A stretch of DNA of 60,643 nucleotides from contig CAYHLC010000002.1 in assembly GCA_964357395.1 (NCBI GenBank), positions 107,033 to 167,675 of the forward strand, read 5' to 3'. A program made the translations under genes and the position numbers. This stretch comes from an uncultured Candidatus Saccharibacteria bacterium. Lineage in GTDB: Bacteria; Patescibacteriota; Minisyncoccia; Phycocordibacterales; Phycocordibacteraceae. Each line of letters begins with the position of its first letter. Positions within the stretch are counted from its first letter, which is position 1. Below, piece by piece: positions 1 through 60,643 of this stretch. The notes beneath the pieces were generated by a model. It worked only from the letters and a program-made list of their open reading frames with translations, did not search any database and was not told the origin of the DNA.

Positions 1-1151
1 TGCTTAATGATATCGACTGGCTTGGACTAAAAAGGGATAATACGGAGATCTGGCGACAGAGCGAGCGCACCGAAGTATACAAAAAGTACCTGCACAAGCT
101 GATAGACGAGGGCAAGGCGTATATCTCGCAAGAAACTGAGGGAGAGAATAAGGAGGTGGTCCGTTTTAAGAACCCAAACAAGAGAGTGATCTTCCAAGAT
201 TTGGTACGCGGCGAGATTGGTGTCGACACCACAGACCTTGGCGACTTTATCATCGCTCGAAACATTAATGATCCGATCTACCATATGGCTGTTGTCGTTG
301 ACGACTTTGAGGCAGGAGTGACACACGTCATCCGCGGTGAAGATCATATCTCAAACACACCACGGCAGATACTAATCCAAGAAGCAATCGGCGCAGTGCG
401 GCCCGTCTATGCGCACTTGCCGCTCATAGTCGCAAGTGATCACTCCAAGCTCTCGAAGCGTAAACATGGCGTGGCGGTATCGCTCGACTACTATCGCACC
501 CTCGGCTTTTTGCCCGTGGGCATCGTCAACTACCTCGCACTCCTTGGGTGGAACCCGGGCACGGAGCAAGAAATCTTTACGCTAGACGAACTGAAGGCAG
601 TATTTGCAATTGAGCAGGTACAGAACCACGCAGCAATCTTTGATATCATCAAACTCCGCTGGGTAAACCGAGAGCACATGCTGAAAATGAGTGAGCCGGA
701 CTTCGTCGCTTATGCCAAAGACTATGTCAGCGAGGGGACAGCGGCGGTGTTGCCAAAGCTAGTTTCTGTTATGCGGGAGCGAGCCTCGACCTTCGGAGAT
801 ATCCAGGAGGCAGACCAAGCAGGCGAGTTCCGCTACTTCCACAGTACCCCTGTCTACGAGGCTCCCGCCCTCCTATGGAAGCAGGAGTCGCAAGCGGACA
901 CAAAGAGGCGCCTGGAGGCCGTTTTGGGCCTATTAGAGCCAGTTTTAGAGTCACAATGGACCACGGAGGGCGTTAAAAGTGCTGTATGGCCGTATGCAGA
1001 ATCGGAGGGCAGGGGACAGGTACTATGGCCACTCCGCATGAGCCTCTCGGGGAGGGAAAAGTCGCCCGACCCCTTCGTAATTGCAGGTATCATAGGGAGA
1101 GATGAAACTCTTAAGCGCATTAGCGCTGCTGTTAGTTGTCTTTCTCTCTAG
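1..1151 (+). CDS. gltX: glutamate--tRNA ligase, 5' end cut by window edge
   Basis: Frame 3 is open from base 3. Translation has class I core strings HMAVVVDD, THVIRGEDHISNTPRQ and a KLSKRKHG (KMSKS-type) loop. The ORF-track M at 156 is internal. Confidence 0.93.
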   Translation, partial: LNDIDWLGLKRDNTEIWRQSERTEVYKKYLHKLIDEGKAYISQETEGENKEVVRFKNPNKRVIFQDLVRGEIGVDTTDLGDFIIARNINDPIYHMAVVVDDFEAGVTHVIRGEDHISNTPRQILIQEAIGAVRPVYAHLPLIVASDHSKLSKRKHGVAVSLDYYRTLGFLPVGIVNYLALLGWNPGTEQEIFTLDELKAVFAIEQVQNHAAIFDIIKLRWVNREHMLKMSEPDFVAYAKDYVSEGTAAVLPKLVSVMRERASTFGDIQEADQAGEFRYFHSTPVYEAPALLWKQESQADTKRRLEAVLGLLEPVLESQWTTEGVKSAVWPYAESEGRGQVLWPLRMSLSGREKSPDPFVIAGIIGRDETLKRISAAVSCLSL

Positions 1152-2427
1152 TGCCGCCTTTCCTGCGCATGCCGAGACCCCTGAGGAGATAAAGGCCAAG
1201 ATCGAGACCCAGAACCAGAAGATCAAGGCGCTGGAGCAAGAGATTGCCAAGTTCGAGGCCGAGCTGGTGGAGATTGGCAAGAACAAGAGCACCCTCCAGA
1301 GCGAGGTCAACCGTATTGATACCTCTCGAAAGAAGATTGCCTCCGACATTGCGGTTACGCAGAACAAGATTACGAGCGCGACGCTAGAGCTCGATAAGCT
1401 TGGCAATCAGATTGTAGATAAGGAGACGCGGATCGGAAGCGGCAAGAGCGCGCTCGGCGAGGCACTGCGCTCCTTGCAGAGCATTGCTGACACCACACTG
1501 ATCGAGCACTTCCTGTCGTCGAGAAGTGGTATTGCGAGTGTTTGGCAGGGTGTCGACATGCTCCTCACGCTCGAGTCGAGTCTCAGCGACGAGATAGATA
1601 CGCTCGTCGAAGCCAAGTACGCGCTCACCATCGACAAGGAGGAGGTGAGCGTGCAGAAAGCGAGTCTCTCGTCGCTGAAAACCACACTGAGCGGACAGAA
1701 GACGGTCCTGGACGAAAATCGCAAGGAGCAGGCCACACTGCTTACCGAGACCAAGAACAAAGAAAGCGAGTACCAAAAGATAGTGAGTGCAAAAAAGATT
1801 GCCAAAGAGCAGTTCGAGCGCGAGCTGAATCTGTATGAATCGCAGCTGAACTACACACTCGATACGAATGCTATCCCTGCTGCTGGGTCAGGTGTGCTGC
1901 AGTTCCCACTCGACCCGCAGTACATGCAGCGCTGCAAAGATAGGCAGAGCACGTTCAAGAACTTGTACTGCATCACGCAGTACTTCGGTGACACTCCATT
2001 TGCACGCTCGGGTGCCTACAACGGCAAGGGCCACAACGGTATCGACTTTGGCGTACCCGAGGGTACCAAGGTGGTAGCAGCCTTGTCCGGCATAGTCCAG
2101 GCCGTTGGTAATACTGACGCTTACCCAGGCTGTTACTCGTATGGCAAGTGGATGCTCATCAAACACGGGAACGGACTTACTACACTCTACGCACACCTTT
2201 CGGTAGTGTCTGTAGGACAGGGGACGGAGGTACCTGGAGGCGCTGTCATCGGCTACACCGGCAAGACCGGCTATGCGACAGGGCCGCACCTCCACTTCAC
2301 ACTCTACGCGTCGGAAGCGGTGAAGCTGGTTAAGATGGGCGACATTAAGTCGAAGACGAACTGCGCGAACGCGATAGTGCCTGTTGCTGCAACCGAAGGT
2401 TATCTCAATCCAATTTCGTATCTTTAG
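1102..2427 (+). CDS. secreted coiled-coil M23 metallopeptidase (EnvC/LytM-like)
   Basis: Signal peptide LLLVVFLSSAAFPAHA, long E/K/Q-rich coiled coil, C-terminal GHNGIDFGVPEGT and GPHLHFTLY zinc motifs. Overlaps the gltX 3' end by 50 nt. Confidence 0.88.
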   Translation: MKLLSALALLLVVFLSSAAFPAHAETPEEIKAKIETQNQKIKALEQEIAKFEAELVEIGKNKSTLQSEVNRIDTSRKKIASDIAVTQNKITSATLELDKLGNQIVDKETRIGSGKSALGEALRSLQSIADTTLIEHFLSSRSGIASVWQGVDMLLTLESSLSDEIDTLVEAKYALTIDKEEVSVQKASLSSLKTTLSGQKTVLDENRKEQATLLTETKNKESEYQKIVSAKKIAKEQFERELNLYESQLNYTLDTNAIPAAGSGVLQFPLDPQYMQRCKDRQSTFKNLYCITQYFGDTPFARSGAYNGKGHNGIDFGVPEGTKVVAALSGIVQAVGNTDAYPGCYSYGKWMLIKHGNGLTTLYAHLSVVSVGQGTEVPGGAVIGYTGKTGYATGPHLHFTLYASEAVKLVKMGDIKSKTNCANAIVPVAATEGYLNPISYL

Positions 2428-2509
2428 CCACCCTGATATACACACACAGCCCCCTCGGCCTCCCTGCGGGGACTACAATGTGGGTATTAGTAACTTTTAA
2501 TAACAAGCG

Positions 2510-2725
2510 ATGAAATACGTACACATGATCGCGTTCGTCCTCCTTGTGATAGGTGGCCTTAATTGGGGGCTTACCGCACTCGGCTACAACGTGGTCTACA
2601 TGATCCTCGGCTCGTGGCCGATGGTCGAGCAAGCTGTATACATCCTTGTGGGCCTCTCTGCGGTGTATCTCGCGATCACACACGGAAAGGACTGCAAGAT
2701 GTGTTCAGCTGGCCCAATGATGTAA
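2510..2725 (+). CDS. DUF378-family small membrane protein
   Basis: 71 aa with GGLNWGLTALGYNVV and LVGLSAVY strings typical of DUF378. Followed by the hairpin terminator at 2793. Confidence 0.75.
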   Translation: MKYVHMIAFVLLVIGGLNWGLTALGYNVVYMILGSWPMVEQAVYILVGLSAVYLAITHGKDCKMCSAGPMM

Positions 2726-2792
2726 CCAAAAGTTACAAACTGTAGTAATATATTTTGTGTGCCGCCATTAGGGCACCAAAGATTGTGCAAAC

Positions 2793-2816
2793 AAAATCCC
2801 CTAATAGGGGATTTTT
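2793..2816. terminator. bidirectional intrinsic terminator hairpin
   Basis: AAAATCCCCT-AAT-AGGGGATTTT, a perfect 10-bp stem flanked by A and T runs. Confidence 0.7.
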
Positions 2817-3195
2817 GTTGCCTAGACAAACGTTACTTTAGAAGAGGAAGGGGACAGGGAGTATGTTCCCTGCAATCAGCTTGACCACCTCGAGCGTGAC
2901 GTCTGGATCAAAGTCTGTGGGGCCGAAGCCAGAACTCTTCTCTAACTCAGCAAGCTTTCTTAGTTTTAGTTCTTCAGTGAGCTGCACAAGGTTGGCAGCA
3001 GAGAGGGTAGGGTCGGTTAGTGTAGCATATTATGGTCTGTTGTCAAATATGCCTTCTTCATAATCTTCATGTTTGTCAAGAGTAGGGGAGGAGTGCCAAT
3101 ATAGGCCTAGTGGTGTGAAATACGCTACAACACCCCTGTGGATAACTGTCAAGCTCACTCGTTAGAGCTCATCTGCTGCTCAACGTGGCCGGACC

Positions 3196-3444
3196 CTAGT
3201 CGTGCTCGTCGCTAGGTGCGCCCTTGTCGATGGCAGCAAGTATCCTACGGGCACGCTCTGGGTCGACTCTTCCGTTTGACCCCCTCTTAAGCACATTGAT
3301 GCTTATGACCAAAAGGACCATAGCCGCAATTGCTGCTGCCGTAATTACCACTGCGTCAGTCTGCGAAAGTGACTCTGGACCCATTGCGGCCAGCTTATAG
3401 GACCTGGGCCAAGCCGTCCAGGAGCCCCTAGGCATGCTTCGCAA
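3196..3444 (-). CDS. small single-pass membrane protein (hypothetical)
   Basis: ORF with one hydrophobic helix VVITAAAIAAMVLLVISINVL and a charged tail. The start may be the internal MGPES. Confidence 0.45.
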   Translation of the reverse strand: MRSMPRGSWTAWPRSYKLAAMGPESLSQTDAVVITAAAIAAMVLLVISINVLKRGSNGRVDPERARRILAAIDKGAPSDEHD

Positions 3445-3725
3445 AAGATATATTGTGCGAAGCTTCTGTATATAGGGCCAACCCTTCCTAAAACCCCTTC
3501 TCCCTACCGTCGGGTCCGTGTGATCTAGCTGGTTACCGCAAATACTCTAATCAAATTATTACTAAGAATGACCGCGTATCACTGCTCCTCTGTCGGGTTT
3601 GCGTCTGGGAGTTAAACTTCGAATTAGTCTGTATCAACTGTGTGTCTTTACCAGCGGCGATACTATTCCCCACTGTTGTCAAGTGGGTAGGATGAGGTAA
3701 ATAAATCCGTGCAAGAATAGCTACT

Positions 3726-3950
3726 ATGCCAGTCGAGCGCGCACTCGGAGTTCTGCTTGTCCTTGGTGGAGGATATGTCACTCTTGCGTACGCACAGCCC
3801 GCAGCCTATCGGATGTGGGCGCATATGGACAACTCTGCCTCAAATGAATACGTGCAGGCCAGCTTCGACGCGTGGGTCGATATAGGAACAGCGCTCATCC
3901 TTATTATCGGCGGCACGCTGATCGAACGCCTAGCCAATAAGCGCGGCTAA
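3726..3950 (+). CDS. small 2-TM membrane protein (hypothetical)
   Basis: 74 aa with two hydrophobic helices. Converges on 3947..4234 with a 4-nt overlap. Confidence 0.5.
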   Translation: MPVERALGVLLVLGGGYVTLAYAQPAAYRMWAHMDNSASNEYVQASFDAWVDIGTALILIIGGTLIERLANKRG

Positions 3951-4234
3951 TCGGAGGCAGGGTGCTTGGGGCGGGTGGCGATGAGGACTATCTCGGCTAT
4001 GGTGGCAATGACATAGACGCGCCAGCCTATGTCGAAGTAGTCGGTGTCGTACTCAGCGTCCCAGCTACCGAGCGCCATAAGCATGGCGAAGGCGGCCGCG
4101 TTCCGCCACAGCAGGCCATGCATCGATGGGATACCGGTGTACGGAAACTGACCACGAGATAGCGTGAGCGCGATGCTGACCACAGGCTTCAGTGTATTCA
4201 AGGTGAGCCCGTTAACTATCTCGCGGTGATGCAT
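3947..4234 (-). CDS. small multi-TM membrane protein (hypothetical)
   Basis: 95 aa with hydrophobic segments. Starts 1 nt after the stop of 4236..4532, last gene of the protease operon. Confidence 0.55.
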   Translation of the reverse strand: MHHREIVNGLTLNTLKPVVSIALTLSRGQFPYTGIPSMHGLLWRNAAAFAMLMALGSWDAEYDTDYFDIGWRVYVIATIAEIVLIATRPKHPASD

Positions 4235-4235
4235 G

Positions 4236-4532
4236 CTACTTTGACTCTTGTGTCTGTATGCATGCTACGTACTCGTCATAGAGCGAAGTGTACTCCGAGC
4301 AGCCCTCCTCGAAGAGCGGGGAGTCGTTGACACACTTGTTCCCGTCCCTACCCCACTCAAACCCGGCGTAGTAAGGCGAGTTAATCGAATACGGATTCTC
4401 TGGCTCTATGCAGCCGACTGTTGCAGGGGACGGTCCAAACTGAAATGGGTTGCCGTGGTCAGTAAAAAAGGTGTTGTACCCAACCCACAAAACAATAATA
4501 ACGAGTACGAAGTATACGAACTTCTCTAACAT
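4236..4532 (-). CDS. membrane-anchored Cys-containing exported protein (hypothetical)
   Basis: N-terminal anchor FVYFVLVIIVLWVGY, four Cys in the soluble part. Lies 4 nt downstream of the protease gene. Confidence 0.6.
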   Translation of the reverse strand: MLEKFVYFVLVIIVLWVGYNTFFTDHGNPFQFGPSPATVGCIEPENPYSINSPYYAGFEWGRDGNKCVNDSPLFEEGCSEYTSLYDEYVACIQTQESK

Positions 4533-4536
4533 GCCT

Positions 4537-5682
4537 TTATTTTACTACAGGCTCAGGCTCTTGCGGGAGCTCATCTGGGGAGTACAGGTCAATGCCGTAC
4601 ATGCCAGCTCGGAACGCGTCGTTGTACATGCGCAGTTTCTGAGCGCGCTTTAGGAGGCCAGCTTTCAAAGTGCGGCGTAGATACTGCGACTGATCGGTAA
4701 CAAAGATTTCTTGCGCGAGCTCGGCTTCGCGACCTGGTGCATGTGCAGTAAGGATAGATCGGATAGCTGCGAGCGCACTGTCGAAGCTAACCGGCAGTGC
4801 CTCGATGGCCTCGTCCTTCGGATGCTCCTCGCGGCCAGCAATGATGTCCTTCAACGCCTCGTTTATCGCTATAAAGGTCTTGCTGTGCTTGGCGAGTGTG
4901 CGTGCCTCATTGCCATGGATAGCTACTGCAAAGCGTGCGTTACCTGGGTCGCGTAGCCCGCCCATGTGAATGCCAACAACCTCACCCTTCTCATTCAGAA
5001 CTGGCGCACCCGAGCTACCCGCTGCAGTGCCAACACCTTGCATCTTAAAGCCGCGGCGCAATACTCCTATGAAGTCCTTGTCTTCGTGGTTCGTATGTTG
5101 CTTATCGTCGATGCCTAGAACCACAACCTCCGCATGGCCAGGTACCTGGCCCATTGCCTGGGTATTGGTGAGTGGGTACGAAATAGTATCTACCTGCTGG
5201 CCCGGCTTGACCTCGTCTGAGTCACCGAACGTGAGCGCCTCTGCGGGTGGCAAGTCGCCGTCTGGAATCGTGACGGTAAAGAGAGCTAGGTCGCGCTCAA
5301 AGTCGATATGGCGGAGCGTCGCCTCAAGCCCTCTGCTGTATACCTTTGATTCAAAGTTGACTGAAACTCGCTTGAAGACGGCCGCAACGTGCGCGTTGGT
5401 CATAATGGTCATCGTCTGCCCCTCGACAGATGTAACAAAGCCAGTGCCAACCTCCTGCACACGCTCGATATCGGCCACCTCCTCATCAGAATTTGGGAAT
5501 ACGGGTTTCATTACATCATTCCAGCCGGTTAGGTATACGACTGAGCGGCCGAGACGCTCCAGGCGCTGCTCGCGTGACTCGGCATGCAGCTCAAACTTGG
5601 GGTACGGAGCGGCATCTCTTTGACCAGCGTCAGCAGTGAGCCGTGTGTGCTCGCGCGCAATAGCTCCGTCTGGAGAAAACAT
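4537..5682 (-). CDS. trypsin-like (S1/chymotrypsin fold) serine protease, no signal peptide
   Basis: Candidate triad context: TNAHV (His), ERDLALF (Asp), GSSGAPVLNEKGEVVGIHMGG (Ser). About 100 aa helical C-terminal extension. Confidence 0.8.
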   Translation of the reverse strand: MFSPDGAIAREHTRLTADAGQRDAAPYPKFELHAESREQRLERLGRSVVYLTGWNDVMKPVFPNSDEEVADIERVQEVGTGFVTSVEGQTMTIMTNAHVAAVFKRVSVNFESKVYSRGLEATLRHIDFERDLALFTVTIPDGDLPPAEALTFGDSDEVKPGQQVDTISYPLTNTQAMGQVPGHAEVVVLGIDDKQHTNHEDKDFIGVLRRGFKMQGVGTAAGSSGAPVLNEKGEVVGIHMGGLRDPGNARFAVAIHGNEARTLAKHSKTFIAINEALKDIIAGREEHPKDEAIEALPVSFDSALAAIRSILTAHAPGREAELAQEIFVTDQSQYLRRTLKAGLLKRAQKLRMYNDAFRAGMYGIDLYSPDELPQEPEPVVK

Positions 5683-5724
5683 ATCTTGACGCTATCACAA
5701 TAGTCCCAAAAGTCAATTAGTGCG

Positions 5725-6057
5725 CTACCAACCGCGCCTAATTGCGTCTGCCTGCTCCTCCTCGTGCGACTTTGCCTGCGCCGAATGGATTTTTTGGTCA
5801 GTTACGTTTGCGTGTGTCGCGAGCGAAATCGCTAACCCCGTCACAAACGTCGCGCCTCCTAGTGCGATCCACAGCGCCCTCTCTGTATCGGCAGACAGCT
5901 CGTCGCTATAGCTATCGATAACGATCCCGCCACCTATGACTGGCGCAGTGAGCGCCAGCAGCGCAACTCGAAGCCAGAATACCCAACGTGCACTATCCGC
6001 TGCCATGCCGTGCCTGCGCTCGGCTGCTTGCCCATGACCATCAGAGTATTCGCTCAT
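5725..6057 (-). CDS. small 2-TM membrane protein (hypothetical)
   Basis: 110 aa with two hydrophobic helices. The -10 TATGCT (6064..6069) lies 6 nt from the ATG. Confidence 0.55.
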   Translation of the reverse strand: MSEYSDGHGQAAERRHGMAADSARWVFWLRVALLALTAPVIGGGIVIDSYSDELSADTERALWIALGGATFVTGLAISLATHANVTDQKIHSAQAKSHEEEQADAIRRGW

Positions 6058-6098
6058 ACATTAAGCATACTGGACAATCTTAAGTTTGGTTACATAGC

Positions 6099-6123
6099 AA
6101 AAACCCCGCTTGCGCGGGGCTTT
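6099..6123 (-). terminator. intrinsic terminator after 6144..6461
   Basis: Minus-strand RNA GCCCCGC-GCAA-GCGGGG followed by UUUUU. Confidence 0.75.
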
Positions 6124-6143
6124 GCGACCGGTACTCCGGTTAG

Positions 6144-6461
6144 CTACATAAGCTTGGCAGCCCTAATTGCGTTACCGCCAATTCGGAACAGCACTCCACC
6201 AAGTGCGGCCTTTGCCCACTGATTAGTAGAGAGTGGATCATTGAAGTGCACCTCTGATAGGTCTACGTCCCATGTCTCAGGGGCTGCTAGCTTGTACTCA
6301 TCACTGCCAGCAGTCATATCATTAAGTGCATCTGCTGCCTCTACTCCGTTAACAACATACTGTCCGATGTTGAATAAGGCGATAAAAGCTGCGGTCCAGA
6401 GCGCCTGGGCACCGAGGAACTTCAGTGCTACATTTCCATTTTCTTTTCCTGCTACACCCAT
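6144..6461 (-). CDS. small membrane protein (hypothetical)
   Basis: 105 aa with N- and C-terminal hydrophobic segments and its own promoter and terminator. Confidence 0.6.
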   Translation of the reverse strand: MGVAGKENGNVALKFLGAQALWTAAFIALFNIGQYVVNGVEAADALNDMTAGSDEYKLAAPETWDVDLSEVHFNDPLSTNQWAKAALGGVLFRIGGNAIRAAKLM

Positions 6462-6490
6462 ATATTTTAATTAGTATTTAATAAAGTACC

Positions 6491-6520
6491 GGTATACCCT
6501 TTGTACCCACTCAGTGTCAA
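6491..6520 (-). promoter_or_regulatory. sigma70-type promoter of 6144..6461
   Basis: Minus strand TTGACA-18-TATACC. Shares the blocks AGTGTCAAAC and GTACCGGTATAC (plus-strand reading) with the promoter at 6996..7024. Confidence 0.6.
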
Positions 6521-6539
6521 ACGAGTTACTGCTACACAC

Positions 6540-6563
6540 AAAACCCCACCGAAGTGGGGTTTT
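6540..6563 (-). terminator. intrinsic terminator after 6580..6957
   Basis: CCCCAC-UUCG-GUGGGG hairpin followed by UUUU on the minus strand. Confidence 0.75.
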
Positions 6564-6579
6564 GTCAAACATCGAGGTC

Positions 6580-6957
6580 TTAGTGGTGACCACCACCTCC
6601 CCCACCGCCTCCTCCCGCTAGGACCTTTCGTGCGCCAAAGGTTAGGGCACCAACAAGGGTCGCCATACCGAGGCTAGTGATATCAAAACCTATAGTGTCG
6701 AAGTCTAGATACGGGTTGCTTAGGCTGTTCCAGAACTCAGATCCATTGAACCCAAAGCCAGTGCTCCACTCTCTTACTGAGAGGTTGTCGAACTGCGAGT
6801 ATACAGCATAGCCGATATTCATCAATATTGCGCCCATAACCGCGTTGATAAGGAGGATGCCAGCTGGTGCTAATTGCTCTGGCACTAGCTTCATTGCACG
6901 CTGCTCTGCTGGCGCAAGAACAAACGATTCTAATAGCTTTGCCGGATTAAAGTCCAT
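6580..6957 (-). CDS. small 2-TM membrane protein with poly-Gly-His C-terminus
   Basis: 125 aa with two hydrophobic helices. Ends AGGGGGGGGGHH. Confidence 0.6.
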   Translation of the reverse strand: MDFNPAKLLESFVLAPAEQRAMKLVPEQLAPAGILLINAVMGAILMNIGYAVYSQFDNLSVREWSTGFGFNGSEFWNSLSNPYLDFDTIGFDITSLGMATLVGALTFGARKVLAGGGGGGGGGHH

Positions 6958-6995
6958 AAGTTCTTTCTTTGACTTATCTTGCTTATAACCGTACC

Positions 6996-7024
6996 GGTAT
7001 ACTCCTCGATACTGTGAGTGTCAA
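6996..7024 (-). promoter_or_regulatory. sigma70-type promoter of 6580..6957
   Basis: Minus strand TTGACA-17-TATACC, with the same extended blocks as 6491..6520. Confidence 0.6.
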
Positions 7025-7078
7025 ACTTATTATGCACCCACACAAGAGGCTACGCTTTCGCAGGATTTTTTATTCGGA

Positions 7079-7435
7079 CTAGTCGTACCAGCCGCGCGTG
7101 TCCGTCTTCCTGCGGGGATAGGCCATTCCCATACCTACGCCGGCTCCAAGGAAGACAAGCACGTCTCGCCAGAAGCGACCTTCAGCGGCACCCTTCGCTG
7201 CAAGAAGGTCCTGTATCGTGCCGTTTGGTGTTGCCTTATCTGCAAATGCGATATTGTAGTCCTTAGTTGCTAATTGCAGATCCGCATGTGCGTCTACAAT
7301 TTCCGGCACCATAAAGACGTACAGTAGGCCGCCGAGCATAGCAAGGGTGAGAGTCTTTCCGAACCACTCCGAACCACTGTCCCGAGGACTAAAAACTTTT
7401 GCTTCTGCCATATACGAAAAATTAGCTTGTAACAC
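7079..7435 (-). CDS. small 2-TM membrane protein (hypothetical)
   Basis: 118 aa ORF. An ATG at 7411 (MAEAKVF) is the more likely start. Two hydrophobic helices. Confidence 0.55.
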   Translation of the reverse strand: MLQANFSYMAEAKVFSPRDSGSEWFGKTLTLAMLGGLLYVFMVPEIVDAHADLQLATKDYNIAFADKATPNGTIQDLLAAKGAAEGRFWRDVLVFLGAGVGMGMAYPRRKTDTRGWYD

Positions 7436-7469
7436 TAGGTATACTTGACTAGTTCAGATTTGGTTACAC

Positions 7470-7496
7470 AAAAACCCCGCTTTCGGCGGGGCTTTT
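7470..7496 (-). terminator. intrinsic terminator after 7509..7832
   Basis: GCCCCGC-CGAAA-GCGGGG followed by UUUUU on the minus strand. Confidence 0.75.
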
Positions 7497-7508
7497 GTTA
7501 ATCAGAGA

Positions 7509-7832
7509 TTAGTACCGACTTACGTACTCCTTATCGTAGGTGGCGTACGGCCTCATCTTAAAAGCAGCCCAGAGCAGACCGCCCGCGCCGAACGCATACA
7601 GAACCTTTCTCAGGTCGTGTCCAGCCTGCTCCGTTCTCAGATTTTCATACTGAACAAGGTCGTTTGCTTCCCGCGCCCTAGCAATATCATCAATCAGGCC
7701 GATTGCCTCGTTGTGCTCGTGCGCCGCTGCCATTCCAGCTTCACACATAGCCAAAGCAAGCGCCGCCATACCGATAACCTTTGCAAAGGCTGTTCCGATG
7801 CTCTCCTCCTGCCACACATGTTTGTAACCCAT
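7509..7832 (-). CDS. small 2-TM membrane protein (hypothetical)
   Basis: 107 aa with two hydrophobic helices. Promoter TTGACA-17-TAAAAA at 7862..7890. Confidence 0.6.
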   Translation of the reverse strand: MGYKHVWQEESIGTAFAKVIGMAALALAMCEAGMAAAHEHNEAIGLIDDIARAREANDLVQYENLRTEQAGHDLRKVLYAFGAGGLLWAAFKMRPYATYDKEYVSRY

Positions 7833-7861
7833 AAGTAATCTTTAATATATAAACGTAACTG

Positions 7862-7890
7862 TTTTTAACATCTATATATACTCTTGTCAA
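7862..7890 (-). promoter_or_regulatory. sigma70-type promoter of 7509..7832
   Basis: Minus strand TTGACA (7885..7890), 17-nt spacer, TAAAAA. Confidence 0.55.
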
Positions 7891-7910
7891 TAATCTCTGG
7901 TTACGAGCTG

Positions 7911-7936
7911 AAAAGCCCCTCCGGAGAGGGGCTTTT
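7911..7936 (-). terminator. intrinsic terminator after 7946..8416
   Basis: AGCCCCTC-CGGA-GAGGGGCT hairpin flanked by A and T runs. Confidence 0.75.
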
Positions 7937-7945
7937 ATGAATGAT

Positions 7946-8416
7946 CTATTTGGCGAGGGCGAGCTTGCCCCAACAGGCACGGCTGGCGTTCCAGGGCTTG
8001 GTGCCCTGCGTCTCATAGAGGTGCATAGCATAGGCAAGGTTGCCCTCAAAGGACATGAGGTCCATACCGAGCTCGGTTGCATCCTCGAGGTGGTAGCGAG
8101 TGTTGATCTGCATAACGCCGACGTCGGCACGGACCTTCTCTCCACGGAGCACCTCGCCGTTAGAGCCAAAGTGGCGGAAGTGCGACTCGCAGCCAGCGAT
8201 CTCTACCATGACCGGTGCGTCTTCGAAGTACTCAGAGAGGAGTGTACGCATCTCGGCAGGGGTCTCCGGTGGGGCGACCTTCTGCGCAAGGACCATTGGA
8301 TCTGCAAATGTGCCATGAACCGCAAAAGCGGTTCCGGCCATGAATGCGATGATTGGGAGCATGTAGATTTGTTTGGGCCTGCCTGCGCAGGCAGGTACGA
8401 AAAAAGCCGCCCACAT
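7946..8416 (-). CDS. membrane-anchored lytic transglycosylase / lysozyme-like (SLT-type) protein
   Basis: N-terminal hydrophobic anchor. IAGCESHFRHF (catalytic Glu-Ser) and VGVMQINTRYH strings resemble the SLT domain. Confidence 0.7.
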   Translation of the reverse strand: MWAAFFVPACAGRPKQIYMLPIIAFMAGTAFAVHGTFADPMVLAQKVAPPETPAEMRTLLSEYFEDAPVMVEIAGCESHFRHFGSNGEVLRGEKVRADVGVMQINTRYHLEDATELGMDLMSFEGNLAYAMHLYETQGTKPWNASRACWGKLALAK

Positions 8417-8509
8417 GGCGACTTGGAATTTATACTAGCATTTGACAGACCCCTGTGTCAAGCTCTCTGAATCAGAAAATCCTACACCATGGCCCTACTG
8501 AGCCATATA

Positions 8510-9223
8510 TTAGCATTTTACAGACTTCAGAATATGCTCATACGCCTCGTCCGCCGAGTCGACCACTTGGAACAGTTGCAGGTCCTCCTCGTTGATGGTC
8601 TGGTGCTTGAGGAGGGTGCCCTTGATGTACGCAACGAGCGGCGCCCAGTACTCCTTGCCGTACATGACGATCGGAATCCGCTTGATCTTGTTGGTCTGGA
8701 CCAAGGTAAGGATCTCGAACAGCTCGTCGAGCGTCCCGTACCCACCCGGGAAGAAGACATACACCTCGGACTCGAATGCGAGCATCACTCGCCGAGTAAA
8801 GAAGTAGTTAAACGTCATCGAGTCTGTTGTGTACTTGTTGCCTCCCTGCTCGTGCTGCAGCTTGATGTTGAGTCCGATCGACTTGCCCCCGGCATTGAAG
8901 GCCCCCTTGTTCCCTGCCTCCATAATGCCGGACGCGCCACCCGTAATGATGGCAAAGCCCGACTGAGACAGCTTCCTGGACAGCTCCTCCGCTGCGGCAT
9001 AGACCGATGGGTCGAGGGTATTCCGTGCAGAGCCAAAGAAGGTGGCTGCGAGCCGATACTTACGCAATAAGTCGAATCCGTCCACCAGCTCGGCCATAAT
9101 TTTGAACACGCGCCAAGACTCCATATCCTTGGTATGGTCCACCTTGACCGGGTCGCAGACCTTGAGCTCCCCCTCCATGCGGTGGATGATCGGCGGGACT
9201 ATGCTTCTGTTTGGCTCACTCAC
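8510..9223 (-). CDS. LOG family (TIGR00730) nucleotide phosphoribohydrolase
   Basis: GGASGIMEAGNKGA and PGGYGTLDELFE signature strings. Confidence 0.88.
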   Translation of the reverse strand: MSEPNRSIVPPIIHRMEGELKVCDPVKVDHTKDMESWRVFKIMAELVDGFDLLRKYRLAATFFGSARNTLDPSVYAAAEELSRKLSQSGFAIITGGASGIMEAGNKGAFNAGGKSIGLNIKLQHEQGGNKYTTDSMTFNYFFTRRVMLAFESEVYVFFPGGYGTLDELFEILTLVQTNKIKRIPIVMYGKEYWAPLVAYIKGTLLKHQTINEEDLQLFQVVDSADEAYEHILKSVKC

Positions 9224-9270
9224 CTTCCTATTCTACCGCATCCCGAGGTGAAACCTTGAGATGTTAGGCC

Positions 9271-9873
9271 CTAAGGTTTCACCTCAAACGGGATTGGATA
9301 GATCTCGAACTCGGGCAGCAGCTTTTTGCTATACAAGAGGCGGCTTGCTACCTCGGCGTGGCAGAGGGCGCCGGTAAGTGCGTTATGCGGCTTCGGCTCC
9401 GCAGGAACACCGACGTACGAAAGTATGTAGTCGAGGTTGATAGCCGAGTGGTGGTGGCGGATATCAAACGGAGGGATCTTGCCCTGCAGGGCTATATGCA
9501 TATACGCCATGGTGTGCGTGTCGAGTGTCCGGTGTGGGAACGGGTAGTCGATATGATAGCGCGCGCATGCTGCCTCGATAAAGCCGCGGTCGAACGACGG
9601 GTTCTGCCCCACAAAGGTCCAGTCCCTGCAGTCGGTGGCCCACGCGATGAACGAGCGTACCAGCGCCTCCTCGCTCTGCCATCCGGGGTTCTGTGCCTGT
9701 GCCTCGGTTAGGCCGTTGATGTCGAGGGCCTCCTTCTCAAAGTGGGCGCCCGGGAATGCCCGGCACTCGCCATAAAACTGGTTCGTCCTGTCATCAAAGT
9801 CGAGCGCCCCAATCGCTAGGATGGAGTGCACTTGGGGGTTGGTACCGGTCGTCTCGACATCCAGGACGATCAT
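9271..9873 (-). CDS. DEDD-family 3'-5' exonuclease (DnaQ-like)
   Basis: MIVLDVETTGTNP ExoI motif at the proposed start, and a later H-x4-D type region (NALTGALCHAEV). The ORF-track start at 10002 adds a non-protein-like 43-aa extension. Confidence 0.8.
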   Translation of the reverse strand: MIVLDVETTGTNPQVHSILAIGALDFDDRTNQFYGECRAFPGAHFEKEALDINGLTEAQAQNPGWQSEEALVRSFIAWATDCRDWTFVGQNPSFDRGFIEAACARYHIDYPFPHRTLDTHTMAYMHIALQGKIPPFDIRHHHSAINLDYILSYVGVPAEPKPHNALTGALCHAEVASRLLYSKKLLPEFEIYPIPFEVKP

Positions 9874-10007
9874 ATAGTCTCGATCTTGAAGTCCGAAGGA
9901 CCTGAATAAAAGACTGAGAGTCGCCCCATCTGGAAGGCGGCCAGGGCTACCAAAATGAGAATGGACACTGTGAGCAGCAGTTGCCCGTTTCTGATGAGCC
10001 ATGACAT
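9870..10007 (-). CDS. small single-TM protein, translationally coupled to the exonuclease
   Basis: MSWLIRNGQLLLTVSILILVALAAF. Its stop overlaps the exonuclease ATG in an ATGA. TAAAAT lies 7 nt upstream of its ATG. Confidence 0.45.
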   Translation of the reverse strand: MSWLIRNGQLLLTVSILILVALAAFQMGRLSVFYSGPSDFKIETI

Positions 10008-10060
10008 AAATCCTATTTTAGCACTGGCTTTTCGAGCTGGATGCAAAGGAGCGACCCGAC

Positions 10061-10088
10061 TTGACAAACACTAGGTTAGGCGTACTAT
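10061..10088 (+). promoter_or_regulatory. sigma70-type promoter, leaderless configuration
   Basis: TTGACA-16-TACTAT, then 7 nt to the ATG at 10096. Confidence 0.65.
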
Positions 10089-10095
10089 CCGCCCC

Positions 10096-10383
10096 ATGGA
10101 AGGAGGTCCGACGATACGAGATATGATCCGGTGGACTGCTATAGCATTTGCAGGATCCATGGCCCTGTCGTTCATGATGGCCTCAGCAATAACTGGTGGC
10201 TGGTTTATTGGACAGAAAATGGATGCCCTTTTTGAGTACGCCACTGGAACAGAGATTCCAGACGAGACCAGTCTCTTTGGATTTATTATGGCTGCACTTG
10301 CGATCTATGCAACTACGTTCCGGCAGTCTATACAAGACCCAGTCAAGGTGCCCCAAGCCGTAGCAGAGGCAAAAAAACTATAA
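10096..10383 (+). CDS. small 2-TM membrane protein (hypothetical)
   Basis: 95 aa with two hydrophobic helices and a consensus promoter directly upstream. Confidence 0.6.
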   Translation: MEGGPTIRDMIRWTAIAFAGSMALSFMMASAITGGWFIGQKMDALFEYATGTEIPDETSLFGFIMAALAIYATTFRQSIQDPVKVPQAVAEAKKL

Positions 10384-10387
10384 CTAT

Positions 10388-10663
10388 ATGGACAGAGATC
10401 GAATATGGTATCGCCCGGGGATGGGAGAAGTCGCAATGGCAATATTCCAAATGGCCTCTCTGGCCATTGGCGGTAGGATCCTTGGCGTTACGATCGAGAG
10501 CGGAGTCGTACCTCTTGAGTTCGGTAGTGTGGCAGACAACCTTGCCAAGGTAGTTGCTGCCATACTGGGCGCCGGTGCCGCGCTCACCATTGGTAACTTC
10601 TTTCGGCCATTCAATATTGCTAACTCGTACCGGACATTAGTCATCCATAACAGCGATGCCTAA
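10388..10663 (+). CDS. small 2-TM membrane protein (hypothetical)
   Basis: 91 aa with two hydrophobic helices, 4 nt after the previous gene. Confidence 0.55.
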   Translation: MDRDRIWYRPGMGEVAMAIFQMASLAIGGRILGVTIESGVVPLEFGSVADNLAKVVAAILGAGAALTIGNFFRPFNIANSYRTLVIHNSDA

Positions 10664-10832
10664 CTACGAACAGGTGGCGCTCTATGGAGGCGGTGCACTT
10701 TTAGCACTTGCCGTAGTCTTCCTATTGGTCAAGAGATACCGTGCCTCTGTCAAAGCAGAGCGAGAGGAATGGGAGAGGCTGGGCAAGGTGTCTGACGAAA
10801 GGCGCCAACGAGTCAGTGACTTCCTTAGCTAG
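10656..10832 (+). CDS. small single-TM protein (hypothetical, below ORF-track cutoff)
   Basis: Hand-translated 58 aa: MPNYEQVALYGGGALLALAVVFLLVKRY followed by a charged tail. Its ATG overlaps the end of the previous gene by 8 nt. Confidence 0.4.
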   Translation: MPNYEQVALYGGGALLALAVVFLLVKRYRASVKAEREEWERLGKVSDERRQRVSDFLS

Positions 10833-10890
10833 AGTCCCCACTCCCCCTTGAACTAAGGAGGGCAATACGGTATTATAGCCCCACAGAGAT

Positions 10891-11169
10891 ATGGCAACCA
10901 AAAAAGCCGGCGGATCAGCCAAAAACATATCCTACAACAACCCCCAGTACCTGGGAGTTAAGTTGTATGCAGGAGAGAAGGCCAATACAGGCAACGTCAT
11001 CATCCGCCAGCGTGGCACCAAGTTTGTCGCAGGCAAGGGCACTGCGGTTGGTAAGGACGACACCATTTTTGCAATGAAGGCCGGAGTAGTCTCGTACCGC
11101 TCGGTACGCCGCACCAAGTACGATGGCTCCACCGTCCGCCGCCAGGCCGTCGACGTCTTGTCTAAATAG
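10891..11169 (+). CDS. rpmA: 50S ribosomal protein L27
   Basis: KKAGGSAKN, GVKLYAGE and IIRQRGTKF strings. Promoter TTGAAC-17-TATTAT upstream. Confidence 0.95.
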   Translation: MATKKAGGSAKNISYNNPQYLGVKLYAGEKANTGNVIIRQRGTKFVAGKGTAVGKDDTIFAMKAGVVSYRSVRRTKYDGSTVRRQAVDVLSK

Positions 11170-11223
11170 CGCAACCCATAGGCAGTTTGACAAGTACCAT
11201 AAATAGGTACATAGTATGCAGGT

Positions 11224-11505
11224 ATGAAATCTGAACGACTGTTCTTCGAATCTGGCCAATGGGCATACCGGGGCACACTCGTTGGAGCGGCTTACCTTCT
11301 GATTTCTGGGCTCATTGTCGGGGTTTGGGAAGAGAAAGGCTTGGATTGGTTCACTATAGACATTCCTGCTGGTGCTATTGCAGGTAGTGCTTTAGGCGCA
11401 TTGGCTGGCTTTCTGAGCAAGACCTTTCTCAATGGAATGATGCTGGGGTTGGGAGGAGATGTTGGGGGTCCTGATGATCGCGACAACGATTTAGTAAACA
11501 CATAA
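11224..11505 (+). CDS. small 2-TM membrane protein (hypothetical)
   Basis: 93 aa with two hydrophobic helices. TTGACA promoter at 11187. Confidence 0.55.
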   Translation: MKSERLFFESGQWAYRGTLVGAAYLLISGLIVGVWEEKGLDWFTIDIPAGAIAGSALGALAGFLSKTFLNGMMLGLGGDVGGPDDRDNDLVNT

Positions 11506-11512
11506 ATTACAT

Positions 11513-11824
11513 ATGAGTGCAACTGAAGGGCAGGAATCATACGATGATAATGAGACCAAGGAGACTTTCCGAGTCATCATTTCATTCGCTGCATTTGCAG
11601 TAGCCTGTGGGGTACTGTTGTTGGCTACTGGAATGATGCATGATGATGCAGCGGTGACGGGCATTGATACAAGAGAGATGACCTTTGGCGCTTTGCTACT
11701 AATTCCGGCGGGACTCGCTGTGTTGTTTTTTGGAGCATTGAGAGGTAGACCTTGGGCCATTAACACTTTGCGGAAGTATGAGGAACTGCAAGAGTATGAC
11801 AATCGGGATAGGAGCGAAGAATAA
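11513..11824 (+). CDS. small 2-TM membrane protein, paralog of 11839..12159
   Basis: Two helices. C-terminus QEYDNRDRSEE resembles EDYNRDRLDEE of the next gene. Confidence 0.6.
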   Translation: MSATEGQESYDDNETKETFRVIISFAAFAVACGVLLLATGMMHDDAAVTGIDTREMTFGALLLIPAGLAVLFFGALRGRPWAINTLRKYEELQEYDNRDRSEE

Positions 11825-11838
11825 ATGCGTAACTCAAT

Positions 11839-12159
11839 ATGCGAGATTCAATTGAACAGGGAAAAATTAGGCAACGGACGAGGGAGAGACTTATGTGGGA
11901 TGTCGCGTTTTTTGCAACAGCCGTAGGTATACTGGCTGAGGGAGCTGGCCTGGTGAATGTTGATCCATTACGTTTTGATAGTTTTTTGGGTGAAGTAGAG
12001 GGTACTAACACATATCTCGCACTAGGCGGCCTTTTCCTACTGTCAAGCGTATTGGCAGTTATTGCCACTTTTGGGTCTGCTTTCGGGGCAACCAGGCGGC
12101 TGGAAACGAAGCGGATTGAGGATTACAATCGCGATAGATTGGACGAAGAGTTTGGCTAA
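11839..12159 (+). CDS. small 2-TM membrane protein, paralog of 11513..11824
   Basis: Two helices and the shared acidic Y-N/D-R-D-R tail. Confidence 0.6.
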   Translation: MRDSIEQGKIRQRTRERLMWDVAFFATAVGILAEGAGLVNVDPLRFDSFLGEVEGTNTYLALGGLFLLSSVLAVIATFGSAFGATRRLETKRIEDYNRDRLDEEFG

Positions 12160-12171
12160 TCAATCTCCCCC

Positions 12172-12192
12172 ACCGCCCACCGAGGGCGGTTT
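12172..12192 (+). terminator. probable intrinsic terminator
   Basis: ACCGCCC-ACCGA-GGGCGGT followed by a short T run. Confidence 0.5.
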
Positions 12193-12216
12193 ACTGAACG
12201 GCCGCCACGGTTCTGT

Positions 12217-12245
12217 TTGACAATAAGCTTTTGCTGCTGTATAAT
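12217..12245 (+). promoter_or_regulatory. consensus sigma70 promoter
   Basis: TTGACA-17-TATAAT, a perfect consensus, about 40 nt upstream of the ATG at 12288. Confidence 0.75.
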
Positions 12246-12287
12246 AGCCGTAACTAGACATTACTAACTTAAGTACTGTAAGTAGAT

Positions 12288-12623
12288 ATGACACTAACCG
12301 CAACAGCAGAGCAGGCACAGCAGGAAGTCGGCCGCCCAGGATCGTACCTCGCGTGGGCACTTATGTTCGGCGTTGGTTCTGCACTCATCGCTCGCTACTT
12401 CCTACTTTCTGAAGCGCTTGAGTCCGGCTATACAGAAGGCTTTACTGATCCTAGTGGTCGCGTAAGCTACGAGGTCCTCGGACTCACCGTCGCATCCGAG
12501 CGACCAGAGATCATGCGCGAGCTAGTGGACGGCGCCCGCACGACTGGATTCCTAGGCCTCTTTGTAGCTGCGCTCGGAGCAGGTGGAGCGTGGCACCGCT
12601 TCAGCACCGGACCAAAGAACTAA
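12288..12623 (+). CDS. small 2-TM membrane protein (hypothetical)
   Basis: 111 aa with two hydrophobic helices, downstream of the perfect promoter. Confidence 0.6.
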   Translation: MTLTATAEQAQQEVGRPGSYLAWALMFGVGSALIARYFLLSEALESGYTEGFTDPSGRVSYEVLGLTVASERPEIMRELVDGARTTGFLGLFVAALGAGGAWHRFSTGPKN

Positions 12624-12633
12624 CACAACAATC

Positions 12634-12738
12634 CCCTGGTTTAAGGATAAGGAGTTTGGTGAATCACTCTTCTCTCTTGCAGCAGCTGCCTGGGCACTCC
12701 TCGTCTGGCACGTGATCAGCCACGCTCGCAAGGCCTAG
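12634..12738 (+). pseudogene. start-less relic homologous to the 3' end of gene 12880..13107
   Basis: Reads PWFKDKEFGESLFSLAAAAWALLVWHVISHARKA*, compared with VPWFADKEFDDTLFNLAGWLAWGLLAWHVISHARKG* in the intact gene. No start codon in frame. Confidence 0.75.
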
Positions 12739-12827
12739 CTGACAAGAACAGTTACGGTAGCGGTGCTACCAGCAAGAGTTAGACCTACTTCGTGTGGGCC
12801 TTTCTGCTTTATTGGGTGGTGGAGAAA
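12735..12827 (-). pseudogene. relic of the 3' end of rplI (L9)
   Basis: Reads HHPIKQKGPHEVGLTLAGSTATVTVLVS*, compared with DHPIKQKGTHQVPISLDGSTATVVVSV* at the true L9 C-terminus. Includes the identical 17-mer ctgctttattgggtggt. Confidence 0.8.
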
Positions 12828-12844
12828 TGTAACTAGCGCCCAGT

Positions 12845-12873
12845 TTGACAAGTAGTACTTATGAGAGTACAAA
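12845..12873 (+). promoter_or_regulatory. sigma70-type promoter, leaderless configuration
   Basis: TTGACA-17-TACAAA, then 6 nt to the ATG at 12880. Confidence 0.6.
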
Positions 12874-12879
12874 CACATT

Positions 12880-13107
12880 ATGACGGAACAGAAGTTTTGG
12901 GCACCAAACATGAAGCGGGCGGGGCTCGAGTTTGCCATCGGCTCCGTGCTTATAGCTGGAGTCAGATCGGCAGGCAACGGAGCGCTCGAGTCCCTCGTCC
13001 CATGGTTCGCAGACAAGGAGTTTGATGACACACTCTTCAACCTCGCTGGATGGCTGGCTTGGGGACTCCTAGCCTGGCACGTTATCAGTCACGCACGTAA
13101 GGGCTAA
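12880..13107 (+). CDS. small 2-TM membrane protein (hypothetical)
   Basis: 75 aa with two helices. The intact copy of relic 12634..12738. Confidence 0.6.
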   Translation: MTEQKFWAPNMKRAGLEFAIGSVLIAGVRSAGNGALESLVPWFADKEFDDTLFNLAGWLAWGLLAWHVISHARKG

Positions 13108-13116
13108 CAAATTGTT

Positions 13117-13446
13117 ATGAGGCCAGGACACAGAACTGCAGAAGGATACTGGCGGAATGAACCAGCAAGCCCAGTTACTGTCGCAGTCGGTTCTGCGGCT
13201 GTACTCATACCCTTGTATCCAATTGTAGCTTTCACGGCATTTTCCATTGCAAATGGGAGCGGACTTCCTGCCTATAGCGAGGGCGGTACGCTATTCACTC
13301 CAAACGACAGCGTGGAGGTTGCATCCCTAGCCGTACTAATAACTGCGATCTTGCCAGCACTTTTGTGGCTTTCTGTATACCCCGCTGCGCGGCGTTCATA
13401 CAATGAGAGCTACCGGACGCGGCAAGTGGATGACGAAGAAAACTAG
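13117..13446 (+). CDS. small 2-TM membrane protein (hypothetical)
   Basis: 109 aa with two helices. Its stop shares CTAG with the rplI stop. Confidence 0.55.
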   Translation: MRPGHRTAEGYWRNEPASPVTVAVGSAAVLIPLYPIVAFTAFSIANGSGLPAYSEGGTLFTPNDSVEVASLAVLITAILPALLWLSVYPAARRSYNESYRTRQVDDEEN

Positions 13447-13877
13447 ACACTAACAACTACAGTGGCGGTGGAGCCGTCGAGGCTGATGGGCACCTGATGG
13501 GTGCCTTTTTGCTTTATTGGGTGGTCGAGTAGAACGGCCGACTCGGGCACGGTGACGCTGAGCTCTGACTTAAGGGCGGTAACGATGTCGGACTCGTGCA
13601 GCGACTTGAACAGGGTTCCTGTCTCGCTCGACTTCGCTGTTATCGTAATAGTCTTGCCATCGATCTGCGCTAGTACTGCGCGCGCCTGCGCAGCGCCCTG
13701 GTCTGCCCTGCCCTTGGCCTCCGCAGCAGCCTTCTCATACTTCTTCAGGTTGTCTGCAGTACCCGGCACCGCCTTGCCCTGCGGAATCAGGACGTTCATT
13801 GCGTAGCCGTCCGCTACAGTAATCAGCTGCCCCCGCACCCCCACCTTCTTTACATCAATTGTGAGTATCACCTTCAT
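13443..13877 (-). CDS. rplI: 50S ribosomal protein L9
   Basis: MKVILTIDVKKVGVRGQLITVADGYAMNVLIPQGKAV N-terminal domain. Confidence 0.93.
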   Translation of the reverse strand: MKVILTIDVKKVGVRGQLITVADGYAMNVLIPQGKAVPGTADNLKKYEKAAAEAKGRADQGAAQARAVLAQIDGKTITITAKSSETGTLFKSLHESDIVTALKSELSVTVPESAVLLDHPIKQKGTHQVPISLDGSTATVVVSV

Positions 13878-13916
13878 ATAGTTGAGTCTACCCTACGCGT
13901 ATGCTAGCGTAAAGGC

Positions 13917-14213
13917 ATGAACAAACAACCATGGGAGGCGCGTAGTCCTTTGGAAAAGGCGCATAGCGCCACGCTTGCAGTTGCCATCGGGTCGGCCATT
14001 GTGTCGGCTCTTTTTGTATCTGTCGATCTTCTTGCTGATAACGTACTGGATGGCGGCACAATCGAGACCCGCGCCCTCGCTCTTGCCGGCCTCTCGGGCG
14101 TCATTGCACTAGCCCTCGGCTGGTGGATCAAGCGCTCTGCGCACCAGGAGCGCGTACAGCTACTTGGTAGCGAGAGCAACGCGCAAGAGTGGGAACGCGC
14201 CCACGGCCTCTAA
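13917..14213 (+). CDS. small 2-TM membrane protein (hypothetical)
   Basis: 98 aa with two hydrophobic helices. Confidence 0.55.
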   Translation: MNKQPWEARSPLEKAHSATLAVAIGSAIVSALFVSVDLLADNVLDGGTIETRALALAGLSGVIALALGWWIKRSAHQERVQLLGSESNAQEWERAHGL

Positions 14214-15467
14214 CTATTTGCCAGTATTCAGGAACTCGACAGCTCTATCGAGCTGCGGGTCCTTGTCCCCTTCCCTATCCTCAGCGGTGATCTTGACCTC
14301 TATGTCCGGGGTGAGGCCCTGGTGCGATATCGATGTGCCGTTCGGAGTGAGCCAGCGCGCAACCGTAATCTTGAGCTGCGTCGTCTCGGTAACATCAAAG
14401 AGTTGCTGCACCGAGCCCTTGCCGAACGATTGGGTGCCGATCAGTGTTGCGCGGCCGTGGTCCTTCATCGCGCCAGCCATAATCTCGGAAGCAGAGGCCG
14501 ACCCGCCGTCGATGAGTATTACTATCTTGATATCCTTGTTCTGCAGGGAGCCGAAGCCAGCAGACTTGTAGGTGGTGTCCTGTCTGTCGCCACCATAATC
14601 AGAGGTGACAATAAGTTCGCCTGCGGGCAAAAACCAGCTCACCATATCCGCTGCAGACTCGAGGAACCCGCCTGGGTTGCCGCGGAGGTCGATAATCAGC
14701 TTATCCTTGCCGGATGCGATGAAGGTTTGTATCGCATCCGCAAAGAGCTGCGGAGACATACCGTTGAAGCTGTACAGCTGTATGTAGTAGATCCCGTCGT
14801 CCCGCATCGTGGCGTCTAGTGTAGGAAGCACGATGGTGTCGCGTGTCACCTTGATCTCGAACTCCGCGCCATCGTCCTTGCCCTCGCGAGCGAGGGAGAG
14901 TGTCACCACAGTGCCGCCCTTGCCGCGGATGTGGCCAACTGCTTCGTCAACTGCCATGTTGAGGGTCGACTCACCGTCGATCTTGAGTATCAGGTCTCCA
15001 CTCTTGATGCCTGCGCGGAAAGCGGGTGTGTCCTTGATCGGTGCGATGACGGTCAGTATGCCGTTCCGCTTACCGATTTCCATACCGACGCCCTCGAAGC
15101 CGCCTGCGACCTCGGTCTCGAATATCTGCTTCTGCACTGGCGGAAGGAATACCGTGTAATCATCGCCATACGCTGCTGCTAATCCTTGGATGGCACCCCA
15201 GAGCTTATCCTCTGCTTCGATGACTGCGGTGGTCGTCGCTGGTGCGAAGTGCTCGTTAAGCAAGTTCCATGACGAAAAAAATGGTGCGAGGTCCACCTGC
15301 TCGGGCGCGCGCGCGTCGTAGATAGGCTGGCGGAAGCTGGCGGTCGCGCTGCCTGCATAAAAGCCGGCCCCTCCAATAACCACAACGGCAATAACGATCT
15401 GAGTTACAGATACCTGTAACTTTTTTTGTACCCATCCTTGCGGCGTCTTAAGCTCTAGTTGCTCCAT
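14214..15467 (-). CDS. ctp: C-terminal processing peptidase (S41, Ctp/Prc-like) with PDZ domain
   Basis: RGNPGGFLESA and LIDGGSASASEIMAGA motifs. Start set at MEQLELK (15467) because the longer ORF runs into corA. Confidence 0.9.
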   Translation of the reverse strand: MEQLELKTPQGWVQKKLQVSVTQIVIAVVVIGGAGFYAGSATASFRQPIYDARAPEQVDLAPFFSSWNLLNEHFAPATTTAVIEAEDKLWGAIQGLAAAYGDDYTVFLPPVQKQIFETEVAGGFEGVGMEIGKRNGILTVIAPIKDTPAFRAGIKSGDLILKIDGESTLNMAVDEAVGHIRGKGGTVVTLSLAREGKDDGAEFEIKVTRDTIVLPTLDATMRDDGIYYIQLYSFNGMSPQLFADAIQTFIASGKDKLIIDLRGNPGGFLESAADMVSWFLPAGELIVTSDYGGDRQDTTYKSAGFGSLQNKDIKIVILIDGGSASASEIMAGAMKDHGRATLIGTQSFGKGSVQQLFDVTETTQLKITVARWLTPNGTSISHQGLTPDIEVKITAEDREGDKDPQLDRAVEFLNTGK

Positions 15468-15486
15468 ACCAAAGTATAATAGCATT

Positions 15487-16401
15487 ATGATTACACGATA
15501 CGAGCACCAAGGCGTGCAGTGGCTTGATGTCGAGCGGCCAACGCCCGAGGAGGCAGATGCGCTTGCCGAGGAGTTTGGCTTGGGCCCCGTCGTGATACAA
15601 GAGATCACCACACCGACCATGAAGCCACGTGTCGACCTGTACCCAAACTTCATCTACCTCGTACTCCACTTCCCCGCTTATCGTGACACGCGCGGTGCGC
15701 AGGCAGACCACGAGGTAGACCTCGTCGTCGGCAAGAACTTCATACTCACCGTGCACTACGAGACAGTGCCTGCGATACATGACTTTGCTCGCTCGTTCGA
15801 GACGGCCATGCTGCTCAAGAAGCCGAAGAGCGGCTTTCATAGTGGACACGTGATATTTGAGCTCGCGCACCGCCTGTACCAATCGGTTGATCATGAGCTG
15901 GATGCCGTGGAAGAGTCGGTAGCCAAGATCGAGAGGGCGATCTTCTCCCGTCGCGAGCGCGAGATGGTGGCACCTATCTCCACCATGACTCGAGAGCTCC
16001 TGAACCATCGACGCCTTATTGGCAACCAGGAGGAGACGCTCAGGGAGTTCGAGAAGGCGGGCGCGTCGCTCTTTGGCGACACGTTCCGTAGCTATATGTC
16101 GACCATGACGGCGCTGCATTACCGAGTCTTCAATCGTGCGCAGATGCTGATGGATACCCTTGGCGAGCTGCGCAGTACCAACGACTCTTTGATGTCCACC
16201 AAGCAGAACGAGATCATGAAAAACCTGACCATCATGGCCTCGGTCATACTGCCGCTCTCCCTTGTTGCGTCGATGTTTGGTATGAATACGGAGCACAACC
16301 CCTTTGTCGGCAACCCGAACGACTTTTGGATTGTCGCAGGGATTATGGTCATTGTCGGTCTCCTGGTCATGATCTACTTCCAGTTCAAACGCTGGTTCTA
16401 A
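15487..16401 (+). CDS. corA: CorA-family magnesium/cobalt transporter
   Basis: MFGMNTEHNPF (GMN motif) followed by two C-terminal TM helices. Confidence 0.92.
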   Translation: MITRYEHQGVQWLDVERPTPEEADALAEEFGLGPVVIQEITTPTMKPRVDLYPNFIYLVLHFPAYRDTRGAQADHEVDLVVGKNFILTVHYETVPAIHDFARSFETAMLLKKPKSGFHSGHVIFELAHRLYQSVDHELDAVEESVAKIERAIFSRREREMVAPISTMTRELLNHRRLIGNQEETLREFEKAGASLFGDTFRSYMSTMTALHYRVFNRAQMLMDTLGELRSTNDSLMSTKQNEIMKNLTIMASVILPLSLVASMFGMNTEHNPFVGNPNDFWIVAGIMVIVGLLVMIYFQFKRWF

Positions 16402-16403
16402 GC

Positions 16404-16499
16404 TAGGGTGTAGCCACTAGGGTATAGGGTTTAGACAAGAGGCTAATTAAGGGGATAAGGCAGTTGAAAACCTCGCTATTGGCTAAACCCTAGTGGCTA
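16404..16499. repeat. TAGGGT-rich inverted repeat, related to 40575..40598
   Basis: TAGCCACTAGGGTATAGGGTTTAG (16411..16434) and the inverted CTAAACCCTAGTGGCTA (16483..16499). A third TAGGGT at 16404. Confidence 0.7.
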
Positions 16500-16522
16500 G
16501 TGCCTACCTGTATACTTTGGTA

Positions 16523-17908
16523 ATGGCCGGCCCCAACATGCGCATACCCCCGCAATCTATCGATGCAGAGCGCGCACTCCTTGGTGCCGTAATGCTGAAG
16601 GCGGACGCGATACACGAGATCACCGACCTCATAACGAGTGATTCGTTTTATGTAGAGAAGCATCGCAGCATCTACCGTGCGTTTGTGGCGCTCGCCGCTG
16701 CCGGCTCCCCCATCGACCTCCTCTCCGTTGCTAACTACCTTAAGGACCAGCAGGAGCTGGAGCGCGCGGGTGGCAATGGCTACCTGGCAGAGCTGGTGTC
16801 CGCCGTCCCCACCTCCTCTAACATCAAGCACTATGCGGAAATAGTGCAGAAGAAGTCGATGATGCGCGCCGTGATCGACGCGGCAACGGACATAAGCGAC
16901 ATGGGCTACGACGAGAGCCGTCAGATCGAGGAGATAGTCGACGGCGCCGAAAAGAGGCTCGGCGAGGCGACGAGCAACCCGACGATGCGTAAGTTTGTCG
17001 CTATTGGCGAGGAACTGAAGGAGGCCATGGAGCGGTTCGAGAACCTCAGTAAGGGCGACCACGAAATGCGCGGCGTCCCCACCGGGTTTGCGAACCTAGA
17101 CAACGTGCTTGCCGGCTTTCAGAAGTCGGACCTCATCATCCTCGCTGCTCGCCCCTCGATGGGTAAGACCAGTCTCGCCCTCGACATTGCACGCCAGACT
17201 GCTATTAAGTTTGGTACCCCCGTCGGGATCTTCTCACTCGAGATGAGTGCGCAGCAGTTGGTGGACCGTATGCTCGCAGCCGAAGCGCGAGTGGATGCGT
17301 GGAAGTTGCGCACCGGACGCATCTCGACTGACGAGGAGTTCGAGCAGATCCGCGACGGCATGGAACGCCTCAGCAAGGCCCCTATCTATATCGACGATCA
17401 GCCGGCCAACAATGCACTCATCATGCGTTCGGTGGCGCGCCGCCTCAAGCGGGAGAACGGCATCGGACTCCTCATCATCGACTACCTGCAACTGATGGCG
17501 CCGACATCGGCCCGTTCCTCCGACTCATTGGTACAGCAGGTGACGGAGATATCCCGCTCATTGAAGCAGCTCGCGCGCGAACTGGATGTGCCCGTCCTCG
17601 CCCTCTCACAACTCAGCCGCGCCGTCGAGCAACGCCGGGGCAGGCCGCGTCTCTCCGACCTCCGTGACTCGGGCTCTATCGAGCAGGATGCGGACGTGGT
17701 TATGTTCATCCACCGCGAGGACAAGATGAACTCGGAGACGGTCGAGAAGAACAACATGGCCGAGATCCTGATTGAGAAGCACCGCAACGGCCCCGTCGGC
17801 AAGGTGGACCTCTACTTCGATGAGAAGCGCGCCTCCTTCATCCCTATCGACAACTCCGACTTCGGTGCCTCCGTCACCACCCCCGCCTCGGCGCACGAAG
17901 ACTTTTAA
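16523..17908 (+). CDS. dnaB: replicative DNA helicase DnaB
   Basis: PPQSIDAERALLGAVM N-terminal domain, Walker A ARPSMGKTS, LIIDYLQLM, SQLSRAVE. Start placed at the ATG 6 nt after TATACT (16511..16516). The ORF-track GTG at 16493 is also possible. Confidence 0.93.
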   Translation: MAGPNMRIPPQSIDAERALLGAVMLKADAIHEITDLITSDSFYVEKHRSIYRAFVALAAAGSPIDLLSVANYLKDQQELERAGGNGYLAELVSAVPTSSNIKHYAEIVQKKSMMRAVIDAATDISDMGYDESRQIEEIVDGAEKRLGEATSNPTMRKFVAIGEELKEAMERFENLSKGDHEMRGVPTGFANLDNVLAGFQKSDLIILAARPSMGKTSLALDIARQTAIKFGTPVGIFSLEMSAQQLVDRMLAAEARVDAWKLRTGRISTDEEFEQIRDGMERLSKAPIYIDDQPANNALIMRSVARRLKRENGIGLLIIDYLQLMAPTSARSSDSLVQQVTEISRSLKQLARELDVPVLALSQLSRAVEQRRGRPRLSDLRDSGSIEQDADVVMFIHREDKMNSETVEKNNMAEILIEKHRNGPVGKVDLYFDEKRASFIPIDNSDFGASVTTPASAHEDF

Positions 17909-18193
17909 CTAGCTCTTGCGCCGCCCCTTGTCTTCTTCTGATTGTCTCCAATGACGCGCATAACCGGCGCTCTCCTGGTACCACATCGCTTGATCAATTA
18001 TGTACATTGAGAGTACAAAAGCCCCCACCCCACCCACTTCTCCAAACGCATTCCAGAGCCCGGTGCCTAGATTTCCTTCTAGTGCCTCCTCTGGTATTTC
18101 AAGTAGAGTCCACGCACCCACACCAGCAAGCGCCGCAACGACAAGGTGGGTGCTTGTCCGCTCGAACCAAAGAGGTTTAGGAGCTTCTGCCAT
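17909..18193 (-). CDS. small 2-TM membrane protein (hypothetical)
   Basis: 94 aa with two hydrophobic helices. Its stop abuts the dnaB stop. Confidence 0.55.
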   Translation of the reverse strand: MAEAPKPLWFERTSTHLVVAALAGVGAWTLLEIPEEALEGNLGTGLWNAFGEVGGVGAFVLSMYIIDQAMWYQESAGYARHWRQSEEDKGRRKS

Positions 18194-18222
18194 ACCACCA
18201 GTGTGCCATATGCGGTAAGCTT

Positions 18223-18822
18223 ATGTCCATGAGCCCCATCCGGGATCTGACTGAGCTCCTCAGCAAGCTGCCTGGCCTTGGCCCCCGGCAGGCACGTCGC
18301 GTGGTGCAGTACCTCCTATCGAGGGATCAGGCATTCCGCGAGCGCCTCGCAGCCGATATCACCTCGCTGAATCAGAAGGCGGCGCAGTGCCCACGCTGCA
18401 TGCGCTACGATGATCCAACGCAAAGCGGGCTCTGCTACACCTGCTCCGACACCAGCCGCGACGCGACTACCCTACTTGTCGTAGAGCATGATGTCGATAT
18501 CGACGCAATCGAGGCATCACTGACGTACAAGGGCCTCTACTTCGTCCTCGGTGGACTTATGAACCTGGTACGCGAGCGAAAGGATAAGGTCATCCGTGTT
18601 GCAGAACTTTTAAAGAGAGTTGACTCACATGTAACCGAAGTGATCTTTGCGCTCTCAACCACCCCCGAGGGCGATTACACTGCAAAAGAGCTGAGCTCAC
18701 AGCTGACAGCTCACAGCTCACAGCTTCGTGTCACCCACCTCGGAAGAGGGCTGTCGGTAGGAGCGGAGCTTGAGTACGCCGACCCAGAGACCCTCCGCAG
18801 CGCCCTCAGAAACCGAAACTAA
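18223..18822 (+). CDS. recR: recombination protein RecR
   Basis: LPGLGPRQARRVVQYLL helix-hairpin-helix, CPRC...CYTC zinc finger, Toprim-like region. Confidence 0.92.
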   Translation: MSMSPIRDLTELLSKLPGLGPRQARRVVQYLLSRDQAFRERLAADITSLNQKAAQCPRCMRYDDPTQSGLCYTCSDTSRDATTLLVVEHDVDIDAIEASLTYKGLYFVLGGLMNLVRERKDKVIRVAELLKRVDSHVTEVIFALSTTPEGDYTAKELSSQLTAHSSQLRVTHLGRGLSVGAELEYADPETLRSALRNRN

Positions 18823-18837
18823 GCGACTTTTACTTTC

Positions 18838-18866
18838 TTGACATATGTGGCTTGATGTGGTATACT
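18838..18866 (+). promoter_or_regulatory. sigma70-type promoter, leaderless configuration
   Basis: TTGACA-17-TATACT, then 6 nt to the ATG at 18873. Confidence 0.7.
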
Positions 18867-18872
18867 AGCCAC

Positions 18873-19100
18873 ATGAAGCACACTATGTCATACACCAGGT
18901 ACAATCGCGTACACAAGGTTGGCACTGCGCTTGCAGTAACGGGGATCCTCGTCATCGGCGCGGCTCTTGCTACTTACTCCATCACAGATGGCGCAGTTGG
19001 TGCACTCCTCACCCTCGTAGGATTCGGCACACGTATGTACGCAACAGCGAGCCTCTGCGACATGTACCGCGACGACCCGTTTGCTGGCTACCAGATCTAG
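18873..19100 (+). CDS. small 2-TM membrane protein (hypothetical)
   Basis: MKHTMSYTRYN with two helices. The ORF-track start at 18852 lies inside the promoter spacer. Confidence 0.55.
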   Translation: MKHTMSYTRYNRVHKVGTALAVTGILVIGAALATYSITDGAVGALLTLVGFGTRMYATASLCDMYRDDPFAGYQI

Positions 19101-19118
19101 CGCACGAATGACGAGCTT

Positions 19119-19274
19119 CTAGTACCGCCAAAACCACACGAGAATTGCCGAGCCGACAGATAACGAACCGCTGAAGGTCCAACCAGCAACCTTTCCTACG
19201 AGAGGTTTAAAGCGCGGGCGAGTAAACCCATCAGAGTCAACGACTCGACTTTCCTTTTGAAGGTCGAGGGTCAC
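19119..19274 (-). CDS. possible 51-aa membrane peptide downstream of rplU
   Basis: Hand-translated GTG-start ORF 4 nt after the L21 stop. Hydrophobic C-terminus GSLSVGSAILVWFW. No other support. Confidence 0.3.
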   Translation of the reverse strand: MTLDLQKESRVVDSDGFTRPRFKPLVGKVAGWTFSGSLSVGSAILVWFWRY

Positions 19275-19278
19275 GGTG

Positions 19279-19587
19279 TTAGATCTTTTCGATCAGCACC
19301 TTGAGGTAGGGCTGGCGGTGGCCACGCTTCTTGAAGTAGCGACTCTTGGCCTTGTACTTGATCACAATCTTCTTATCATCGCGGCCAGCTTCCAGGACCT
19401 TGCCAGTCACCTTGCCACCGGTTGTTGGGGTGCCAACCTCAGTCTCCTTGCCGTCGTCAGTCAAGAGAACGTGATCGAAGGTGACCTTGTCACCCTCCCC
19501 GAGCCCTGGGATCTTCTCTATCTCCAAATAGCGACCCTCCTCCACGAGGTACTGCTTGCCGCCGGTCTTGATTACTGCAAATGCCAT
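19279..19587 (-). CDS. rplU: 50S ribosomal protein L21
   Basis: MAFAVIKTGGKQYLVEEG N-terminus and KYKAKSRYFKKRGHRQ tail. Confidence 0.95.
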   Translation of the reverse strand: MAFAVIKTGGKQYLVEEGRYLEIEKIPGLGEGDKVTFDHVLLTDDGKETEVGTPTTGGKVTGKVLEAGRDDKKIVIKYKAKSRYFKKRGHRQPYLKVLIEKI

Positions 19588-19680
19588 GAGAGGTATACTA
19601 CCCTATTTGAACCCCTCTGACAAGACTCTGGGTCTAGCGGTATTTGACATATTCCGATTGTGATATATAGTATCTCTCAT

Positions 19681-19869
19681 ATGGGATCAGCAGACGAATT
19701 CGATCTTGGCCCATTCACCCCGTGGCTAGGAGGCGCTCTCTTGATTGGCGGCATCACCAGAGCAATCTTCGACCTTAATGAGGGTCACGTACTGAATGTG
19801 GGAGCCGATCTAGTCTTTGCTGCTTTAGGTGGCCTGCTTGTCTGGCTCGGAACAAATAAGTCCGACTAA
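19681..19869 (+). CDS. small 2-TM membrane protein (hypothetical)
   Basis: MGSADEF start downstream of TTGACA (19644)-16-TATAGT. The ORF-track GTG at 19660 lies in the promoter. Confidence 0.5.
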   Translation: MGSADEFDLGPFTPWLGGALLIGGITRAIFDLNEGHVLNVGADLVFAALGGLLVWLGTNKSD

Positions 19870-19879
19870 AGCACAGTTA

Positions 19880-20125
19880 TTATTCCACGGTGACTGATTT
19901 GGCTAAGTTTCTTGGGCGGTCGACGTTGTAGCCTTTCAGACTTGCTACGTGACAGCTAAACAGTTGTAGCGCGATAGCAGAGAGTATGGGCGAGAGCTCC
20001 TCGCTCGTTTTTGGTATGTATATGACCCTATCTGCAATCTCGCTAACCCGCGTGTCCCCTTCGGTTGCTATTGCAATAATAGGACCCTTCCGCGCCTCTT
20101 TTCCCGGTGTATCCAAAGATGCCAC
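19880..20125 (-). pseudogene. glmS: C-terminal remnant of glutamine--fructose-6-phosphate aminotransferase
   Basis: Only 81 codons, ending ALQLFSCHVASLKGYNVDRPRNLAKSVTVE*, the canonical GlmS C-terminus. An in-frame TAA lies immediately upstream. No N-terminal part in the window. Confidence 0.85.
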
Positions 20126-20199
20126 ACATTACTGACCATACTACGGAAGCGAGATGTAGGTAACGTTAACACCGTAAGTAAGTTAATCGCGTAGTCTAG

Positions 20200-20906
20200 A
20201 GTCCCGAGGTTTCGCCTCGGGACTTGCTATACTTATGTGCAGTATATGGCTAGGAACCACCGATTTGCGCCTGGCGAGTGGTACCACTGCTACAATCGTG
20301 GTGTTGAAAAACGTACTACCTTTCTCAGTGCCACCGATTACCACCGCTTTATGTTGCTCATGTATACCTGCAATTCATCTGAGCCGTATGAGAACCTCAC
20401 ATACCGCAACGAGAGCTTGGCGGACGCGATTGAGCGACAAGGCCGGACAGGCACCCCCCTCGTTGCCATAGGAGTCTATTGCATGATGCCCAACCACTTT
20501 CATTTTTTGATGAAGGAGGTAGTCGAGGGAGGCATTGCCAAATTCATGCAGAAGGCGATAACTGGATACACAATGTACTTCAACAAGAAGTATGAGAGGT
20601 CTGGACCCCTATTTGTTGCTGGCGTCTTTAAATCTCGCCACGTTGATGCTGATGTCTATTTACAGCATGTGGCTTCTTACATACATCTCAACCCAACCGA
20701 CCTGAAACTCAAATGGCCTGAAGTGTTGACCTTCCCCTACAGTAGCCTTGCAGACTTCGACAAAACGACCCACCGAATTCAAAAGTCACTACTGGACGAT
20801 GAGATCTTTACTTTGATCAATCAAGATCTGATGCACAATTCTCTTAAGGAAGCGGCTGGGGTGTATGCAACCAAACTGGAAAGTCCCGAGTCGAAACCTC
20901 GGGACT
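20200..20906 (+). mobile_element. RAYT/IS200-like Y1 transposase gene bracketed by inverted 25-nt hairpins
   Basis: AGTCCCGAGG-TTTCG-CCTCGGGACT at 20200..20224. Its inverted copy (1 mismatch) lies at 20882..20906. Confidence 0.7.
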
Positions 20907-20911
20907 TTTGA
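20246..20911 (+). CDS. HUH-Y1 transposase, REP-associated tyrosine transposase (RAYT)-like
   Basis: MPNHFHFLM (HUH motif) and ASYIHLNP (catalytic Tyr context). Homologous to 53032..53691. Confidence 0.8.
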   Translation: MARNHRFAPGEWYHCYNRGVEKRTTFLSATDYHRFMLLMYTCNSSEPYENLTYRNESLADAIERQGRTGTPLVAIGVYCMMPNHFHFLMKEVVEGGIAKFMQKAITGYTMYFNKKYERSGPLFVAGVFKSRHVDADVYLQHVASYIHLNPTDLKLKWPEVLTFPYSSLADFDKTTHRIQKSLLDDEIFTLINQDLMHNSLKEAAGVYATKLESPESKPRDF

Positions 20912-21943
20912 TCAGTCGCGGGTTGGACCATCAATTAGTTCAGTTTCAATGCCTAGCGAGGAGCCGGAGATTCTTAAGACGTCTTTGTCGATTTTCTTAA
21001 ACTCCTTTTCCGAAGCGTTGTAGTGGTTGACCACGGTGCCAAGGGCGTTGCCGAGCTTACTCTGGTACTCGCGGTAGGCACCCAGGTGCTTGCCGAGCTC
21101 GCCCACGTTCTTGATCACGTCGTGGATCTTCTCTTCTATTTGTAGAGATTTTAGGCCTTGAAGAACTGTCTGTAGGTACGCGAGGAACGACGTTGGCGAG
21201 ACGATGATCACCTTTTTGCTAAAGGCGTACTCTATCAAGTCACGTGTGTTGGTCTTGACCGTGCCAACTTGGTTAATCAGGAGATCGTAGTAGATACCCT
21301 CGGATGGGATAAACATGAACGCGAAGTCCATAGTGTTCTCCTCTGGCCGTACATACTTACTGGTCTCGTCGATGCGGAGCTTGAGGTCTTGCTTGAAGAG
21401 CTTCTCCAACCGCTCCTTCTCTGCGACATCATTCGTCCCGAGGATGCGATTGTAGTTATCGAGTGAGAACTTGGAGTCGATTGGCACGATTCGCTCCTTG
21501 ATGAACACCACCGCATCCACAATCTCGCCATTCTTGAACGTGTACTGCATTTGGAAAGACCCGGGTGGCATCACGTTCTGCAGTACGGTCTCCAAATAGT
21601 ACTCTCCGAGTATCCCCCTTTGCTTAGGATTCTTTAGGATATCCTGCAAGTTCTGGAGCTGGTCAGCAAAGCTCACCACCTGCCTGTTGGTCTCGTCAAG
21701 CTTGGTCAATCCCTCCGTCACGTCCCGTACGATTTTGAATGTGTCTGTTAGCTGCTTTTGCACCGACTCTTGCACGCGGGACGTCGAGTCAGACATGAGG
21801 CGCGATAGCTCGCCGATACGGTCATGTAGCAGCTGCACCGCCTCCCCGCCCTGCTGCGGCTTTTGCTGGCTGAACAAGAAGTACAACACCCCCGCGTTTA
21901 CGAGGAGTAGTACAACAACGAGGCCAATAAGCACACCTTCCAT
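20912..21943 (-). CDS. rmuC: DNA recombination protein RmuC
   Basis: N-terminal TM helix, coiled coil, then the nuclease-like region FMFIPSEGIYYDL and VIIVSPTSFLAYLQ. Confidence 0.88.
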   Translation of the reverse strand: MEGVLIGLVVVLLLVNAGVLYFLFSQQKPQQGGEAVQLLHDRIGELSRLMSDSTSRVQESVQKQLTDTFKIVRDVTEGLTKLDETNRQVVSFADQLQNLQDILKNPKQRGILGEYYLETVLQNVMPPGSFQMQYTFKNGEIVDAVVFIKERIVPIDSKFSLDNYNRILGTNDVAEKERLEKLFKQDLKLRIDETSKYVRPEENTMDFAFMFIPSEGIYYDLLINQVGTVKTNTRDLIEYAFSKKVIIVSPTSFLAYLQTVLQGLKSLQIEEKIHDVIKNVGELGKHLGAYREYQSKLGNALGTVVNHYNASEKEFKKIDKDVLRISGSSLGIETELIDGPTRD

Positions 21944-21974
21944 CTCGCCATTTTAGCACTGCTGCGCAGCATAC

Positions 21975-22003
21975 TTGACGCATATAGTATATTATGTTAC
22001 TGT
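21975..22003 (+). promoter_or_regulatory. sigma70-type promoter, leaderless configuration
   Basis: TTGACG-17-TACTGT, then 6 nt to the ATG at 22010. Confidence 0.6.
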
Positions 22004-22009
22004 CTCGAA

Positions 22010-22297
22010 ATGTCAGAACTGACACCTCGCGAGATTGCGGACAGAGCGCTGAAGGGATATATCCCGAAGCGCCTCTTCATTTTGGGGGCCTTCATGGCGA
22101 TCGGTACAATTATTGGTTCTGTGGGCTTGCTCGATGACTTCCTAGGCTTTGATGCCCGTGACGATCGCAACAATCCTTTGTTGGGTCTTTTGTTTGGTGT
22201 ACTTGGGGGTGGTATCGCAGTATCAGCTTACGATATCGCTACAGTTTCAATCCCACTTGCCAAGTATCTGTGGCGCAAACGCAACGATCCAAAATAA
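22010..22297 (+). CDS. small 2-TM membrane protein (hypothetical)
   Basis: 95 aa with two helices. Confidence 0.55.
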   Translation: MSELTPREIADRALKGYIPKRLFILGAFMAIGTIIGSVGLLDDFLGFDARDDRNNPLLGLLFGVLGGGIAVSAYDIATVSIPLAKYLWRKRNDPK

Positions 22298-22325
22298 TTG
22301 ACAAACTGCTATTATTTAGTAATAC
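22298..22325 (+). promoter_or_regulatory. sigma70-type promoter, leaderless configuration
   Basis: TTGACA-16-TAATAC, then 6 nt to the ATG at 22332. Confidence 0.6.
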
Positions 22326-22331
22326 AAGAGT

Positions 22332-22562
22332 ATGGATCAATACAAAATTGCAGAAAAGCTTAAGTCTAGTCCACTCCTAACTATTGGATTCTTGGTAGCT
22401 CTTGCTACCCTATCCTCGATTACGACTTACGCGTATATGGAGCAGTACCCAGACTTCTTTGACTCTGGGGACAATGTGCCACTCGTTTTGTTTGGAGGGT
22501 TCACTTCTGCTGCCTCATCTGGACTCCTCGCAGCATTGATCTTTGGTACAGATCGCAAATAG
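22332..22562 (+). CDS. small 2-TM membrane protein (hypothetical)
   Basis: 76 aa with two helices. Confidence 0.55.
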   Translation: MDQYKIAEKLKSSPLLTIGFLVALATLSSITTYAYMEQYPDFFDSGDNVPLVLFGGFTSAASSGLLAALIFGTDRK

Positions 22563-22567
22563 GAACT

Positions 22568-22825
22568 ATGTCAAAAGAGATACTAAACAGTGGATTTGAA
22601 CTTTTTACAAAGGGAATGATGGGGCTTGCGCTCGATGCAGTTGTTCTTATAGGCGCCATCGAGTTGGATGGGTACCTCACCGAGCATGGAGCCGGGTCGG
22701 GCATTAACATGCATGCACTTCCTGGACTGCTAGCTCTGGCAGTGGGTTTCCATGCTTTCTATGGGATATACCAAGTCGGCACTGGCGGCCTTACGATGGT
22801 AGCGGGCCCGCTATTTAAGGACTAA
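22568..22825 (+). CDS. small 2-TM membrane protein (hypothetical)
   Basis: 85 aa with two helices, followed by the terminator at 22837. Confidence 0.55.
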   Translation: MSKEILNSGFELFTKGMMGLALDAVVLIGAIELDGYLTEHGAGSGINMHALPGLLALAVGFHAFYGIYQVGTGGLTMVAGPLFKD

Positions 22826-22836
22826 CGGAAAGCCAC

Positions 22837-22860
22837 AAAACCCGCCTAGTGGCGGGTTTT
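22837..22860 (+). terminator. intrinsic terminator
   Basis: AAAACCCGCC-TAGT-GGCGGGTTTT. Confidence 0.8.
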
Positions 22861-22877
22861 GTGTTATATTTAGAGCC

Positions 22878-23330
22878 ATGATTCAGAACACTATTTCGAC
22901 TGATTTGATAACCGCTATGAAGGCAAAGGAGATGCTCCGAGTGGAGGTGCTGCGAGGCCTCAAGGCGGCCTTCACCAACGAGCTGGTCGCCACCAAGCGG
23001 ATGCCGACAGACCCCCTCCCCGACGAGGACGCGCTCGGCGTGATCAGACGAGAGGTCAAAAAGCGCAAGGAGTCCATAGAGGCCTTCACCAACGGCAACA
23101 GGCCTGAGCTCGCAGAAAAGGAGCTGCAGGAGATAGCCATCCTCGCACCCTACCTCCCCGCCATGATGAGCCGCGAAGATATCGCCAAGATCGCGGTTGC
23201 GAAGAAGATCGAGATGAACGTCTCAGATAAGAAAGACATGGGCAAGTTTATGGGCGCACTTATGAAGGACCTGAGGGGCAAGGCAGATGGTGATGATGTA
23301 AAGGATGTGGTCGCAGGACTATTTATATGA
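22878..23330 (+). CDS. yqeY: GatB/YqeY domain protein
   Basis: LITAMKAKEMLRVEVLRGLKAAF and the overall 150-aa YqeY layout. Confidence 0.85.
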   Translation: MIQNTISTDLITAMKAKEMLRVEVLRGLKAAFTNELVATKRMPTDPLPDEDALGVIRREVKKRKESIEAFTNGNRPELAEKELQEIAILAPYLPAMMSREDIAKIAVAKKIEMNVSDKKDMGKFMGALMKDLRGKADGDDVKDVVAGLFI

Positions 23331-23455
23331 AATTCGGCTCAGAAAGCGCAGCGGACGACAAAAAGGACTCGGAGCCCACACCTGCTCCACCTGAGCCAGA
23401 GCCAGAAGATGAACCGAAGCCAAGCGGCCCTGATTGGTGGAAGCGATATAACTAG
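23327..23455 (+). CDS. possible 42-aa acidic Pro-rich peptide
   Basis: Hand-translated MKFGSESAADDKKDSEPTPAPPEPEPEDEPKPSGPDWWKRYN. ATGA overlap with yqeY. Ends 8 nt before the terminator. Confidence 0.3.
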   Translation: MKFGSESAADDKKDSEPTPAPPEPEPEDEPKPSGPDWWKRYN

Positions 23456-23462
23456 TAAAATC

Positions 23463-23488
23463 AAAAACCCGGCGAACGCCGGGTTTTT
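23463..23488. terminator. bidirectional intrinsic terminator
   Basis: AAAAACCCGGCG-AA-CGCCGGGTTTTT. Confidence 0.8.
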
Positions 23489-23504
23489 AGTTACTCTACT
23501 GGAG

Positions 23505-23639
23505 TTACTTGGGCATAGGAAGCTTGTCCCAGTCTGGATCATCACCATCTGGTGACTTACCTGGCTCTTCTGGGTCTACGTCTGGTCCTGTCCAGACAGG
23601 ATCCTCGCTTGGGTCTGCTTCTGAAAAATATTCAGCCAT
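23505..23639 (-). CDS. possible 44-aa acidic Pro-rich peptide
   Basis: Hand-translated MAEYFSEADPSEDPVWTGPDVDPEEPGKSPDGDDPDWDKLPMPK. Converges on the same terminator. Confidence 0.3.
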   Translation of the reverse strand: MAEYFSEADPSEDPVWTGPDVDPEEPGKSPDGDDPDWDKLPMPK

Positions 23640-23729
23640 GAAAACTTGATTAAGTTTTAATAGTTAAATAGTATTCCTTTCATCCCCCCTGTCAACAAGT
23701 TATGCAGAACTTGCAAGTTCTGACATTTG

Positions 23730-23801
23730 TGACCCTACAGGGAATCGAACCCTGATTACCGCCTTGAGAAGGCGATGTCCTAACCGTTAGACGATAGGGC
23801 C
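23730..23801 (-). tRNA. tRNA-Glu (anticodon CUC), no encoded CCA
   Basis: Folds by hand as GGCCCUA acceptor, GUCU/GGAC D stem, UCGCC-UUCUCAA-GGCGG anticodon arm, CAGGG-UUCGAUU-CCCUG T arm, discriminator A. Confidence 0.9.
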
Positions 23802-23879
23802 GTCACACTTTTATAGCATGAAGCTGAGCCGTTTTAAAGTCACACGAGCAATTCCCTGCCGTTCTGCTAAGATAGGCTC

Positions 23880-24488
23880 ATGAACAAGGGACTCTTGGCT
23901 GCAGCCGGCACTGTACTAGTACTCCTCATAGGAGGACTCGGCTATTCTATATACAGCCTGAACACGCCGGAAAATCTGAACCCGGTCGCATCCGAAATCG
24001 AGGAGGAGATACGCGCTTTTGCGAGCAGCTACTCCTCTACAACCGATAGTATTAGCGGTATCGAGGTCACTCGCGTCGAGGGTATGGCAGACGACTCGTA
24101 CATAGTCGAGGGCGAGGCGCAGACCCCTGGAGGCAGCTACCCTGCGACACTACGCCTCCTCAAGGTAGACGGGCAGTGGACAGTCCTCGGGTTTGAGAAG
24201 TCGCAAGCTTCGCCAACCTCTAACCAGGTTACGGTCGAGGGCACCTGGGAGTGCCTCCCCCACCGCGGCAATGGGCCGCAGACGGATGAGTGTGCCTTCG
24301 GGGTACTCCTCGACGGAGCCCACTTTGCAGTCGGTACGGAGCATGTGACCCACGACCCCGTAGAGCTCGCCGTTGGAGCCCGGGTTCGCATCGTCGGCGT
24401 TATGGTGCCTATCTACGAGGACTCGGTTGCAACTCTAAAGTACAGCATCAACGGCATCATTGATGCCACCTCAATTCAGAAGATCTAG
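23880..24488 (+). CDS. membrane-anchored exported protein (hypothetical)
   Basis: 202 aa with the N-terminal anchor LLAAAGTVLVLLIGGLGYSIY. No recognisable domain. Confidence 0.65.
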   Translation: MNKGLLAAAGTVLVLLIGGLGYSIYSLNTPENLNPVASEIEEEIRAFASSYSSTTDSISGIEVTRVEGMADDSYIVEGEAQTPGGSYPATLRLLKVDGQWTVLGFEKSQASPTSNQVTVEGTWECLPHRGNGPQTDECAFGVLLDGAHFAVGTEHVTHDPVELAVGARVRIVGVMVPIYEDSVATLKYSINGIIDATSIQKI

Positions 24489-24694
24489 TACCAGAATCCC
24501 TTGCTGACCTCATCAGCACCACTGCGACCGTGCTCTTTCCTAACCTCGTTTATTACGTGCTTCTTAACGCCATAGGCCATCTGTATAGCAGCCACACTTA
24601 CATAGCTCACGGCCCACACCAGCGCTGCCAGTCCCAGCACATCGAGGATGAGTGGTGTTCCCGGGATCTCTATCTGTGTTAGTTCGTATGACAT
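24485..24694 (-). CDS. small single-TM protein with basic tail
   Basis: 69 aa, third of three tandem genes with the same architecture. Confidence 0.5.
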   Translation of the reverse strand: MSYELTQIEIPGTPLILDVLGLAALVWAVSYVSVAAIQMAYGVKKHVINEVRKEHGRSGADEVSKGFWY

Positions 24695-24703
24695 ATACGT
24701 TTG

Positions 24704-24865
24704 TTAGTAGTTCCGTCGTCGCTCTGCACGCTCTTTAACGTTGGCTATGAATTCGTATACCGTCCTAAAGTTTCGGAAACTTAGCATCCCAAACACCGCG
24801 ATACCGAGGACGGCGGCTACATCTACCAGCAGGTCAGGTGTGATAAATCCTTCAATGCTGTCCAT
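24704..24865 (-). CDS. small single-TM protein with basic tail (below ORF-track cutoff)
   Basis: Hand-translated 53 aa ending ERAERRRNY, similar to the LRERERNY end of 24882..25097. Confidence 0.45.
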   Translation of the reverse strand: MDSIEGFITPDLLVDVAAVLGIAVFGMLSFRNFRTVYEFIANVKERAERRRNY

Positions 24866-24881
24866 AGGTACTTTTAATTAC

Positions 24882-25097
24882 CTAGTAATTGCGCTCTCGC
24901 TCGCGCAGTAACTTGAAATACTCGTTCGTTGCATGCTTGGCAAACTTGCCTGTCTCCTCTATTACTGCCAAACTAATGAAGATCAGTGCCGTAATAACCA
25001 TGCCATTAAATATCATATCCGAGAGTTCTGACCCTATTTCAAAACCGAAAAAATCTACCCCCTCAGCCGGTGCCCCTTCTGCTACTCCTGTAAACAT
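24882..25097 (-). CDS. small single-TM protein with basic tail
   Basis: 71 aa with one helix MVITALIFISLAVI. Ends RERERNY. Confidence 0.5.
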   Translation of the reverse strand: MFTGVAEGAPAEGVDFFGFEIGSELSDMIFNGMVITALIFISLAVIEETGKFAKHATNEYFKLLRERERNY

Positions 25098-25171
25098 AGA
25101 AATGTAAAGAATTAGTTAGTAAGGTATCGACCTACTAACCTTACCCAGCTCCCTCCACTTAGGTGACGACC

Positions 25172-26464
25172 CTAGCGGGCGAGCCATTCCGAGTCCTGCC
25201 TTGGGAGGAGCTTCTTAGCGTCTTCTGGACGCGCCATGAGGCGCTTGGTGACACGCTCCATACGGATACTCTGCGAACCCTTGATGAGGACCACATCGCC
25301 TTCCCCTACTATTCCAGCGAGGTGCTCGGCTGCGGCAGAGGACGAATCGAACTGGAGCATACGCTCCTGCGGCATTCCCGCCTTCTCGGCCCCTGCCAAG
25401 ATGCCGCGCGCGCGCACTCCAACGGTGACGAGTAGCTCTGCCGAGGTCGCAGCAAGTGCCCCTGCTTTCTCATGCTCTGCAACTGAGTACGGCCCGAGCT
25501 CGAGCATATCACCGAGTACTGCTACGCGCCGCGCCTTTCGTGGCACTGACTGCAAAGCCTTCAATGCCTCTGCTACTGCAACTGGTGAGGAGTTGTACGA
25601 GTCGTCGATAAGCACTGAATCATTCATCCCCATTACCAAGCGCATACGGCCAGGAGGGGGTAAGTGCATACTGAACGGCCCTGCAGCTTGCGCAAGCGGT
25701 ACGCCAATTGCAAGAGCGGCAGCTATGCCAGCGAGGACTGCATAAATGTGCGCCTCACCTACAACGCCATCGAGGATGATGCGTGTCTTATCACCCTTGT
25801 ACACAACATCAAAGCTGGTGCCGCGCGGCATGCCTTTTGTGACTGTGGTGCGAATGCCACTCGCGCGTAGATCACCACCATGAATACCGTACAACAGTCG
25901 TAGCACTCCATCCGGGAGTGTTGCGGTCCGCACCAGTTCGTCGTCATAATTCCCCACTAGGGTTCCGCCCGGACGGAGCCACCCGACGGGGGCAAGCTCC
26001 TCCTCCTGCACCGCCTGCGGCGAGTCGTAGTACTCGACATGCACCGACACAGCGGGGAAGCGCGTTGCGACGACGACGGTGGGCCGCAGCCATGAGAGAG
26101 AGCGCGTGATATCGCCAGGTCGGTCCGCCCCAACCTCGAGGATCAGCCACTTAGGGTACTGCGCTTTGAGGAAGATGAGGAACAGTCCGTCAACTATGTT
26201 TCGCGCCCAACGAACCGGGTTCGCCCAGCCGTTTGGTACGCCGAGTACGGTCAGTGGTGCACCTATGTCGGAATTAAAACTTTTCTCGCTCTTTCGGACA
26301 AAGTGCGTATCCTTGAGCGCTGTGTACGTAGCATCCTTGGCAGATGTCTTGCCAACGGAGCCCGTAACCAGGATTACTTCCGGCTTGTACTTCCACAAAA
26401 TCAGTTTGGCCTCCCAAACGAGTATGCGGATGACTATTGATCGCAGGAATTCCTTGCTATTCAT
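25172..26464 (-). CDS. murF: UDP-N-acetylmuramoyl-tripeptide--D-alanyl-D-alanine ligase
   Basis: VTGSVGKTS P-loop, Mur ligase middle and C-terminal domains, position after ftsI in the dcw cluster. Confidence 0.9.
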   Translation of the reverse strand: MNSKEFLRSIVIRILVWEAKLILWKYKPEVILVTGSVGKTSAKDATYTALKDTHFVRKSEKSFNSDIGAPLTVLGVPNGWANPVRWARNIVDGLFLIFLKAQYPKWLILEVGADRPGDITRSLSWLRPTVVVATRFPAVSVHVEYYDSPQAVQEEELAPVGWLRPGGTLVGNYDDELVRTATLPDGVLRLLYGIHGGDLRASGIRTTVTKGMPRGTSFDVVYKGDKTRIILDGVVGEAHIYAVLAGIAAALAIGVPLAQAAGPFSMHLPPPGRMRLVMGMNDSVLIDDSYNSSPVAVAEALKALQSVPRKARRVAVLGDMLELGPYSVAEHEKAGALAATSAELLVTVGVRARGILAGAEKAGMPQERMLQFDSSSAAAEHLAGIVGEGDVVLIKGSQSIRMERVTKRLMARPEDAKKLLPRQDSEWLAR

Positions 26465-28187
26465 TGTTCAGAGGACGGTCGGGTGGTACTTGGTAGTAGG
26501 TAGTGAGGAACTTAACGGTACTAATGAACGGGTCTGTCCAGGTCTCGGATGCGTACTTGGCACCAACCGGCTCGACTGCAAAGAAGAAGATGAGGAACCG
26601 TGGCTCATAGGCCGGGAAGTACCCAAAGAACGAGTGCAGGTACCTGTCCGTATAGTACCCGCCGCCGCCAGGCATCGCAATCTGGGCGGTACCGGTCTTT
26701 GCCGCAATACTCATCTCTGGTACTCTCGCCTTGCCCCCCGAGAGAGCAGTATCCACCACAGTCACCAACATGCGCGAGAGCGTTTCGGATGTCTCGGCAC
26801 GTATTGCCGTTCTCGGTGGTGTCCACCCTACCTTCTTGGTAACTCCACCCGGGTAGCGCAACTCAGTACCAACGTGTATACCAGGGACCTCACCGTGATT
26901 CGCAAGTGTCGCAAGCGCTCGCGCCATAGCAACAGGTGTTACCGCAACACCCTGCCCGAATCCGGCAGTAACATACTCAACAATGCGTGGACTTTCGAGG
27001 TTCGAGACCAGGGGCGAGGCCTCGCCAGGGAGGTCGATCCCTGTTTCCTCAGTGATGCCAAAGCGGTCCATGTACTCGCGGAAGGTCTCGGTACCCATCT
27101 TCTGCACCACAAAGCTAATACCAACATTCAGTGATTGCGAGAGTACCTCCTGCACCGACACAACGCCTCGTGCCTTGCCATCGTAGTTAGAGATCTTTTC
27201 AGTATCTATCGTTATCGAACCAGTATCGTTATACTTGGTTGCAGGCGTAATAGCACCAGCGTCGAGCGCTGCTGCGATCGTTATCGGCTTCATGGTGGAT
27301 CCGAATTCATACACACGTTCCGTAAGCGGGTTGGCGAGCGAGTTTGGGTCTGCCCCTTTTACATCATTTGGATCGAAGGTTGGCAAGGATGCCATAGCAA
27401 ACACCGCTCCCGTTTTTGGATCCATAACAATTCCGCCAACTATCTTTGAGTTCCACTTACTGTTGTATGCCCGTAGGGTGTCCTCTAGTTCCGCCTGCAC
27501 CGAGGGTTCAATCGAGGTAACGAGGTCAGCGCCAGGCCCACCATCGTCCGAGAGGATGCGTGTACCCACGTTCGCAAAGAGGTCCGCAAAAAAGTTGATA
27601 GCGAATCCGGATTCCGGACGCGAGAGTGGCGACTGGTAGCTGCGCTCCAATCCGTACTGGCCAGCCTCCGCTGTACCATCTGGGCCATATCCGATCAGAC
27701 CTATTTCGTGCGCCGCCAATGTGCCACCAGGATAGTATCGCCACCGCTCGCGATACGCCTCGACCCCCGAGATATCCGCCTGTCGTACCCTATCACCCTT
27801 CTCCTCGCTGACCTTACGGAGGAGCTCCTCGTACGGGTCGTCGGCTTTTGCCGCCTTGGCCATAAACTCAGCCTCCGGAACGGGTACGATACCTTGGAGC
27901 TTGCTCAGCGCAAGAGTTGCATCCTCAATCTGTTGCGGAATGACCGCAATTGTATATCCGGATTGGAGCGTTGCCGCCGAGATCAGCGTGCCATCCTTCC
28001 GCGTAAAGTATATGGAGCCACGGGAGAGAAGATTGGCACTCGGCCTAATGTGCTGGTTCTCTGCTCGCTGCCGATACTCCTCGCCATGGACTACCTGCAC
28101 GAGGTAGAGACGTGCAATAAGCAAAATTGCCACGCACACAAAGAATGCGGCTATCAACCTAATACGAAATATGAATTTACTGCGCAT
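26457..28187 (-). CDS. ftsI: class B penicillin-binding protein (FtsI-type transpeptidase)
   Basis: N-terminal TM helix, STMKP (SxxK), KTGTAQ (KTG). dcw cluster context. Confidence 0.9.
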   Translation of the reverse strand: MRSKFIFRIRLIAAFFVCVAILLIARLYLVQVVHGEEYRQRAENQHIRPSANLLSRGSIYFTRKDGTLISAATLQSGYTIAVIPQQIEDATLALSKLQGIVPVPEAEFMAKAAKADDPYEELLRKVSEEKGDRVRQADISGVEAYRERWRYYPGGTLAAHEIGLIGYGPDGTAEAGQYGLERSYQSPLSRPESGFAINFFADLFANVGTRILSDDGGPGADLVTSIEPSVQAELEDTLRAYNSKWNSKIVGGIVMDPKTGAVFAMASLPTFDPNDVKGADPNSLANPLTERVYEFGSTMKPITIAAALDAGAITPATKYNDTGSITIDTEKISNYDGKARGVVSVQEVLSQSLNVGISFVVQKMGTETFREYMDRFGITEETGIDLPGEASPLVSNLESPRIVEYVTAGFGQGVAVTPVAMARALATLANHGEVPGIHVGTELRYPGGVTKKVGWTPPRTAIRAETSETLSRMLVTVVDTALSGGKARVPEMSIAAKTGTAQIAMPGGGGYYTDRYLHSFFGYFPAYEPRFLIFFFAVEPVGAKYASETWTDPFISTVKFLTTYYQVPPDRPLNNE

Positions 28188-28539
28188 TCATCGCGTACGT
28201 TTCTCGCGTCACAAAGACGCGATCCTTGGCTGTCACATAGCCCAAGGAACGGGCGTACTCGGGAGTTATAGCACGAGTTTTAGCTAAGTATTCCTGCTCA
28301 AGTTCGGCAACAGCAGCTGTCAGGCTGCGCGAATCCTGCACCGCGCTCTCGCGGGCTGCTACGGAGGAAACCGAGATCCCAATCATAGTGCCGTACATAA
28401 CTATGAGCGCAGCGCCAAAGACACCGAGACTTACGAGGATGTTCCGTTCGCTCTTCCACGGCGTGGCCAAAGTCCGAGCTGTGCTCCCGCGGAATGGGAG
28501 CTGGGTCTGGGCGTAGGAGATGAGTGACTTTTTGCGCAT
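28177..28539 (-). CDS. ftsL: FtsL-like bitopic cell-division protein
   Basis: 120 aa with a single TM helix and a coiled-coil segment, located between rsmH and ftsI. Confidence 0.6.
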   Translation of the reverse strand: MRKKSLISYAQTQLPFRGSTARTLATPWKSERNILVSLGVFGAALIVMYGTMIGISVSSVAARESAVQDSRSLTAAVAELEQEYLAKTRAITPEYARSLGYVTAKDRVFVTRETYAMNAQ

Positions 28540-28557
28540 ACGGGTAGTAGTAAGCTA

Positions 28558-29448
28558 TTAATTTTTCTCAAAGATTCTTAGTTTTGCTGATCGTGCACGA
28601 GGATTGGCAACCGCTTCAGCACGTGTCGGAACTATGGGCTTCTTGGTAATTCGCCTCCCCTCGCCCGCATCCTCTGCGGCGCGGAACATGTCCTTCACGA
28701 TCTTGTCCTCAAGCGAGTGGAAGCTGATGACTGCGAGGCGGCCCTCTGGTGCGAGGAGACGCATCCCCTCCTGTAGTCCCTCCTTCAGTGCCTCCAGTTC
28801 GTCATTAACTGCTATGCGAAGTGCCTGAAAGACTTTGGTAGCGGGATGGATGCGGCCACGACGAAATTTGGCGGGAACAGCCTGCGCCACCACTTCCGCA
28901 AGCTGAGCGGCCTTTGTTATAGGTGTATGCGTGCGAGTCTCGACGATGACACGTGCGATGCGTCCAGAAAAGCGCTCACCGCCGTACTGCTTAAAGAGAG
29001 TTGCGAGCTCGTCCTCGTCCCATCCAGCAATAATGTCGCGTGCGGTTACCTGGTAAGCCTCGGGCTCGTTGCGTGTCATCAGGAGCGGTGCATCTTCCTT
29101 GAACGAGAATCCGCGCCCACTCTCCAACTGTCCTTGATGCCAGCCGAGGTCAAAGATGATGGCGTCAGCCGAGCTAATGCCAATACGCTCTGCATGCTCT
29201 TTGAGGTTACGGAAATTGCCTTGCACAAAGATGACATGCGCGGGCACATCCTTCAGCGCGTCCTTAGCGACTACAATCGAATCCTCGTCAGCATCTACCG
29301 CAACGATGGTGCCTTGCTTGCCGATCTTGTCTGCAATGAGGAGTGCGTGGCCACCCTGCCCCACAGTCCCGTCGATAGCAACATCGCCAGCCTCAAGGTT
29401 GAGACCGTCAACTGATTCCTGCAGTAATACTGAAATGTGTTTGATCAT
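28558..29448 (-). CDS. rsmH: 16S rRNA (cytosine1402-N4)-methyltransferase
   Basis: HISVLLQESV, DGTVGQGGHA, FDLGWHQGQL, SFHSLEDKIVK strings. Confidence 0.95.
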   Translation of the reverse strand: MIKHISVLLQESVDGLNLEAGDVAIDGTVGQGGHALLIADKIGKQGTIVAVDADEDSIVVAKDALKDVPAHVIFVQGNFRNLKEHAERIGISSADAIIFDLGWHQGQLESGRGFSFKEDAPLLMTRNEPEAYQVTARDIIAGWDEDELATLFKQYGGERFSGRIARVIVETRTHTPITKAAQLAEVVAQAVPAKFRRGRIHPATKVFQALRIAVNDELEALKEGLQEGMRLLAPEGRLAVISFHSLEDKIVKDMFRAAEDAGEGRRITKKPIVPTRAEAVANPRARSAKLRIFEKN

Positions 29449-29879
29449 AGTGCACCAATGTCACCGAGCTTCTCTGCCATCGCGTCGCCTTGGAGCTCAA
29501 TATGCTTCTTATACGTATCCCAACGTGACTCGTCCCATACTTCGACCCTATCGCCTACTCCTGCAAAGACGACATGCGTCTTGAGACCTGCAAACTTCTT
29601 GAGAAAGTCCGGAATGAGTATGCGGCCCGAGTTGTCGATCTCTGCCTCGACTGCGCCGGAGAGGAGGAACCGGTTGAAGCCTCGTGAGTCACCGACGCCC
29701 ATCGAGAGCGTGCTCATCTTTTCTGTAATCTTCTTCCACGAGGCACTCGAGAACACGAATAGACAGTGATCGAGGCCACGCGTCATAACGGCACCCTTGC
29801 CAAGTTCCTTGCGGAATTTAGCAGGCAACGAAAGTCGTTTTTTGTCATCGAGTGTGTGCGTGTACTCGCCGATTAGCAT
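29445..29879 (-). CDS. mraZ: transcriptional regulator MraZ
   Basis: MLIGEYTHTLDDKKRLSLPAKFR and a second SpoVT/AbrB-like repeat. Start taken at the second ATG. The ORF-track start is at 29888. Confidence 0.92.
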   Translation of the reverse strand: MLIGEYTHTLDDKKRLSLPAKFRKELGKGAVMTRGLDHCLFVFSSASWKKITEKMSTLSMGVGDSRGFNRFLLSGAVEAEIDNSGRILIPDFLKKFAGLKTHVVFAGVGDRVEVWDESRWDTYKKHIELQGDAMAEKLGDIGAL

Positions 29880-29882
29880 ACC

Positions 29883-29917
29883 TCCCATTGTATCCCACTA
29901 TGTCCCATCATATCCCA
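29883..29917 (-). promoter_or_regulatory. MraZ operator-like array: four TGGGA boxes in 10-bp phase
   Basis: Plus-strand TCCCA at 29883, 29893, 29903 and 29913, immediately upstream of mraZ. Confidence 0.7.
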
Positions 29918-29979
29918 TTCTTATCCACATCGTGTGAAAACACGATGTGCCCCGAGCCTGCCCTGGGGCTATATAGCAA

Positions 29980-30008
29980 AACAGCCCGAGGTCCGACCTC
30001 GGGCTGTT
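29980..30008 (-). terminator. REP-like hairpin acting as the lysS terminator
   Basis: AACAGCCCGAGG-TCCGA-CCTCGGGCTGTT. The minus-strand RNA is followed by UUUUG. Near-identical copy at 50007..50035. Confidence 0.75.
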
Positions 30009-30030
30009 GGTGGCTTATCTCGGCGATTTC

Positions 30031-31491
30031 TTAGTCGCGGGGGCGCATGAGTGGGAAGAGCTGGCCCTCCCGAATCGGAATCCCCATGAGGAACGAGAAG
30101 AGTCGTTCTGAGAAGCCGTGTCCTGCGGTAGGCGGCATTCCATACTCCAGTGCCTCTACGAACTCCATATCGGCCATCTGCGCCTCCTTGTCGCCGGCAT
30201 CACGCAGCTTCTGCTGCGCTTCGAAGCGCTCGCGCTGATCGATAGGGTCGTTCAACTCGCTATAGCCCTGCCCCACCTCCGACCCTGCAATGATGAAGTG
30301 GAATCGTTCTGTCACGCGCGCGTTATCGTGGCGAGTTTTGGCAAGTGGCGAGGTGATTTTTGGCTCGTTGATGAGGATTGCGGGGCCACCAATGTTCTTT
30401 CGGCAGTACTTCCAGAGCGTGTCGATGAGTCGCTCCTTGCCTACCCCCTTCTCATACTGGACGCCGAGCTCCCCTAACTTGTCTTGCATGTCCTTTTCGG
30501 ATGCGTCCCAGATATTGATGCCTGTCTGACGCTCCACCTCTTCGGTAAAGTCGATAGTCGGCCACTCGCCACCAAGATCGATGTCAAATCCGCGGATAGC
30601 AAATTTGAGTGTGCCAAATGTCTCCTCGGCTACGTACTGGTAGCACTTGCGGAGAAACGTATACATATTGACGAAGTCCGAGTACGCCCAATATGCTTCG
30701 CACTGCTCGTAGTCTTGCGCATGCTCGGCAGACATGCCCTCATTGCGAAATATGCGTCCAACCTCAAATGTCTTGGGGAAGCCCGCCACCATCAAGCGCT
30801 TCTGCCACAGCTCGCCAGCGGAGATGCGCAGGTTGACCTCGATATCCAAGGAGTCGTGGTGCGTTACAAACGAGTTAGCATCCGCACCTCCCGTGGTCGT
30901 CTCGAGTACGGGTGTCTGCACCTCCATAAATCCATTATCCTCATGGAAGCGGCGCACCGATCGCCAAAACTTAGAGCGCTTCTCGACAATATCGCGAGTC
31001 TCCTTGTTGAGCAGGAAGTCGAGATACCGCTTGCGGTAGCGCTCGTCCTCGTCCTTGATACCAAACCATGCCTCAGGCACTGGACGGAGGCTCTTGGTGA
31101 GGATGCGCCACTTGGTTGCGAGGAGCGACTTCTCTCCGCGCTGCGTGGTAAAGGCGGCCCCCGTCACCTCGATAAAATCGCTTGCATCTATCGTTTTTTG
31201 AAAAAGATCGAACGTCTCCGCGCCAAGGTCATCCTTCCTAATAACTGCTTGGAACTTGTCAGTGCCGTCATATAGGTCTGCAAACATGATGCCTCCTTGA
31301 CCACGGAGGGACAGGATTCGCCCGGCTATTGTTATAACAATGCCACCCTTCTGAAGATAGTCGAATTGTTCGCGCACCTCATCGAGCTTGTGAGTGCGGA
31401 AGGACTCTGACGGATACGGATCCATGCCCGCCTCCTTCAGGATTGCAATTTTCTTGATCCGCTCATCTCGGATCTCGTCGAGGGCGCCCAT
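30031..31491 (-). CDS. lysS: lysine--tRNA ligase, class II
   Basis: OB-fold N-terminal domain, class II motifs (FRNEGMSAEHAQDYEQCEAY, GMPPTAGHGFSERL). Confidence 0.95.
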   Translation of the reverse strand: MGALDEIRDERIKKIAILKEAGMDPYPSESFRTHKLDEVREQFDYLQKGGIVITIAGRILSLRGQGGIMFADLYDGTDKFQAVIRKDDLGAETFDLFQKTIDASDFIEVTGAAFTTQRGEKSLLATKWRILTKSLRPVPEAWFGIKDEDERYRKRYLDFLLNKETRDIVEKRSKFWRSVRRFHEDNGFMEVQTPVLETTTGGADANSFVTHHDSLDIEVNLRISAGELWQKRLMVAGFPKTFEVGRIFRNEGMSAEHAQDYEQCEAYWAYSDFVNMYTFLRKCYQYVAEETFGTLKFAIRGFDIDLGGEWPTIDFTEEVERQTGINIWDASEKDMQDKLGELGVQYEKGVGKERLIDTLWKYCRKNIGGPAILINEPKITSPLAKTRHDNARVTERFHFIIAGSEVGQGYSELNDPIDQRERFEAQQKLRDAGDKEAQMADMEFVEALEYGMPPTAGHGFSERLFSFLMGIPIREGQLFPLMRPRD

Positions 31492-31495
31492 GACA

Positions 31496-31990
31496 CTATT
31501 CTATCTCAACAATGGTGTACTCCTGTCGCCCGTTTGGGGTAGCGAAGGTGAAGGTCTCGCCCTTCTTCTTGTTCATCAGTGCCTCGCCCATTGGGGAGAG
31601 ATGGCTGATCTTCTTCTCGCGCATATCCGCTTCCTCGGACCCAACAATGCTGTACGTGTGTGCTTCGGGGAAACCTTTCTTTTTGATAGTCACCTTCGAA
31701 CCGAATCCAACAACACCCTTCTTCTTTTCCGTGACAATCGTCGCTGACTTGATGATCCCCTCCAACCTTCGGATGCGCTCCTCAGTTGCAGCCTGCAACT
31801 CACGTGCTGCGTGGTACTCGGCGTTCTCCGAGAGGTCGCCGAGGGAGCGTGCGTACTCCAAGGACTCTGCGATCTCCTTTCGGGATACCGTTATCAGCTG
31901 CTCCAGCTCTGCCTTAAGCTCATCAAACTTTTCTTGCGTTAACAGATTTTCTTCCAAAACTGCCTTCGCGGAGACTTTTTTAGTTACCAT
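31496..31990 (-). CDS. greA: transcription elongation factor GreA
   Basis: LTQEKFDELKAELEQL coiled coil, DLSENAEYHAA, C-terminal FKBP-like domain. Start at MVTKK (31990). The longer ORF overlaps mrdA. Confidence 0.9.
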   Translation of the reverse strand: MVTKKVSAKAVLEENLLTQEKFDELKAELEQLITVSRKEIAESLEYARSLGDLSENAEYHAARELQAATEERIRRLEGIIKSATIVTEKKKGVVGFGSKVTIKKKGFPEAHTYSIVGSEEADMREKKISHLSPMGEALMNKKKGETFTFATPNGRQEYTIVEIE

Positions 31991-31999
31991 CCGAGATAG

Positions 32000-32066
32000 T
32001 ATACCCCGTGAGATAGTTTGTGCAATATTGACGAGGTAACCCGGTACAGTTATCTCATGGGGTATA
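32000..32066. repeat. 67-bp palindromic promoter cassette, copy 1
   Basis: TATACCCCGTGAGATA - 35 nt containing TTGAC - TATCTCATGGGGTATA. Homologous to 51607..51675. Confidence 0.75.
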
Positions 32067-33749
32067 CAGTTCAGGTCTATTCTGCGCAATCCAGCGCATA
32101 AGTTCGCCTCCTACTGCAGGTGCGCCGACCAACGTGCCGGCCTTTGAGCGCTCGAGGATGATAGCGAATGCGAATTTGGGCCTGTCGTACGGGAAGAAGC
32201 CGATAACCAACGAGTTCGAGAATTCCTTTTTCACACCAACTTCGGCAGTGCCAGTCTTGCCAGCGACCTTGAAATCCGGGATCGAGAGCGATTGTGCGGT
32301 GCCCTCAGTCACCGCGAGGCGCATACCCTCGCGCGCCACCGATAGGTATTGATCAGGTATGCCAACTTCCTCGGTCTCTATCGTGCCAAACTTCTCAATC
32401 GTTGGAGTCACCAGCACTCCTCCGTTAGCGAGCGCAGCGGTCGCGCGCACCGCCTGCAGCAGTGTCACCTGCCAGCCGTACTGACCGATAGAGGTGTTGT
32501 ACGTATCGCCGACACGCCAAATACTTTCATCAAAATGCTCCGCCTTCCACGCAGGAGACGGCACCGTGCCCTTTGGCTCATCTGAATCAGGAAAGCCGGT
32601 GTTAGTTCCGAAGCCGAAACGCGCAGCATATTTGTCGATTGCTGCAACACCAAGACCTCGCTGCGACTCAAAGCCGCCTCCTACGATATAAAAATAGACG
32701 TCGGAGGACACGGCAATGGCGCGCCGCATGTCTACGGCGCCGTGCGCGCGCCAGTCTTTAAAGATCGAGGGCTTTGATGGATCAAACGGGTTAGGCAGTA
32801 CCAGCTGACCCGTCGAGACGAATGTACTCTGAGGCGTCACCACACCCTCATTCAGTGCTGCTGCAGCGAGGAAGGGCTTGACTATGGAGCCGGGGGTATA
32901 GAGACCCGCCACTGCTCTATCCAAAAATGGTGAGCGTGTATCGGTGATATACGACTGCACTTCGGAGGCGGGCACACCCGAGGACATAACAGACGGGTGG
33001 AAGGACGGGTAGCTCACCAAGGCATACAGCTCCCCAGTGGTGATGTCCATAACGGCGCCCGCTCCACCAACAAATGCGGTGTCTGCCCGAGTCTTGATAA
33101 ACGAATACAGCGCTTCCTGCAATCCCGCGTCTATCGAGAGCTCAACATTACCTCCCGCTTCGGCTGCGCGCACTACAGAGCCAGAGACACTCTCCCCCGT
33201 GGCATCCGTCTCTGCAATCTCGATCCCGTTTATACCTTTCAGTTTTTGGTCAAATTGTTGTTCAGCACCTGCTACACCGATAGTCTCCTCCTGGTACCAA
33301 AATCCATTTTGGTCGCGCTTCGGATACGAGACGTACCCCACGAGCTGCGCCGCAGCCTCCTCGAGGGGATACACGCGCCGCACCTCAGCCTCCGGAGTGG
33401 TAGTACCGACCTGCTCATTTCCTGCAAGGGTCTGCCCCGCGCGATCGAGGATGAGTCCACGCTCCGCGATCAGCGTATCGTGTCGAAGTCTGTTTTCCTC
33501 CGACCAAGACACGAAATAATCGTGTTTACCAATATCGAGCCATGCGGTCTGACCTAGGAAAATGAAACCGATCAGTCCACCTGCTGCGAGGAGCCCTCGA
33601 AATGCGTGTACGGAGAGTGGTCGCTCGAGGGTCCCCTGCATCGAAGCGCGGTCGAAATCGGGCAAATTCTGTGCGTCAATAAATATCTCGTCTGGCTCGA
33701 GTGCGCCGTACCGCTTCTTCTGCAAAAGTAGATTCAGTGGGTTCCTCAT
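32055..33749 (-). CDS. mrdA: class B penicillin-binding protein 2 (elongasome transpeptidase)
   Basis: GSIVKPF (SxxK), KTGTAE. ATGA overlap with the mreD-like gene at 33746..33749. The longer ORF-track start is rejected. Confidence 0.88.
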   Translation of the reverse strand: MRNPLNLLLQKKRYGALEPDEIFIDAQNLPDFDRASMQGTLERPLSVHAFRGLLAAGGLIGFIFLGQTAWLDIGKHDYFVSWSEENRLRHDTLIAERGLILDRAGQTLAGNEQVGTTTPEAEVRRVYPLEEAAAQLVGYVSYPKRDQNGFWYQEETIGVAGAEQQFDQKLKGINGIEIAETDATGESVSGSVVRAAEAGGNVELSIDAGLQEALYSFIKTRADTAFVGGAGAVMDITTGELYALVSYPSFHPSVMSSGVPASEVQSYITDTRSPFLDRAVAGLYTPGSIVKPFLAAAALNEGVVTPQSTFVSTGQLVLPNPFDPSKPSIFKDWRAHGAVDMRRAIAVSSDVYFYIVGGGFESQRGLGVAAIDKYAARFGFGTNTGFPDSDEPKGTVPSPAWKAEHFDESIWRVGDTYNTSIGQYGWQVTLLQAVRATAALANGGVLVTPTIEKFGTIETEEVGIPDQYLSVAREGMRLAVTEGTAQSLSIPDFKVAGKTGTAEVGVKKEFSNSLVIGFFPYDRPKFAFAIILERSKAGTLVGAPAVGGELMRWIAQNRPELYTP

Positions 33750-33979
33750 AGGAGTGCGCGGTGCTTCAGGACTTCTGCCGCAATGGCTCCCAGCCCAAAC
33801 ACTATCGTGTATAACGGGTGCACACTTCCGAACGTAACATCCATGAGCGCACCGCCAAGGATCAGGACTGCGAGCGAGTAGCGTAGTGGCGCTATGAGTG
33901 GTACGAGTAGTGCCGTTATGTACCACGGGGCGAGGATTGCCGATGCCAGGAATGTGAGCGAGGCGAGTAGTAACATCAT
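33746..33979 (-). CDS. mreD: short MreD-position membrane protein
   Basis: 77 aa with 2-3 TM helices, sitting between mreC and mrdA with 4-nt overlaps. Shorter than typical MreD. Confidence 0.5.
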   Translation of the reverse strand: MMLLLASLTFLASAILAPWYITALLVPLIAPLRYSLAVLILGGALMDVTFGSVHPLYTIVFGLGAIAAEVLKHRALL

Positions 33980-34683
33980 GGGTGTGTCAGACTAACCTCA
34001 CGTAATTCTGCAAACGATATCGGGGACGCAAGCTCAACCGTTTGCGCAATATCGGTAGGTGCATAGGAGACGGAGCGGACGACTGCAACGAGAAGTCCCC
34101 GTGCATCGGTGGCCTGGTCGCCCACGCGAAGCTCGACCGAGCGAGGGATCTCTAACTCAAAGGCACCACCACCGAGGCCCTGCAGTACGACTATAGCTGA
34201 CTGCACCTCAACATCCATGACTGCGCCAGGACTCGAGGCAAGTGTAACGACTGAGGTGCGGCTCGAGACCTCACTCACTGCCCCTACCAGTATTCGCTCT
34301 ATAGTCACCGTGTCGCCGATATGCACTCCGTCACCCTCACCTGCAGCAATAAGGAGCGTGTCGAAATGTGTACGCGGGGGACGCGCGAGGACCTGTGCAG
34401 TCATGTATGCATCAGGGTTTCGGACACCCACCTCCGCTCGTAGCCCCTGATACTCCTCGAGGAGCGTTTGGTATAGGATGGCCTGGTACCGCGTACGCGC
34501 AAGTTCTGTCTCAGCAGTGTGCAGCCGCTCCACCAACACAGAGCGCGGCACCGCGGCAAGCTCTATATCAATCGTGCTACTGAGGAGTTCCCCTACCCCA
34601 TCGCGCACGTACGGCGCGAGCAGGAAGACTGCCACCACAACAGGAGCGATCAGTATACTAGGCCACCATCCCGTCATAGTCAT
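33976..34683 (-). CDS. mreC: rod shape-determining protein MreC
   Basis: N-terminal TM helix, coiled coil, beta-rich domain. Located between mreB and mreD. Confidence 0.8.
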   Translation of the reverse strand: MTMTGWWPSILIAPVVVAVFLLAPYVRDGVGELLSSTIDIELAAVPRSVLVERLHTAETELARTRYQAILYQTLLEEYQGLRAEVGVRNPDAYMTAQVLARPPRTHFDTLLIAAGEGDGVHIGDTVTIERILVGAVSEVSSRTSVVTLASSPGAVMDVEVQSAIVVLQGLGGGAFELEIPRSVELRVGDQATDARGLLVAVVRSVSYAPTDIAQTVELASPISFAELREVSLTHP

Positions 34684-35713
34684 CGAGTAACATATTCTGA
34701 TACATGTCTATATCCTCAAGGATGATGCCGGTGCCGCGAACAACGGTGGTCAGCGGCTCCTCTACTAAGTGGATAGGAACCTTGAGCTCCTCTTGCAACA
34801 GTTCGGGTAGGCCGCGCAGGAGCGCTCCACCGCCAGTCACATAGATACCAAAGCGCATCACGTCAGCAACTACCTCGGGAGGCGCTGTCTCCAAGACCTC
34901 CTTCACTGCCTCGACTATCGACTGCACTGACTGCCCTATTGCCTCGCGTACGTCCGCATCGGTAATAATGATCTCGCGCGGGAGACCCGTGACTAAGTCG
35001 CGGCCACGAATGGTGGTCTGCAGTGGCGCGGCGGGCTTCAGAACGGTGCCAACGGCGAGCTTGATGTCCTCTGCGGTCCGATCTCCAATCAAGATCTTAA
35101 ACTCGCTACGAATGTAGGCAGAGATATCCTGATTCATAGTGTCGCCTGCGACGCGTAGATTCTTGGAACGGACAATGCCGCCCAAGGAAATGAGTGCGAT
35201 GTCGGTCGTGCCGCCGCCGATGTCGACGAGCATAGTCCCAACCGGCTCGCGTACCGGGAGGCGTGCGCCGAGCGCGGCTGCCATCGGCTCCTCAATAATA
35301 TGCACCTCTCGCGCGCCAGCGTTCCGCGCGGCGTCACGCACCGCACGCACCTCGACCGAGGTGATGCCAGAGGGCACACCAATGACGACGCGCGGCCCTA
35401 AAGGGGTCTTCTCACCTTGCGCTTTCTGGATGAGGTACGCGAGCATCTCCTCGGTTACCTCGAAGTCTGAGACCACGCCCTCTACAAGAGGACGCACCGC
35501 AAGTATGTGTGCGGGTGTGCGACCCAGCATGTCCCGAGCCTGCGCTCCAACCGCAACTACTTGCCCCGTCTTGGTATTCACTGCAACCACCGATGGCTCG
35601 GTTATGACTATCCCCTTACCCTTCAAATAGACAAGCGTATTAGCGGTGCCGAGGTCGATCCCGATATCTCGTGAGAAGCGGTCTGTGATTGATCGAGGAA
35701 GTTTAAGTCTCAT
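34658..35713 (-). CDS. mreB: rod shape-determining protein MreB
   Basis: DIGIDLGTANTLVY, VVIGVPSGITSVE, DIGGGTTDIA actin-fold motifs. Confidence 0.95.
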   Translation of the reverse strand: MRLKLPRSITDRFSRDIGIDLGTANTLVYLKGKGIVITEPSVVAVNTKTGQVVAVGAQARDMLGRTPAHILAVRPLVEGVVSDFEVTEEMLAYLIQKAQGEKTPLGPRVVIGVPSGITSVEVRAVRDAARNAGAREVHIIEEPMAAALGARLPVREPVGTMLVDIGGGTTDIALISLGGIVRSKNLRVAGDTMNQDISAYIRSEFKILIGDRTAEDIKLAVGTVLKPAAPLQTTIRGRDLVTGLPREIIITDADVREAIGQSVQSIVEAVKEVLETAPPEVVADVMRFGIYVTGGGALLRGLPELLQEELKVPIHLVEEPLTTVVRGTGIILEDIDMYQNMLLDDYDGMVA

Positions 35714-35716
35714 GGG

Positions 35717-37156
35717 TTAGTATGCCTGCGCAAAGAGCCAGCGGTACCCCGCCTCCTTGCCGCAATAGACACACGTACCCATTTCTGGTTGCGCATCGAT
35801 AGGTAGGCAGCGGGTGGTGGCCTTCGTCTCTTCCTTAATCTTTTTCTCGCATTCGTCGCTCTCGCACCAATGTGCCTTGATGAATCCACGATCATTCTCA
35901 AGAATGCGCTTGAACTCGTCGTACGAATCTGCCGAGCGTGTATTTGTCATAAGGAACTTTTCTGCCTCTGCATAGAGGTTTTGCTGTATATCTGTGAGCA
36001 GCTTTGCAACCGTTGCTTCCAAATCCGCAAGAGTGCAGCTCGACTTCTCACCAGTATCGCGCCTGACAAGTGTTACCGTACCTTGCTCAACTTCGCGTCC
36101 ACCAAGCTCAATCCGAATTGGAACACCCCTCAGCTCCCAATGGTTAATCTTTGCACCTAGGGTGCTATTGTCGCCATCATCGATATGTATGCGAACCCCT
36201 TTCGCCTTAAGCGCGTCCTCGATCTTCTCCGCGTAGGCAATAAGCTCTACCTCAGGCTTGACCGGTATGACGACTACCTGGATTGGTGCTAGGTTTGGTG
36301 GGAGCCTGAGCCCTCCATCATCGCCGTGCGCCATGATAACTGCACCGATTGAACGCGTTGAGAACCCCCAACTCGTCTGCCATACATGCTCATTCTTGCC
36401 GTCCTTCGTTTGGAACTCAATGCCAAAGGACTTTGAGAAGTTCTGGCCCAAATCGTGCGAAGTGCAGCCCTGCAAGGCCTTGCCACCCGGCATAAGCATC
36501 TCGTACGTCAGCGATGCATCGGCACCTGCAAACTTTTCTGACTCAGACTTCTGCCCCATGTAGCCCGGGAGCGCAAAAAGCTTTTTGTACACATCGGCGT
36601 ACATATTGATGCCCCAATTCGTCATCTCCCACGACTCATCATGCGTCGCGTGTGCGGTGTGTCCTTCCTGCCACAGAAACTCAGTCGTGCGGAAGAAGAG
36701 GTACGTACGCTTTTCCCATCTGACCACATTGTTCCACTGGTTGATCATGAGTGGTAGATCGCGCCATGAGTGCACCCAGCGCGCGAATGCGTCATACATG
36801 ATGGTCTCTGATGTTGGGCGCACAACGACTTTCTCGCTCAGTTCCTCGCCACCACCGATCGTAACGACGGCTAGCTCGGGCGAGAATCCCTCAACGTGCT
36901 TCTCTTCCTTCTTGAGGAGTGCCTCAGGAATAAAAAGCGGGAAGTATGCGTTCGATACCCCACGGTCCTTGATCCGTGCGTCCATCTCCTTCTGGATTAG
37001 CTCCCAAATGGCATAGCCATACGGTCGGTAGATCATGGTGCCCTTGACCGGGCCATAATCTGCTAGCTCTGCCTGCAAAACAACCTTGTTGTACCACTCC
37101 GACACATCCTCGGACTTCAGTGGCAAATCTCGTTTTTTCTGTACCATACGTCTCAT
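35717..37156 (-). CDS. proS: proline--tRNA ligase, archaeal/eukaryotic-like type
   Basis: Class IIa core, about 480 aa without an INS editing domain, C-terminal Cys-rich zinc domain ending FAQAY. An alternative ATG at 37147 lies 10 nt after TATACT. Confidence 0.93.
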   Translation of the reverse strand: MRRMVQKKRDLPLKSEDVSEWYNKVVLQAELADYGPVKGTMIYRPYGYAIWELIQKEMDARIKDRGVSNAYFPLFIPEALLKKEEKHVEGFSPELAVVTIGGGEELSEKVVVRPTSETIMYDAFARWVHSWRDLPLMINQWNNVVRWEKRTYLFFRTTEFLWQEGHTAHATHDESWEMTNWGINMYADVYKKLFALPGYMGQKSESEKFAGADASLTYEMLMPGGKALQGCTSHDLGQNFSKSFGIEFQTKDGKNEHVWQTSWGFSTRSIGAVIMAHGDDGGLRLPPNLAPIQVVVIPVKPEVELIAYAEKIEDALKAKGVRIHIDDGDNSTLGAKINHWELRGVPIRIELGGREVEQGTVTLVRRDTGEKSSCTLADLEATVAKLLTDIQQNLYAEAEKFLMTNTRSADSYDEFKRILENDRGFIKAHWCESDECEKKIKEETKATTRCLPIDAQPEMGTCVYCGKEAGYRWLFAQAY

Positions 37157-37180
37157 TAGTATACCTTCATCTGCTAATAA

Positions 37181-37513
37181 TTACCCAAGCCTTGCACCAT
37201 TCGGAATATCCTGGTCCGGTACTGCAAGGACGACACTGCCGTCCTCTCGATAAAAGCCTGTTGTCAATACTTCAGATACAAAAGGTCCTATCCCCCGCGG
37301 GGGTAGGTTGGTGACACAAATCACTTTTTTATTCAAAAGCTGCTCTTTGGTATAGAGATCTGTGATACGAGCGCTTGAGCTCTTCTTCCCAACTTCTGCG
37401 CCAAGATCTATGACAAGTTTGTACGCCGCCTTCTTTGCCTCAGGAAAGTCGTCGACTTCGATGATTGTCCCGACTCGTATCTCTATTTCATTGAACTCTT
37501 CAATAGTAGCCAT
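37181..37513 (-). CDS. csaA: CsaA/EMAP-type tRNA-binding domain protein
   Basis: IEIRVGTIIEVDDFPEAKKAAYKLVIDLG and VICVTNLPPR strings of the OB-fold tRNA-binding domain. Confidence 0.88.
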   Translation of the reverse strand: MATIEEFNEIEIRVGTIIEVDDFPEAKKAAYKLVIDLGAEVGKKSSSARITDLYTKEQLLNKKVICVTNLPPRGIGPFVSEVLTTGFYREDGSVVLAVPDQDIPNGARLG

Positions 37514-37684
37514 GATTATTTGTTAGTTGCTAAAGTACTTTCTCCTACAATCGTCACATATCAGTGACCCAAACACGTACTGCGAGGAATAGACAGATAT
37601 CAACCTCCCGCATAGCGCGCATGGATAGAGTGAGTGCGATCCTTCGTGGGCCCCATATAGTTTCTGATTACTCTTATAACGCTT

Positions 37685-37807
37685 CTAGTATCTACGCCTG
37701 AACAGCTTTTGGATCCATAATCTGAAGCCTAGCGCCATGAAGAATGCCAGACCCGCAATATAGTTGTCCTGCTTTTTCTGCTCGGGAGTTCTTTCCTTCC
37801 TTGCCAT
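37685..37807 (-). CDS. possible 40-aa single-TM peptide, first ORF after the T-box leader
   Basis: Hand-translated MARKERTPEQKKQDNYIAGLAFFMALGFRLWIQKLFRRRY. AAGGA lies 7 nt upstream of the ATG. Confidence 0.35.
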   Translation of the reverse strand: MARKERTPEQKKQDNYIAGLAFFMALGFRLWIQKLFRRRY

Positions 37808-37825
37808 TTTTGTTCCTTAGGTACT

Positions 37826-38067
37826 ACTAACCCCCAACAGCTCGACTACTGGAGACAGAGGCGGGGGTAGCCGCGGTACCACTCTGTTTTGCCCAACAAA
37901 AAACGCCATGCCGGCGTGTGTTAGGTCTTAGCGCTCCTTCCTTCGGCTATCCTCCAGATGACACACTTTGGCTTGTTTTTACGGTTGCCCTCCGTCAGAT
38001 TTATGTCCGAAGACTTTCATCTGCAGCTCCCTTGGCTGGGTACCAAGATCAAAGCCTGTATTCAACT
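37826..38067 (-). promoter_or_regulatory. T-box riboswitch-like leader with proline specifier
   Basis: T-box core AGAGUGGUACCGCGG (37871..37885) sits inside the antiterminator CAGAG[UGGUACC]GCGG-CUACCC-CCGC-CUCUG (37856..37886). K-turn hairpin with loop UACCCAG at 38025..38056. Stem III at 37903..37917. Confidence 0.75.
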
Positions 38068-38073
38068 CGCCCT

Positions 38074-38102
38074 ACTCTACCCCCTTCCCTCCCAATAGTC
38101 AA
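38074..38102 (-). promoter_or_regulatory. promoter of the T-box leader
   Basis: Minus strand TTGACT-17-TAGAGT. Confidence 0.55.
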
Positions 38103-38107
38103 CCAAC

Positions 38108-38131
38108 TCATATATGATCACCCATATATGA
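38108..38131. promoter_or_regulatory. double palindrome operator, site B
   Basis: TCATATATGA and CCATATATGA with centres 14 bp apart, 6 nt upstream of the T-box promoter -35. Confidence 0.6.
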
Positions 38132-38166
38132 TATGTTTTTCACTATAGCTCTTAGGGCACAGCGCT

Positions 38167-38604
38167 TTAGTTGCGGTACTGCTTCTTCGGTTTTGGATCG
38201 GGAAAGAGGAGGAAGTGCAGCGGGTACTTGCGCTTCAGTGCGGCAAACGAAAACGGATCGGCCTTAGCCTCGCGGCGCACCGCACGCCTATCCATCTCCT
38301 TTTCCAGCTCCGCTATCACTTTTTCGTATCCTGGGAACTGGTCTTTGAGCCAGTGTTCCACTCGCGAAACAGTACTCAGTCCCACGAGCAGCTTGCGAGA
38401 GATCTCTGCGTGTGACATACCCTGCATCAATAGTCTTGCGATCCAGATGCGTCTACCAAGCATGACGCGTTCGCTGGGAGTGAGTAGGTCGCGCAGGAAC
38501 GCTTTCATACCGTCGCGCCCTTTGGCACTGGCTGCCGCAGTGTAGAGCATGTCAAGCGTATTTATTCTTTCCTGCTCCGTGAGGTCTGTCATTTTCTTCT
38601 TCAT
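38167..38604 (-). CDS. TrpR-family YerC/YecD-like DNA-binding protein
   Basis: FLRDLLTPSERVMLGRRIWIARLLMQGMSHAEISRKLLVGLSTVSRV matches the YerC/YecD helix-turn-helix layout. Confidence 0.75.
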   Translation of the reverse strand: MKKKMTDLTEQERINTLDMLYTAAASAKGRDGMKAFLRDLLTPSERVMLGRRIWIARLLMQGMSHAEISRKLLVGLSTVSRVEHWLKDQFPGYEKVIAELEKEMDRRAVRREAKADPFSFAALKRKYPLHFLLFPDPKPKKQYRN

Positions 38605-38618
38605 ACCCCAAAATCATA

Positions 38619-38642
38619 TCATATATGATCACTCATATATGA
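38619..38642. promoter_or_regulatory. double palindrome operator, site A
   Basis: Two perfect TCATATATGA palindromes 14 bp apart, overlapping the predicted promoter of the YerC-like gene. Confidence 0.6.
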
Positions 38643-38684
38643 GTCATTTTAAGCAGTGGGAGTTCTGCAGCTCGAGGGGTGGGG

Positions 38685-39767
38685 TTAGCCGATGAGGCGG
38701 GAGATGTCGTGCCAAGTGACGAGCACCATTAGGAGGATGAGCGCCAGGAATCCTCCGGCGTTGATGAGCTGCACAATCGTCTGCGGCACGGCCTTGCGGC
38801 GCCAAGTCTCTATCGCAAGGAGTGCGAGGCGGCCGCCGTCGAGCGCAGGGAGCGGCAGTAGGTTGATGATCGCAAGGTTCAGCGAGATGATGGCCGCGAG
38901 GACAAGTACCTGTCCGGCGCCAAACACGCTCGCGTCCCCTACGAGGCCTGCAATACCAACGGGGCCAGATACATCCTCCAAGGATGCCGAGAGCGTGAAG
39001 GCGTTGCCAAGGAGCGTCAGGAGCCCGACAAGTATCTGCCACAGAGCAGTGACGGTCTGCACTGCTGCCTCGCCGAGCGCAGTCAACGGGTCCAGGACCT
39101 GCATGCCAAGCATTGCAGAAGCTATACCGATACCAAAGCGAGTCGGCTCCTCTGGCACTAAGCCTGTAACCGGAGTGATCTCCTTTTGTTCGACTACGCC
39201 GGAGCGCTCGTAGGTCAGGGTGAGTGGCTCGTTAGAAAAGGCAATTGCAGCGGGCACGTCGCTCGCCTTTGTTATTGGGGTTACTGCGCTGCCGCGAGTA
39301 ATGCTCACCAACTTGTCTCCTATCTCAAGTCCCGCTGCTCCGGCGGGACTGTCCTCCAACACGCGAACGACAACGACTCGGGCGTCGCGAAGCTCGGTAG
39401 AATCATCGGTCACTACTGCGGGTATACCAATACTGAGTGCTATCCAAAACGCTAGGAACCCCAAAACCACGTTCATGCCTGGGCCAGCGACGAGCGTGAG
39501 TGCTTGCAGCCACCACGATTTTCTGCCGAACGAATCAGGATGATCTGCATTCTCGCCATCCTCCCCGACAATGCGCACAAAGCCGCCAAACGGCAACGCA
39601 TTGATTGTGTACTCGGTGTCCCCAATCTTTGTGCCCCAGAGCCTCGGTGGGAAGCCGATGCCGAACTCTGGGACCTTCATCCCTGACCACTTGGCAGCAA
39701 AAAAATGCCCCAGCTCGTGCCCAATAATGAGTACTAAAAGAATAACGATAAAGAGTAGTACTGACAT
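38685..39767 (-). CDS. rseP: RIP metalloprotease RseP (M50 site-2 protease) with PDZ domain
   Basis: HELGHFFAAK (HExxH) and the NLLPLPALDGG motif. Confidence 0.93.
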   Translation of the reverse strand: MSVLLFIVILLVLIIGHELGHFFAAKWSGMKVPEFGIGFPPRLWGTKIGDTEYTINALPFGGFVRIVGEDGENADHPDSFGRKSWWLQALTLVAGPGMNVVLGFLAFWIALSIGIPAVVTDDSTELRDARVVVVRVLEDSPAGAAGLEIGDKLVSITRGSAVTPITKASDVPAAIAFSNEPLTLTYERSGVVEQKEITPVTGLVPEEPTRFGIGIASAMLGMQVLDPLTALGEAAVQTVTALWQILVGLLTLLGNAFTLSASLEDVSGPVGIAGLVGDASVFGAGQVLVLAAIISLNLAIINLLPLPALDGGRLALLAIETWRRKAVPQTIVQLINAGGFLALILLMVLVTWHDISRLIG

Positions 39768-39769
39768 GA

Positions 39770-40009
39770 TTATGCGTCCTCTAGTTCATGCTCATCAGTC
39801 TTGGTATGTGTAGTGCTCGCCTTGCAGTTTGCACAGTAGATATACTTTTTATGCCCAAATTCCTTCCTGTTACTTGCATTGCGCCAAACCTCTTTTGTGT
39901 GATCACAACTTCGCCAAGAGCACGCGTACGTTTCGACATACCGTACCCATTCTGGATACCCGTTTCGACTTTTGGCGAACGTGATAACCCCTTCCCGAAA
40001 CTCGGACAT
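39770..40009 (-). CDS. small Cys4 zinc-ribbon-like protein (hypothetical)
   Basis: 79 aa from MSEFREG with CSWRSC and CANC pairs. Wedged between frr and rseP with 1-2 nt gaps. Confidence 0.55.
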   Translation of the reverse strand: MSEFREGVITFAKSRNGYPEWVRYVETYACSWRSCDHTKEVWRNASNRKEFGHKKYIYCANCKASTTHTKTDEHELEDA

Positions 40010-40010
40010 A

Positions 40011-40562
40011 CTAGCTCTCCAGCTCCTTTTCCTTACGAGCCGACAACTCCTCAAGACGCTTGTTGGACTCGTCTATTACCTTCTGCACCTCATCCTTGGC
40101 GCTTCGTGACGCATCCTCGCTCATGGTGCCGCCCTTTTCCTTGCTATCAACATCGTCCATCGCCTTCAGTCGCTCGCCCTTCAGGGAGACTCGCGCTTCC
40201 TCGAGCTTCCCGCGCACCAGCTTGATGAGCTGCTGCCTGCGCTCAGTCGTGAGTTCTGGAAACGTGACTCGTACGCCCACTGCGTCGGACCCTACACCAA
40301 CACCGAGATCCGCGATACTGATCGCTCGCTCTATCGGCTTCAACTGCCCCTTATCCCACGGAGAGATATAGAGAGAGCGTGCATCCTCGACACTAATCGT
40401 TGCGATCTGACTGATCTTCATGCGGGCGCCGTACACCTCGACCGATACTCCATCGAGGAGTGCGGGCGACGCTCGGCCGGTGCGGAGCCCTGTAAGTTCC
40501 TGTTGCAGCCAGGTATAGACACCGTCGGTGCCAGCTCGTAGTTTGTTTAGGTCGTATGCCAT
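40011..40562 (-). CDS. frr: ribosome recycling factor
   Basis: LRTGRASPALLDGVSVEVYG and VTFPELTTERRQQLIK strings. Confidence 0.95.
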   Translation of the reverse strand: MAYDLNKLRAGTDGVYTWLQQELTGLRTGRASPALLDGVSVEVYGARMKISQIATISVEDARSLYISPWDKGQLKPIERAISIADLGVGVGSDAVGVRVTFPELTTERRQQLIKLVRGKLEEARVSLKGERLKAMDDVDSKEKGGTMSEDASRSAKDEVQKVIDESNKRLEELSARKEKELES

Positions 40563-40574
40563 CTAGTTAGTATA

Positions 40575-40598
40575 TAGCCACTAGGGTATAGGGTCTAG
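40575..40598. repeat. TAGGGT-rich motif copy, overlapping the holB 3' end and the frr promoter
   Basis: TAGCCACTAGGGTATAGGGTCTAG, 23 of 24 identical to 16411..16434. Confidence 0.7.
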
Positions 40599-41258
40599 AG
40601 TGACAGCAAGATGGGAGAGGATCAACTTTGGTGAGGCTCCCGAGAGGCGGAGGTGCCGCTCGGCCTGGAGGAGCGTACGCAGCGCTGCGGGTGTGGTGTG
40701 CGCCATGTGCGCCTCGGCGATCAGGGAGCGGACGAATGCGCGCACCGGTCCCCTATCCTGGGTCTTCTGGCTAGCTGCCACCAACTTCTCCACCTGTGAT
40801 AGGCGCTCAGCATATCCTGCTTTCAGAAATCCAGCTCCGAGAGGCGACGCCTCGGGATCGGTCTTTGAAGCGTCGCCTCTGACTGCAATACATCGGGACT
40901 GCAGCGTCGAGAGTATGCCACCCAATGTTTCGGTGCAGAAAAAGAAGTGTGTGTTGCCTGGCGCCTCCTCCACCACCTTTAGCAAAGCGTTCTGCGCAGC
41001 GTCGTTCGCCCGATCAAACGTAATGATGAAGTACTTCCCCGCACCCACCGATTTCAAAAAGGCGTAGCTCGCGAGCGTACGCGCGTCGTCTACCCCCATT
41101 TCGGAATAGTCAAACTTCAGCAAATCAGGATTTCCTTTCGTCGCCACTCCCCGCTTTTCAAGCAGCGCGACCACCTGCCCTGAGCCTGCCCTAGGGTCGC
41201 CCACCACAATATATGCGTGATGCAGGTGCTCCGCTTTTGTTAGATCTGCGACGTGCAC
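40581..41258 (-). CDS. holB: short DNA polymerase III delta-prime-like clamp-loader subunit
   Basis: HAYIVVGD, NALLKVVEEAPGNTHFFF and STLQSRC strings (AAA+ sensor region). Confidence 0.8.
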   Translation of the reverse strand: MHVADLTKAEHLHHAYIVVGDPRAGSGQVVALLEKRGVATKGNPDLLKFDYSEMGVDDARTLASYAFLKSVGAGKYFIITFDRANDAAQNALLKVVEEAPGNTHFFFCTETLGGILSTLQSRCIAVRGDASKTDPEASPLGAGFLKAGYAERLSQVEKLVAASQKTQDRGPVRAFVRSLIAEAHMAHTTPAALRTLLQAERHLRLSGASPKLILSHLAVTLDPIP

Positions 41259-41288
41259 CCCTACATTGTACCGCGGTGGGACGAGCGG

Positions 41289-41537
41289 CTAGGAGCGGCT
41301 CATCACCTTGAGTATCGAGTCGCCGCCAGAGGTGCCTCGTGCCATGCCATCTGCCATCATGCCAAAACCTGCAAGCACGCTAAGAAAGGTAGCGAAAAAT
41401 GACTTGGCGTTGTCTATCTCTGGTGAGCCTCCGAGCACAAATCCACCGAGCAGAAAGACTAGCATGCCGGCGGTCATCTCCGCGGCGCCAACGCCGAGCC
41501 AGAGTGCTCGTCTACCAAAACTTTTTTCTGTTGTCAT
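41289..41537 (-). CDS. small membrane protein (hypothetical)
   Basis: 82 aa with two or three hydrophobic segments. Confidence 0.55.
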   Translation of the reverse strand: MTTEKSFGRRALWLGVGAAEMTAGMLVFLLGGFVLGGSPEIDNAKSFFATFLSVLAGFGMMADGMARGTSGGDSILKVMSRS

Positions 41538-41576
41538 GCCCTCACCGTACTCCTTTACTGCCTAGTGTCAACGCCG

Positions 41577-42593
41577 CTATCTCCTCTTGGTGGTGGCGGC
41601 GCGCTTGTAGGTGTCGAGATGGTTCAACGCTATGCCGGTGCCCTTCGCGACACAAAACGGTGCGTCGGTAGCAAGCGTCGCCTGCACACCAGTGCGACGA
41701 AAGACGAGCTCCGGCAGGTGCCGCAGTTGCGAGGTACCGCCCGTCATAATGATGCCGTGGTCGATGATGTCGGCGGCAAGCTCGGGCGGCGTCTCTTGCA
41801 GCACGGCGCGTATCGCCTTGATCATCTCGCGCAGCTCCTTCGCAATCGCGCGGACTATCTCGTTCGTACCTATCGTCACCGTGCGCGGTAGTCCGGAGAG
41901 GAGGTCGCGCCCTCGCACGGTCATGCTGAGCTCCTCCTCGACTGGCACGGCAGAGCCGACCTCGATCTTGATGTCCTCCGCTGTTTTATCTCCTATGGCG
42001 AGGTTGTAGGTCTTCTTGATGAAGTCGGCGATAGCCTGGTCTATCCTATTTCCAGCACACTTCACCGACGTCGAGGCAACAATGCCGCCGAGCGAGATCA
42101 CCGCGACATCGATAGTTCCACCACCAATGTCGGCAATCATGTGGCCACGCGGCTCATGAATCGGAATGCCGGCGCCAATAGCGGCCAAGATCGGCTCCTT
42201 AATAACGTACGCATTCCGGGCACCCGCCTTCAGTGACGCTTCGACGACCGCGCGGCGCTCGGTCGAGGTGACGCCAGCAGGAACAGAGACGATAACATCA
42301 GGTTTGAAGAAGTTCCAAGGCCCCAGCGCCTTCCGTATGTAGTAGCGGAGCATCGCTTCAGTAACGCGGTAGTCGGCAATGACACCGTCCTTCATCGGTC
42401 GATAGGCAATGATCGACTCGGGTGTGCGGCCTATCATCTCTTTGGCATCCGCACCTATGGCGAGGATCTTGCGGCCCGACTCTGAGACTGCAACGACCGA
42501 TGGTTCGTTGAGGACGATCCCCTTGCCAGGTACGTAGACAAGTGTGGTTGTTGTACCCAAATCTATACCCAACTTCGGAGACCAGAATGACAT
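41577..42593 (-). CDS. mreB: second MreB/Mbl-family actin homolog
   Basis: LGIDLGTTTTLVY, VIVSVPAGVTSTE, DIGGGTIDVA. Start set at MSFWSPK. The longer ORF crosses murA. Confidence 0.9.
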   Translation of the reverse strand: MSFWSPKLGIDLGTTTTLVYVPGKGIVLNEPSVVAVSESGRKILAIGADAKEMIGRTPESIIAYRPMKDGVIADYRVTEAMLRYYIRKALGPWNFFKPDVIVSVPAGVTSTERRAVVEASLKAGARNAYVIKEPILAAIGAGIPIHEPRGHMIADIGGGTIDVAVISLGGIVASTSVKCAGNRIDQAIADFIKKTYNLAIGDKTAEDIKIEVGSAVPVEEELSMTVRGRDLLSGLPRTVTIGTNEIVRAIAKELREMIKAIRAVLQETPPELAADIIDHGIIMTGGTSQLRHLPELVFRRTGVQATLATDAPFCVAKGTGIALNHLDTYKRAATTKRR

Positions 42594-42750
42594 ATAATTG
42601 CATTGTACTCGGTTTGGTATACTTAGGCCAAGATGGCCGGCCCAGAGGGATTGACCTTGGAGAACGCGCCCGCAATGTGTGCGAGTTGCAAAAAGCGTCC
42701 AGTAGAGTTTGAGGGCCTTTGTGGTCCTTGTTATAGATGGGAAGAACCCG

Positions 42751-44025
42751 CTACTCCTCCCGCCGAATCGCGACGCCAATAGCGCGGAGGCGCTCTTCAA
42801 TCTTTTCGTAGCCTCTGTCCACGAGGTGCGCGTTGCCAACGCGCGTGGTACCCTCGGCGACTATACCCGCGAGGATGAACGCGAGCCCGGCGCGGATGTC
42901 CGGCGTCTCGATGTCAGCTGCCCTCAGAGCGCGCTTCCCCACCACCCTTGCTCGGTGCGGACTGATACAGGTAATCTCGGCACCCATACGACAGAGCTCC
43001 TCGGTGTATGCAAGACGGCCGTCAAAGATGGACTCAATCATAATGCTCTCGCCGTGTGCTTGAGTCAGGAGCACCATCGTTGGTGGATGCGCATCTGTCG
43101 GAAATCCTGGATGCTCGTGCGTCCGCACCCTGACGGGCTGCAGCACCTCTGGCGCGCGCACCGTTATGTAGTCCTTGCCGACGTTGACGCGTACACCCAT
43201 GCGCATGATCACGTCCAAGACTGCGTCGAGGTGATGCGGGCGCACCTGCTCGACCGTGAGCTCCTCTGCAGCAAGCGCGCCGAGTGCGAGGAATGTCGCT
43301 GCCTCGATCCTATCCGGAATGACAGCAGCGGGTGGTGGTGAGTGGAGCGCTGTTGGAGTTATCACAATTGTTGCAGTGCCCACGCCTTCGATCTTCGCCC
43401 CCGCAGAAATGAGGAATTCAGCGAGCGCCACCACCTCGGGCTCCAAGGCGGCATTCCGGAGCGTTACCTTGCCACGGGCGAGTGTCGCTGCCATCATGAG
43501 CGCCTCTGTGCCAGTTACGGAAACGGTACTGAAGAAGTAGTCGCCGCCCTTGAGGCCCTGCGGGGCGGAGAAGGTGTATGAGTCATTAAACTCGGTGACG
43601 GTGGCACCGAGCGCCTGCAGCCCGGCAGCAAAGAGGTCGATCGGCCGCTCGCCGATAAGGTCGCCGCCCGGGTGCGGAAAGCTGACCGAACCCATACGCG
43701 CGAGGACTGGTCCCGTAAGAAGGATGGACGCGCGCAGGGACTTTGCGGTTGCATGGTCGAGTACGGTTGAGGAGAGCTCGCGCATGCCGAGCTCTAGAGT
43801 TCCGTTTGTGCGAACAACTGTTGCGCCGAGCCCTTCCAGAATCTTACCCATCGCGGCAACGTCGCTGATTGCCGGCACGTTGGTCAGTATGGTCTCCGCA
43901 CGGATCAGCACCGAGGCGGCCATCATTGGGAGCACAGCATTCTTAGCACCATTAACCTTGATCGAGCCCTTGAGTGTCTTCTTCCCGGCGAGGCCCTCGA
44001 TCACAAACGTCGACATTGGCTGCAT
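42751..44025 (-). CDS. murA: UDP-N-acetylglucosamine 1-carboxyvinyltransferase
   Basis: KVNGAKNAVLPMMAA and LRASILLTGPVLAR strings, with GGDLIGERPIDL where MurA proteins usually carry the Cys/Asp catalytic loop. Start at MQPMSTF. Confidence 0.93.
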   Translation of the reverse strand: MQPMSTFVIEGLAGKKTLKGSIKVNGAKNAVLPMMAASVLIRAETILTNVPAISDVAAMGKILEGLGATVVRTNGTLELGMRELSSTVLDHATAKSLRASILLTGPVLARMGSVSFPHPGGDLIGERPIDLFAAGLQALGATVTEFNDSYTFSAPQGLKGGDYFFSTVSVTGTEALMMAATLARGKVTLRNAALEPEVVALAEFLISAGAKIEGVGTATIVITPTALHSPPPAAVIPDRIEAATFLALGALAAEELTVEQVRPHHLDAVLDVIMRMGVRVNVGKDYITVRAPEVLQPVRVRTHEHPGFPTDAHPPTMVLLTQAHGESIMIESIFDGRLAYTEELCRMGAEITCISPHRARVVGKRALRAADIETPDIRAGLAFILAGIVAEGTTRVGNAHLVDRGYEKIEERLRAIGVAIRREE

Positions 44026-44046
44026 TGTACCCCGCCTCCCCAACCA

Positions 44047-44075
44047 TTGACATATGAGCATAACAAGTTTATACT
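44047..44075 (+). promoter_or_regulatory. sigma70-type promoter, leaderless configuration
   Basis: TTGACA-17-TATACT, then 7 nt to the ATG at 44083. Confidence 0.7.
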
Positions 44076-44082
44076 CCATCAC

Positions 44083-44277
44083 ATGAATATACGAGAATTC
44101 GTCCTTCGCCAAATGCCATTTCCGTTGATTATTGGTGCGATTGTTGGCGCCATTGGGCTTGACTCCATTCTCGCAGCGACCGGGGGTGATCGCTCATATG
44201 CACTCCTTATTGGCGGCATCATCGGCGGTCTTACCGGCAGTGTACTGTTTACGAACGCTAACGATCGACATCTCTAA
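44083..44277 (+). CDS. small 2-TM membrane protein (hypothetical)
   Basis: MNIREFVLRQMPFPLIIGAIVG. The ORF-track start at 44047 is the -35 hexamer itself. Confidence 0.55.
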   Translation: MNIREFVLRQMPFPLIIGAIVGAIGLDSILAATGGDRSYALLIGGIIGGLTGSVLFTNANDRHL

Positions 44278-44317
44278 GTTCGAGTGTGATTCCTGTACCA
44301 CTTGGTAGAATGGCCGT

Positions 44318-46234
44318 ATGTACGCGGTCAGGGTTATCCCTATCGTCCGAGGACCACTGAAGGGTGAGCTCACCTTCTTCAGTCGCGATTCGGTCCCCGA
44401 AGGGGCGATCGTCAGCGTGCCTTTGCGAAAAAAGATGGTGCCGGGCTTGGTGGTAAGCGCCCGCGACGTGCGAGAGGAAAAGCAGGTGCTGAAGGCGGCC
44501 GACTTTGCGCTCCGGAAGATCGGCCGCGCCGCGCCGCGTCGTATCCTCTCCCCTGCTTTTATGCGTGCAGTGTCACGGACTGCACGCTACTTCGTCGCGC
44601 CCGAGGGCGCGGTACTCTCGGCACTTACCTTCCAGCACGTGCTAACGAGTATTCGCATACCAGAGTGTAGCCCTCCGTCGCCAAAGGCTATGGAGGGCGC
44701 TGCGAGACCAGAGGTACTCCTCCTCCAAGCAGACACTGACGAGCGACTCAGCGAGTATCGGAACCTCGCTCGCGAAGCGTTTGCGAGGCAGAACTCTATT
44801 ATGATCATCGCCTCCTCGCTGATAGAGGTCGAGGCGCTTGCAGCAGCGCTCGGCAGAGGTATCGAAGACCAAGTAGTGACGCTCTCTGGTGACATGGGTG
44901 ATACGAAGGTACGCGCCGCATGGACCAAGGCAGTGTCGCCTGGCCTGCCTGCGCAGGCAGGCGTACCACTCCTTATTATAGGAACGCCACCAGCACTTTC
45001 GGCACCGGTACCGAACCTCGAGACTATTATTGTGGAGCGCGAGAGCGCACGTAGCTACAAAGGGCGCGTGCACCCGTACCTCGACCACCGGCTCGTCGCA
45101 GAGTGGGTAGCAGCAGAGAGCGGTGCGCGGTTCATCCTTGCCGACTTTCCTGTGCGCGTCGAGACGCGGGCGCGTATCGACGCCATCCGCGCAGAGTGGC
45201 TCACCCGCCCTGCCGCGCGGCCGCGCGGGCGTGCCATCGTCACACTATTTGATACTCGTGTAACTGAAGAAAAGAAGAAGGAGCGACGCGCTTTCCAGCC
45301 TATCTCTGTAGAGTCTGTTACCGCTATCGAGGAGGAGCTGGCGCGCGGTGGCCGTGTTGCAGTCTTCGCTGCCCGGCGTGGCATTGCCCCGCTCACCGTC
45401 TGTAACGACTGCGGCACACCGGTACAGGACAGGGCCGGTACCCCAATGACGCTCCACAAGACTCCAGAGGGACCCGCGTTCATATCGCACAAAACAGGAG
45501 CGCTGATGCCGGCCAACATCCGCTGCACCACCTGCACGAGCTGGAACTTGGTCTCCCTCGGCATCGGCGTCGATCGTGTACACGAGGAACTCAAGAAACG
45601 CTTGCCAAAGGCATCGCCCATCCTCTTTAGTGCCGACACTGCGCGCACGCACGCAGAGGCCAAACGCTTGCAGCGCGCGCTCTACGACAAACCGGGCACC
45701 ATCATCGTTGGTACCGAGCGCATGCTGCCCTACCTCACCGAGGGGGTCGAGCTCGCCGTCGTTGCGTCGATAGACAGCATGCTCTCCCTCTCTGCATGGC
45801 GCGCGCACGAGCACGCGCTCCAAACGCTGATGTACTTGCGCACTCGCGCAACGGAGCGACTCATTATTGAGAGCCGCAAGCCCGAGAGCGAGGTCTTGCG
45901 GGTTGCCGTATCTGGCGACATCCAAGAGTTTTATGAGCGCGAGGCAGCGGAGCGGAAGGAGTACGAGTACCCACCCTTTGCCACCTTCATCGGTCTCACG
46001 TGGGTCGGCACCGAGGTACAGAACAAGCTCGTCCGCGACTCTATAATCCCCGCACTAAAGAACTACGACGTCGTTGGCCCCTTGCCACCCGAGGTTGTAG
46101 AGCGCAACCGCATGCGCGAGCGCGCTGTTATTCGCATCCCTGTCGGGCAGTGGCCGAATGACGACCTCCTCGCCATTTTGGACACACTCCCCCCGTCGGT
46201 ATCGATTACTGTCGACCCCGATGATATTGTGTAG
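44318..46234 (+). CDS. priA: PriA-like primosomal protein N' lacking Walker A/B motifs
   Basis: PriA-like N-terminus, a Cys4 zinc region (CNDC...CTTC) and a GTERMLPY region. No GK[ST] or DExH anywhere in the 638 aa. Confidence 0.8.
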   Translation: MYAVRVIPIVRGPLKGELTFFSRDSVPEGAIVSVPLRKKMVPGLVVSARDVREEKQVLKAADFALRKIGRAAPRRILSPAFMRAVSRTARYFVAPEGAVLSALTFQHVLTSIRIPECSPPSPKAMEGAARPEVLLLQADTDERLSEYRNLAREAFARQNSIMIIASSLIEVEALAAALGRGIEDQVVTLSGDMGDTKVRAAWTKAVSPGLPAQAGVPLLIIGTPPALSAPVPNLETIIVERESARSYKGRVHPYLDHRLVAEWVAAESGARFILADFPVRVETRARIDAIRAEWLTRPAARPRGRAIVTLFDTRVTEEKKKERRAFQPISVESVTAIEEELARGGRVAVFAARRGIAPLTVCNDCGTPVQDRAGTPMTLHKTPEGPAFISHKTGALMPANIRCTTCTSWNLVSLGIGVDRVHEELKKRLPKASPILFSADTARTHAEAKRLQRALYDKPGTIIVGTERMLPYLTEGVELAVVASIDSMLSLSAWRAHEHALQTLMYLRTRATERLIIESRKPESEVLRVAVSGDIQEFYEREAAERKEYEYPPFATFIGLTWVGTEVQNKLVRDSIIPALKNYDVVGPLPPEVVERNRMRERAVIRIPVGQWPNDDLLAILDTLPPSVSITVDPDDIV

Positions 46235-46236
46235 CG

Positions 46237-46764
46237 GTGGATACTCATATCGTCCAAGACGGAGAAAACCCAGTTTTACGCTCGGTGGCCAAAGAGGTGC
46301 CTAAGGAGATGTTTGGCACGCCAGAGCTGACCACGATCCTCAAGCGCATGAGCGCCGCGCTTCGCGTTGCCAAAAACGGCGTTGCTATTGCTGCGCCACA
46401 AATCGGCGAGCCGTGGCGGATCTTCCTAGTCTCTGGCTTTGTGATAACAGGCAATCCACGAAACGATGACGACCCTGACAAAGTGTTTATCAACCCATCG
46501 ATGGTCCGCCAGTCCAAGGAGCGTGTCGCGTACGAGGGCGAGGGGTGCCTCTCGGTTGTTGGTATGTATGGCACAACACAGCGCTCCATGCGCGCTATGG
46601 TACGAGCCCAAGACGAAGCGGGCAAGAAGTTCATACGCGGTGGCTCCGACCTGCTCGCTGCCATCTTCCAGCACGAGCTCGACCACCTCGAGGGCACCCT
46701 CTTTGTCGACCATGCGACTGACCTTCATAAAGCAAAGGATGAGTCCGAGGTTGCAGAACTATGA
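46237..46764 (+). CDS. def: peptide deformylase
   Basis: GVAIAAPQIG, EGCLS and HELDH motifs. Confidence 0.95.
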   Translation: MDTHIVQDGENPVLRSVAKEVPKEMFGTPELTTILKRMSAALRVAKNGVAIAAPQIGEPWRIFLVSGFVITGNPRNDDDPDKVFINPSMVRQSKERVAYEGEGCLSVVGMYGTTQRSMRAMVRAQDEAGKKFIRGGSDLLAAIFQHELDHLEGTLFVDHATDLHKAKDESEVAEL

Positions 46765-47594
46765 AACTCGCATTCTTTGGCACACCGCGCTTTTCTTGCT
46801 TCGTCCTCGACGCGTTAGATGCTGCCGGCTACACGCCCGCACTCATCATCACCACCCCCGACCGCCCTGCCGGCCGCGGACTAGAGCTCCAGATGTCGCC
46901 GGTTAAGCAGTGGGCTATCACCCACAATGTTGATGTTATCCAGCCAACCTCCCTGAAAGGCGACGCCTTGGATGCAGATGTTAAGGCGTCGCCTTTACTA
47001 AACACCGAGTGGGATCTATTTGTAGTCGCCGGGTATGGAAAGATTTTGCCAAAAAGGATTGTGGACCTCCCAAAGTACGGGTCGCTGAACGTGCACCCAT
47101 CCCTACTACCCCGCTTCCGCGGCCCCTCGCCTATCGAGAGCCAGACACTCCAGGATGAAAAGGAGGTTGGTGTGTCTATATTGGTTATGGACGAAAAGAT
47201 GGACCACGGGCCCATACTTGCCCAGGCACGCATCACGCCCGAGGAGTGGCCACTCCGCACGCGCGAATTAGAGGACATGCTCTGGAGCGAGGGTGGCGAC
47301 CTCCTCGTCGAGTCGATACCTGCATACGCCGATGGTAGCCTAGTGCCCGAGCCACAAGATCATTCGGCCGCAACTACAACTAGCTTTATGAAGAAAGAGG
47401 ATGGCGAGCTGGACCTCGCTGCCGATCCGTACCAAAACTACCTCAAGTTCTGTGCCTATGACGAGTGGCCCGGGACCTTCTTCTTCGTCGATGGAAAGCG
47501 CCACAAGATCACTGAAGCGACGTACCTGGACGGTGTCTTCCGCCCTACAAAAGTCGTGCCCGAGGGCAAGAAGGAGCAGGATTGGCAGGGTTGA
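46761..47594 (+). CDS. fmt: methionyl-tRNA formyltransferase (short form)
   Basis: FFGTPRF, SLNVHPSLLPRFRGPSPI motif. ATGA overlap with def. Confidence 0.92.
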   Translation: MKLAFFGTPRFSCFVLDALDAAGYTPALIITTPDRPAGRGLELQMSPVKQWAITHNVDVIQPTSLKGDALDADVKASPLLNTEWDLFVVAGYGKILPKRIVDLPKYGSLNVHPSLLPRFRGPSPIESQTLQDEKEVGVSILVMDEKMDHGPILAQARITPEEWPLRTRELEDMLWSEGGDLLVESIPAYADGSLVPEPQDHSAATTTSFMKKEDGELDLAADPYQNYLKFCAYDEWPGTFFFVDGKRHKITEATYLDGVFRPTKVVPEGKKEQDWQG

Positions 47595-47616
47595 TAACCT
47601 CACGAGGACCAGCTAA

Positions 47617-47645
47617 TTGACATGTGTCAAATGTCATGCTAAATA
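47617..47645 (+). promoter_or_regulatory. sigma70-type promoter, leaderless configuration
   Basis: TTGACA-17-TAAATA, then 7 nt to the ATG at 47653. Confidence 0.65.
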
Positions 47646-47652
47646 TAGCTGA

Positions 47653-47988
47653 ATGGCTGAGAATGCGCCGCGGAAAGAGTCAGTGGGGGATTCCCTTTGG
47701 TGGGCGACTAAGTGTGCGGCTATCCCTGCCCTTTCTCTTATTTGGCTACCCTACTTTGTAGGTGCCGATAGGAAGTTGGATGGGTTGGTAACGCAGTTGA
47801 CCGGGCTGACCAGCGGCGAATCGGTGACAAGCGTAGTCGAGAAACCTACTGCGTGGATACGCAAGGATACTACATACAGCTACGACGGGATGGAAGAGTT
47901 TTACAGCTCATGGGAGGTGTTCATGACATCAATGGTTATCAGTATCGCCTTGGTCAGTCTCGCATTTAAACTGTTAAAGAAAAACTAG
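47653..47988 (+). CDS. 2-TM membrane protein, cassette gene 1 of 4
   Basis: 111 aa with an N-terminal helix, a roughly 50-aa loop and a C-terminal helix. The N-terminus MAENAPRKES resembles MTEKAPEKES of 49631..49978. Confidence 0.6.
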   Translation: MAENAPRKESVGDSLWWATKCAAIPALSLIWLPYFVGADRKLDGLVTQLTGLTSGESVTSVVEKPTAWIRKDTTYSYDGMEEFYSSWEVFMTSMVISIALVSLAFKLLKKN

Positions 47989-47989
47989 T

Positions 47990-48322
47990 ATGGACCCCGA
48001 AACAGCACAGCGAAGTGCAACCATGGAAATGCTACCGAAAGTGATGGTCGCTTATATTCTTGCGCAGATTTTTGTCATATCGCTACCCAGCTTGGTGGAG
48101 ATGTTTGGATTAGAGGAGCAGGCACACGGCATGGCGTTGCGACTTGGATATGATGGCTCACAAGTAACTTCGTATGAGAAGGTACCAACACTGATGGAGA
48201 GAGTAAACGATGTGAAGTCTGGAGGATACTCTTCGACTACCAAGCTTGCGTGGTTAGGCTTTCTTGGAGGTGGACTCCTCCTCTTTGTTGGGCGCAGAAT
48301 TATGGCAGGTAATCGCAACTAA
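47990..48322 (+). CDS. 2-TM membrane protein, cassette gene 2 of 4
   Basis: 110 aa with the same helix-loop-helix layout, 1-nt intergenic gap. Confidence 0.6.
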   Translation: MDPETAQRSATMEMLPKVMVAYILAQIFVISLPSLVEMFGLEEQAHGMALRLGYDGSQVTSYEKVPTLMERVNDVKSGGYSSTTKLAWLGFLGGGLLLFVGRRIMAGNRN

Positions 48323-48324
48323 AT

Positions 48325-48657
48325 ATGGCTGAGAAAATGGGCAATCATTGGAGTGCATACGCGGGGCTCGCTGCCGTTGTGGTTAGCGGCTTGGGCGTTA
48401 CGTATGGACCGGACCTGCTTGCGCAATACTTTGACATCCACGTTCCTGACCCGGTAGGCGCTGTAGTTGATGGGCTTGGACTCCAAGATATCGGCATCAC
48501 TACCTCTGATGGCATGGAGCCAGAGACCTGGGAAGCCAAGAAGACAGTTACGACATACACACCATCAGCGCTCTTCTGGTATCGTATTCAAACTGGCATT
48601 TTTGTTGGTGTTGCTATCCTTCTTTTCCGCTCGTACTTTAAAAGCCTTAAAAGATAA
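48325..48657 (+). CDS. 2-TM membrane protein, cassette gene 3 of 4
   Basis: 110 aa with the same layout, 2-nt gap. Confidence 0.6.
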   Translation: MAEKMGNHWSAYAGLAAVVVSGLGVTYGPDLLAQYFDIHVPDPVGAVVDGLGLQDIGITTSDGMEPETWEAKKTVTTYTPSALFWYRIQTGIFVGVAILLFRSYFKSLKR

Positions 48658-48659
48658 GT

Positions 48660-49052
48660 ATGGGGCAAGAACAACACGACGACAGTGGTCCGTACGCAAT
48701 GCTTGGAATACACTTTGGATCAGCTATTGCTGCAGGCATACTTACCTGGAGCGTACTCGAGCCGCTCTCACATACGCTTGGATTTGATACCTACATAGAC
48801 GACTACGCACGTAGTATGGGGTTTGAGCCAATGACGGAGGAAAAGATTTCTGACCCAGTGGTTACTAGCGAGCGACGAGTTGGGCCGGAGGAAAGATTTA
48901 CTTGGATGAGCGCGCGGGACCAGGCTGGGTACCTTATCTTCCTCGCAACGATGGCGGCATTCCTGATCGCTGGCAGTCTGCTGCGCAAGAAGACCCCTGG
49001 CCCGTACCCAGGACCCACTGTTGCTGACAAGCGAGATCCAGGCCTGAATTAA
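48660..49052 (+). CDS. 2-TM membrane protein, cassette gene 4 of 4
   Basis: 130 aa with the same layout plus a Pro-rich tail, 2-nt gap. Confidence 0.6.
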   Translation: MGQEQHDDSGPYAMLGIHFGSAIAAGILTWSVLEPLSHTLGFDTYIDDYARSMGFEPMTEEKISDPVVTSERRVGPEERFTWMSARDQAGYLIFLATMAAFLIAGSLLRKKTPGPYPGPTVADKRDPGLN

Positions 49053-49060
49053 CCCCCCCT

Positions 49061-49105
49061 CGTGTCATCCCTGAGGGCAAGAAGGAGCAGGGCTGGCTCG
49101 GTTGA
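49061..49105 (+). pseudogene. relic of the 3' end of fmt
   Basis: cgtgtcatccctgagggcaagaaggagcagggctggctcggttga reads VIPEGKKEQGWLG*. The true fmt end (47552..47594) reads VVPEGKKEQDWQG*. 19 consecutive identical nt. Confidence 0.8.
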
Positions 49106-49153
49106 CAATGCCAGTTTTATGGTATAAAATATACAAATAGAAATTACGAAGTT

Positions 49154-49399
49154 TTGTGTATGTTAAATAGAGCTGAAATTGGTCAGAGAGCACTTGGTAC
49201 CCTAATGGTACTTGGCGGGGCACTATGGACAGGCCTCTGGGGCGTTGCTGGTGAGTATGTCGCCTTTGAGCGTTGGGAGCAAATGGATCTAAAGAATTGG
49301 ACTCTGCTCACCGCAGCTGTTCTCTACAAAAGCCGCTGGGGCATTGGTGCAGCAATTGCTGGTATGCATCTAATGAACGCGGGTAAGAATAAAATTTAA
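49154..49399 (+). CDS. small 2-TM membrane protein (hypothetical)
   Basis: 81 aa. Promoter TTGACA-17-TAAAAT starts inside the fmt relic stop region (49102). Confidence 0.55.
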   Translation: MCMLNRAEIGQRALGTLMVLGGALWTGLWGVAGEYVAFERWEQMDLKNWTLLTAAVLYKSRWGIGAAIAGMHLMNAGKNKI

Positions 49400-49401
49400 A
49401 C

Positions 49402-49623
49402 ATGAACTTCAACGATTTAAACGAGGGACAGAGACGAGCATTGATTCCTGTTATAGGGGGTGGTGCATTTTTGGCGCTTGACCTTGTTACGCTAGCTACA
49501 GGCAAGAATATCCTAGGGTTCTCATGGCTCCTAAATGACGAAATGCCGAACGTAGCCGACATAGCGCTTGCTGGCATTGTTATGGCAGTTGGCATATACC
49601 TCTTTTTTAAACGCTCAAACTAA
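49402..49623 (+). CDS. small 2-TM membrane protein (hypothetical)
   Basis: 73 aa with two helices, 2-nt gap. Confidence 0.55.
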   Translation: MNFNDLNEGQRRALIPVIGGGAFLALDLVTLATGKNILGFSWLLNDEMPNVADIALAGIVMAVGIYLFFKRSN

Positions 49624-49630
49624 ATAACTT

Positions 49631-49978
49631 ATGACTGAAAAAGCACCGGAGAAGGAGTCGATCGCGAGTTCAGTTTTCTGGGCTATCCCCCGCTTCCTTT
49701 GGCACATGGCCGAGGTACAGGCCGATGCCAGGATACGTGGCGGCGTAATCGGAGCTACGGTGGGGCTCACCACCATGTTCCCTTTCTGGCTTGCACTCAA
49801 AGCAGCTGGTGTAGAGTTTACCCCTGAGAATACGCTGTTTGATCAGATCAATAGTGACACAGCACTAACGCTCATGTATGACGCAAGCTTCGTGCTCAGC
49901 CTTTTACTTGGATGTGTCGTCGTCAACTGGATGTTTGACAAGGACGCCGAAACTAAGCGAGTAACTAGTGCAGCGTAG
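49631..49978 (+). CDS. small multi-TM membrane protein, N-terminal paralog of 47653..47988
   Basis: 115 aa, MTEKAPEKESIASSVFWA. Confidence 0.6.
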   Translation: MTEKAPEKESIASSVFWAIPRFLWHMAEVQADARIRGGVIGATVGLTTMFPFWLALKAAGVEFTPENTLFDQINSDTALTLMYDASFVLSLLLGCVVVNWMFDKDAETKRVTSAA

Positions 49979-50006
49979 GAATAAGTGATCAAAAAATAGT
50001 CTGTGT

Positions 50007-50035
50007 AACAGCCCGAGGTCCAACCTCGGGCTGTT
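50007..50035 (+). terminator. REP-like hairpin terminator, twin of 29980..30008
   Basis: AACAGCCCGAGG-TCCAA-CCTCGGGCTGTT followed by TTGC. Confidence 0.75.
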
Positions 50036-50038
50036 TTG

Positions 50039-50413
50039 CTAGCTCCCTCTCCAATACCTGAACAAATCTTTGACTTTGGTGGCACCGCGGCGGAGTAAGT
50101 CGCGGTGTTTTGTTACATGCTTCTGCACTTCCCTGCGCGCTTCGTCCCCTGCCTGATCGATTGCGGCATGCAAGGTCGGGCAGGTCGCCTCGGCGCGCAC
50201 AAAGCCGCCTGCGAATGAGAGGTTGATTTCCGCTCGGAACTCCTCGCCCGTGCGCGAGCCACCAGTCGTGCAGAGCTCCACATCGGCGTGAGCTGTGGGA
50301 TCACTGCTCAGCAGTTTAAATATCTTGCCGAGCTTCTGCTCTACATACTCGGTTACCTCATCAGTTAACATCACTGCTCCAGAAGCTTTGACTAGAAGTT
50401 GGGTGTGCGCCAT
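50039..50413 (-). CDS. hpf: ribosome hibernation promoting factor / RaiA family
   Basis: TDEVTEYVEQKLGKI and LHAAIDQAGDEARREVQKH strings of the S30AE fold. Confidence 0.85.
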   Translation of the reverse strand: MAHTQLLVKASGAVMLTDEVTEYVEQKLGKIFKLLSSDPTAHADVELCTTGGSRTGEEFRAEINLSFAGGFVRAEATCPTLHAAIDQAGDEARREVQKHVTKHRDLLRRGATKVKDLFRYWRGS

Positions 50414-50434
50414 ATATCTATTCTACCAGTATCT

Positions 50435-51598
50435 CTACCGCGCTTCGTGGATTAAGGATACGCGATACACAGCTCCGGCACGATCGTCAGAGATATACAA
50501 GACCCCTCCTGGCTCTGCGAGGAGCCCCACGGGCCGCCCTATGACGTCCCCATCATCAGTGATGAACCCGGTCATAAAGTCCTGCTCCTCCCCTGTAGGC
50601 ATACCGCGCTCGTCCACCACTACCCGCACCACTTTGTACCCTGAGGGCAGGGAGCGGTTCCAGGAGCCGTGGTAGGCCACCAGGGCGTCCAACCAGTATT
50701 CCTCAGGCCAGCCCTCCTCAGGGGCAAAGGCGATGCCGAGGGGGGCCGAGTGCGCCGGGATATCGTAGACTGACGGCTGCTCAAACGGCTCGGAGCACGG
50801 CGCGCGGATGTAGGTGTTCTGGTCAAACTCGGTGTCGTGCACATTCTTGCCATAGCAGGTAGGCCAGCCATAGTTGCCACCCTTCTTCAGAATGTTGATC
50901 TCGTCTGGCGGCGTGTCGTCCCCCAGGAGGTCGCGGCCCATGTCGGTGCCCCACAACTCGCCAGTCACCAGCTCGTACGCCATAAACACGGTATTGCGGA
51001 GCCCGCGAGCGTACACCGAGGCCTCCTTGCTCTTGAGGTCTATCTCCATAATGGTGGCGCGGCGCGTGTCTGCCTCATTGCAGACATTGCAGGACGAGCC
51101 GACCGAAACGAGGAGCGATGTGTTGTCGTGACTCGGAATCAGCGTTCGTGTGCTGTGCCCCCCATCCGTCGGGAGCACTGCAATGGTCTCGAGGTACGTG
51201 GCGCTCTTGGTGTCTGCGTTGTACGCATAGGACTTGACCGCACCCTCCTCGGCCACGTACAGTATGTCGCCGATGAGCGCGAGTCCGTGTGGCTCACTGA
51301 GGCCATCCAAGATCACCTTCTTATCCGGCAGCGCTACTATCTGACCCTCAGATGTTTGGGACACCAGTAGTGCGCCCTTCGGATCGCGAATGAGGACACG
51401 CGCACCCGGCACTCCGGAGGCGTACACCTCAACACGGAACCCTTCAGGGACGGTAAAGGCGGATGGCTCCGAAACCTCGACCCTCTTTGATAACTCGATG
51501 AGCGGGATGATCTGCGAGGCGATGCCCCAGAGGTTGAAGTAGAGGACCGCTCCAATAAGTATGGCCGCTGCAAGGGCGGCCCAAAGTAGAGTTCGCAT
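50435..51598 (-). CDS. PQQ-dependent sugar (sorbosone/glucose) dehydrogenase-like beta-propeller, membrane anchored
   Basis: KKGGNYGWPTCYG signature, N-terminal TM helix. TATAAT lies 6 nt upstream of the ATG. Confidence 0.8.
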   Translation of the reverse strand: MRTLLWAALAAAILIGAVLYFNLWGIASQIIPLIELSKRVEVSEPSAFTVPEGFRVEVYASGVPGARVLIRDPKGALLVSQTSEGQIVALPDKKVILDGLSEPHGLALIGDILYVAEEGAVKSYAYNADTKSATYLETIAVLPTDGGHSTRTLIPSHDNTSLLVSVGSSCNVCNEADTRRATIMEIDLKSKEASVYARGLRNTVFMAYELVTGELWGTDMGRDLLGDDTPPDEINILKKGGNYGWPTCYGKNVHDTEFDQNTYIRAPCSEPFEQPSVYDIPAHSAPLGIAFAPEEGWPEEYWLDALVAYHGSWNRSLPSGYKVVRVVVDERGMPTGEEQDFMTGFITDDGDVIGRPVGLLAEPGGVLYISDDRAGAVYRVSLIHEAR

Positions 51599-51606
51599 AC
51601 ATACAT

Positions 51607-51675
51607 TATACCCCGTGAGATATTTTGTTATTTGACATATATAGTAATAGTTTTCGCATTATCTCATGGGGTATA
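51607..51675. repeat. 69-bp palindromic promoter cassette, copy 2
   Basis: TATACCCCGTGAGATA - 37 nt containing TTGACA - TATCTCATGGGGTATA. Arms abut the -10 boxes of both divergent genes. Confidence 0.75.
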
Positions 51676-51686
51676 CTGTCTGTACT

Positions 51687-52613
51687 ATGAAGAAGGGATA
51701 TTTGAGTGTAGGTGATGGGCACACTATCTACTTCGAGGACTGGGGCAATCCAAAGGCAGTGCCTATCTTCGCCCTCCATGGCGGACCCGGCACAGGCTTC
51801 AGCAAGCGGCACCAGAAGCTCTTCGATCCGAAGAAGCACCGAGTGATATTCCACGATCAGCGGGGGTGTGGCCGCTCGACCCCGTTTGCATCGACCAAAC
51901 ACAATACGACACAGGACCTCATAGCAGATATCGAAAAGCTACGCGAGCACCTGGGTATCAAGAAGATGTACGTCGCCGGCGGCTCGTGGGGTTCGACCCT
52001 CGCCCTCTTCTACGCGATCGCGCATCCTAGCAGGGTTAAGAAACTGCTGATCTGGAGCGTGTGGCTCGCACGAAAGTTTGATACCTATTTTATGGCCGAG
52101 GGGTACCCGCGGCATTTCTTCCCTGCAGAGTGGGAGCGCTTTATCTCTGTGGTCCCAAAGCAACATCGGAAGAATGGTGAGAGCATTACGCGCTACTATG
52201 CTGCCAAAATCAGAAGCTCGAGCAAACAAGTTGCCAGCAGCTACGCGGACCTATGGGCACAGTGGGAGGGTACCCTCATCTCGATCAACTACAACCCAAA
52301 AACATTGGCCGCGGACACGCGTGCGCTTTCGGGCGAGAGTATTCCCGTCTCAATATTGGAAACACATTACTTCCTCAACCACTGCTTTGTTCCTGAAAAC
52401 TACATTCTGGCAAACATCAATAAAATCAAGCATATCCCCTGCTTCGTAGCACATGGCTACTTCGATATGTGCACACCCGCAGTCGGTGCCTACGATCTTG
52501 CCAAGGCGTATGGCAAAAAGTTAAAGCTTATGTGGACCAACTCGAGCCACACCACCGCCGACCCCGAAATGTTCAAAACCCTATCCGCCGCTACCCGCGG
52601 CGAACTTATCTAA
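51687..52613 (+). CDS. pip: prolyl aminopeptidase (proline iminopeptidase, alpha/beta hydrolase)
   Basis: HGGPG oxyanion motif, GGSWGSTLAL nucleophile elbow. The ORF-track ATG at 51666 lies inside the palindrome arm. Confidence 0.9.
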   Translation: MKKGYLSVGDGHTIYFEDWGNPKAVPIFALHGGPGTGFSKRHQKLFDPKKHRVIFHDQRGCGRSTPFASTKHNTTQDLIADIEKLREHLGIKKMYVAGGSWGSTLALFYAIAHPSRVKKLLIWSVWLARKFDTYFMAEGYPRHFFPAEWERFISVVPKQHRKNGESITRYYAAKIRSSSKQVASSYADLWAQWEGTLISINYNPKTLAADTRALSGESIPVSILETHYFLNHCFVPENYILANINKIKHIPCFVAHGYFDMCTPAVGAYDLAKAYGKKLKLMWTNSSHTTADPEMFKTLSAATRGELI

Positions 52614-52614
52614 G

Positions 52615-53022
52615 ATGGAACCGAGCCAGAAGATCATACTGAAGGATTCAGGAGTGGCTAATGCGGGGCGCGGCGTATTTGCGACAATCACAATTGCGGA
52701 GGGCGAGCTGATCGAGTCCTGCCCCGTTATAGAGCTCACGAGCCGTTGGGATCGCCGCCTTTTAAAGCTGACCGAGCTTCGCAACTACTACTTCCTCTGG
52801 GGAGAGCCTCAGACGCAAGTTGCCGTAGCGCTCGGATACGGATCTCTGTACAACCACTCCTACTCTCCAAACGCCAAGTACAAAAAGTTAGACGAGGAGA
52901 AGTGTATTAATTTTTATGCAATTCGCGATATCGCGCCTGGCGACGAAATATTGGTTAACTATAATGGAACACCGACAGACAAGACTCCACTTTGGATCAA
53001 AGAGATACCGCTCGCTGAGTGA
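52615..53022 (+). CDS. SET domain protein (putative lysine methyltransferase)
   Basis: GRGVFAT, NHSYSPNAKY and GDEILVNY motifs characteristic of SET domains. Confidence 0.85.
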   Translation: MEPSQKIILKDSGVANAGRGVFATITIAEGELIESCPVIELTSRWDRRLLKLTELRNYYFLWGEPQTQVAVALGYGSLYNHSYSPNAKYKKLDEEKCINFYAIRDIAPGDEILVNYNGTPTDKTPLWIKEIPLAE

Positions 53023-53728
53023 GATCCGATCTCACTCAAGGTATAGATGCTCAAGCGACGGATCTCTGATTGCCCGCAAATAACTCTTGAGGCTCGTGGT
53101 GTGAGTGTGCCGCTCAGCAAAGATATCGGACCCAGTAAGAATCTCCGAGAACTCAGGCTCACCGCTATAGTTACGGTAACTACTCCAGCGGTATGCGTCG
53201 AGATAGTCGAGGGCAGCCTTAGGACTTGCCAGAGACTGAGTCCGCCAACCAGACCCGCCGCGCATAAGGTCTAATGGATTGCAATGAATGTAATGCAAGA
53301 TGTAGTTAAAGTGCGCCTCCTTCTCGATCAGCACCTTCTTCGTCTTCCCTTGAAACAGAACTCCACTTCGCTGGTGTCGCTTATTAAAGTACATCGTGTA
53401 CCCAATGTTAAGCTTTTGCAGAAACTTGCTCACTCCATTTTCAACATGCGATGACAACAAGAGATGGTAATGATTTCCCATCAGGCACCATGCATGGACA
53501 TCCACCAAACGGTTCCGATCATCTGAGTGAGATCCGATCTCACTCAGATCCCTTGAAAGGTTAACTACCGAGTCTACGTCGTTGAAGGCATACAGGCCTA
53601 GCACAAAGCGCTGCCGGTCATAATTGTCCATCACTATAGCTCGCTTGTCAGTCCCTCTATTTAGCGCGTGGTACAGCTCCATTCCCAGCATAGTATCACC
53701 CAGTATGAGTGAGATCCGATCTCACTCA
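53016..53728 (-). mobile_element. second RAYT/IS200-like gene with three copies of a 23-nt perfect palindrome
   Basis: TGAGTGAGATCCGATCTCACTCA at 53016..53038, 53524..53546 (within the extended palindrome 53521..53549) and 53706..53728. Confidence 0.7.
53032..53691 (-). CDS. HUH-Y1 transposase, RAYT-like, paralog of 20246..20911
   Basis: MGNHYHLLL (HUH) and LHYIHCNP (Tyr context). GYTMYFNK is shared with the other copy. Confidence 0.8.
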   Translation of the reverse strand: MLGMELYHALNRGTDKRAIVMDNYDRQRFVLGLYAFNDVDSVVNLSRDLSEIGSHSDDRNRLVDVHAWCLMGNHYHLLLSSHVENGVSKFLQKLNIGYTMYFNKRHQRSGVLFQGKTKKVLIEKEAHFNYILHYIHCNPLDLMRGGSGWRTQSLASPKAALDYLDAYRWSSYRNYSGEPEFSEILTGSDIFAERHTHTTSLKSYLRAIRDPSLEHLYLE

Positions 53729-53734
53729 GGAAAT

Positions 53735-54676
53735 CTAGCGGCCGCGGCCGTACTGCTCCTTAAGGAGGGCGACGTGCTCCTCGTACGTGACGGAGCAGAA
53801 GAACTCGCTCGTCTTTGAGTGGAAATAGAACATGCAGTCCGTCTTCCTTGGATTTAGTGCCGCGATGATTGCCGCCACGGAGGGGTTTGATATCGGCCCT
53901 GGGGGGAGGCCGCTATGCATATAGGTGTTGTAGTCCGACTTGATGTACTTGTCCCTCGAGCGTGGCACCGGCCACCAGCCGTTACTCCCTGTACCGCGCG
54001 CGTAGGAAAGCGTGGCGTCGAGCTGTAGACGCATGCCGGCGAATATCCGATTCCAGATAATTCCTGAGATAATCCGCATCTCCTCCGCATTCCCTGCCTC
54101 GCGCTCCAGCATCGACGCAATGGTGAGCGCATCCGCTACCGGCACCACCTCGCGCGTACTGGTCGCGTAGCGCTCCAAAACCCGATTGTTAAACTCGGCA
54201 TTGATGAGCGCCTCCACATCCGTAGGCGTCATGCCCGGCGAAACCAGGTAGGTAGAGGGGAACAGCATACCTTCGTCAATAGCAAGCGTCGCCTTCCTAT
54301 CCCACTTCAGCGCCGTACCAAACGCGCGTGCCACCTGCTCCTTACGCGAACCGGGTTGGATAGTAACCGTTGTGGGGAGGCCAACGAGCGCCACCGATTG
54401 GTACCACGGCTGCTCGGCAACAAATGCCGCAACACGCTGCAAAAACCGAAATGAGAGCTGCTCCACTGCTGGCGGTTCCTCACGTATAACACGTGCTATC
54501 GGATCGACCGAGAGTGTAAAAGGTTCTGGCTCGAACGGCGTTATTATTTCGGCGTGCAGGAAGGAAACAAGAGTGGGCAGGAACAGCACGGCGATCATTC
54601 CTCCTGCGGCAACTCCTGTTAGGGTCATAACAATTCCGCGTGCGCCCTTCATCACCACACATAGTAGCAGAGGCAA
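53735..54676 (-). CDS. mltG: endolytic murein transglycosylase MltG (YceG-like)
   Basis: N-terminal TM helix, ASMLEREAG and YNTYMHSGLPPGPISNP motifs. Confidence 0.9.
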   Translation of the reverse strand: MPLLLCVVMKGARGIVMTLTGVAAGGMIAVLFLPTLVSFLHAEIITPFEPEPFTLSVDPIARVIREEPPAVEQLSFRFLQRVAAFVAEQPWYQSVALVGLPTTVTIQPGSRKEQVARAFGTALKWDRKATLAIDEGMLFPSTYLVSPGMTPTDVEALINAEFNNRVLERYATSTREVVPVADALTIASMLEREAGNAEEMRIISGIIWNRIFAGMRLQLDATLSYARGTGSNGWWPVPRSRDKYIKSDYNTYMHSGLPPGPISNPSVAAIIAALNPRKTDCMFYFHSKTSEFFCSVTYEEHVALLKEQYGRGR

Positions 54677-54764
54677 GCAAGCGGTTGATTAATCCGCCAT
54701 TCACCAGGCTTAGGCTAGCGTATAGGTAGGTTGCCGTTACTAGCATTAATGCGAGCACACACTT

Positions 54765-55019
54765 ATGGCGCAGAACACAAAGACGAGTAAGAAGATGACG
54801 GTCGAGGAAGCCGGCCGTATGGGGGGCGAGAAGGTCGCCCGCGAACGAGGGTCCGAGTTCTACTCAGAAATCGGCCGCATCGGCGGGCAGAGCCAAGGCA
54901 AGGCTACTAACCCAGGCAACTTTGCTAACGACCCCGAGAAGGCCCGAGAAGCCGGGCGTAGGGGTGGCGAGAGCCGCAGTAAGGCCCTAGAGGAGGACCA
55001 CTCGCCACCAATGATGTAG
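54765..55019 (+). CDS. KGG-repeat general stress protein (YciG/GsiB-like)
   Basis: Repeated GG-x-x-x-R/K and EFYSEIGRIGGQSQG strings, 84 aa, hydrophilic. Confidence 0.75.
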   Translation: MAQNTKTSKKMTVEEAGRMGGEKVARERGSEFYSEIGRIGGQSQGKATNPGNFANDPEKAREAGRRGGESRSKALEEDHSPPMM

Positions 55020-55020
55020 C

Positions 55021-55049
55021 AAAAAGCCCCCTCTCCGAGGGGGCTTTTT
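55021..55049 (+). terminator. intrinsic terminator
   Basis: AAAAAGCCCCCTC-TCCG-GAGGGGGCTTTTT. Confidence 0.8.
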
Positions 55050-55069
55050 GTATCACCAACTTCTCTCAG

Positions 55070-55720
55070 CTAGTTGTTGGTTCTGAAGGTCTTCTGCAGC
55101 GTCATCGAGACATTACCCACTGCGTCGATCACGCGGACCACGAAGTAGTACGTCGTGTTCGGTGCGAGTGCAGTAATTGGGATGATGTGCGAGGTGGTTA
55201 CCGCAGCACCTGCTGCTAGAGAGCCACTGATGTATGGCAATTGGCGAGGACCTGTTGCCTCATCCGAGCGGACTGGGAGTATGTCGAAGTACACCTGGCC
55301 AGTCGTGGGCTCGTTGGTGGCAAAGCTTACCGTTGCGCTGGTATTGCTCTGCGTCACCGTTGGTACGCTGAGGACCGGTACGGTGTCCCAGCCCACGCCA
55401 GTACCCATCAATAGGTTGAGGCGAGCGCGAGTAGTTGGACCCACACGGCCATAGCCCGTCGAGGCTGGCGTACCAGATGAGACGATACCTTCCGATTGTT
55501 GGAACCTCTGGACTGCAGCCTCGGTCAGAACACCGAAGTAGCCAGTGACCAGACCCTCTGGGTAGAGGTTGGGGCGCGAGGCAAGGTAGGTCTGGAGCTC
55601 AGTCACCTGTGCCCCGGTCGAGCCAAGATCGAGTGATGTAGTAATGGCTGCGTTTGCGAACTCGACCTGCAGAAAGGCAGCGACGAGCAGAGCAGCAAAG
55701 AATGCAAATTTCTTACTCAT
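55070..55720 (-). CDS. secreted peptidoglycan-binding (PG_binding_1) domain protein with beta-sandwich C-terminus
   Basis: Signal peptide, then GSTGAQVTELQTYLA...GYFGVLTEAAVQRFQQSEGI. Confidence 0.8.
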   Translation of the reverse strand: MSKKFAFFAALLVAAFLQVEFANAAITTSLDLGSTGAQVTELQTYLASRPNLYPEGLVTGYFGVLTEAAVQRFQQSEGIVSSGTPASTGYGRVGPTTRARLNLLMGTGVGWDTVPVLSVPTVTQSNTSATVSFATNEPTTGQVYFDILPVRSDEATGPRQLPYISGSLAAGAAVTTSHIIPITALAPNTTYYFVVRVIDAVGNVSMTLQKTFRTNN

Positions 55721-55826
55721 AGTGTTTGTAGTTGTAATTGTAATAAGGATTAATAAGACGACCTATACATATGCCGTTTGAGTGGCTATTTGTTTACATA
55801 TCATTTCTGTGCGGTAGTATATGCGC

Positions 55827-55961
55827 ATGGAAAGATTAGTATTTGATGAACGCACGAACACGCGCAACTGCTATTGCCGCGGTGGCAAGCACTACTACTC
55901 GGCAGAGATCGAGTCAGGCGCAGTCGAGCCGAACAACTGCCCCGACTATCCCAACTGCTAG
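55827..55961 (+). CDS. possible 44-aa Cys-rich peptide, leaderless
   Basis: Hand-translated MERLVFDERTNTRNCYCRGGKHYYSAEIESGAVEPNNCPDYPNC. TTTACA-16-TAGTAT, then 6 nt to the ATG. Confidence 0.3.
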   Translation: MERLVFDERTNTRNCYCRGGKHYYSAEIESGAVEPNNCPDYPNC

Positions 55962-56998
55962 GCAAACGTGCTGTGTGCGACTGACACTATGGTACCTTCG
56001 CTCGTGCTCTTCCGCGTCACAGTAGCCTCAAGTTGCCTCGCGAGCGAGGCAACAATGCTGGTGCCCAGACCCTCAGTAGCAGCCAACTTAGCTGTATCAA
56101 TACCAACACTGTCGTCCTGTACAGCCAATTTCCATCTATCGTCCTCGGATTCGTAGACCACGAGTATGTTGCCTTCCCCACTCGGAAAGGCGTGCTTGAG
56201 TGAGTTGATTACCAGCTCGGTAGTCAGGAGCCCAATAGCGATGGCCTCATCGGGACTCGCGGCCCCCTCACCCCCGCGTACCTTGAGGGTGATAGGCTTC
56301 CTCCCACCAATCATGGATCGGGCAAGGCTGTCGCACAGTACCGTGAGGTATGCCGCCATCGGCACCATGCTGTCCTCCCCAGTTGGGTCGAGGTTACGCT
56401 GTACGGTTGCTATCGAAAGTATGCGGTCATGCGCATCCTCAAGGTGCAGTCTACTTTCCTCAGACTTTACCATCCCTGCTTTGAGGAGGATAATACTCGC
56501 AATAAGTTGGAGACTGTTGGCGATACGGTGGCGCATCTCCTTCAGCAAGGTATCCTTCTGCAACATCAGCTGTTCCTTATCGTGTTGCAGCTTGCGCTGC
56601 TCAGTGACATCTAGGATCGAGAGCAATATATTTTGTCGTGTGCTATCAAACTTGATTGCACGTGCCCTAATAACCATAGTGCGCTTGCCAAGGCGCATGA
56701 ACGTGTGCGTCACCTCATAGTGCTCGACGATCATTTTTTCTGGGATAACTTGCTCGAGGAGTACGCGCAAGGCAGGGATGTCCCACTCGCCGTTGCCCAA
56801 GGAATAAAACGATTTTCCCCGGATAGTCTCATACTCAACTCCAAAGACGTTATAGAAAGAGCGACTCGCTACAATCACGTTAAGTTTCTCATCTAGTATG
56901 ATTATTGGTTCGAGGAGAGTTCCGATGATAGCCTCGGTAAGCTCAGGGTCCAAACCCCGAGGATGTTGATCCACATACATAGTGAATGCCTGTGTCAA
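55958..56998 (-). CDS. PAS-domain HisKA_2/HWE-type sensor histidine kinase, cytoplasmic
   Basis: PAS region, phospho-His box EMRHRIANSLQLIASI, HATPase region NSLKHAF and GLGTSIV. Confidence 0.85.
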   Translation of the reverse strand: MTQAFTMYVDQHPRGLDPELTEAIIGTLLEPIIILDEKLNVIVASRSFYNVFGVEYETIRGKSFYSLGNGEWDIPALRVLLEQVIPEKMIVEHYEVTHTFMRLGKRTMVIRARAIKFDSTRQNILLSILDVTEQRKLQHDKEQLMLQKDTLLKEMRHRIANSLQLIASIILLKAGMVKSEESRLHLEDAHDRILSIATVQRNLDPTGEDSMVPMAAYLTVLCDSLARSMIGGRKPITLKVRGGEGAASPDEAIAIGLLTTELVINSLKHAFPSGEGNILVVYESEDDRWKLAVQDDSVGIDTAKLAATEGLGTSIVASLARQLEATVTRKSTSEGTIVSVAHSTFA

Positions 56999-57143
56999 GC
57001 AAAAGACTAATGTAGAGATTATGAAGATTCGTTAGGACTTCCCCCCTAGGCATGCACGGGGGGGATAAGTCGTGGATAAGTCTTGTTAATCGGTGACCAC
57101 AAGATGGCGAATCGAGGCACCACGCATTATGACGCAGGCCTAC

Positions 57144-57494
57144 TTAGGCCTCCATCCCCGGAAGGTAGTTGATCGGCATGACGTCGATCCAGCCCGTCGG
57201 TATACCAAAGTGCGGGTGGCCCACGAAGGCCGCAGCGACCGCATCGACTGACTCGCCTTCTGCAATAGCATAAAGCATCACATCGTTTGCAACGTCCGCT
57301 ACGCCAGCACCCGTCACGCGCTTGGTCTTGCCTGCTCCAGCTACGACGCCTTGCAGCCCCTTGTGACTCGCAGTCCAGGCGTCCCACTCGGCCTTCATCT
57401 TTGCCTCCTCTGCCTGCCTCGCCTCTTGTGGCATAGCCATCCACTCGGCCATACTTGCTGCGGGGGCACAATACAACACCAAGAATTTTTTCAT
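57144..57494 (-). CDS. hypothetical soluble protein
   Basis: 116 aa from MKKFLVLY. No motif I can name. The longer ORF-track start at 57539 is also possible. Confidence 0.55.
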   Translation of the reverse strand: MKKFLVLYCAPAASMAEWMAMPQEARQAEEAKMKAEWDAWTASHKGLQGVVAGAGKTKRVTGAGVADVANDVMLYAIAEGESVDAVAAAFVGHPHFGIPTGWIDVMPINYLPGMEA

Positions 57495-57532
57495 ATATCG
57501 CAGTATAGCAAACGGGGGTGTAGTATACAGCC

Positions 57533-57724
57533 ATGGCACGCCGGGTCCCTGACTACGTAGAGCTCTTCGCCGCAGTGGGCGTCTACTTTATGGCTGATGC
57601 GCTGGTCTCTACCATCCTCGAGGTGAGCGGAGCTCTTGATGAACCAGTATCCGATATAGCAGGAGTAGTCGCTGGCATACTCACCATGTTTGGTTACATA
57701 ACACTCCGCAACCGAGGCAGGTAG
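57533..57724 (+). CDS. small 2-TM membrane protein (hypothetical), leaderless
   Basis: 63 aa. TAGTAT (57521..57526), then 6 nt to the ATG. Confidence 0.45.
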   Translation: MARRVPDYVELFAAVGVYFMADALVSTILEVSGALDEPVSDIAGVVAGILTMFGYITLRNRGR

Positions 57725-57748
57725 CAGGCAGTAAGCTGTAGCATAGGC

Positions 57749-58540
57749 ATGCAGCCAAGGCATCTTAGTGAGTTATGGTACTTCTTCCTCGCTAACCTTA
57801 AGGCGAGCTACTTTGGGGTATTCCTACTTATACTCTTTGTGCTCACCGAGTTTGTTTCGGTACCACTAACCAGATATGACTTCATCTTCCTTTCGGCAGT
57901 CCTCTATCAGCTGTGCGCGCTCGCCTTCCGGCTCGAGAGCTGGCGCGAGTTTAGTGTCATCATCACCTTCCACATCCTCGCGACCGGGATGGAGCTGTTC
58001 AAGACGCACCCCGCTATCGGCTCCTGGGCGTATCCTGGATACGAAAGCTCTATATTCGTCCTTGCCACCGTGCCCCTCTTCTCTGGCTTCCTCTACTCGG
58101 CAGTTGGGAGCTACATATCGCGCGCGTTCGTGTTCCTCGATCTTTCGTTTCAGAACTTCCCTGCTTACTATCACCTCTCCATACTCGCGGCGCTCATATA
58201 CATCAACTTCTTTTCGCACCACTTTGTGTACGATATCCGCTATATCCTCTTTGCGTACGTTGCCGTTCTCTTCTGGCGGACACAAATCCACTTCCGTGTG
58301 TACCAAAAAGTGCGGAGCATGCCGTTCGTGGTGGCGGCAGTCCTCACCGCCTTCTTCCTCTGGGTGGCCGAGAACATAGGGACCTTCACCTCTGTCTGGC
58401 TCTATCCGAGCCAGGCGGAGCTGTGGCACGTGGTCTCTTTTGGCAAGATGGGCTCGTGGTTCCTCCTCCTCATACTCAGCTTCGCTCTCGTCAGTATCAT
58501 CTACCGCGACCGGCTACGAGGTACCAGATCTTACCCCTAG
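57749..58540 (+). CDS. polytopic integral membrane protein (possibly DUF817-like)
   Basis: 263 aa with about 7 hydrophobic helices. The family assignment is tentative. Confidence 0.65.
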   Translation: MQPRHLSELWYFFLANLKASYFGVFLLILFVLTEFVSVPLTRYDFIFLSAVLYQLCALAFRLESWREFSVIITFHILATGMELFKTHPAIGSWAYPGYESSIFVLATVPLFSGFLYSAVGSYISRAFVFLDLSFQNFPAYYHLSILAALIYINFFSHHFVYDIRYILFAYVAVLFWRTQIHFRVYQKVRSMPFVVAAVLTAFFLWVAENIGTFTSVWLYPSQAELWHVVSFGKMGSWFLLLILSFALVSIIYRDRLRGTRSYP

Positions 58541-58737
58541 CGCCTCCAGAGCCAGAGGAGCAACGCAATCGCTCCAAGCAGGGCTCCAACTATAAGTGCG
58601 ATGCCAATGTAGATTGGTAGGATAATGACCTCCGCAATCTCTGGCGCTCCGACAAATAGGTCAAGTGCGAAGTATGCAGCACCCAAAAAGCATACGGCAG
58701 AGAGTGACCCCAAGATCCTTATGGCGCTCCAACTCAT
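58537..58737 (-). CDS. small 2-TM membrane protein (hypothetical)
   Basis: 66 aa from MSWSAIRILG. The 165-aa ORF-track version overlaps the nucleotidyltransferase gene. Confidence 0.5.
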   Translation of the reverse strand: MSWSAIRILGSLSAVCFLGAAYFALDLFVGAPEIAEVIILPIYIGIALIVGALLGAIALLLWLWRR

Positions 58738-58759
58738 GCCGCTATGATACACTTTTTTT

Positions 58760-59548
58760 ATGATCAACAAGAACTTCGTTCTCCCGCCGAAAGGGGTGTC
58801 GGAGATGGAGACCGAGCGGCGACTCAGCCTCCTACCCAAGGTTCGTGAGGCGCTCGACACAAGCACTGAGGCTATATATGTAGGCGGGTCGCTCGCCGCC
58901 GGTCGCAACCACTCTGTCCACCCCGACTCTGACATAGACACGGGGCTGCTTGTAACGCCACAAACAGTCGGCCACATTGTTGGCACCAACCTTTTCGACA
59001 AGGACCGCGCGGAGTACTTTATTGAGGGGTACAAGAAGGGTCTCGCGCATCAATTTAGTTTGGATGCGGAGATGGACGGAGTGAAGATCGAGTGCCACTT
59101 TATCGACAAGGACGCATATCTCGATGCACTGCGACTACGAAAGGAAACGGTACTGCGTTTCCGCTCCTCAAACGGAGGACAGAACGTGAACTACGGCTTC
59201 AACTTCAATGGAGAGGAGCTCGTCACTGAACTACCTACAGAGACGATCGATAAGTGGTTTACAAGCCCGTTCCCGCTCTACATTAGAGAGGGCAAGAACT
59301 TCTACCCCTGCAGACTAGTAACCAATCTACTGGGCACTCCTATTATTGTTAAGGGCGATGCCTTGCTGCAGCCCTACATTGACTCGTTGTGGACTTGGGT
59401 AGCAGAAGAGCTCTTGGCGTTTGCTGGCGGCGAGCCGGATCTGAGTAACACTAATGTTTCAAAGTCTATGCCCGGTAATTGGAAGTTCGCACCCGAGACG
59501 CTAGCTGCTATTGAAGAGCGCACCAAGACAGAGCTCGCGAGGCTCTAA
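58760..59548 (+). CDS. Pol-beta superfamily nucleotidyltransferase domain protein
   Basis: GGSLAAGRNHSVHPDSDIDTGL = G-S...D-x-D minimal NTase motif. The rest is unrecognised. Confidence 0.7.
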   Translation: MINKNFVLPPKGVSEMETERRLSLLPKVREALDTSTEAIYVGGSLAAGRNHSVHPDSDIDTGLLVTPQTVGHIVGTNLFDKDRAEYFIEGYKKGLAHQFSLDAEMDGVKIECHFIDKDAYLDALRLRKETVLRFRSSNGGQNVNYGFNFNGEELVTELPTETIDKWFTSPFPLYIREGKNFYPCRLVTNLLGTPIIVKGDALLQPYIDSLWTWVAEELLAFAGGEPDLSNTNVSKSMPGNWKFAPETLAAIEERTKTELARL

Positions 59549-59571
59549 TCATAGTTTGGTAAGATAGGGGT

Positions 59572-59820
59572 ATGTCAAAGACACTTCCAGGTGGGACGGT
59601 ACACAAGCTACCGGCTGATATGAAAAAGATGCTGCACTCGAACGCGAAGGTGGAGGCGCTCTGGCAAGACATAACTCCACTAGCGCGCAACGAGTGGATC
59701 TGCTGGATAGAGTCGGGTGCGAGGGCAGAGACTCGCCAGATCCGCCTCGACAAAGGCCTCTCGAAGCTGAAGGGCGGCATGCGCCGCCCCTGCTGCTGGG
59801 TCGGCTGCCCGCACCGTTAA
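59572..59820 (+). CDS. YdeI/OmpD-associated family protein
   Basis: WQDITPLARNEWICWIESGARAETRQIRLDK string typical of the family. Confidence 0.7.
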   Translation: MSKTLPGGTVHKLPADMKKMLHSNAKVEALWQDITPLARNEWICWIESGARAETRQIRLDKGLSKLKGGMRRPCCWVGCPHR

Positions 59821-59844
59821 TCCCCGTTTGCTACACTACAGGTA

Positions 59845-60267
59845 ATGGCCGAACTCAAAACAAAGCGTACCCCCGCAAGCGCCCTCACGTTTATTAAGTC
59901 AGTACCGGATGAAAAGAGGCGCAGGGACAGCCTCGTGCTCCTTAAGGCCTTTAAAGAGATGACCGGGCAAAAGCCGAAGATGTGGGGCACTGCAATTGTC
60001 GGCTTTGGGATGTACCACTACGAGTCTCTGCGGAGCAGTCAAAAGGGCGACTGGCCGCTGGTCGGCTTCTCCCCCCGCAAACAGAACCTCACCCTCTATA
60101 TCATGCCGGGCTTTCTTGGCCTCGGCGCAGAGCTTAAAAGGCTCGGCAAGCACAAGACGAGCAAGGGCTGCCTCTATATCAATAAGCTTGAGGATGTGAG
60201 CATCCCGGTCTTAAAGCAGATCATCAAAAAGTCTTATTCCGCGATGAAGAAGAAGTACAAGGCGTAG
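59845..60267 (+). CDS. DUF1801 (YdhG-like) domain protein
   Basis: MWGTAIVGFGMYHY...WPLVGFSPRKQNLTLYI layout. Confidence 0.75.
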   Translation: MAELKTKRTPASALTFIKSVPDEKRRRDSLVLLKAFKEMTGQKPKMWGTAIVGFGMYHYESLRSSQKGDWPLVGFSPRKQNLTLYIMPGFLGLGAELKRLGKHKTSKGCLYINKLEDVSIPVLKQIIKKSYSAMKKKYKA

Positions 60268-60328
60268 CCTTTAATACCGAAACTGCAATAAAAAAACCGC
60301 CCACTTTTCAGTGGATGGTTTTTTCAAT

Positions 60329-60526
60329 CTAGTTCCCCTGGCTGTTACTTTGGAGCACCATTGCTCCTGCGCCTGCACCGGCTGCCGCCGAAAGGAGAGT
60401 GAGTATCGGATTTCCCTCAGTTAGCGTGAACCCCAAGCCACCTGCGAGAAGCGCCGCTGGTATGATTACGCCCCATGCAAATACTTGCTCAATCAAACCA
60501 CCACCATTTTCAGTTCGCTTTGCCAT
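60329..60526 (-). CDS. small 2-TM membrane protein (hypothetical)
   Basis: 65 aa with two Gly/Ala-rich helices. Confidence 0.5.
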   Translation of the reverse strand: MAKRTENGGGLIEQVFAWGVIIPAALLAGGLGFTLTEGNPILTLLSAAAGAGAGAMVLQSNSQGN

Positions 60527-60643
60527 AGTTTATTGTTTAGTTTTAAGTCATAATAGTATAGCACTGGTATAGCTATCTGTCAAGTAAGCGTAATGTTTCA
60601 ATAGCTTCGCAACACCAAGGAGGTCTAGGATGTACCTATGGCC

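Follow-up and report, generated by a model that had tools for sequence, protein, structure and literature searches.

About 40 small genes, interspersed with conserved housekeeping genes in the genome of a groundwater ultra-small Paceibacterota (CPR), are on balance probably genuine and transcriptionally organised genes for mini membrane proteins of 50–130 aa, mostly helical hairpins and some single-pass, that may make up a rapidly diversifying layer of the envelope. The window, i.e., the whole analysed stretch of 60,643 nt, contains ~100 genes at a coding density of 88% in our own gene call, and roughly 4 genes in 10 encode tiny membrane proteins without a family; the identities of the core genes were verified via Pfam. 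The set is an extreme lineage-specific version of the known "dark-matter" small membrane genes.

Number, arrangement and coding signal of the small ORFs

After exclusion of known small proteins (L27, L21, L9, YqeY, MraZ, CsaA-like, TrpR-like, HPF, SET, KGG, OmdA, DUF1801, DUF378, FtsL-like, SLT-like and the glmS remnant) there are 45 unassigned ORFs of 40–130 aa, and 39 of them (87%) contain at least one uncharged hydrophobic stretch of at least 15 aa, which agrees with a sequence-only reading of the same DNA that had counted about 40 such proteins among roughly 105 features. Per 10 kb, the window has 7.6 ORFs with at least one helix and 3.3 with at least two, compared to means of 1.12 and 0.21 (maxima 3.3 and 1.67) in 69 other DnaB-centred loci of 10–21 kb each, 16 of them from CPR; the density here is ~7–15 times that of the comparison loci. 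The small-ORF blocks occupy at least 12 separate junctions of conserved, syntenic housekeeping genes. All five arrays described in the sequence-only reading were recovered at its coordinates, and an independent public gene caller finds the same ORFs where contigs overlap; the singletons that the sequence-only reading had placed beside dnaB, recR, rplU, rplI and holB stood, and the one at murA did not, with no credible small ORF adjoining this gene (the gap 44113–44317 was checked).

The first array consists of two parts. In 3196–4532 there are four ORFs, 3196–3444(−), 3726–3950(+), 3947–4234(−) and 4236–4532(−), the last with an N-terminal anchor and a Cys-rich tail of 75 aa; three have codon scores of 0.25–0.32 bits per codon and 3196–3444 a weak 0.07, none has a Pfam match, and public contig L094 carries the same calls (3196–3444 with a later start, 62 aa). 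In 5725–7832, on the minus strand and flanked by a trypsin-like protease gene and an SLT-like gene, the ORFs 5725–6057, 6144–6461, 6580–6957 (terminating in G9HH), 7079–7435 and 7509–7832 score 0.17–0.29, and a promoter/terminator module is repeated at 6058–6123 and 7432–7495. The second array (10096–13446, plus strand) lies on both sides of rpmA (10891–11169) and comprises 10096–10383, 10388–10663, 10656–10832 (doubtful), 11224–11505, 11513–11824, 11839–12159, 12288–12623, 12583–12738, 12880–13107 and 13117–13446 (doubtful), with promoter matches at 10061–10088, 11187–11215 and 12217–12245 (a perfect TTGACA-17-TATAAT) and SNPs that are mostly synonymous and in the third position. Between rmuC and yqeY, the third array (22010–22825, plus strand) is composed of 22010–22297, 22332–22562 and 22568–22825, with scores of 0.20–0.29 and a 13-bp-stem terminator at 22834–22863. 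The fourth (24485–25097, minus strand) has three single-helix ORFs, 24485–24694, 24704–24865 and 24882–25097, without family matches and with scores of 0.22–0.42, all encoding proteins with an acidic N-terminus and a basic C-tail with a final Y. The fifth (47653–49978, plus strand) has seven ORFs in two series, beginning at 47653, 47990, 48325 and 48660 and at 49154, 49402 and 49631, with a spacing of 1–8 nt within each series and scores of 0.13–0.28; this array is near-identical in the strain runs X3–X6.

Two-helix singletons are found between rplI and the S41 peptidase gene (13917–14213, plus strand; codon score 0.23), beside holB (41289–41537, minus strand; 0.33, above 99.5% of shadow ORFs) and at 60329–60526 (minus strand; 55 aa in the public call), and the small hydrophobic ORF 57533–57724 (plus strand; 0.27) encodes a protein whose hydrophobic segment precedes an RNRGR tail. 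At dnaB, recR and rplU (17909–19869) there are 17909–18193(−), 18852–19100(+), 19119–19274(−) (doubtful) and 19660–19869(+). Promoter matches of 11/12 at 18838–18866 and 19644–19671 end 7–10 nt upstream of in-frame ATGs, which suggests leaderless mRNAs for 18852–19100 and 19660–19869; the starts of these two ORFs are probably ATG 18873 and ATG 19681, respectively.

A codon model trained on 37 large genes only, with 190 shadow ORFs as the reference, scores most small ORFs above 95–99% of the shadow ORFs. Among strain SNPs in small ORFs, 18 of 26 fall in the third position (p = 2e-4; 16 synonymous and 10 non-synonymous), which is similar to core genes (17 of 24), and with a further 4 of 6 in 22568–22825 the combined count is 22 of 32. 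The AT content of the 20 nt upstream of the starts is 0.64, compared to 0.46 for all ATGs (p = 6.5e-15), core genes behaving likewise; the ORFs are spaced 1–10 nt apart in an operon-like manner, and consensus promoters lie immediately upstream. None of the RNA runs contained this locus. Given the coding signal, the third-position excess, the promoters and the operon-like packing, most of the small ORFs are very probably genuine genes, and the SNP pattern shows purifying selection on their sequences across short time spans. That the ORFs are mostly spurious and lie in non-coding spacers is already largely refuted and we consider it extremely improbable: three of them (6471–6605, 13117–13446 and 10656–10832) do fail tests, but the codon scores, third-position SNPs, AT-rich starts, promoters and independent gene calls argue otherwise, and removal of the ORFs would drop the coding density far under the norm for reduced genomes. 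Codon scores and third-position SNPs thus supply the coding signal whose lack the sequence-only reading had named as an argument against itself. Six or seven small ORFs in all have a weak coding signal, among them 13117–13446 (codon score −3 bits), 10656–10832 (missing from the public gene caller's set), 3196–3444, 17909–18193, 19119–19274 and 37685–37807. The candidate 6471–6605, with only 3 of 11 SNPs in the third position, was ruled out as a coding ORF.

Membrane character and predicted topology

By a strict count, 19 ORFs have two helices and 20 have one, so the assertion that two helices are far more frequent than one is not borne out; several one-helix ORFs have a weaker second helix interrupted by a single charge. 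Among control shadow (out-of-frame) ORFs 13.7% have at least one helix and none of the 190 has two, and among 90-aa chunks from large proteins the corresponding values are 27% and 3%. Topology was assessed by a hydropathy heuristic and charge counts. K+R versus D+E totals 39/99 for the loops, 50/56 for the N-tails and 59/42 for the C-tails, and the interhelix loop is 10–55 aa long and strongly acidic. Because K and R favour the two tails and the loop is acidic, the two-helix proteins probably have both termini in the cytoplasm and the loop outside, and membrane hairpins with an outward-facing loop are a reasonably likely architecture. Sortase/exosortase sorting signals combine a cleavable N-terminal signal peptide with a conserved motif (LPXTG, PEP, GG or similar) directly ahead of a C-terminal helix and basic tail. 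Here the N-terminal regions (10–35 aa) are charged and unlike signal peptides; a C-terminal helix and basic tail are present, and no common motif before the helix was seen when the sequences were read by eye. AlphaFold2 run on a single sequence without an alignment returned one long continuous helix (pLDDT ~70) and no hairpin.

The Gly/Ala-rich helices may favour helix–helix packing, either mutual or with larger envelope proteins. Glycine-zipper two-TM domains are represented in Pfam by Rick_17kDa_Anti and the Gly-zipper families. The small proteins resemble them as Gly-rich helical hairpins with GxxxG, but they have no Pfam match at E ≤ 0.01 and GxxxG is enriched only ~1.8-fold.

The ORFs could also be young, largely dispensable "TM-first" proto-genes from expanded intergenic DNA of lower GC, i.e., hydrophobic ORFs that are transcribed off nearby promoters and weakly selected. 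Consistent with this, their GC3 is lower than that of core genes (0.54 vs 0.66, p = 1.4e-11) and their codon scores are weaker, they have no relatives, non-synonymous SNPs are somewhat commoner (10 of 26 vs 6 of 24 in core genes), and several ORFs are borderline. However, the third-position and synonymous excess amounts to purifying selection, none of the 190 shadow ORFs from this genome yields a two-segment protein, the consistent charge asymmetry together with the basic C-tails speaks for a selected topology, and the packing resembles translationally coupled operons. We regard such an origin as very unlikely.

Homologue searches, relatives and duplication scars

In scans of 61 small ORFs against Pfam-A and NCBIfam the matches were limited to known housekeeping ORFs, DUF378 and the glmS/SIS remnant, the best for the hydrophobic ORFs being chance-level SecE/EpsH at E of about 3e-3; none of the 61 matched PADLOC at E ≤ 0.01, and no toxin partners were found for the small ORFs. 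The 42 unassigned ORFs, scanned against PHROG as two concatenates (concatenation may cost sensitivity), gave no match; a separate PHROG scan gave seven, probably from assigned proteins, phrog_1460 (tRNA amidotransferase) evidently being YqeY. The proteins of 7509–7832, 12880–13107 and 48660–49052 matched only themselves among 1.8–5.8 billion protein clusters (1.84e9 representatives for the first). These searches bear out the description of the proteins as unrecognisable.

Syntenic relatives keep the core gene order, with core proteins 55–91% identical, and yielded no tblastn or phmmer match to the small ORFs; their gaps are either empty or occupied by two-helix ORFs unrelated to those here. 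Where the window has an L27–L9 gap of 2.27 kb, L084 has 516 bp and the relatives L002, L087 and L001 have 51–125 bp, and the rmuC–yqeY gap is 935 bp here vs 290 bp in L002. The same junctions span 50–300 bp in L002, L087 and L001 and carry no such ORFs, and the L002 gaps that match the 17909–19869 singletons contain no hydrophobic ORF, the dnaB–recR gap there being only ~90 bp. The position of 5725–7832 is taken in L085 by four ORFs of two helices each, which match in order and size range and include one with a poly-Gly-His tail. A two-helix counterpart of 13917–14213, 92 aa long and alike in relative orientation, lies at the rplI/S41 junction of L084 (Smith-Waterman z 8.1, BLASTP E only 0.15). 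Because some of the small ORFs keep their position, order, size and architecture in the nearest relative, extreme sequence divergence contributes alongside gain and loss, and the L084/L085 counterparts may mean that part of the turnover is extreme divergence of conserved genes.

The strain comparison used low-coverage assembled contigs (2–8x), and the absence of the block 12285–13437 was judged from four runs plus a single divergent contig end. No contig of runs X3–X6 covers the block 12285–13437 (plus strand; 12288–12623, 12583–12738, the rplI remnant, 12880–13107 and 13117–13446), both flanks of which are covered, and a variant contig departs at 12284 into unrelated sequence absent from the window; we infer that at least this one promoter-led block was replaced or exchanged between ~97%-identical strains. 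The gap sizes, the strain-level replacement and the scars described below uphold the claim of fast turnover, and strict conservation with synteny, which would have meant no turnover, is not what the short or otherwise filled junctions of relatives display. The small membrane genes are very likely lineage-specific and fast-evolving.

The counterparts in L084 and L085, matching in size and architecture, are also compatible with conserved accessory subunits, present in all relatives and too short and divergent to recognise, such as partners of the divisome, Sec/YidC, pili or transporters. The ORF 28177–28539, apparently FtsL-like by its expected position in dcw, points the same way, and Méheust et al. 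2019 (PMC6744442) caution that small fast-evolving proteins evade family clustering. Such subunits are nevertheless quite unlikely to account for the set, considering the short junctions without such ORFs in L002, L087 and L001, the density relative to other CPR loci, the strain-level replacement of one block, and the recent expansion shown by within-array paralogy.

Two of the three paralogous pairs proposed earlier were confirmed, 11513/11839 (Smith-Waterman z about 9, rank 2 of 990 pairs) and 47653/49631 (BLASTP E 1.7e-4), and 24704/24882 was not significant (z 1.1). In addition, 47653/48325 gives z about 7 and 24485/24882 z 5–6 (Smith-Waterman), and the strongest pair is 12583/12880 (E 8e-16). 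The longest small-ORF repeat (109 nt, 75%) is that of the paralogue pair 12632/12998, and there are no near-identical repeat pairs of at least 100 nt in the window.

A copy of the final 28 rplI codons is found at 12741–12824 (minus strand; tblastn 68% identity, E 9e-9), the functional rplI 3′ end being 13443–13529; at the DNA level 12798–12824 and 13503–13529 are 93% identical. Because the remnant is flanked by the paralogues 12583–12738 and 12880–13107, it points to segmental (tandem) duplication. A copy of the fmt 3′ end (original 47553–47597) at 49064–49108 (plus strand; 45 nt, 82% identity; tblastn 16 codons, E 3e-5) brackets, together with the original, the four-ORF block 47653–49052, and its end provides the −35 box of an 11/12 promoter match (49102–49130) ahead of 49154. 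A glmS C-terminal remnant (19880–20125; NCBIfam glmS and Pfam SIS matches) adjoins an IS200/RAYT-like ORF (20237–20911), which a 26-nt inverted repeat (20200–20225/20881–20906) bounds and which has a paralogue at 53032–53691; L002 has an intact 606-aa GlmS in the same place. The paralogues and the rplI and fmt remnants show that the arrays grew via local segmental duplication followed by rapid divergence, plus block insertion at core-gene 3′ ends.

Integrative elements that target tRNA genes or gene ends duplicate the gene 3′ end when an islet integrates. The direct repeats of gene 3′ ends that bracket blocks at fmt and rplI are alike, and the arrays might be degraded remains of mobile elements or phage-like islands once integrated at core-gene 3′ ends, in which case the ORFs would be element genes (e.g., superinfection exclusion, holin-like or entry-blocking) and not the cell's own repertoire. 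The repeats would then correspond to att-site duplications, and the GC3 deficit of 12 points relative to core genes, the two IS200/RAYT-like genes and disrupted glmS inside the window, and the strain-level exchange of one block all fit. However, the arrays and their immediate surroundings lack any integrase, recombinase, replication or structural gene, the unassigned ORFs have no PHROG matches, the blocks are tiny (0.7–1.5 kb) and scattered across at least 12 junctions with no single island, tandem duplication fits the rplI scar better as paralogues flank the remnant, and counterparts occur in the same order in the nearest relative; we consider this origin unlikely. An integron cassette requires an IntI integrase and attC, a 60–140 bp imperfect palindrome after each cassette. 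Profile searches and reading of the large ORFs found no integrase in the window, a repeat search found no recurring palindrome between ORFs, and spacers of 1–10 nt leave no room for attC. Diversity-generating retroelements, which are common in CPR, need a reverse transcriptase and a template/variable repeat pair; the window has no RT-like ORF and, as stated above, no near-identical repeat pair of at least 100 nt.

Possible role and comparison with known gene sets

As the likeliest role we tentatively suggest a rapidly diversifying envelope layer of mini membrane proteins. Phages, hosts or competitors would put diversifying or frequency-dependent pressure on its exposed loops, and the outcome would be a variable surface repertoire rather than a conserved machine. 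The sequence-only reading had raised host-interface or immunity-type functions as a hypothesis; with neither PADLOC nor PHROG matches nor toxin partners, the analysis found no link of the proteins to a host, a phage or a toxin, and such functions are conjectural. As for the earlier phrase "surface or membrane repertoire", membrane character and fast turnover were substantiated, and surface exposure is a putative feature suggested by the charge-bias topology. A dedicated cassette-like surface-variation system or, in a related reading, a natural hotspot of "transmembrane-first" new-gene origination seems to us an unlikely extension: promoter-led slots at housekeeping-gene ends would be refilled by duplication, insertion or inter-strain exchange with mini-proteins that are ORFan hairpins, and their acidic loops, facing outward, would form a fast-changing coat. 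If true, this would be an antigenic-variation-like or receptor-masking layer of an ultra-small episymbiont against phages, hosts and competitors.

The arrays consist of 3–10 ORFan genes, absent from relatives and with hydrophobic helices in 87% of their products, which places them among "dark matter islands" as operationally defined by Makarova et al. 2014 (PMC4158269). The archaeal islands contain narrowly distributed, fast-evolving genes, and the two have in common clustered, small, lineage-specific, membrane-enriched genes with traces of mobile elements, and involvement in conflict or communication between microbes is proposed for both. They differ in that about 28–39% of proteins have a transmembrane segment there compared to 39 of 45 here, in that the archaea have few large islands whereas this CPR bacterium has micro-arrays at more than 12 housekeeping junctions, and in that no defence or mobilome genes are found within the arrays here. 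Among CPR-enriched families, 76 of 106 have at least one transmembrane helix, and many Parcubacteria-specific enriched families are hypothetical membrane proteins (Méheust et al. 2019, PMC6744442); those families are common to many CPR genomes, whereas the proteins described here have no detectable relatives and their ORFs are missing from the same junctions in other Paceibacterota. DUF378 (PF04070) is matched by no other ORF in the window, but its 60–70-aa two-helix hairpin is similar to the small proteins, and 2510–2725 is a true member (E 1e-14, Pfam).

Abundance of small hydrophobic ORFs among core genes

The best-supported reading of the 45 small ORFs in the window is that they encode lineage-specific, rapidly diversifying mini membrane proteins, arranged as small promoter-led units where housekeeping genes adjoin. 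These are the ORFs of 40-130 aa that are left once family-assigned small proteins are set aside; any uncharged hydrophobic stretch of at least 15 residues was counted as a hydrophobic helix. At least one such stretch is present in 39 of the 45 and two are present in 19, compared with 13.7% and 0% of 190 size-matched shadow ORFs (out-of-frame control ORFs of the same genome) and with 27% and 3% of 90-residue segments cut from the large proteins of the window. One crude gene caller, applied alike to the window and to 69 other DnaB-centred loci (16 from CPR), returned 7.6 ORFs with at least one helix and 3.3 with at least two per 10 kb in the window, against means of 1.12 and 0.21 and maxima of 3.3 and 1.67 in the other loci. 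The dense occurrence of small membrane-type ORFs among core genes, to which the sequence-only reading had drawn attention, is thus borne out, as are the positions it gave for the arrays (array 1 at 3196..7832, array 2 at 10096..13446, array 3 at 22010..22825, array 4 at 24485..25097 and array 5 at 47653..49978). Some of its details do not hold: two-helix proteins, described as far the more frequent, do not clearly outnumber those with one helix, and no credible ORF was found beside murA, where a singleton had been placed.

The window has a G+C content of 54% and a coding density of 88%, and contains one tRNA and about 100 genes. A typical reduced core is confirmed by Pfam (GltX, M23 peptidase, trypsin-like protease, LOG-family protein, RNase T-like exonuclease, S41 peptidase, CorA, DnaB, RecR, L27, L9, L21, YqeY, MraZ, HPF and others), which also assigns 2510-2725 to DUF378; 28177-28539 is FtsL-like, judged by position. 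The remaining large ORFs, identified by reading their translations, we take to be the dcw/mre cluster, LysS, ProS, GreA, RseP, Frr, HolB, MurA, PriA, Def and Fmt. The genomes nearest by DnaB search are Candidatus Paceibacterota MAGs (74% identity for the relative's locus L002 and 63% for L001), and contigs 99.95% identical to the window come from the 0.1-um fraction of Hainich aquifer well H41; the source is therefore a groundwater CPR/Patescibacteria bacterium. The tRNA was the sole match in an Rfam search of the window, so none of the small ORFs conceals a known RNA.

Coding signal and predicted architecture

Most of the small ORFs are genes, a conclusion on which five independent lines of evidence agree. 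First, in a codon model trained on 37 large genes only, with shadow ORFs as the null, most small ORFs score above 95-99% of shadow ORFs. Second, comparison with second-study contigs of a co-occurring strain, ~97% identical in the region, places 18 of the 26 SNPs inside small ORFs at third codon positions (binomial p = 2e-4; 16 synonymous, 10 non-synonymous), and the neighbouring core genes give 17 of 24; in 22568-22825 the count is 4 of 6. Third, real starts follow AT-rich sequence: small ORFs have an A+T fraction of 0.64 in the 20 nt upstream of the start and core genes one of 0.56, against 0.46 for all ATGs (p = 6.5e-15). Fourth, ORFs in same-strand runs are spaced 1-10 nt apart, and the best sigma-70-like matches directly precede small-ORF runs or singletons. 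The predicted promoters include a perfect TTGACA-17-TATAAT at 12217-12245, sigma-70-like matches at 10061-10088, 11187-11215 and 49102-49130, and two (18838-18866 and 19644-19671) that end 7-10 nt ahead of in-frame ATGs; this layout suggests that leaderless or very short-leader mRNAs are frequent (for example at 18838-18875 and 19644-19683). A promoter/terminator module occurs twice, at 6058-6123 and 7432-7495. Fifth, the public contigs' own gene caller yields identical small-ORF calls. Shine-Dalgarno motifs are absent genome-wide, from core genes and small ORFs alike, so that a test of the small ORFs by this signal is uninformative. A search for RNA sequencing runs containing the locus found none.

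Beside these five lines stand six small ORFs that score weakly in the codon model, and 6471-6605, which is non-coding and has just 3 of 11 strain SNPs at third positions; that the small ORFs as a whole are spurious we regard as scarcely credible. We also rejected the notion that they are pieces of one decayed large membrane gene: no ORF gave a partial Pfam match, and the reading is further contradicted by the ATG, AT-rich leader and basic tail that each ORF has of its own and by SNPs that fit each frame. At 23327-23639, next to tRNA-Glu, lie two convergent ORFs (42 and 44 aa) of uncertain coding status, separated by a hairpin with a 12-bp stem (23462-23489); the peptides they would encode are very acidic and Pro-rich, with PDWW/PDWD motifs, and are not hydrophobic.

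The typical two-helix protein begins with an N-terminal region of 10-35 aa, continues with two Gly/Ala-rich helices joined by a loop of 10-55 aa, and closes with a short basic tail such as KRSN, RRIMAGNRN or RKKTPG. Summed over the 19 two-helix proteins, the ratio of K+R to D+E is 50/56 in N-tails, 39/99 in loops and 59/42 in C-tails, which, by the established positive-inside rule, suggests that both termini lie inside the cell and the acidic loop outside. Gly makes up 13.8% of the hydrophobic segments of small ORFs versus 8.9% of the window's other hydrophobic segments, and GxxxG is 1.8 times commoner in the former, an enrichment that hints at helix packing. Array 4 differs in that its proteins are single-pass; their N-termini are acidic, and their tails are basic and amphipathic with a final Tyr. 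AlphaFold2, run on 7509-7832 with no alignment, was uninformative, returning one long helix at a confidence too low for a fold search (pLDDT 69.5, pTM 0.32).

The description of these proteins as unrecognisable was confirmed. The hydrophobic small ORFs had no match in Pfam, NCBIfam, PHROGs or PADLOC, and deep homologue searches with three proteins, one from each of three arrays, returned essentially the query alone: 12880-13107 and 48660-49052 matched only themselves among 5.8e9 proteins, and an exhaustive phmmer search of 1.84e9 cluster representatives with 7509-7832 gave itself and one marginal repetitive match (E 6e-4).

Origin and turnover of the arrays

In an all-against-all comparison of the 990 small-ORF pairs, the four best were 12583/12880, 11513/11839, 47653/49631 and 47653/48325, each made up of members of one array, which points to local duplication; the second and third of these had been proposed as paralogues from the sequence alone. 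Duplicated 3' ends of core genes lie within two of the arrays. A remnant of rplI (its last 28 codons, E 9e-9) is found at 12741-12824, 0.7 kb away from the gene's true 3' end and flanked by the paralogues 12583-12738 and 12880-13107, and the layout is that left by a tandem segmental duplication in which the gene end was included; a further 0.34-kb gain (13117-13446) would have followed. A 45-nt copy of the fmt 3' end (82%) at 49064-49108 lies exactly 3' of the four-ORF block 47653-49052, divergence is far greater in the ORFs beyond it than in the remnant, and the remnant's sequence now supplies the -35 box of the next predicted promoter. This looks like a block insertion at the fmt gene end. 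An apparent backward joint of 1506 in the strain contig proved to be an artefact, the contig's fmt end having been aligned to the remnant copy.

GC3 is 0.54 in small ORFs versus 0.66 in core genes (p = 1.4e-11), a difference that young or imported DNA, or weak codon selection, could account for. Two alternatives touch on this composition. One, which we consider unlikely, takes the small ORFs as decayed cargo of mobile elements. RAYT-like genes do occur in the window, and the genome is evidently prone to remnant and insertion events: glmS is cut down to its last 81 codons beside the IS200/RAYT-like gene 20237-20911 (19880-20911), whose bounds are marked by a 26-nt inverted repeat (20200-20225 and 20881-20906). 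The tRNA-Glu gene was rejected as an integration site, no partial tRNA duplicate being found nearby. The other alternative, proto-genes under weak selection, seems to us very unlikely; the third-position share of SNPs in the small ORFs (18 of 26) stands beside the lower GC3. At the glmS position L002 has an intact 606-aa GlmS, and since only a remnant is left here, glucosamine-6-phosphate synthesis may have been lost from this genome. The gene 20237-20911 has a RAYT-like paralogue at 53032-53691 (E 4e-31), alongside which a 24-nt palindrome, CTGAGTGAGATCCGATCTCACTCA, occurs three times (53015, 53523 and 53705), so that 53015-53728 looks like a REP/RAYT-type arrangement.

The fast turnover suggested by the sequence-only reading is supported. 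At strain level, 12285-13437 had no coverage in four second-study runs in which both flanks were covered; a variant contig departs from the window 3 bases before the ATG of 12288, immediately past the shared promoter, and continues into sequence absent from the window. Arrays 3, 4 and 5, unlike this block, are near-identical in the second-study runs. Among relatives, the core order protease, SLT-like gene, LOG, exonuclease, L27, L9, S41, CorA, DnaB, RecR, L21, GlmS, RmuC, YqeY is common to the window, to the loci L002, L087 and L001, and to the closer L084/L085 (77% identity for the exonuclease, 91% for L27), with core-protein identities of 35-91%, mostly 55-91%. The junctions differ: the L27-L9 gap is 2.27 kb with eight ORFs in the window, 51-125 bp in L002, L087 and L001, and 516 bp in L084; the protease-SLT gap is 2.2 kb versus ~100 bp in L002, and the RmuC-YqeY gap 935 bp versus 290 bp in L002. 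The small hydrophobic ORFs found no homologue in the relatives' loci by tblastn (E < 0.01) or among all 808 ORFs there by phmmer (E < 1).

Part of the apparent turnover may be extreme divergence. L084 and L085 carry two-helix ORFs of their own at matching places: four of similar size follow the SLT-like gene in L085 (3024-5060), and L084 1436-1714 has the same place and orientation as window 13917-14213. The counterpart pairs (L085; L084 with 13917-14213) reach Smith-Waterman z of 6.4 and 8.1 against composition shuffles, but composition-adjusted BLASTP E values of 0.63 and 0.15, in the same order, are not significant. Such positional matches are what the proposal of conserved subunits diverged past recognition has in its favour; for the set as a whole, with its differing gaps and its strain-variable block, that proposal strikes us as quite unlikely. 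Together the matching places and differing gaps indicate that some small genes were probably retained yet diverged beyond recognition and that others were gained. The ORF 6580-6957 ends (6580-6620) in G9HH and its L085 counterpart (4330-4423) in G6HDAHGHDDHAHGH; this poly-Gly/His tail, conserved in otherwise unalignable proteins, could reflect metal binding or length variation. Between exonuclease and rpmA, L002 (5919-6323) and L087 (9074-9475) have a gene for a protein of 133-134 aa with a single anchor and a C-terminal domain that contains Cys, and the window has the unrelated two-helix ORFs 10096-10832.

A possible envelope role and further elements of the window

The mini membrane protein set would thus have grown by duplication and end-insertion and would partly have been swapped between strains. 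CPR/Patescibacteria, which account for much of bacterial diversity, depend on other cells or live attached to them; to our knowledge, their envelope biology is almost wholly unknown. The loops, acidic and predicted to face outward, the pace of change and the CPR lifestyle are most economically explained by a role in a variable envelope or surface layer, which we infer tentatively. No partner, toxin or defence gene that would back such a role was found. Small, narrowly distributed membrane proteins are enriched in archaeal 'dark matter islands', where 28-39% of proteins have transmembrane segments (PMC4158269), and membrane proteins dominate CPR-enriched families (PMC6744442). The window differs from these cases in degree (87% hydrophobic, ~40% of all genes), in the dispersal of the genes as micro-arrays over more than a dozen core-gene junctions, in their absence from sister genomes and in that a growth mechanism is visible.

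That ~40% of the window's genes, in a reduced genome, should be family-less mini membrane proteins, selected, expanding and apparently exchanged between strains, is an investment that points to the envelope as the interface at which CPR-type organisms evolve fastest. It is also a warning that this gene fraction systematically escapes annotation and family-clustering pipelines. The coordinates, promoters, scars and variable block supply a concrete gene set usable for population genomics, metaproteomics and topology assays, and even if the function were trivial, the window would offer a clean natural example of new small membrane genes arising via duplication at gene ends.

Several further elements were recorded. 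Two MreB paralogues (34658-35713 and 41577-42839), 46% identical, are present despite the reduced genome, the second with an N-terminal extension of ~85 aa under the longest-ORF call. A 35-nt repeat, AGCTAGGGTGTAGCCACTAGGGTATAGGGTTTAGA, occurs downstream of corA and upstream of dnaB (16401-16435) and at the frr/holB junction (40565-40599), with 86-96% identity. The TrpR-like (YerC/YecD-type) gene 38167-38604 is flanked by two 31-nt boxes with the palindrome TCATATATGATCA (38101-38131 and 38612-38642), candidate operators for its autoregulation; the 359 bp upstream of it (37808-38166), with neither a credible ORF nor an Rfam match, could be an unannotated RNA or regulatory region. Perfect hairpins, AACAGCCCGAGGTCCGACCTCGGGCTGTT, 97% alike, follow mraZ/lysS (29980-30008) and the HPF gene (50007-50035), with a weaker third copy at 9237-9265, and are probably bidirectional terminators.

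Follow-up and report, generated by a model that had tools for sequence, protein, structure and literature searches.

C-terminal displacement, with the orphan arrays at rhs-type loci, is reportedly to be credited to Jackson et al. in 2009. Systems of this kind comprise the orphan arrays at rhs, cdiA and T6SS effector-immunity loci, and the mechanism proposed for them is homology-facilitated illegitimate recombination that uses the conserved part as its anchor (Kirchberger et al. 2017, PMC5361080). In natural transformation, such recombination was described by de Vries and Wackernagel (2002) and Prudhomme et al. (2002), as far as their work is summarised in PMC5361080. A further familiar arrangement is that of e14 and phage 21 in the icd gene of E. 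coli, in which the live 3′ end and a displaced 3′ pseudogene (icdC) bracket the inserted DNA. The classical icd work, by Hill et al. in 1989, is said to have found that icd and icdC differ mostly by synonymous changes.

We analysed a 60-kb stretch of DNA (the window) of a groundwater Patescibacteria (CPR) genome from a metagenome assembly, and describe a scar of this already known kind. A 196-base fossil at 12632..12827 joins the 3′ ends of two genes that converge, one for a small membrane protein and the other rplI; as at icd, the live 3′ end and the displaced one bracket additional DNA. As in C-terminal displacement arrays, a new 3′ end continues the reading frame of the conserved gene body, the former one, which lacks a start, is shifted downstream along with a small neighbour gene, and arrays of small genes are built by repeated events. 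However, several features set the locus apart from toxin arrays. The anchors are housekeeping genes (Ribosomal_L9_N/C, and Formyl_trans_N for fmt) and not polymorphic toxins; a toxin domain is absent, and there is no sign that the small genes are immunity genes. Moreover, the small genes at rplI converge on the anchor instead of trailing behind it, and the displaced tail keeps a terminator or promoter, a regulatory signal, where a toxin array would keep a toxin tip.

Relic gene ends in the rpmA-rplI spacer

The spacer is bounded on its left by rpmA (10891..11169, plus strand; the translation matches the L27 genes of relatives, PF01016), a conserved flank that could possibly serve as a homology anchor, and on its right by an intact rplI (13443..13877, minus strand; ribosomal protein L9, Pfam Ribosomal_L9_N 9.7e-19 and L9_C 1.3e-14). 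Between them, on the plus strand, lie three small orphan genes of 93, 103 and 106 aa (11224..12159), each with two predicted transmembrane (TM) helices, in a block that is compositionally distinct (GC 47.5%, GC skew +0.23 to +0.32; core genes have 55-59% GC). They are followed by a 111-aa orphan gene (12288..12623), present in the list of open reading frames (ORFs) and called in the independent assemblies, behind a perfect consensus sigma-70 promoter (12217..12245; TTGACA, 17 nt spacer, TATAAT; 12/12 match). Beyond the fossil are the gene for a 75-aa small hydrophobic protein (12880..13107) and a 109-aa orphan gene (13117..13446), which converges on rplI through a CTAG stop overlap. Both had been described as 2-TM genes; this holds for the 109-aa gene, whereas the two hydrophobic stretches of the 75-aa protein fall under a strict hydropathy threshold for TM helices. 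In searches of Pfam, PHROG and NCBIfam the small genes of the spacer are orphans, and the 109-aa gene had no matches above threshold. Elsewhere in the window, a 65-nt terminator-promoter module occurs at both 6058..6123 and 7432..7495, between unrelated small genes.

The first half of the fossil (12632..12738, plus strand), here called 75′, is, by nucleotide alignment, what remains of the final 35 codons of a 75-type gene, without a start. Aligning 12632..12737 with 12998..13106, the 3′ end of the live gene, gives 109 columns, of which 82 are identical (75%), with one in-frame gap of 3 nt. The score of 80 compares with 15.9 ± 2.1 for shuffles (z = 30), and self-blastn gives E = 3.5e-12. The relic encodes PWFKDKEFGESLFSLAAA-AWALLVWHVISHARKA, the live 75-aa protein ends in PWFADKEFDDTLFNLAGWLAWGLLAWHVISHARKG, and the C-terminal WHVISHARK is kept in the relic despite four synonymous changes. 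75′ has no ATG; the only start in its frame, a GTG at 12583, lies within the 111-aa gene upstream, whose stop lies 9 nt upstream of the relic, and gene callers run on the independent assemblies called the 75′ ORF in none of them. Our analysis thus bears out the start-less copy, with its WHVISHARK end, that a preliminary description had placed at 12634..12738, except that the homology begins at 12632. Two further candidate relationships were rejected. The 111-aa gene as a paralogue of the 75-type gene is a weak lead only (7/11 identities, E = 0.028), and the 93-aa gene shows no similarity that would make it the lost 5′ half of 75′ (325 of 1000 shuffles score equally high).

The second half, here called tail′ (12735..12827, minus strand), matches the final 31 codons of an rplI gene. 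It encodes (F)LHHPIKQKGPHEVGLTLAGSTATVTVLVS, the live L9 end at 13443..13535 reads LLDHPIKQKGTHQVPISLDGSTATVVVSV, and 19 of 28 aa are identical; the preliminary description had called tail′ a degenerate copy of the live end. By tblastx this match (28 aa, 68% identity, 45.5 bits) is the second-best off-diagonal match in the window. Nucleotide identity is 54/84 overall and 25/27 in a core (12798..12824 versus 13503..13529), of which a 22-nt part occurs only in tail′ and the live tail within the 60 kb. Substitutions in tail′ include T to P and P to G at near-invariant positions of KQKGT.xVP. The two relics are indeed joined by the same CTAG stop-stop overlap as the live genes (12735..12738 and 13443..13446, the opposite-strand stops sharing TA), and the reported order of rplI, two small genes and displaced rplI tail is correct. 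The relics are thus real, but they do not flank the two-gene insert: both lie on one side of it and the live tail lies on the other. A candidate third relic of the rplI tail in 12160..12287 was rejected, the repeats there (D5, D8, D12) not being colinear (z = 2.8) and the tail core occurring only twice.

Chance similarity, or an assembly chimera of co-occurring strains, has a negligible probability as the source of these matches. The metagenome assembly is of low coverage (3-5x per contig names), which would suit a chimera. However, four independent assemblies from three replicate samples recover the repeat with identical sequence at the scar, which rules out an assembly artefact and effectively refutes this explanation already. 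Against chance stand the z and E values of the 75-type half and the rank of the rplI half among the tblastx matches. In scans for closer relatives (genome and metagenome contigs, exact-protein look-ups), we found the same clonal population, with contigs 99.5-100% identical, the remaining matches being genomes with L9 identity of 70% or lower. With just this one clonal population recovered, no presence/absence polymorphism of the scar was seen. Single-nucleotide polymorphisms among the assemblies carry no information on the history of the scar.

Duplicated transcription units and the signals in core-gene tails

The duplication extends beyond the relics. An exact 14-mer promoter box, CAGTTTGACAAGTA (-35 TTGACA), occurs on the plus strand at 11183..11196 and 12841..12854, and only at these places in the window. 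The distance from box to start is 41 nt for the 93-aa gene (first copy) and 39 nt for the 75-aa gene, and a predicted promoter-like site (11187..11215) overlaps the first box just after rpmA. At the other end, the live rplI tail holds a predicted intrinsic terminator in antisense (13488..13520, plus strand), with a hairpin GGGCACC-TGA-TGGGTGCC at 13488..13506 followed by TTTTTGCTTTATT, the T-run. The corresponding site in the relic (12784..12812, plus strand) resembles a weakened terminator, with a degenerate hairpin CCUAC-UUCGU-GUGGG and CCTTTCTGCTTTATT; its folding energy is -6.3 to -9.1 kcal/mol, compared with -12.6 kcal/mol for the live hairpin.

The antisense hairpin is present in 8 of the 9 rplI tails of relatives that were checked, compensatory changes included. 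In a small alignment of 11 sequences, 91% of cells are paired, versus 33-44% when the structure is slid, and two of six hairpin pairs show double changes. The hairpin is lost in one rplI copy (L019a), toward which no gene converges any longer. Judged from these patterns, the rplI tail apparently doubles as the terminator of the unit that converges on it from the opposite strand. Since this antisense signal would end the converging unit, the relic is interpreted as the 3′ end of a transcription unit. Unit 1 accordingly runs from the box at 11183 to the 3′ end of 75′ and tail′ with its terminator, and unit 2 from the box at 12841 through the 75-aa and 109-aa genes to the terminator inside live rplI. 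Box, 75 3′ end and tail thus occur twice in the same order, as colinear direct repeats of a unit. The repeated entity is therefore not a pair of relics around an insert, as had been supposed, but a whole transcription unit, of which the 14-nt promoter box is also duplicated. A transcript of the 111-aa gene would enter the relic terminator.

The preliminary description had also pointed to a scar of the same topology at fmt, and we can confirm it. The live fmt tail (PTKVVPEGKKEQDWQG*, 47544..47594, plus strand; Pfam Formyl_trans_N) has a displaced relic (PPRVIPEGKKEQGWLG*, 49055..49105, plus strand), matching over 45 nt with 82% identity (E = 4e-5); RVIPEGKKEQ is the fmt family consensus. The stop codon of the relic shares sequence with the -35 element (TTGACA) of the promoter that serves the small genes downstream, an overlap also found in a relative (L022). 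The same logic would apply at this scar, with the displaced tail carrying a promoter in place of a terminator. Live and relic tails have the codons AAG AAG GAG in common, where relatives have AAA AAA GAG, and the small genes flanking the relic include paralogues on either side (47653 versus 49631). One assembly has a contig break inside fmt, which carries no information because coverage there is low.

Origin of the scar

Comparison with relatives shows that rpmA and rplI ancestrally converge directly: they overlap in two genomes (L001, L014) and are 100 nt apart in a third (L013). Elsewhere the gap holds one gene (L018), two (L021, L024), three (L019), four (L002) or five (L020), and its content differs in nearly every genome examined, so that the rplI site, like the fmt site, is a hot spot that gathers lineage-specific small genes. 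In relatives rplI abuts or overlaps the end of ctp directly and is thus probably co-transcribed with it. In one relative (L019), rplI is present as an intact tandem pair with 54% identity; extra rplI sequence can therefore be added at this locus. Apart from this tandem pair, self-tblastx turned up no relics in nine related loci.

A search of 1.8 billion representatives returned one homologue of the 75-aa protein (P0212; 70 aa, 59% identity, E = 7e-17; pN 0.31, pS 0.86), encoded between rpmA and rplI in L024, where the gene between it and rplI differs from that in the window. This homologue is not the source of the relic. A further match, P0213 (803 aa), is a spurious hit to a low-complexity repeat protein. 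The 75-type gene is thus an old resident of the spacer, so the earlier proposal that the relic pair preserves an older junction, in which this gene and not the 109-aa gene converged on rplI, is not established, and it is just as possible that the relic is the foreign copy.

The divergence between relic and live copies was examined codon by codon. For the tail pair, pS is 0.65-0.69 and pN 0.21-0.24 (13-15 synonymous differences at ~20-22 sites, 12-15 non-synonymous at ~58-62; Fisher p = 5e-4), with dN/dS of about 0.16, and neutral divergence is rejected (p = 3e-4). For 75′ and 75, pS is 0.62 and pN 0.16, with 4, 8 and 16 differences at the three codon positions. One-sided decay in situ (dN/dS >= 0.5) is rejected for the 75 pair (p = 0.01) and for the tail pair (p = 0.03, a modest value), tests that draw on some 30 codons of each half, where synonymous sites are saturated, in pairs ascertained through protein similarity. 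The indels of both pairs are in frame, and a serine is kept through a TCC/AGC codon switch. In true orthologous rplI tails, pS is the same (0.58-0.70) and pN higher still (0.30-0.34), and the relic tail is about as distant from the resident L9 tail as are the tails of other lineages. Both halves of the relic thus differ from their live counterparts mostly synonymously, as true functional orthologues do.

Such a pattern could mean that the relic is functional, either as a real 51-aa gene (12583..12738, GTG start, one predicted TM helix) or as a silent cassette for gene conversion of the 75-aa gene. We regard this as very improbable. The ORF is open, its WHVISHARK C-terminus is conserved across synonymous changes, and its differences are mostly at third codon positions. 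However, no assembly has it called, its start lies inside the 111-aa gene with a 41-nt overlap and a poorly spaced GGAG, and its function would leave unexplained the equal signature of selection in the rplI tail on the opposite strand. A silent cassette is further disfavoured by a pS of about 0.62, which implies the absence of recent gene conversion, and by the single such copy in the window (self-blastn and tblastx).

Because the divergence is mostly synonymous and orthologue-like, we favour, with a confidence a little below even, the view that a homologous unit was acquired from a divergent relative and added beside the resident one, with a conserved flank as anchor; this history is inferred. 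DNA of a divergent relative carrying the homologous rpmA-spacer-rplI region would have been taken up and would have recombined by a single crossover in rplI or rpmA, as the conserved flank, together with one illegitimate join at 12827/12828. Such a combination would explain why the unit was added and not swapped in. Later rearrangements would then have deleted the 5′ part of 75′, leaving the junction 12631/12632 next to the 111-aa gene, and brought in further small genes (93, 103, 106 and 111 aa). The displaced tail would now be decaying, but may still help to end the transcript of the 111-aa gene. Homology-facilitated illegitimate recombination is an existing model for modules that are added and not replaced (PMC5361080), and the locus fits it in having one conserved flank as a possible anchor, one non-homologous junction and added DNA. 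As in natural-transformation systems, the group of the host has conserved com genes: these are conserved across CPR, and natural transformation has been shown in Saccharibacteria (PMC10633639). On the other hand, the partners are far more diverged (dS > 1) than those used in experiments, recombination at such divergence is expected to be very rare, and the history is reconstructed from a single end product. Further points against it are that no donor-like lineage was found, the 75-aa protein having a single homologue among the 1.8 billion representatives, and that the truncation at 12631/12632 requires a second, separate event.

An unlikely but serious alternative is tandem duplication in situ, from just upstream of the promoter after rpmA to about codon 114 of rplI. 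The copy detached from the rplI body would have become a start-less tail and then decayed, while new small genes replaced the 5′ part of 75′ and the 109-aa gene entered the other copy. Tandem duplication is the commonest structural change in bacteria, and it is the simplest single event that yields promoter, 75 and tail twice in colinear order; colinear direct repeats, with a truncated copy of a flanking gene as a pseudogene, are what duplication and pseudogenisation leave behind. The tandem rplI of L019 and the repeated 65-nt module, which implies that intergenic modules get copied in the host genome, speak for it as well. At fmt, the shared codon states and the paralogues on both sides of the relic fit duplication in situ, and count against addition there. 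However, a tail that was non-coding from birth predicts dN/dS of at least 0.5, in conflict with the observed ~0.16 (p = 0.03, from a small data set), and the substitutions of the truncated copy look like those of an orthologue and not of a decaying fragment. The pN of the tail pair is below that of functional orthologues at equal, saturated pS, and the in-frame indels also argue against decay. A full second rplI that was kept for long downstream of converging genes would need a promoter of its own.

The topology is identical to that of icd, e14 and the icdC pseudogene (PMC13626634), and the scar could thus be what is left of a site-specific integrative element that had inserted into the 3′ end of rplI. 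Such an element would have brought its own replacement tail and displaced the native tail to its far end (attR), and the integrase and most of the element would have been deleted later, or a cassette mobilised in trans. An element-borne replacement tail would give exactly such a signature of purifying selection, the similarity sets in sharply at the well-conserved 27-nt core, and two such scars lie within 60 kb. Nonetheless, we consider an element clearly improbable. In contrast to e14, there are no integrase or phage genes at rplI and the insert is just about 0.6 kb: all ORFs between rpmA and rplI are of 111 aa or shorter, and none has a recombinase domain. Transposase-like genes in the window are limited to a pair of IS200-like Y1 genes (Y1_Tnp, 20237..20911 and 53032..53691), 7 and 40 kb away, and IS200/IS605 transposases are not known to make target duplications. 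The 27-nt core is equally conserved in the orthologues of other genomes, since it encodes HPIKQKG and the T-run of the terminator, and need not be att-specific; coding and terminator constraint may explain the shared core, unlike the situation at icd. Moreover, the sequence adjoining the displaced tail shares homology with the cargo (75′ versus 75), which is not expected of an insertion into a naive site and is another difference from e14. Neither a protein search nor a DNA pattern search found copies of the L9 tail in IMG/VR.

The preliminary description had proposed a recurrent mechanism that installs small membrane-protein genes at the ends of core genes. We found no integrase, att-specific core, phage copy or diversity-generating retroelement (DGR) that would represent a dedicated one, and ordinary recombination, whether homology-anchored illegitimate recombination or tandem duplication, is sufficient. 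A DGR with its TR/VR pair was rejected, as the mismatches hit all four bases in both copies and are not adenine-specific. REP-like hairpins (CCCGAGG-N5-CCTCGGG), considered as junction markers, occur at 20203, 20885, 29985 and 50012, and none is at the rplI locus.

Gene gain beside core genes

A broader reading, which we put forward as improbable, is that the small membrane-protein units are cassettes added serially beside core genes, with the core gene as homology anchor and its tail travelling along as terminator or promoter. As in integron cassette arrays, small single-gene units would be added serially at one site and older units displaced. However, IntI, attI and attC were not found here, the units have promoters and terminators of their own, and the tail of the flanking gene is duplicated, which integrons do not do. 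If the cassette reading is true, these displacement arrays would be analogous to arrays of immunity genes, and the small proteins would be under diversifying, interaction-driven selection, for example in host attachment or immunity.

Orphan small membrane-protein genes have approximately doubled a conserved syntenic block of 7.6 kb, to about 15.8 kb, a growth that is notable since the genomes of Patescibacteria are tiny. Both scars are physical records of the arrival of genes as whole promoter-to-terminator units next to conserved genes, and the tails of core genes can hold the regulatory signals of a neighbouring unit. If the unit was duplicated in place, the scar is an ordinary pseudogene fragment. 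If it was instead added from a divergent relative, as we tentatively prefer, the scar would be sequence-level evidence of recombination between deeply diverged groundwater CPR lineages. It would also provide a search image with which gene flow and hot spots of gene gain could be mapped in uncultivated bacteria, namely a second tail of a core gene that has no start and follows the live tail within a few hundred bases.

Relics of two gene ends in a variable spacer

The locus derives from a Patescibacteria (CPR) population of Hainich groundwater well H41, whose nearest NCBI records are labelled Paceibacterota/Patescibacteria. Its sequence is identical or 99.5-100% identical in four independent assemblies from three replicate samples, so the structure is not an assembly artefact. 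The preliminary description had read a segment near rplI (L9 by Pfam; 13443..13877, minus strand) as two abutting relics, a degenerate copy of the rplI C-terminus and a start-less copy of the 3′ end of a 75-aa gene, and alignment statistics show that both similarities are real. Positions 12632..12737 repeat the 3′ end of the 75-aa gene (12998..13106) over 109 columns with 75% identity and a single, in-frame 3-nt gap (z = 30 versus shuffles; blastn E = 3.5e-12); this copy lacks an ATG and was left uncalled by gene callers. Positions 12735..12827 (minus strand) repeat the last 31 rplI codons, with 19 of 28 residues identical. By tblastx this pair is the second-best off-diagonal match within the window (45.5 bits), and 25 of 27 nucleotides match in its core, the central 22 nt of which are unique to these two copies in 60 kb. 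As described, the relics join at CTAG, with opposite-strand stops overlapping, an arrangement identical to that at the intact junction of the 109-aa gene and rplI. The alignment scores and independent assemblies led us to reject chance similarity or a chimera. A functional gene or silent cassette was also rejected, since it leaves the tail half unexplained, there is no recent conversion and the ORF is uncalled. The observation itself is thus confirmed, whereas the interpretation, a recurrent installation or replacement of small membrane-protein genes at core-gene 3′ ends, is supported only in part.

Comparative genomics of the rplI neighbourhood covered relatives with 50-70% identical L9. These share synteny of gltX, M23 peptidase, LOG, RNase T, rpmA converging on rplI, ctp, CorA, DnaB and RecR. 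In two of them (L001 and L014), the 3′ ends of rpmA and rplI overlap; the others have 0 to 5 genes in the gap, and almost every genome examined has a different set. In the window, this gap contains the relics and six small genes. Two further sites that are free of such genes in relatives are occupied here: three small genes precede rpmA (10096..10832), and a 98-aa gene (13917..14213) separates rplI from ctp, two genes that overlap in relatives. Its M23-to-RecR block (2428..18222) spans about 15.8 kb, versus about 7.6 kb in L014, and almost all of the excess consists of orphan small ORFs, mostly 2-TM. Given the differing gene sets and these extra genes, the rpmA/rplI spacer has long been a hot spot at which small orphan genes, mostly 2-TM, are gained. 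The site can evidently gain additional rplI sequence as well: a related Patescibacteria contig (L019; Logan SRR24236061) carries two intact tandem rplI genes (4562..4996 and 5001..5435) sharing only 54% identity. Among 1.8 billion representatives, the 75-aa protein has one true homologue (P0212, 59% identity), whose gene likewise lies between rpmA and rplI, separated from rplI by an unrelated 106-aa gene. This places the 75-type gene among the long-established occupants of the spacer rather than its recent arrivals.

A predicted antisense terminator and two colinear units

On the plus strand, antisense to rplI, positions 13488..13520 comprise a hairpin, GGGCACC-TGA-TGGGTGCC (-12.6 kcal/mol), followed by TTTTTGCTTTATT. 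This is a predicted intrinsic terminator for whatever converges on rplI, whether rpmA or a small-gene unit. Hairpin and T-run lie within the KQKGT..VP codons of all relatives' rplI tails checked (L001, L002, L013, L014, L018, L019, L020 and L021), except for the upstream copy of the L019 tandem pair, which lost the hairpin and is the sole rplI copy no longer facing a convergent gene. Among these tails the stem shows compensatory changes (GGCACG/CGTGCC, GGCACT/AGTGCC, GGTACC/GGTACC), and 91% of cells are paired versus 33-44% with the structure slid. Such dual coding, for protein and terminator, accounts for how well the 27-nt core is conserved at the nucleotide level, and the core is thus not evidence for an att site. 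The relic accordingly represents a transcription-unit 3′ end together with its predicted terminator. The displaced tail retains the T-rich run and a hairpin of lower stability (-6 to -9 kcal/mol), positioned where the predicted transcript of the 111-aa gene, from a perfect consensus promoter predicted at 12217..12245, would need to stop.

The promoter side is duplicated too. A 14-mer with a -35 box, CAGTTTGACAAGTA, has exactly two copies in the window. One, at 11183, closely follows rpmA and precedes the first small gene by 41 nt; the other, at 12841, precedes the 75-aa gene by 39 nt. With this element repeated in order with the gene ends, the locus reads as two units. The first, after rpmA, consists of promoter, 93-, 103-, 106- and 111-aa genes, the 75-type 3′ end and the displaced tail with its terminator; the second consists of promoter, 75-aa gene, 109-aa gene and tail with terminator, followed by the rplI body. 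The repeated entity is the whole promoter-to-terminator unit, not merely two gene ends. The 93-103-106 block (11224..12159) has 47.5% GC and a GC skew of +0.23 to +0.32, versus 55-59% GC in core genes and surroundings; this foreign composition points to a later addition, probably a separate, more recent acquisition.

After this block, at about 12172..12195, lies a terminator-like CCGCCC-ACCGA-GGGCGG with a T-rich tail (TTTACTG). The 111-aa (12288..12623) and 75-aa (12880..13107) proteins share FxxGSxLIA..ALES near the first hydrophobic helix and AWHxxS after the last helix; overall similarity is weak (E = 0.028), and the former may be a distant 75-type paralogue with a central insertion.

Duplication in situ or addition from a relative

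By Nei-Gojobori counts, resident and relic copies differ with pS 0.65-0.69 and pN 0.21-0.24 for the rplI tail, and pS 0.62 and pN 0.16 for the 75-type gene. True orthologous rplI tails, window versus six relatives, give pS 0.58-0.70 and pN 0.30-0.34, and the displaced tail is about as distant from the resident tail as those of other lineages are. Differences lean to third positions (9/6/15 by codon position for the tail, 4/8/16 for the 75-type pair), indels of both pairs are in frame, and GSTATV is kept by codons that differ synonymously, among them a TCC/AGC switch for serine. In-situ tandem duplication is a serious rival, though a less likely one: a tail that had been non-coding since such an event should show dN/dS of at least 0.5, which likelihood-ratio tests resting on about 30 codons per half reject (p = 0.03 for the tail, p = 0.01 for the 75-type pair; neutrality, p = 3e-4). 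The displaced tail does show some decay since silencing: two near-invariant residues have changed, T to P and P to G, and these changes also weaken the hairpin. With in-situ decay disfavoured and the changes biased to synonymous sites, it resembles a sister lineage's functional tail, silenced recently.

The codon-level pattern leads us to favour, tentatively and at somewhat under even odds, a history in which a homologous unit was added from DNA of a divergent relative. A single crossover would have fallen in rplI or rpmA, the conserved flanks, and a single illegitimate join at 12827/12828; homology-facilitated illegitimate recombination of this kind has been put forward to explain the orphan arrays of T6SS and rhs loci (PMC5361080). 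Such DNA could plausibly have been taken up, given that com genes are conserved throughout CPR and that Saccharibacteria have been shown to undergo transformation (PMC10633639). No donor lineage was found, P0212 being the single 75-aa homologue among the representatives searched. Either history needs a further event for the truncation of the 75-type relic at 12631/12632, 9 nt past the 111-aa stop.

Two element-based candidates were rejected: a DGR, as mismatches are not adenine-specific, and an integrative element, as the core appears not to be att-specific and the flank is homologous to the cargo. No recombinase was found in the rpmA/rplI spacer, and no rplI-tail copy in IMG/VR.

The fmt scar and known systems

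A second scar of the same topology, also claimed previously, holds at fmt (46761..47594), which is followed by four small genes, a start-less copy of the last 16 fmt codons (49055..49105; 45 nt, 82% identity, E = 4e-5) and three more small genes. One related locus (L022) has one small gene between fmt and hpf. The displaced tail, RVIPEGKKEQ, matches the family consensus, and the live tail, KVVPEGKKEQ, is derived. The displaced stop overlaps the -35 box (TTGACA) of the downstream genes' promoter (49090..49125), as it does in L022 (4610..4650); the live tail has lost this box (TTGATA). Judged from these motifs, the rplI logic is repeated, with a displaced core-gene tail that would carry the regulatory signal of a neighbouring unit. 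The fmt pair has pS 0.47 and pN 0.27. Evidence for origin is weaker than at rplI, and in-situ duplication fits at least as well, because codon states are shared and paralogous small genes lie on both sides.

The window holds further repeats. REP-like palindromes CCCGAGG-N5-CCTCGGG occur at 20203..20221, 20885..20903, 29985..30003 and 50012..50030; the first two flank an IS200-like Y1 transposase gene (20237..20911), and one adjoins hpf at the far end of the fmt array. Three exact copies of the palindrome TGAGTGAGATCCGATCTCACTCA (53015..53038, 53523..53546 and 53706..53729) surround and enter a second Y1_Tnp gene (53032..53691), an arrangement resembling REP/RAYT. A module of about 65 nt, a terminator hairpin (GCCCCGC..GCGGGGC) with T-run and then a promoter-like stretch, recurs between unrelated small minus-strand genes (6058..6123 and 7432..7495); shared junctions of this type might offer homology through which small-gene units are shuffled. 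Self-comparison also pairs MreB-like paralogues (34658..35713 and 41577..42839, minus strand; 46% identity over 327 aa) and PBP-like paralogues (26457..28187 and 32055..33926).

Polymorphic-toxin C-terminal displacement shows the same topology and anchored addition, but there the anchor is a toxin, which rplI and fmt are not; icd/icdC around e14 also shares the topology, but an integrase is absent here. The scar is thus a member of neither family. The rplI locus is best filed as a recombination scar of a kind already known, with the useful twist that core-gene tails probably also serve as promoter or terminator for the small-gene units beside them.

Follow-up and report, generated by a model that had tools for sequence, protein, structure and literature searches.

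A probable proline-specific T-box leader with a miniaturised tRNA-decoding half upstream of csaA and proS, and its relatives in Patescibacteria

The genes csaA and proS lie on the minus strand of the window (the whole stretch of 60,643 nucleotides analyzed here, from an uncultured Patescibacterium of groundwater), and the question raised by this locus is whether the leader RNA ahead of them is a T-box, which amino acid it would read, and how a tRNA signal would reach the genes. An earlier note, made from the letters alone, had proposed a T-box with a proline specifier and an ultrashort Stem I. The sequence features that it listed are all present on the minus strand at the positions it gave, and the features of the locus are collected in Table 1. 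Our results point to a true T-box leader that is specific for proline and has a miniaturised tRNA-decoding half, a reading that we consider probable.

Table 1. Positions, strand and description of the features at the csaA-proS locus.
Feature	Coordinates	Strand	Description and basis
Operator-like double palindrome	38108..38131		TCATATATGA-N4-(T/C)CATATATGA; 5 nt upstream of the T-box -35
Sigma-70-type promoter	38074..38102	-	TTGACT-17-TAGAGT; consensus scan; predicted start near 38067
T-box leader	37854..38061	-	RF00230 positions 1-219; RF00230 alignment
Ultrashort Stem I	38026..38055	-	C-stem GC/GC, K-turn UUUGAU/GGA, 5-bp CUUGG/CCAAG, 7-nt apical loop (GC-UUUGAU-CUUGG-UACCCAG-CCAAG-GGA-GC); sequence
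Apical specifier loop UACCCAG	38036..38042	-	CCC (38040-38038, then A) or CCA (38039-38037, then G)
Stem II	37996..38023	-	CAGAU-GAAA-GUC-UUCG-GAC-AUAA-AUCUG; RF00230 alignment
Stem IIA/B pseudoknot	37970..37995	-	ACGG-AGGGCAA-CCGU (37995..37981), loop GGC pairs with GCC 37972-37970; F-box-like CCGUAA
Linker hairpin, lineage-specific	37916..37966	-	GUGUGU...ACACAC; part of a 64-nt insertion relative to RF00230
Extended Stem III	37892..37925	-	CCUAACA/UGUUGGG around ACGCC-GGCAU-GGCGU; U-run 37898-37902
Discriminator/antiterminator	37856..37886	-	A1 CAGAG/CUCUG, bulge UGGUACC (37881-37875), A2 GCGG/CCGC, loop CUACCC
Competing (OFF) helix, 3' strand	37820..37835	-	GGGGGUUAG pairs with CUACCCCC (37870-37863); GUACC pairs with bulge GGUAC (37880-37876)
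40-aa ORF	37685..37807	-	UAAGGA-N6-AUG start; probably no gene
csaA	37181..37513	-	CsaA family, tRNA-binding fold, 110 aa; PF01588; TIGR02222 140.5 bits
proS	35717..37147	-	Type-I (archaeal-like) prolyl-tRNA synthetase, 476 aa from the M4 start; Pfam

The downstream genes are those that had been proposed, a tRNA-binding CsaA and proS. In addition to its TIGR02222 match, the csaA product matches Bacillus subtilis CsaA (2nzh) with E=1.4e-31, and proS matches TIGR00408 with 560.9 bits as well as Pfam, the database copy (P0145) having the same 476 aa. As to the nearest CsaA homologues (P0003, P0005 and P0006), those for which DNA was available lie in other genomic contexts. Just upstream of proS lies a TATACT box resembling a -10 element, from which proS may be transcribed independently of the T-box leader. 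The proposed leader promoter was recovered as well, and the promoters of related leaders follow the pattern TTGACx-17-TAnnnT about 10-11 nt upstream of the K-turn. What did not hold is the 40-aa membrane peptide named as the first ORF: it is not called as a gene in one assembly of this population (L145) and has no homologue among 5.8e9 proteins or in 153 loci searched by tblastn, and it was rejected as a supported gene.

RF00230 aligns end to end with the leader at 40.1 bits (E=2.1e-07 for a 651-nt region, E=2e-05 when both strands of the entire 60.6-kb window are searched), and this is the sole T-box-like match in the window. The score lies below the RF00230 gathering score of 93, a finding that the earlier note would have counted against a T-box, because 9 nt of the leader stand for the 76 model positions of the distal Stem I. 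The shortfall is uninformative, since all related leaders, including those with perfect terminators, fall below 93 too (30-75 bits; 30.5-75.1), so that the threshold does not discriminate. The Stem I deletion costs about 50 bits in each family member. An identical leader is present in L145 and L146, which are independent assemblies from one population, so that it is no assembly artefact.

Homologous leaders were found upstream of proS or csaA-proS at ten other Patescibacterial loci (L004, L014, L019, L064, L065, L066, L077, L078, L150/151 and L153), and a structure-based scan found no CPR members beyond these. Six have a very short Stem I like that of the window and four an intermediate one (L004, L065, L066 and L077). 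An nhmmer search of all loci with the leader of the window as query gave no sequence-level homologue, and insertions in Stem II, the linker and Stem III kept MAFFT from aligning this leader with the others. RF00230 alignments were therefore used together with a core alignment that was built by hand, fitted by hand to the structure and verified by code, in which 98.5% of cells are paired, compared with 39-52% when the partners are slid. Both sides change in 13 of its 20 pairs, and none of 500 shuffles equalled the observed covariation values. The ten leaders and that of the window are one family. L150 and L153 have the gene order of the window (RseP ... T-box-csaA-proS ... MreB), and a T-box is present at each csaA-proS locus. 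The covariation check suggested for the regions upstream of proS thus came out in favour of the T-box: the helices of the K-turn hairpin and the antiterminator covary while the bulge is invariant. With a full-length RF00230 alignment and compensatory changes in every helix across ten leaders, the window leader is almost certainly a T-box.

At the 5' end, the predicted fold places the K-turn (GC-UUU-GA-U ... G-GA-GC) on model positions 7-18 and a 3' GGAGC with high posterior probability, and 10 leaders keep its GA motif at the Stem I base. This is the K-turn hairpin described earlier. The helix above it covaries among the relatives (GGGG/CCCU, GCGG/CCGC, AGGG/CCCU and UGGG/CCCA). The long Stem I whose distal AG bulge and terminal loop (IDTM) touch the tRNA elbow is absent here, and likewise in L014, L064, L078, L150 and L153; the window leader therefore has no elbow-binding platform. 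The likeness to actinobacterial ileS leaders that had been pointed out corresponds to class III of PMC10482949, and we hold with high confidence that the architecture is of this short-Stem-I, class-III-like kind.

The specifier is in every leader a proline codon followed by a purine (CCC-G, CCC-A or CCA-A/G, with CCU-A in L019). The six other short-Stem-I relatives carry CCC or CCA and then the purine in the apical loop, the four intermediate ones have a classical specifier loop with GAA-CCC-A or GAA-CCA-R, and all of them lie upstream of proS or csaA-proS. These observations bear out the proposed proline specifier, and the leader is very likely specific for proline. The loop had been read as CCC followed by A, which is indeed a proline codon, but its exact register did not stand as firmly. 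In the relatives' apical loops (UCUCCCG twice, UUUCCCG, UACCCCG and AUCCCA) the codon and purine sit at the 3' end throughout, and because the codon there is formed by the three nucleotides that precede the final purine of the loop, the specifier of the window leader may be CCA-G and not CCC-A. Either one is a proline codon, and the usage of proline codons (CCG 136, CCA 113, CCC 90, CCT 78) does not decide between them. The loop has 7 nt in the window and four relatives and 6 nt in L064; pairing of U38042 with G38036 would reduce that of the window to 5 nt. A second Pro-type CCU-A at 37925..37922 was rejected as a specifier, as its letters belong to extended Stem III, whose 5' strand they form.

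The hairpin with an internal loop and the pseudoknot noted downstream of Stem I are both present, Stem II and IIA being placed by the RF00230 alignment and IIB being covarying. The purine-rich internal loop of Stem II (GAAA/AUAA) lies at the expected place of the S-turn, and a canonical AGUA/GAA S-turn is not evident. IIB takes the forms GGC/GCC, CCC/GGG, CCCG/CGGG, UCUCCG/CGGAGA, UCGA/UCGA and AAUU/AAUU among the leaders, with three of three pairs changing on both sides among the relatives. The linker hairpin is shorter in the relatives (GACUGAA...UCAGUC). Extended Stem III is flanked by conserved purines, UAAG before and CAAAA after; compared with the relatives' sequences, the window has these discriminator hallmarks, UAAG 5' of Stem III and AAAA 3' of it. 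The T-box core itself has the canonical antiterminator geometry claimed for it, with a predicted free energy of -8.5 kcal/mol; the bulge UGGUACC is invariant in 11 of 11 leaders, and A1 and A2 covary. The UGGU of the bulge predicts a tRNA with A73, and bacterial tRNA-Pro has A73. No tRNA-Pro gene was found in the window or in 60 loci searched.

By the established T-box mechanism, the anticodon of tRNA-Pro would pair with the loop codon, presumably with help from Stem II, as happens in the class III T-boxes of Actinobacteria. The 3'-ACCA of an uncharged tRNA would pair with the UGGU of the bulge and lock the antiterminator; otherwise the segment GGGGGUUAG..GUACC would invade, pairing with the A2 loop, the 3' strand and the bulge. 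In the relatives, where the switch stands directly before csaA-proS or proS, this choice would drive a hairpin and U-tract terminator and thus attenuate transcription. In the genome studied here, tRNA sensing is probably intact, and its coupling to expression would be weak, unconventional or recently lost. Whether the window T-box is still a working regulator of csaA (and proS) we judge to be evenly balanced.

This judgement depends on the expression platform. The competing helix described earlier, CUACCCCC/GGGGGUUAG, is present, and no U-tract follows it (the tail is UAAGGAACAAAAAUG), though canonical intrinsic terminators are used elsewhere in the organism. Within the 113-nt platform the competing fold is predicted at -26.2 kcal/mol compared with -9.6 for the isolated antiterminator, and with the downstream sequence included the ON and OFF states are nearly isoenergetic (-86.3 and -83.7 kcal/mol). 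Constrained partition-function folding leaves the Shine-Dalgarno (SD) sequence and AUG of the adjacent ORF about 0.9 unpaired in both states, by which SD sequestration was rejected as an output. A Rho signal was looked for as a C-rich, G-poor rut-like tract downstream, and none was found (C/G 0.46-1.2; window mean 1.01). Between the competing helix and csaA lie 340 nt of non-conserved sequence unique to this locus, and the 177-nt spacer in front of csaA shows no unusual degree of structure (z=-0.33) and has no Rfam match. The platform is therefore non-canonical, as had been stated for the window, having neither a U-tract terminator nor SD sequestration; this is, however, peculiar to the locus, as 9 of 11 leaders carry canonical hairpin and U-tract terminators, the window and L014 being the only ones without. 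The stability of the relatives' terminators is 2-3 times that of the antiterminator, and 5-7 U follow them. No close ortholog of the window leader was found.

One explanation is that the T-box is vestigial: it might descend from a terminator-type csaA-proS T-box such as those of L150 and L153, and have lost its terminator by rearrangement or by insertion of the 340-nt spacer, leaving constitutive readthrough and, if the loss was recent, an intact look. The missing U-tract, the near-isoenergetic states with an unmasked SD, the spacer and the -10-like box of proS are all consistent with this. Additionally, the closest ProRS relatives (78-80% identity) have neither csaA nor a T-box, and the polymorphic stop codon of the TrpR-like neighbour hints at local decay. 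Neutral decay would, however, be expected to strike the sensor of about 200 nt as well, and its decoding and discriminator helices and motifs are all intact, with no mismatches; there is also a competing helix whose pairing includes the bulge itself. Loss of output might explain the locus, though we regard this as somewhat unlikely.

Control at the level of translation appears less probable still. The OFF helix, whose 3' strand abuts the start region of the 40-aa ORF, stops 12 nt short of the AUG at 37807 and could block loading of the 30S subunit at a stand-by site; a tRNA-stabilised antiterminator would free the region, and translation of the short ORF would promote csaA-proS expression. L014, the other terminator-less leader, can pair its T-box strand AGGUGGU with GCCACCU at csaA codons 2-4, which would suit such control. 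Yet the predicted accessibility of SD and AUG is equal in both states, the ORF has neither a homologue nor a gene call, 170 nt without obvious coupling lie between its end and csaA, and SD sequences are rarely used in this organism, so we consider stand-by control unlikely.

The Patescibacterial (csaA-)proS leaders could also be transcription-terminating T-boxes without elbow contact for which CsaA, as a tRNA-Pro-binding partner acting in trans, replaces or modulates the platform, with this partner or another output controlling the copy in the window, which has neither terminator nor SD masking. At each csaA-proS locus seen, csaA follows directly on the T-box. We regard such a partnership as improbable; if true, it would make a protein-assisted, self-regulating T-box.

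Early termination is very improbable. The inner hairpin of Stem III with its U-run (ACGCCG-GCA-UGGCGU and U6, 37917-37898) scores as a terminator-like site and would, as an intrinsic terminator, release a decoding-only RNA of about 170 nt serving as a tRNA-Pro decoy or attenuating the operon. It is the sole such site in 37000-38700 and ranks with genuine-looking terminators of the genome, and the relatives have no U-run after Stem III, which would make the device locus-specific. The hairpin has only 6 bp, however, about 1.4 such sites per 1.7 kb are expected by chance, the U-run is absorbed into the helix CCUAACA/UGUUGGG, and an intact discriminator downstream would be pointless. Chance resemblance with no T-box at all, for which the score under the gathering score and a whole-leader minimum free energy that does not surpass shuffled sequences (z=+0.48) might speak, is effectively refuted by the window-wide E-value over the full model and by the covarying leaders that ten other loci have in the corresponding place.

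The proline T-box can thus be set against the known classes. Class III is defined by a short Stem I without IDTM, a specifier in an apical loop of five or six nucleotides, a Stem II whose S-turn docks onto the specifier-anticodon duplex, and control mostly of translation initiation through SD sequestration (PMC10482949). Short Stem I forms have been described for actinobacterial ileS, with class III examples in Mycobacterium tuberculosis, M. smegmatis and Nocardia farcinica (Sherwood et al., 2015; PDB 6UFG and 6UFM, as cited in PMC7583486), and the short-Stem-I model of TBDB was searched only in Actinobacteria (PMC7778990). The window leader shares with these the K-turn base, the short Stem I without IDTM, the apical specifier followed by a purine, the retained Stem II and IIA/B pseudoknot, and a standard discriminator with a UGGN bulge. 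It differs in reading Pro and not Ile, in preceding csaA-proS and not ileS, in belonging to Patescibacteria and not Actinobacteria, and in its 7-nt loop, compared with 5-6 nt in the literature. Stem II of the relatives has only 3-4 bp with a GAUGA(G) loop, and no SD is sequestered, the relatives having intrinsic terminators and the window neither. The architecture is thus class-III-like, in a new phylum and with a new amino acid. The literature searched gave no T-box from Patescibacteria, CPR or Parcubacteria, which is no proof of novelty.

The four intermediate leaders share with the class IV ileS leader of Actinomyces odontolyticus (PMC10482949) the AGUA/GAA S-turn specifier loop, the 4-bp stem, the GNRA cap and the lack of IDTM, but are Pro-specific and terminator-coupled; in the window even this remnant is lost. 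Class I proS T-boxes of Clostridia and Bacillota (seen at L020, L022, L024 and L028) precede the same gene, a type-I proS, with the same discriminator and a canonical terminator output, as in the CPR relatives. Their long Stem I of about 90 nt (L020 and L022) is absent in the CPR leaders, which accounts for the low RF00230 scores of the latter. The class II glyQS leaders of Bacillus and Geobacillus are also naturally reduced and transcriptional, but they drop Stem II and keep the long Stem I with the elbow platform, whereas the CPR leaders do the reverse.

The elbow-binding platform of Stem I has been held essential, for kinetic reasons, in transcription-terminating T-boxes and dispensable only in translational ones (PMC7583486). 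A family in which class III and class IV decoders are joined to textbook intrinsic terminators, in nine of its eleven leaders, runs against this view. If functional, these leaders would be natural counter-examples by which the kinetic argument is directly testable, and, at about 120-140 nt, very small natural scaffolds for structural studies and synthetic designs (L064 spans about 119 nt from K-turn to antiterminator). They would also add a deep-branching lineage with reduced genomes to the question of which T-box class came first. With scores so far under the gathering score, members are missed by standard annotation. The window copy matters mainly as the entry point to the family and as a possible case of a T-box losing or changing its output.

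A minor observation concerns the double palindrome upstream of the T-box promoter. A second copy lies at 38619-38642 inside the promoter of the neighbouring TrpR-like gene, itself carrying a polymorphic stop codon, and the two matches compare with 0 expected by chance.

The leader upstream of csaA and proS in the window aligns end to end with the Rfam T-box model RF00230 (model positions 1-219; window 38061..37854, minus strand) at 40.1 bits, with an E-value of 2.1e-07 on a 651-nt region and 2e-05 on the entire 60.6-kb window, where it is the only T-box-like match. The score is far below the curated gathering score of 93 bits, and an Rfam search of the window at that default threshold therefore returned tRNA-Glu only and left the leader unreported. 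The deficit arises because distal Stem I, 76 positions in the model, is reduced to 9 nt and because 64 nt are inserted between the pseudoknot and the discriminator. The leader is identical in L145 and L146, which were assembled independently from the same groundwater population (Hainich). This full-length alignment, together with covarying Patescibacterial relatives, confirms the observation of the earlier note, made from the sequence alone, that a T-box leader is present. Its interpretation is also supported, with corrections to the specifier register and the expression platform.

Features of the T-box leader and its upstream flank
Feature	Position	Strand	Detail
Double palindrome copy	38619-38642		inside TrpR/YerC-like gene promoter
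TrpR/YerC-like gene	38167-38604	-	
Double palindrome copy	38108-38131		5 nt upstream of T-box promoter -35
Sigma-70-type promoter	38102..38074	-	TTGACT-17-TAGAGT; ~210 nt of T-box match downstream
Stem I	38055-38026	-	GC / UUUGAU K-turn / CUUGG / loop UACCCAG / CCAAG / GGA / GC
Stem II	38023-37996	-	
Stem IIA	37995-37981	-	ACGG-AGGGCAA-CCGU; loop GGC pairs with GCC 37972-37970
Lineage-specific hairpin	37966-37916	-	
Extended Stem III	37925-37892	-	
Discriminator	37886-37856	-	CAGAG-[UGGUACC]-GCGG-CUACCC-CCGC-CUCUG
Competing strand	37835-37827	-	GGGGGUUAG; able to pair with CUACCCCC
GUACC	37824-37820	-	able to pair with bulge GGUAC

We drew 144 proS loci from collections of genomes and metagenomes, added more via ProRS and CsaA homologues, and screened them first by regular expression and second by a structure-based antiterminator scan. 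Ten Patescibacterial relatives of the window leader were found among these loci, six with a very short Stem I and four (L004, L065, L066 and L077) with an intermediate one. The K-turn layout of the window is shared by five of the six short types, whose helix and loop read GGGG-UCUCCCG-CCCU in L078, AGGG-UCUCCCG-CCCU in L150/151, GGGG-UACCCCG-CCCU in L153, GCGG-UUUCCCG-CCGC in L014 and GCGG-AUCCCA-CCGC in L064; L019 has a hairpin without a K-turn and the loop CUCCUAA. The intermediate type carries a classical specifier loop (AGUA...GAA-CCC-A or GAA-CCA-R), a 4-bp stem above it and a GNRA cap. All relatives match RF00230 over its full length, yet below the gathering score (short type 30.5-42.4 bits, intermediate type 66.4-75.1 bits). 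The T-box at L064:44-190 is complete but very small, with about 119 nt from the K-turn to the antiterminator end; it is without Stem III, and its 7-bp terminator and U7 lie immediately 5' of proS.

The shared paired modules were compared in a 60-column alignment, every string of which was asserted by code in the real sequences. Standard pairs fill 98.5% of cells, compared with 39-52% after a shift of the 3' partners by 1-3 columns, and this paired percentage leans towards the structure because the alignment was fitted to it by hand. None of 500 shuffles reached the observed pairing values. Both sides change in 13 of 20 pairs, and these changes can be read directly in the leader sequences. Covariation was seen in all three pairs of the IIB pseudoknot (GGC/GCC, CCC/GGG, CCCG/CGGG, UCUCCG/CGGAGA, UCGA/UCGA, AAUU/AAUU), in three of four Stem I pairs, and in A1 and A2, the helices flanking the bulge. 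The bulge UGGUACC itself and the CC of the specifier codon are invariant.

The earlier note read the specifier as CCC followed by A. In the five other K-turn loops of the short type, the codon directly precedes the final purine of the loop (UCU-CCC-G twice, UUU-CCC-G, UAC-CCC-G and AU-CCC-A), and in this register the window loop reads UAC-CCA-G. CCA also serves as the codon in L004 and L077, whose ProRS, at 69-71% identity, are the most similar among the T-box-bearing loci. CCC-A is possible, especially if U38042 pairs with G38036 to leave the pentaloop ACCCA. The predicted amino acid is proline in either register, and the cognate isoacceptor would have the anticodon GGG or UGG. Codon usage does not decide between CCC and CCA, and no tRNA-Pro gene was found in the window or the 60 fetched loci. 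The UGGU of the bulge predicts discriminator A73, and bacterial tRNA-Pro has an A73 discriminator, which fits.

In nine of the 11 leaders, a terminator with two to three times the stability of the antiterminator overlaps its 3' half and is followed by 5-7 U. Terminator and antiterminator are at -33.6 and -12.7 kcal/mol in L065, -29.0 and -13.6 in L078, -20.7 and -9.1 in L150, and -9.3 (then U7) and -4.1 in L064; U-tracts are also present in L153 and L019. These nine have the form of transcription attenuators. Only the window leader and L014 are without a terminator, and in the window the lack of a U-tract noted earlier is borne out, as UAAGGAACAAAAAUG follows the competing helix instead. Canonical terminators occur elsewhere in the window, e.g., at 7475-7491, 13488-13506, 22834-22863 and 55029-55043. 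The competing helix has a core of -12.6 kcal/mol, or -26.2 with the GGUAC/GUACC extension (113-nt platform), and the antiterminator -8.5 to -9.6 kcal/mol; with downstream sequence, the antiterminator (ON) and competing-helix (OFF) folds differ little in energy (-86.3 vs -83.7 kcal/mol). The Stem III tip ACGCCG-GCA-UGGCGU with UUUUU-G-UU (37898-37917, minus strand), which lies 5' of the T-box sequence, has the score of an intrinsic terminator, and this U-run is absent from the related leaders.

Shine-Dalgarno sequestration at the 40-aa ORF was rejected, as its UAAGGA/AUG is about 0.9 open in both ON and OFF by constrained partition-function folding. The ORF, previously proposed to encode a membrane peptide, is unsupported as a gene: no homologue turned up among 5.8e9 proteins or in the fetched loci, and it is not called in L145. 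There is no rut-like C-rich tract 3' of the T-box and no unusual structure in the 177-nt spacer before csaA. Shine-Dalgarno sequences are rare, being used by 7 of 38 long ORFs, and a -10-like box [TC]AnnnT ends 4-9 nt before the ATG in 19 of 38, against a 14% background (e.g., 16523+, 21943-, 23880+, 31491-, 40562-, 44318+ and 51598-), which points to widespread use of leaderless mRNAs in this organism. We conclude that the window sensor is probably intact, and that its output would be weak, unconventional or recently lost. At L014:1860-1935, the T-box strand AGGUGGU can pair with GCCACCU, codons 2-4 of csaA; this is a possible start-site sequestrator and hints at translational variants among the Patescibacterial proline leaders.

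The window ProRS shares 57-80% identity with MAG proteins that carry labels such as Parcubacteria, Uhrbacteria, Doudnabacteria and Shapirobacteria, and the source is a Patescibacteria (CPR) genome. The leader is followed by genes for a CsaA-family tRNA-binding-fold protein (PF01588; TIGR02222; B. subtilis CsaA 2nzh, E=1.4e-31) and a type-I ProRS (TIGR00408), then mreB, and is preceded by the TrpR/YerC-like gene and rseP. The window has the order RseP ... T-box-csaA-proS ... MreB in common with L150 and L153. A T-box is present at every locus where csaA immediately precedes proS (L004, L014, L065, L066, L077, L150/151, L153 and the window). Most screened loci with proS alone have none, including the closest ProRS relatives of the window (78-80% identity), whose proS appears leaderless. 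In L148:109-1160, the gene before a CsaA of 79% identity is ProB-like (AA_kinase+PUA); the link of the CsaA-type protein with proline genes is thus seen in more than one setting. For the window proS, the fourth codon (ATG 37147, minus strand) rather than the first is the probable start; the database copy has 476 aa. Since a TATACT box lies directly 5' of this start (within 37147-37170, minus strand), some transcription of proS may bypass the T-box.

Exactly two copies of the double palindrome TCATATATGA-N4-(T/C)CATATATGA are present in 60 kb, with 0 expected by chance. Both are probably operators, which suggests that a protein adds a second layer of control to the T-box operon. The window and L145 differ at a single position over 1,600 nt (38394), where AAG in the window is TAG in L145. 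This stop leaves the TrpR-like ORF of L145 in two parts of 70 and 64 aa, and the gene is either a polymorphic pseudogene or affected by a sequencing error.

Four T-box classes have been defined (PMC10482949). In class III, e.g., N. farcinica ileS, Stem I is short and has no distal elbow-binding platform (IDTM), an apical loop of five or six nucleotides holds the specifier, and Stem II is required, while class IV, e.g., A. odontolyticus ileS, has an intermediate Stem I; both "mostly" act on translation initiation (PMC10482949). The likeness to actinobacterial ileS drawn earlier agrees with class III in the decoder, which by analogy would work in the same way. The window leader differs from class III in five ways: in its phylum, in its amino acid and the operon that it regulates, in the size of the loop, in the form of Stem II and in its output. 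Its relatives couple the decoders of classes III and IV to intrinsic terminators. Clostridia proS T-boxes are likewise proline-specific but have a long Stem I, and such leaders also precede Bacillota ProRS homologues in the fetched loci (e.g., L020, L022, L024 and L028). The TBDB short-Stem-I model was searched in Actinobacteria and RF00230 hits only (PMC7778990), and within the full-text literature searched, we found no report of a T-box in Patescibacteria, CPR or Parcubacteria. While the window copy alone is of moderate value, the more valuable result is the Patescibacterial family of small proline T-boxes, which are without the elbow platform, mostly terminator-coupled, tightly tied to a CsaA-type tRNA-binding protein and undetected by standard annotation.

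A weak RsmY-like match at 23327-23487 (plus strand; E=0.061, with 24.6 bits falling far short of the gathering score, 57) adjoins tRNA-Glu and strong bidirectional terminators (22834-22863 and 23462-23489), and is probably due to chance. L019:8673-8996 holds a bacterial RNase P RNA at 95.9 bits, against a gathering score of 100, a further CPR RNA missed at standard thresholds.
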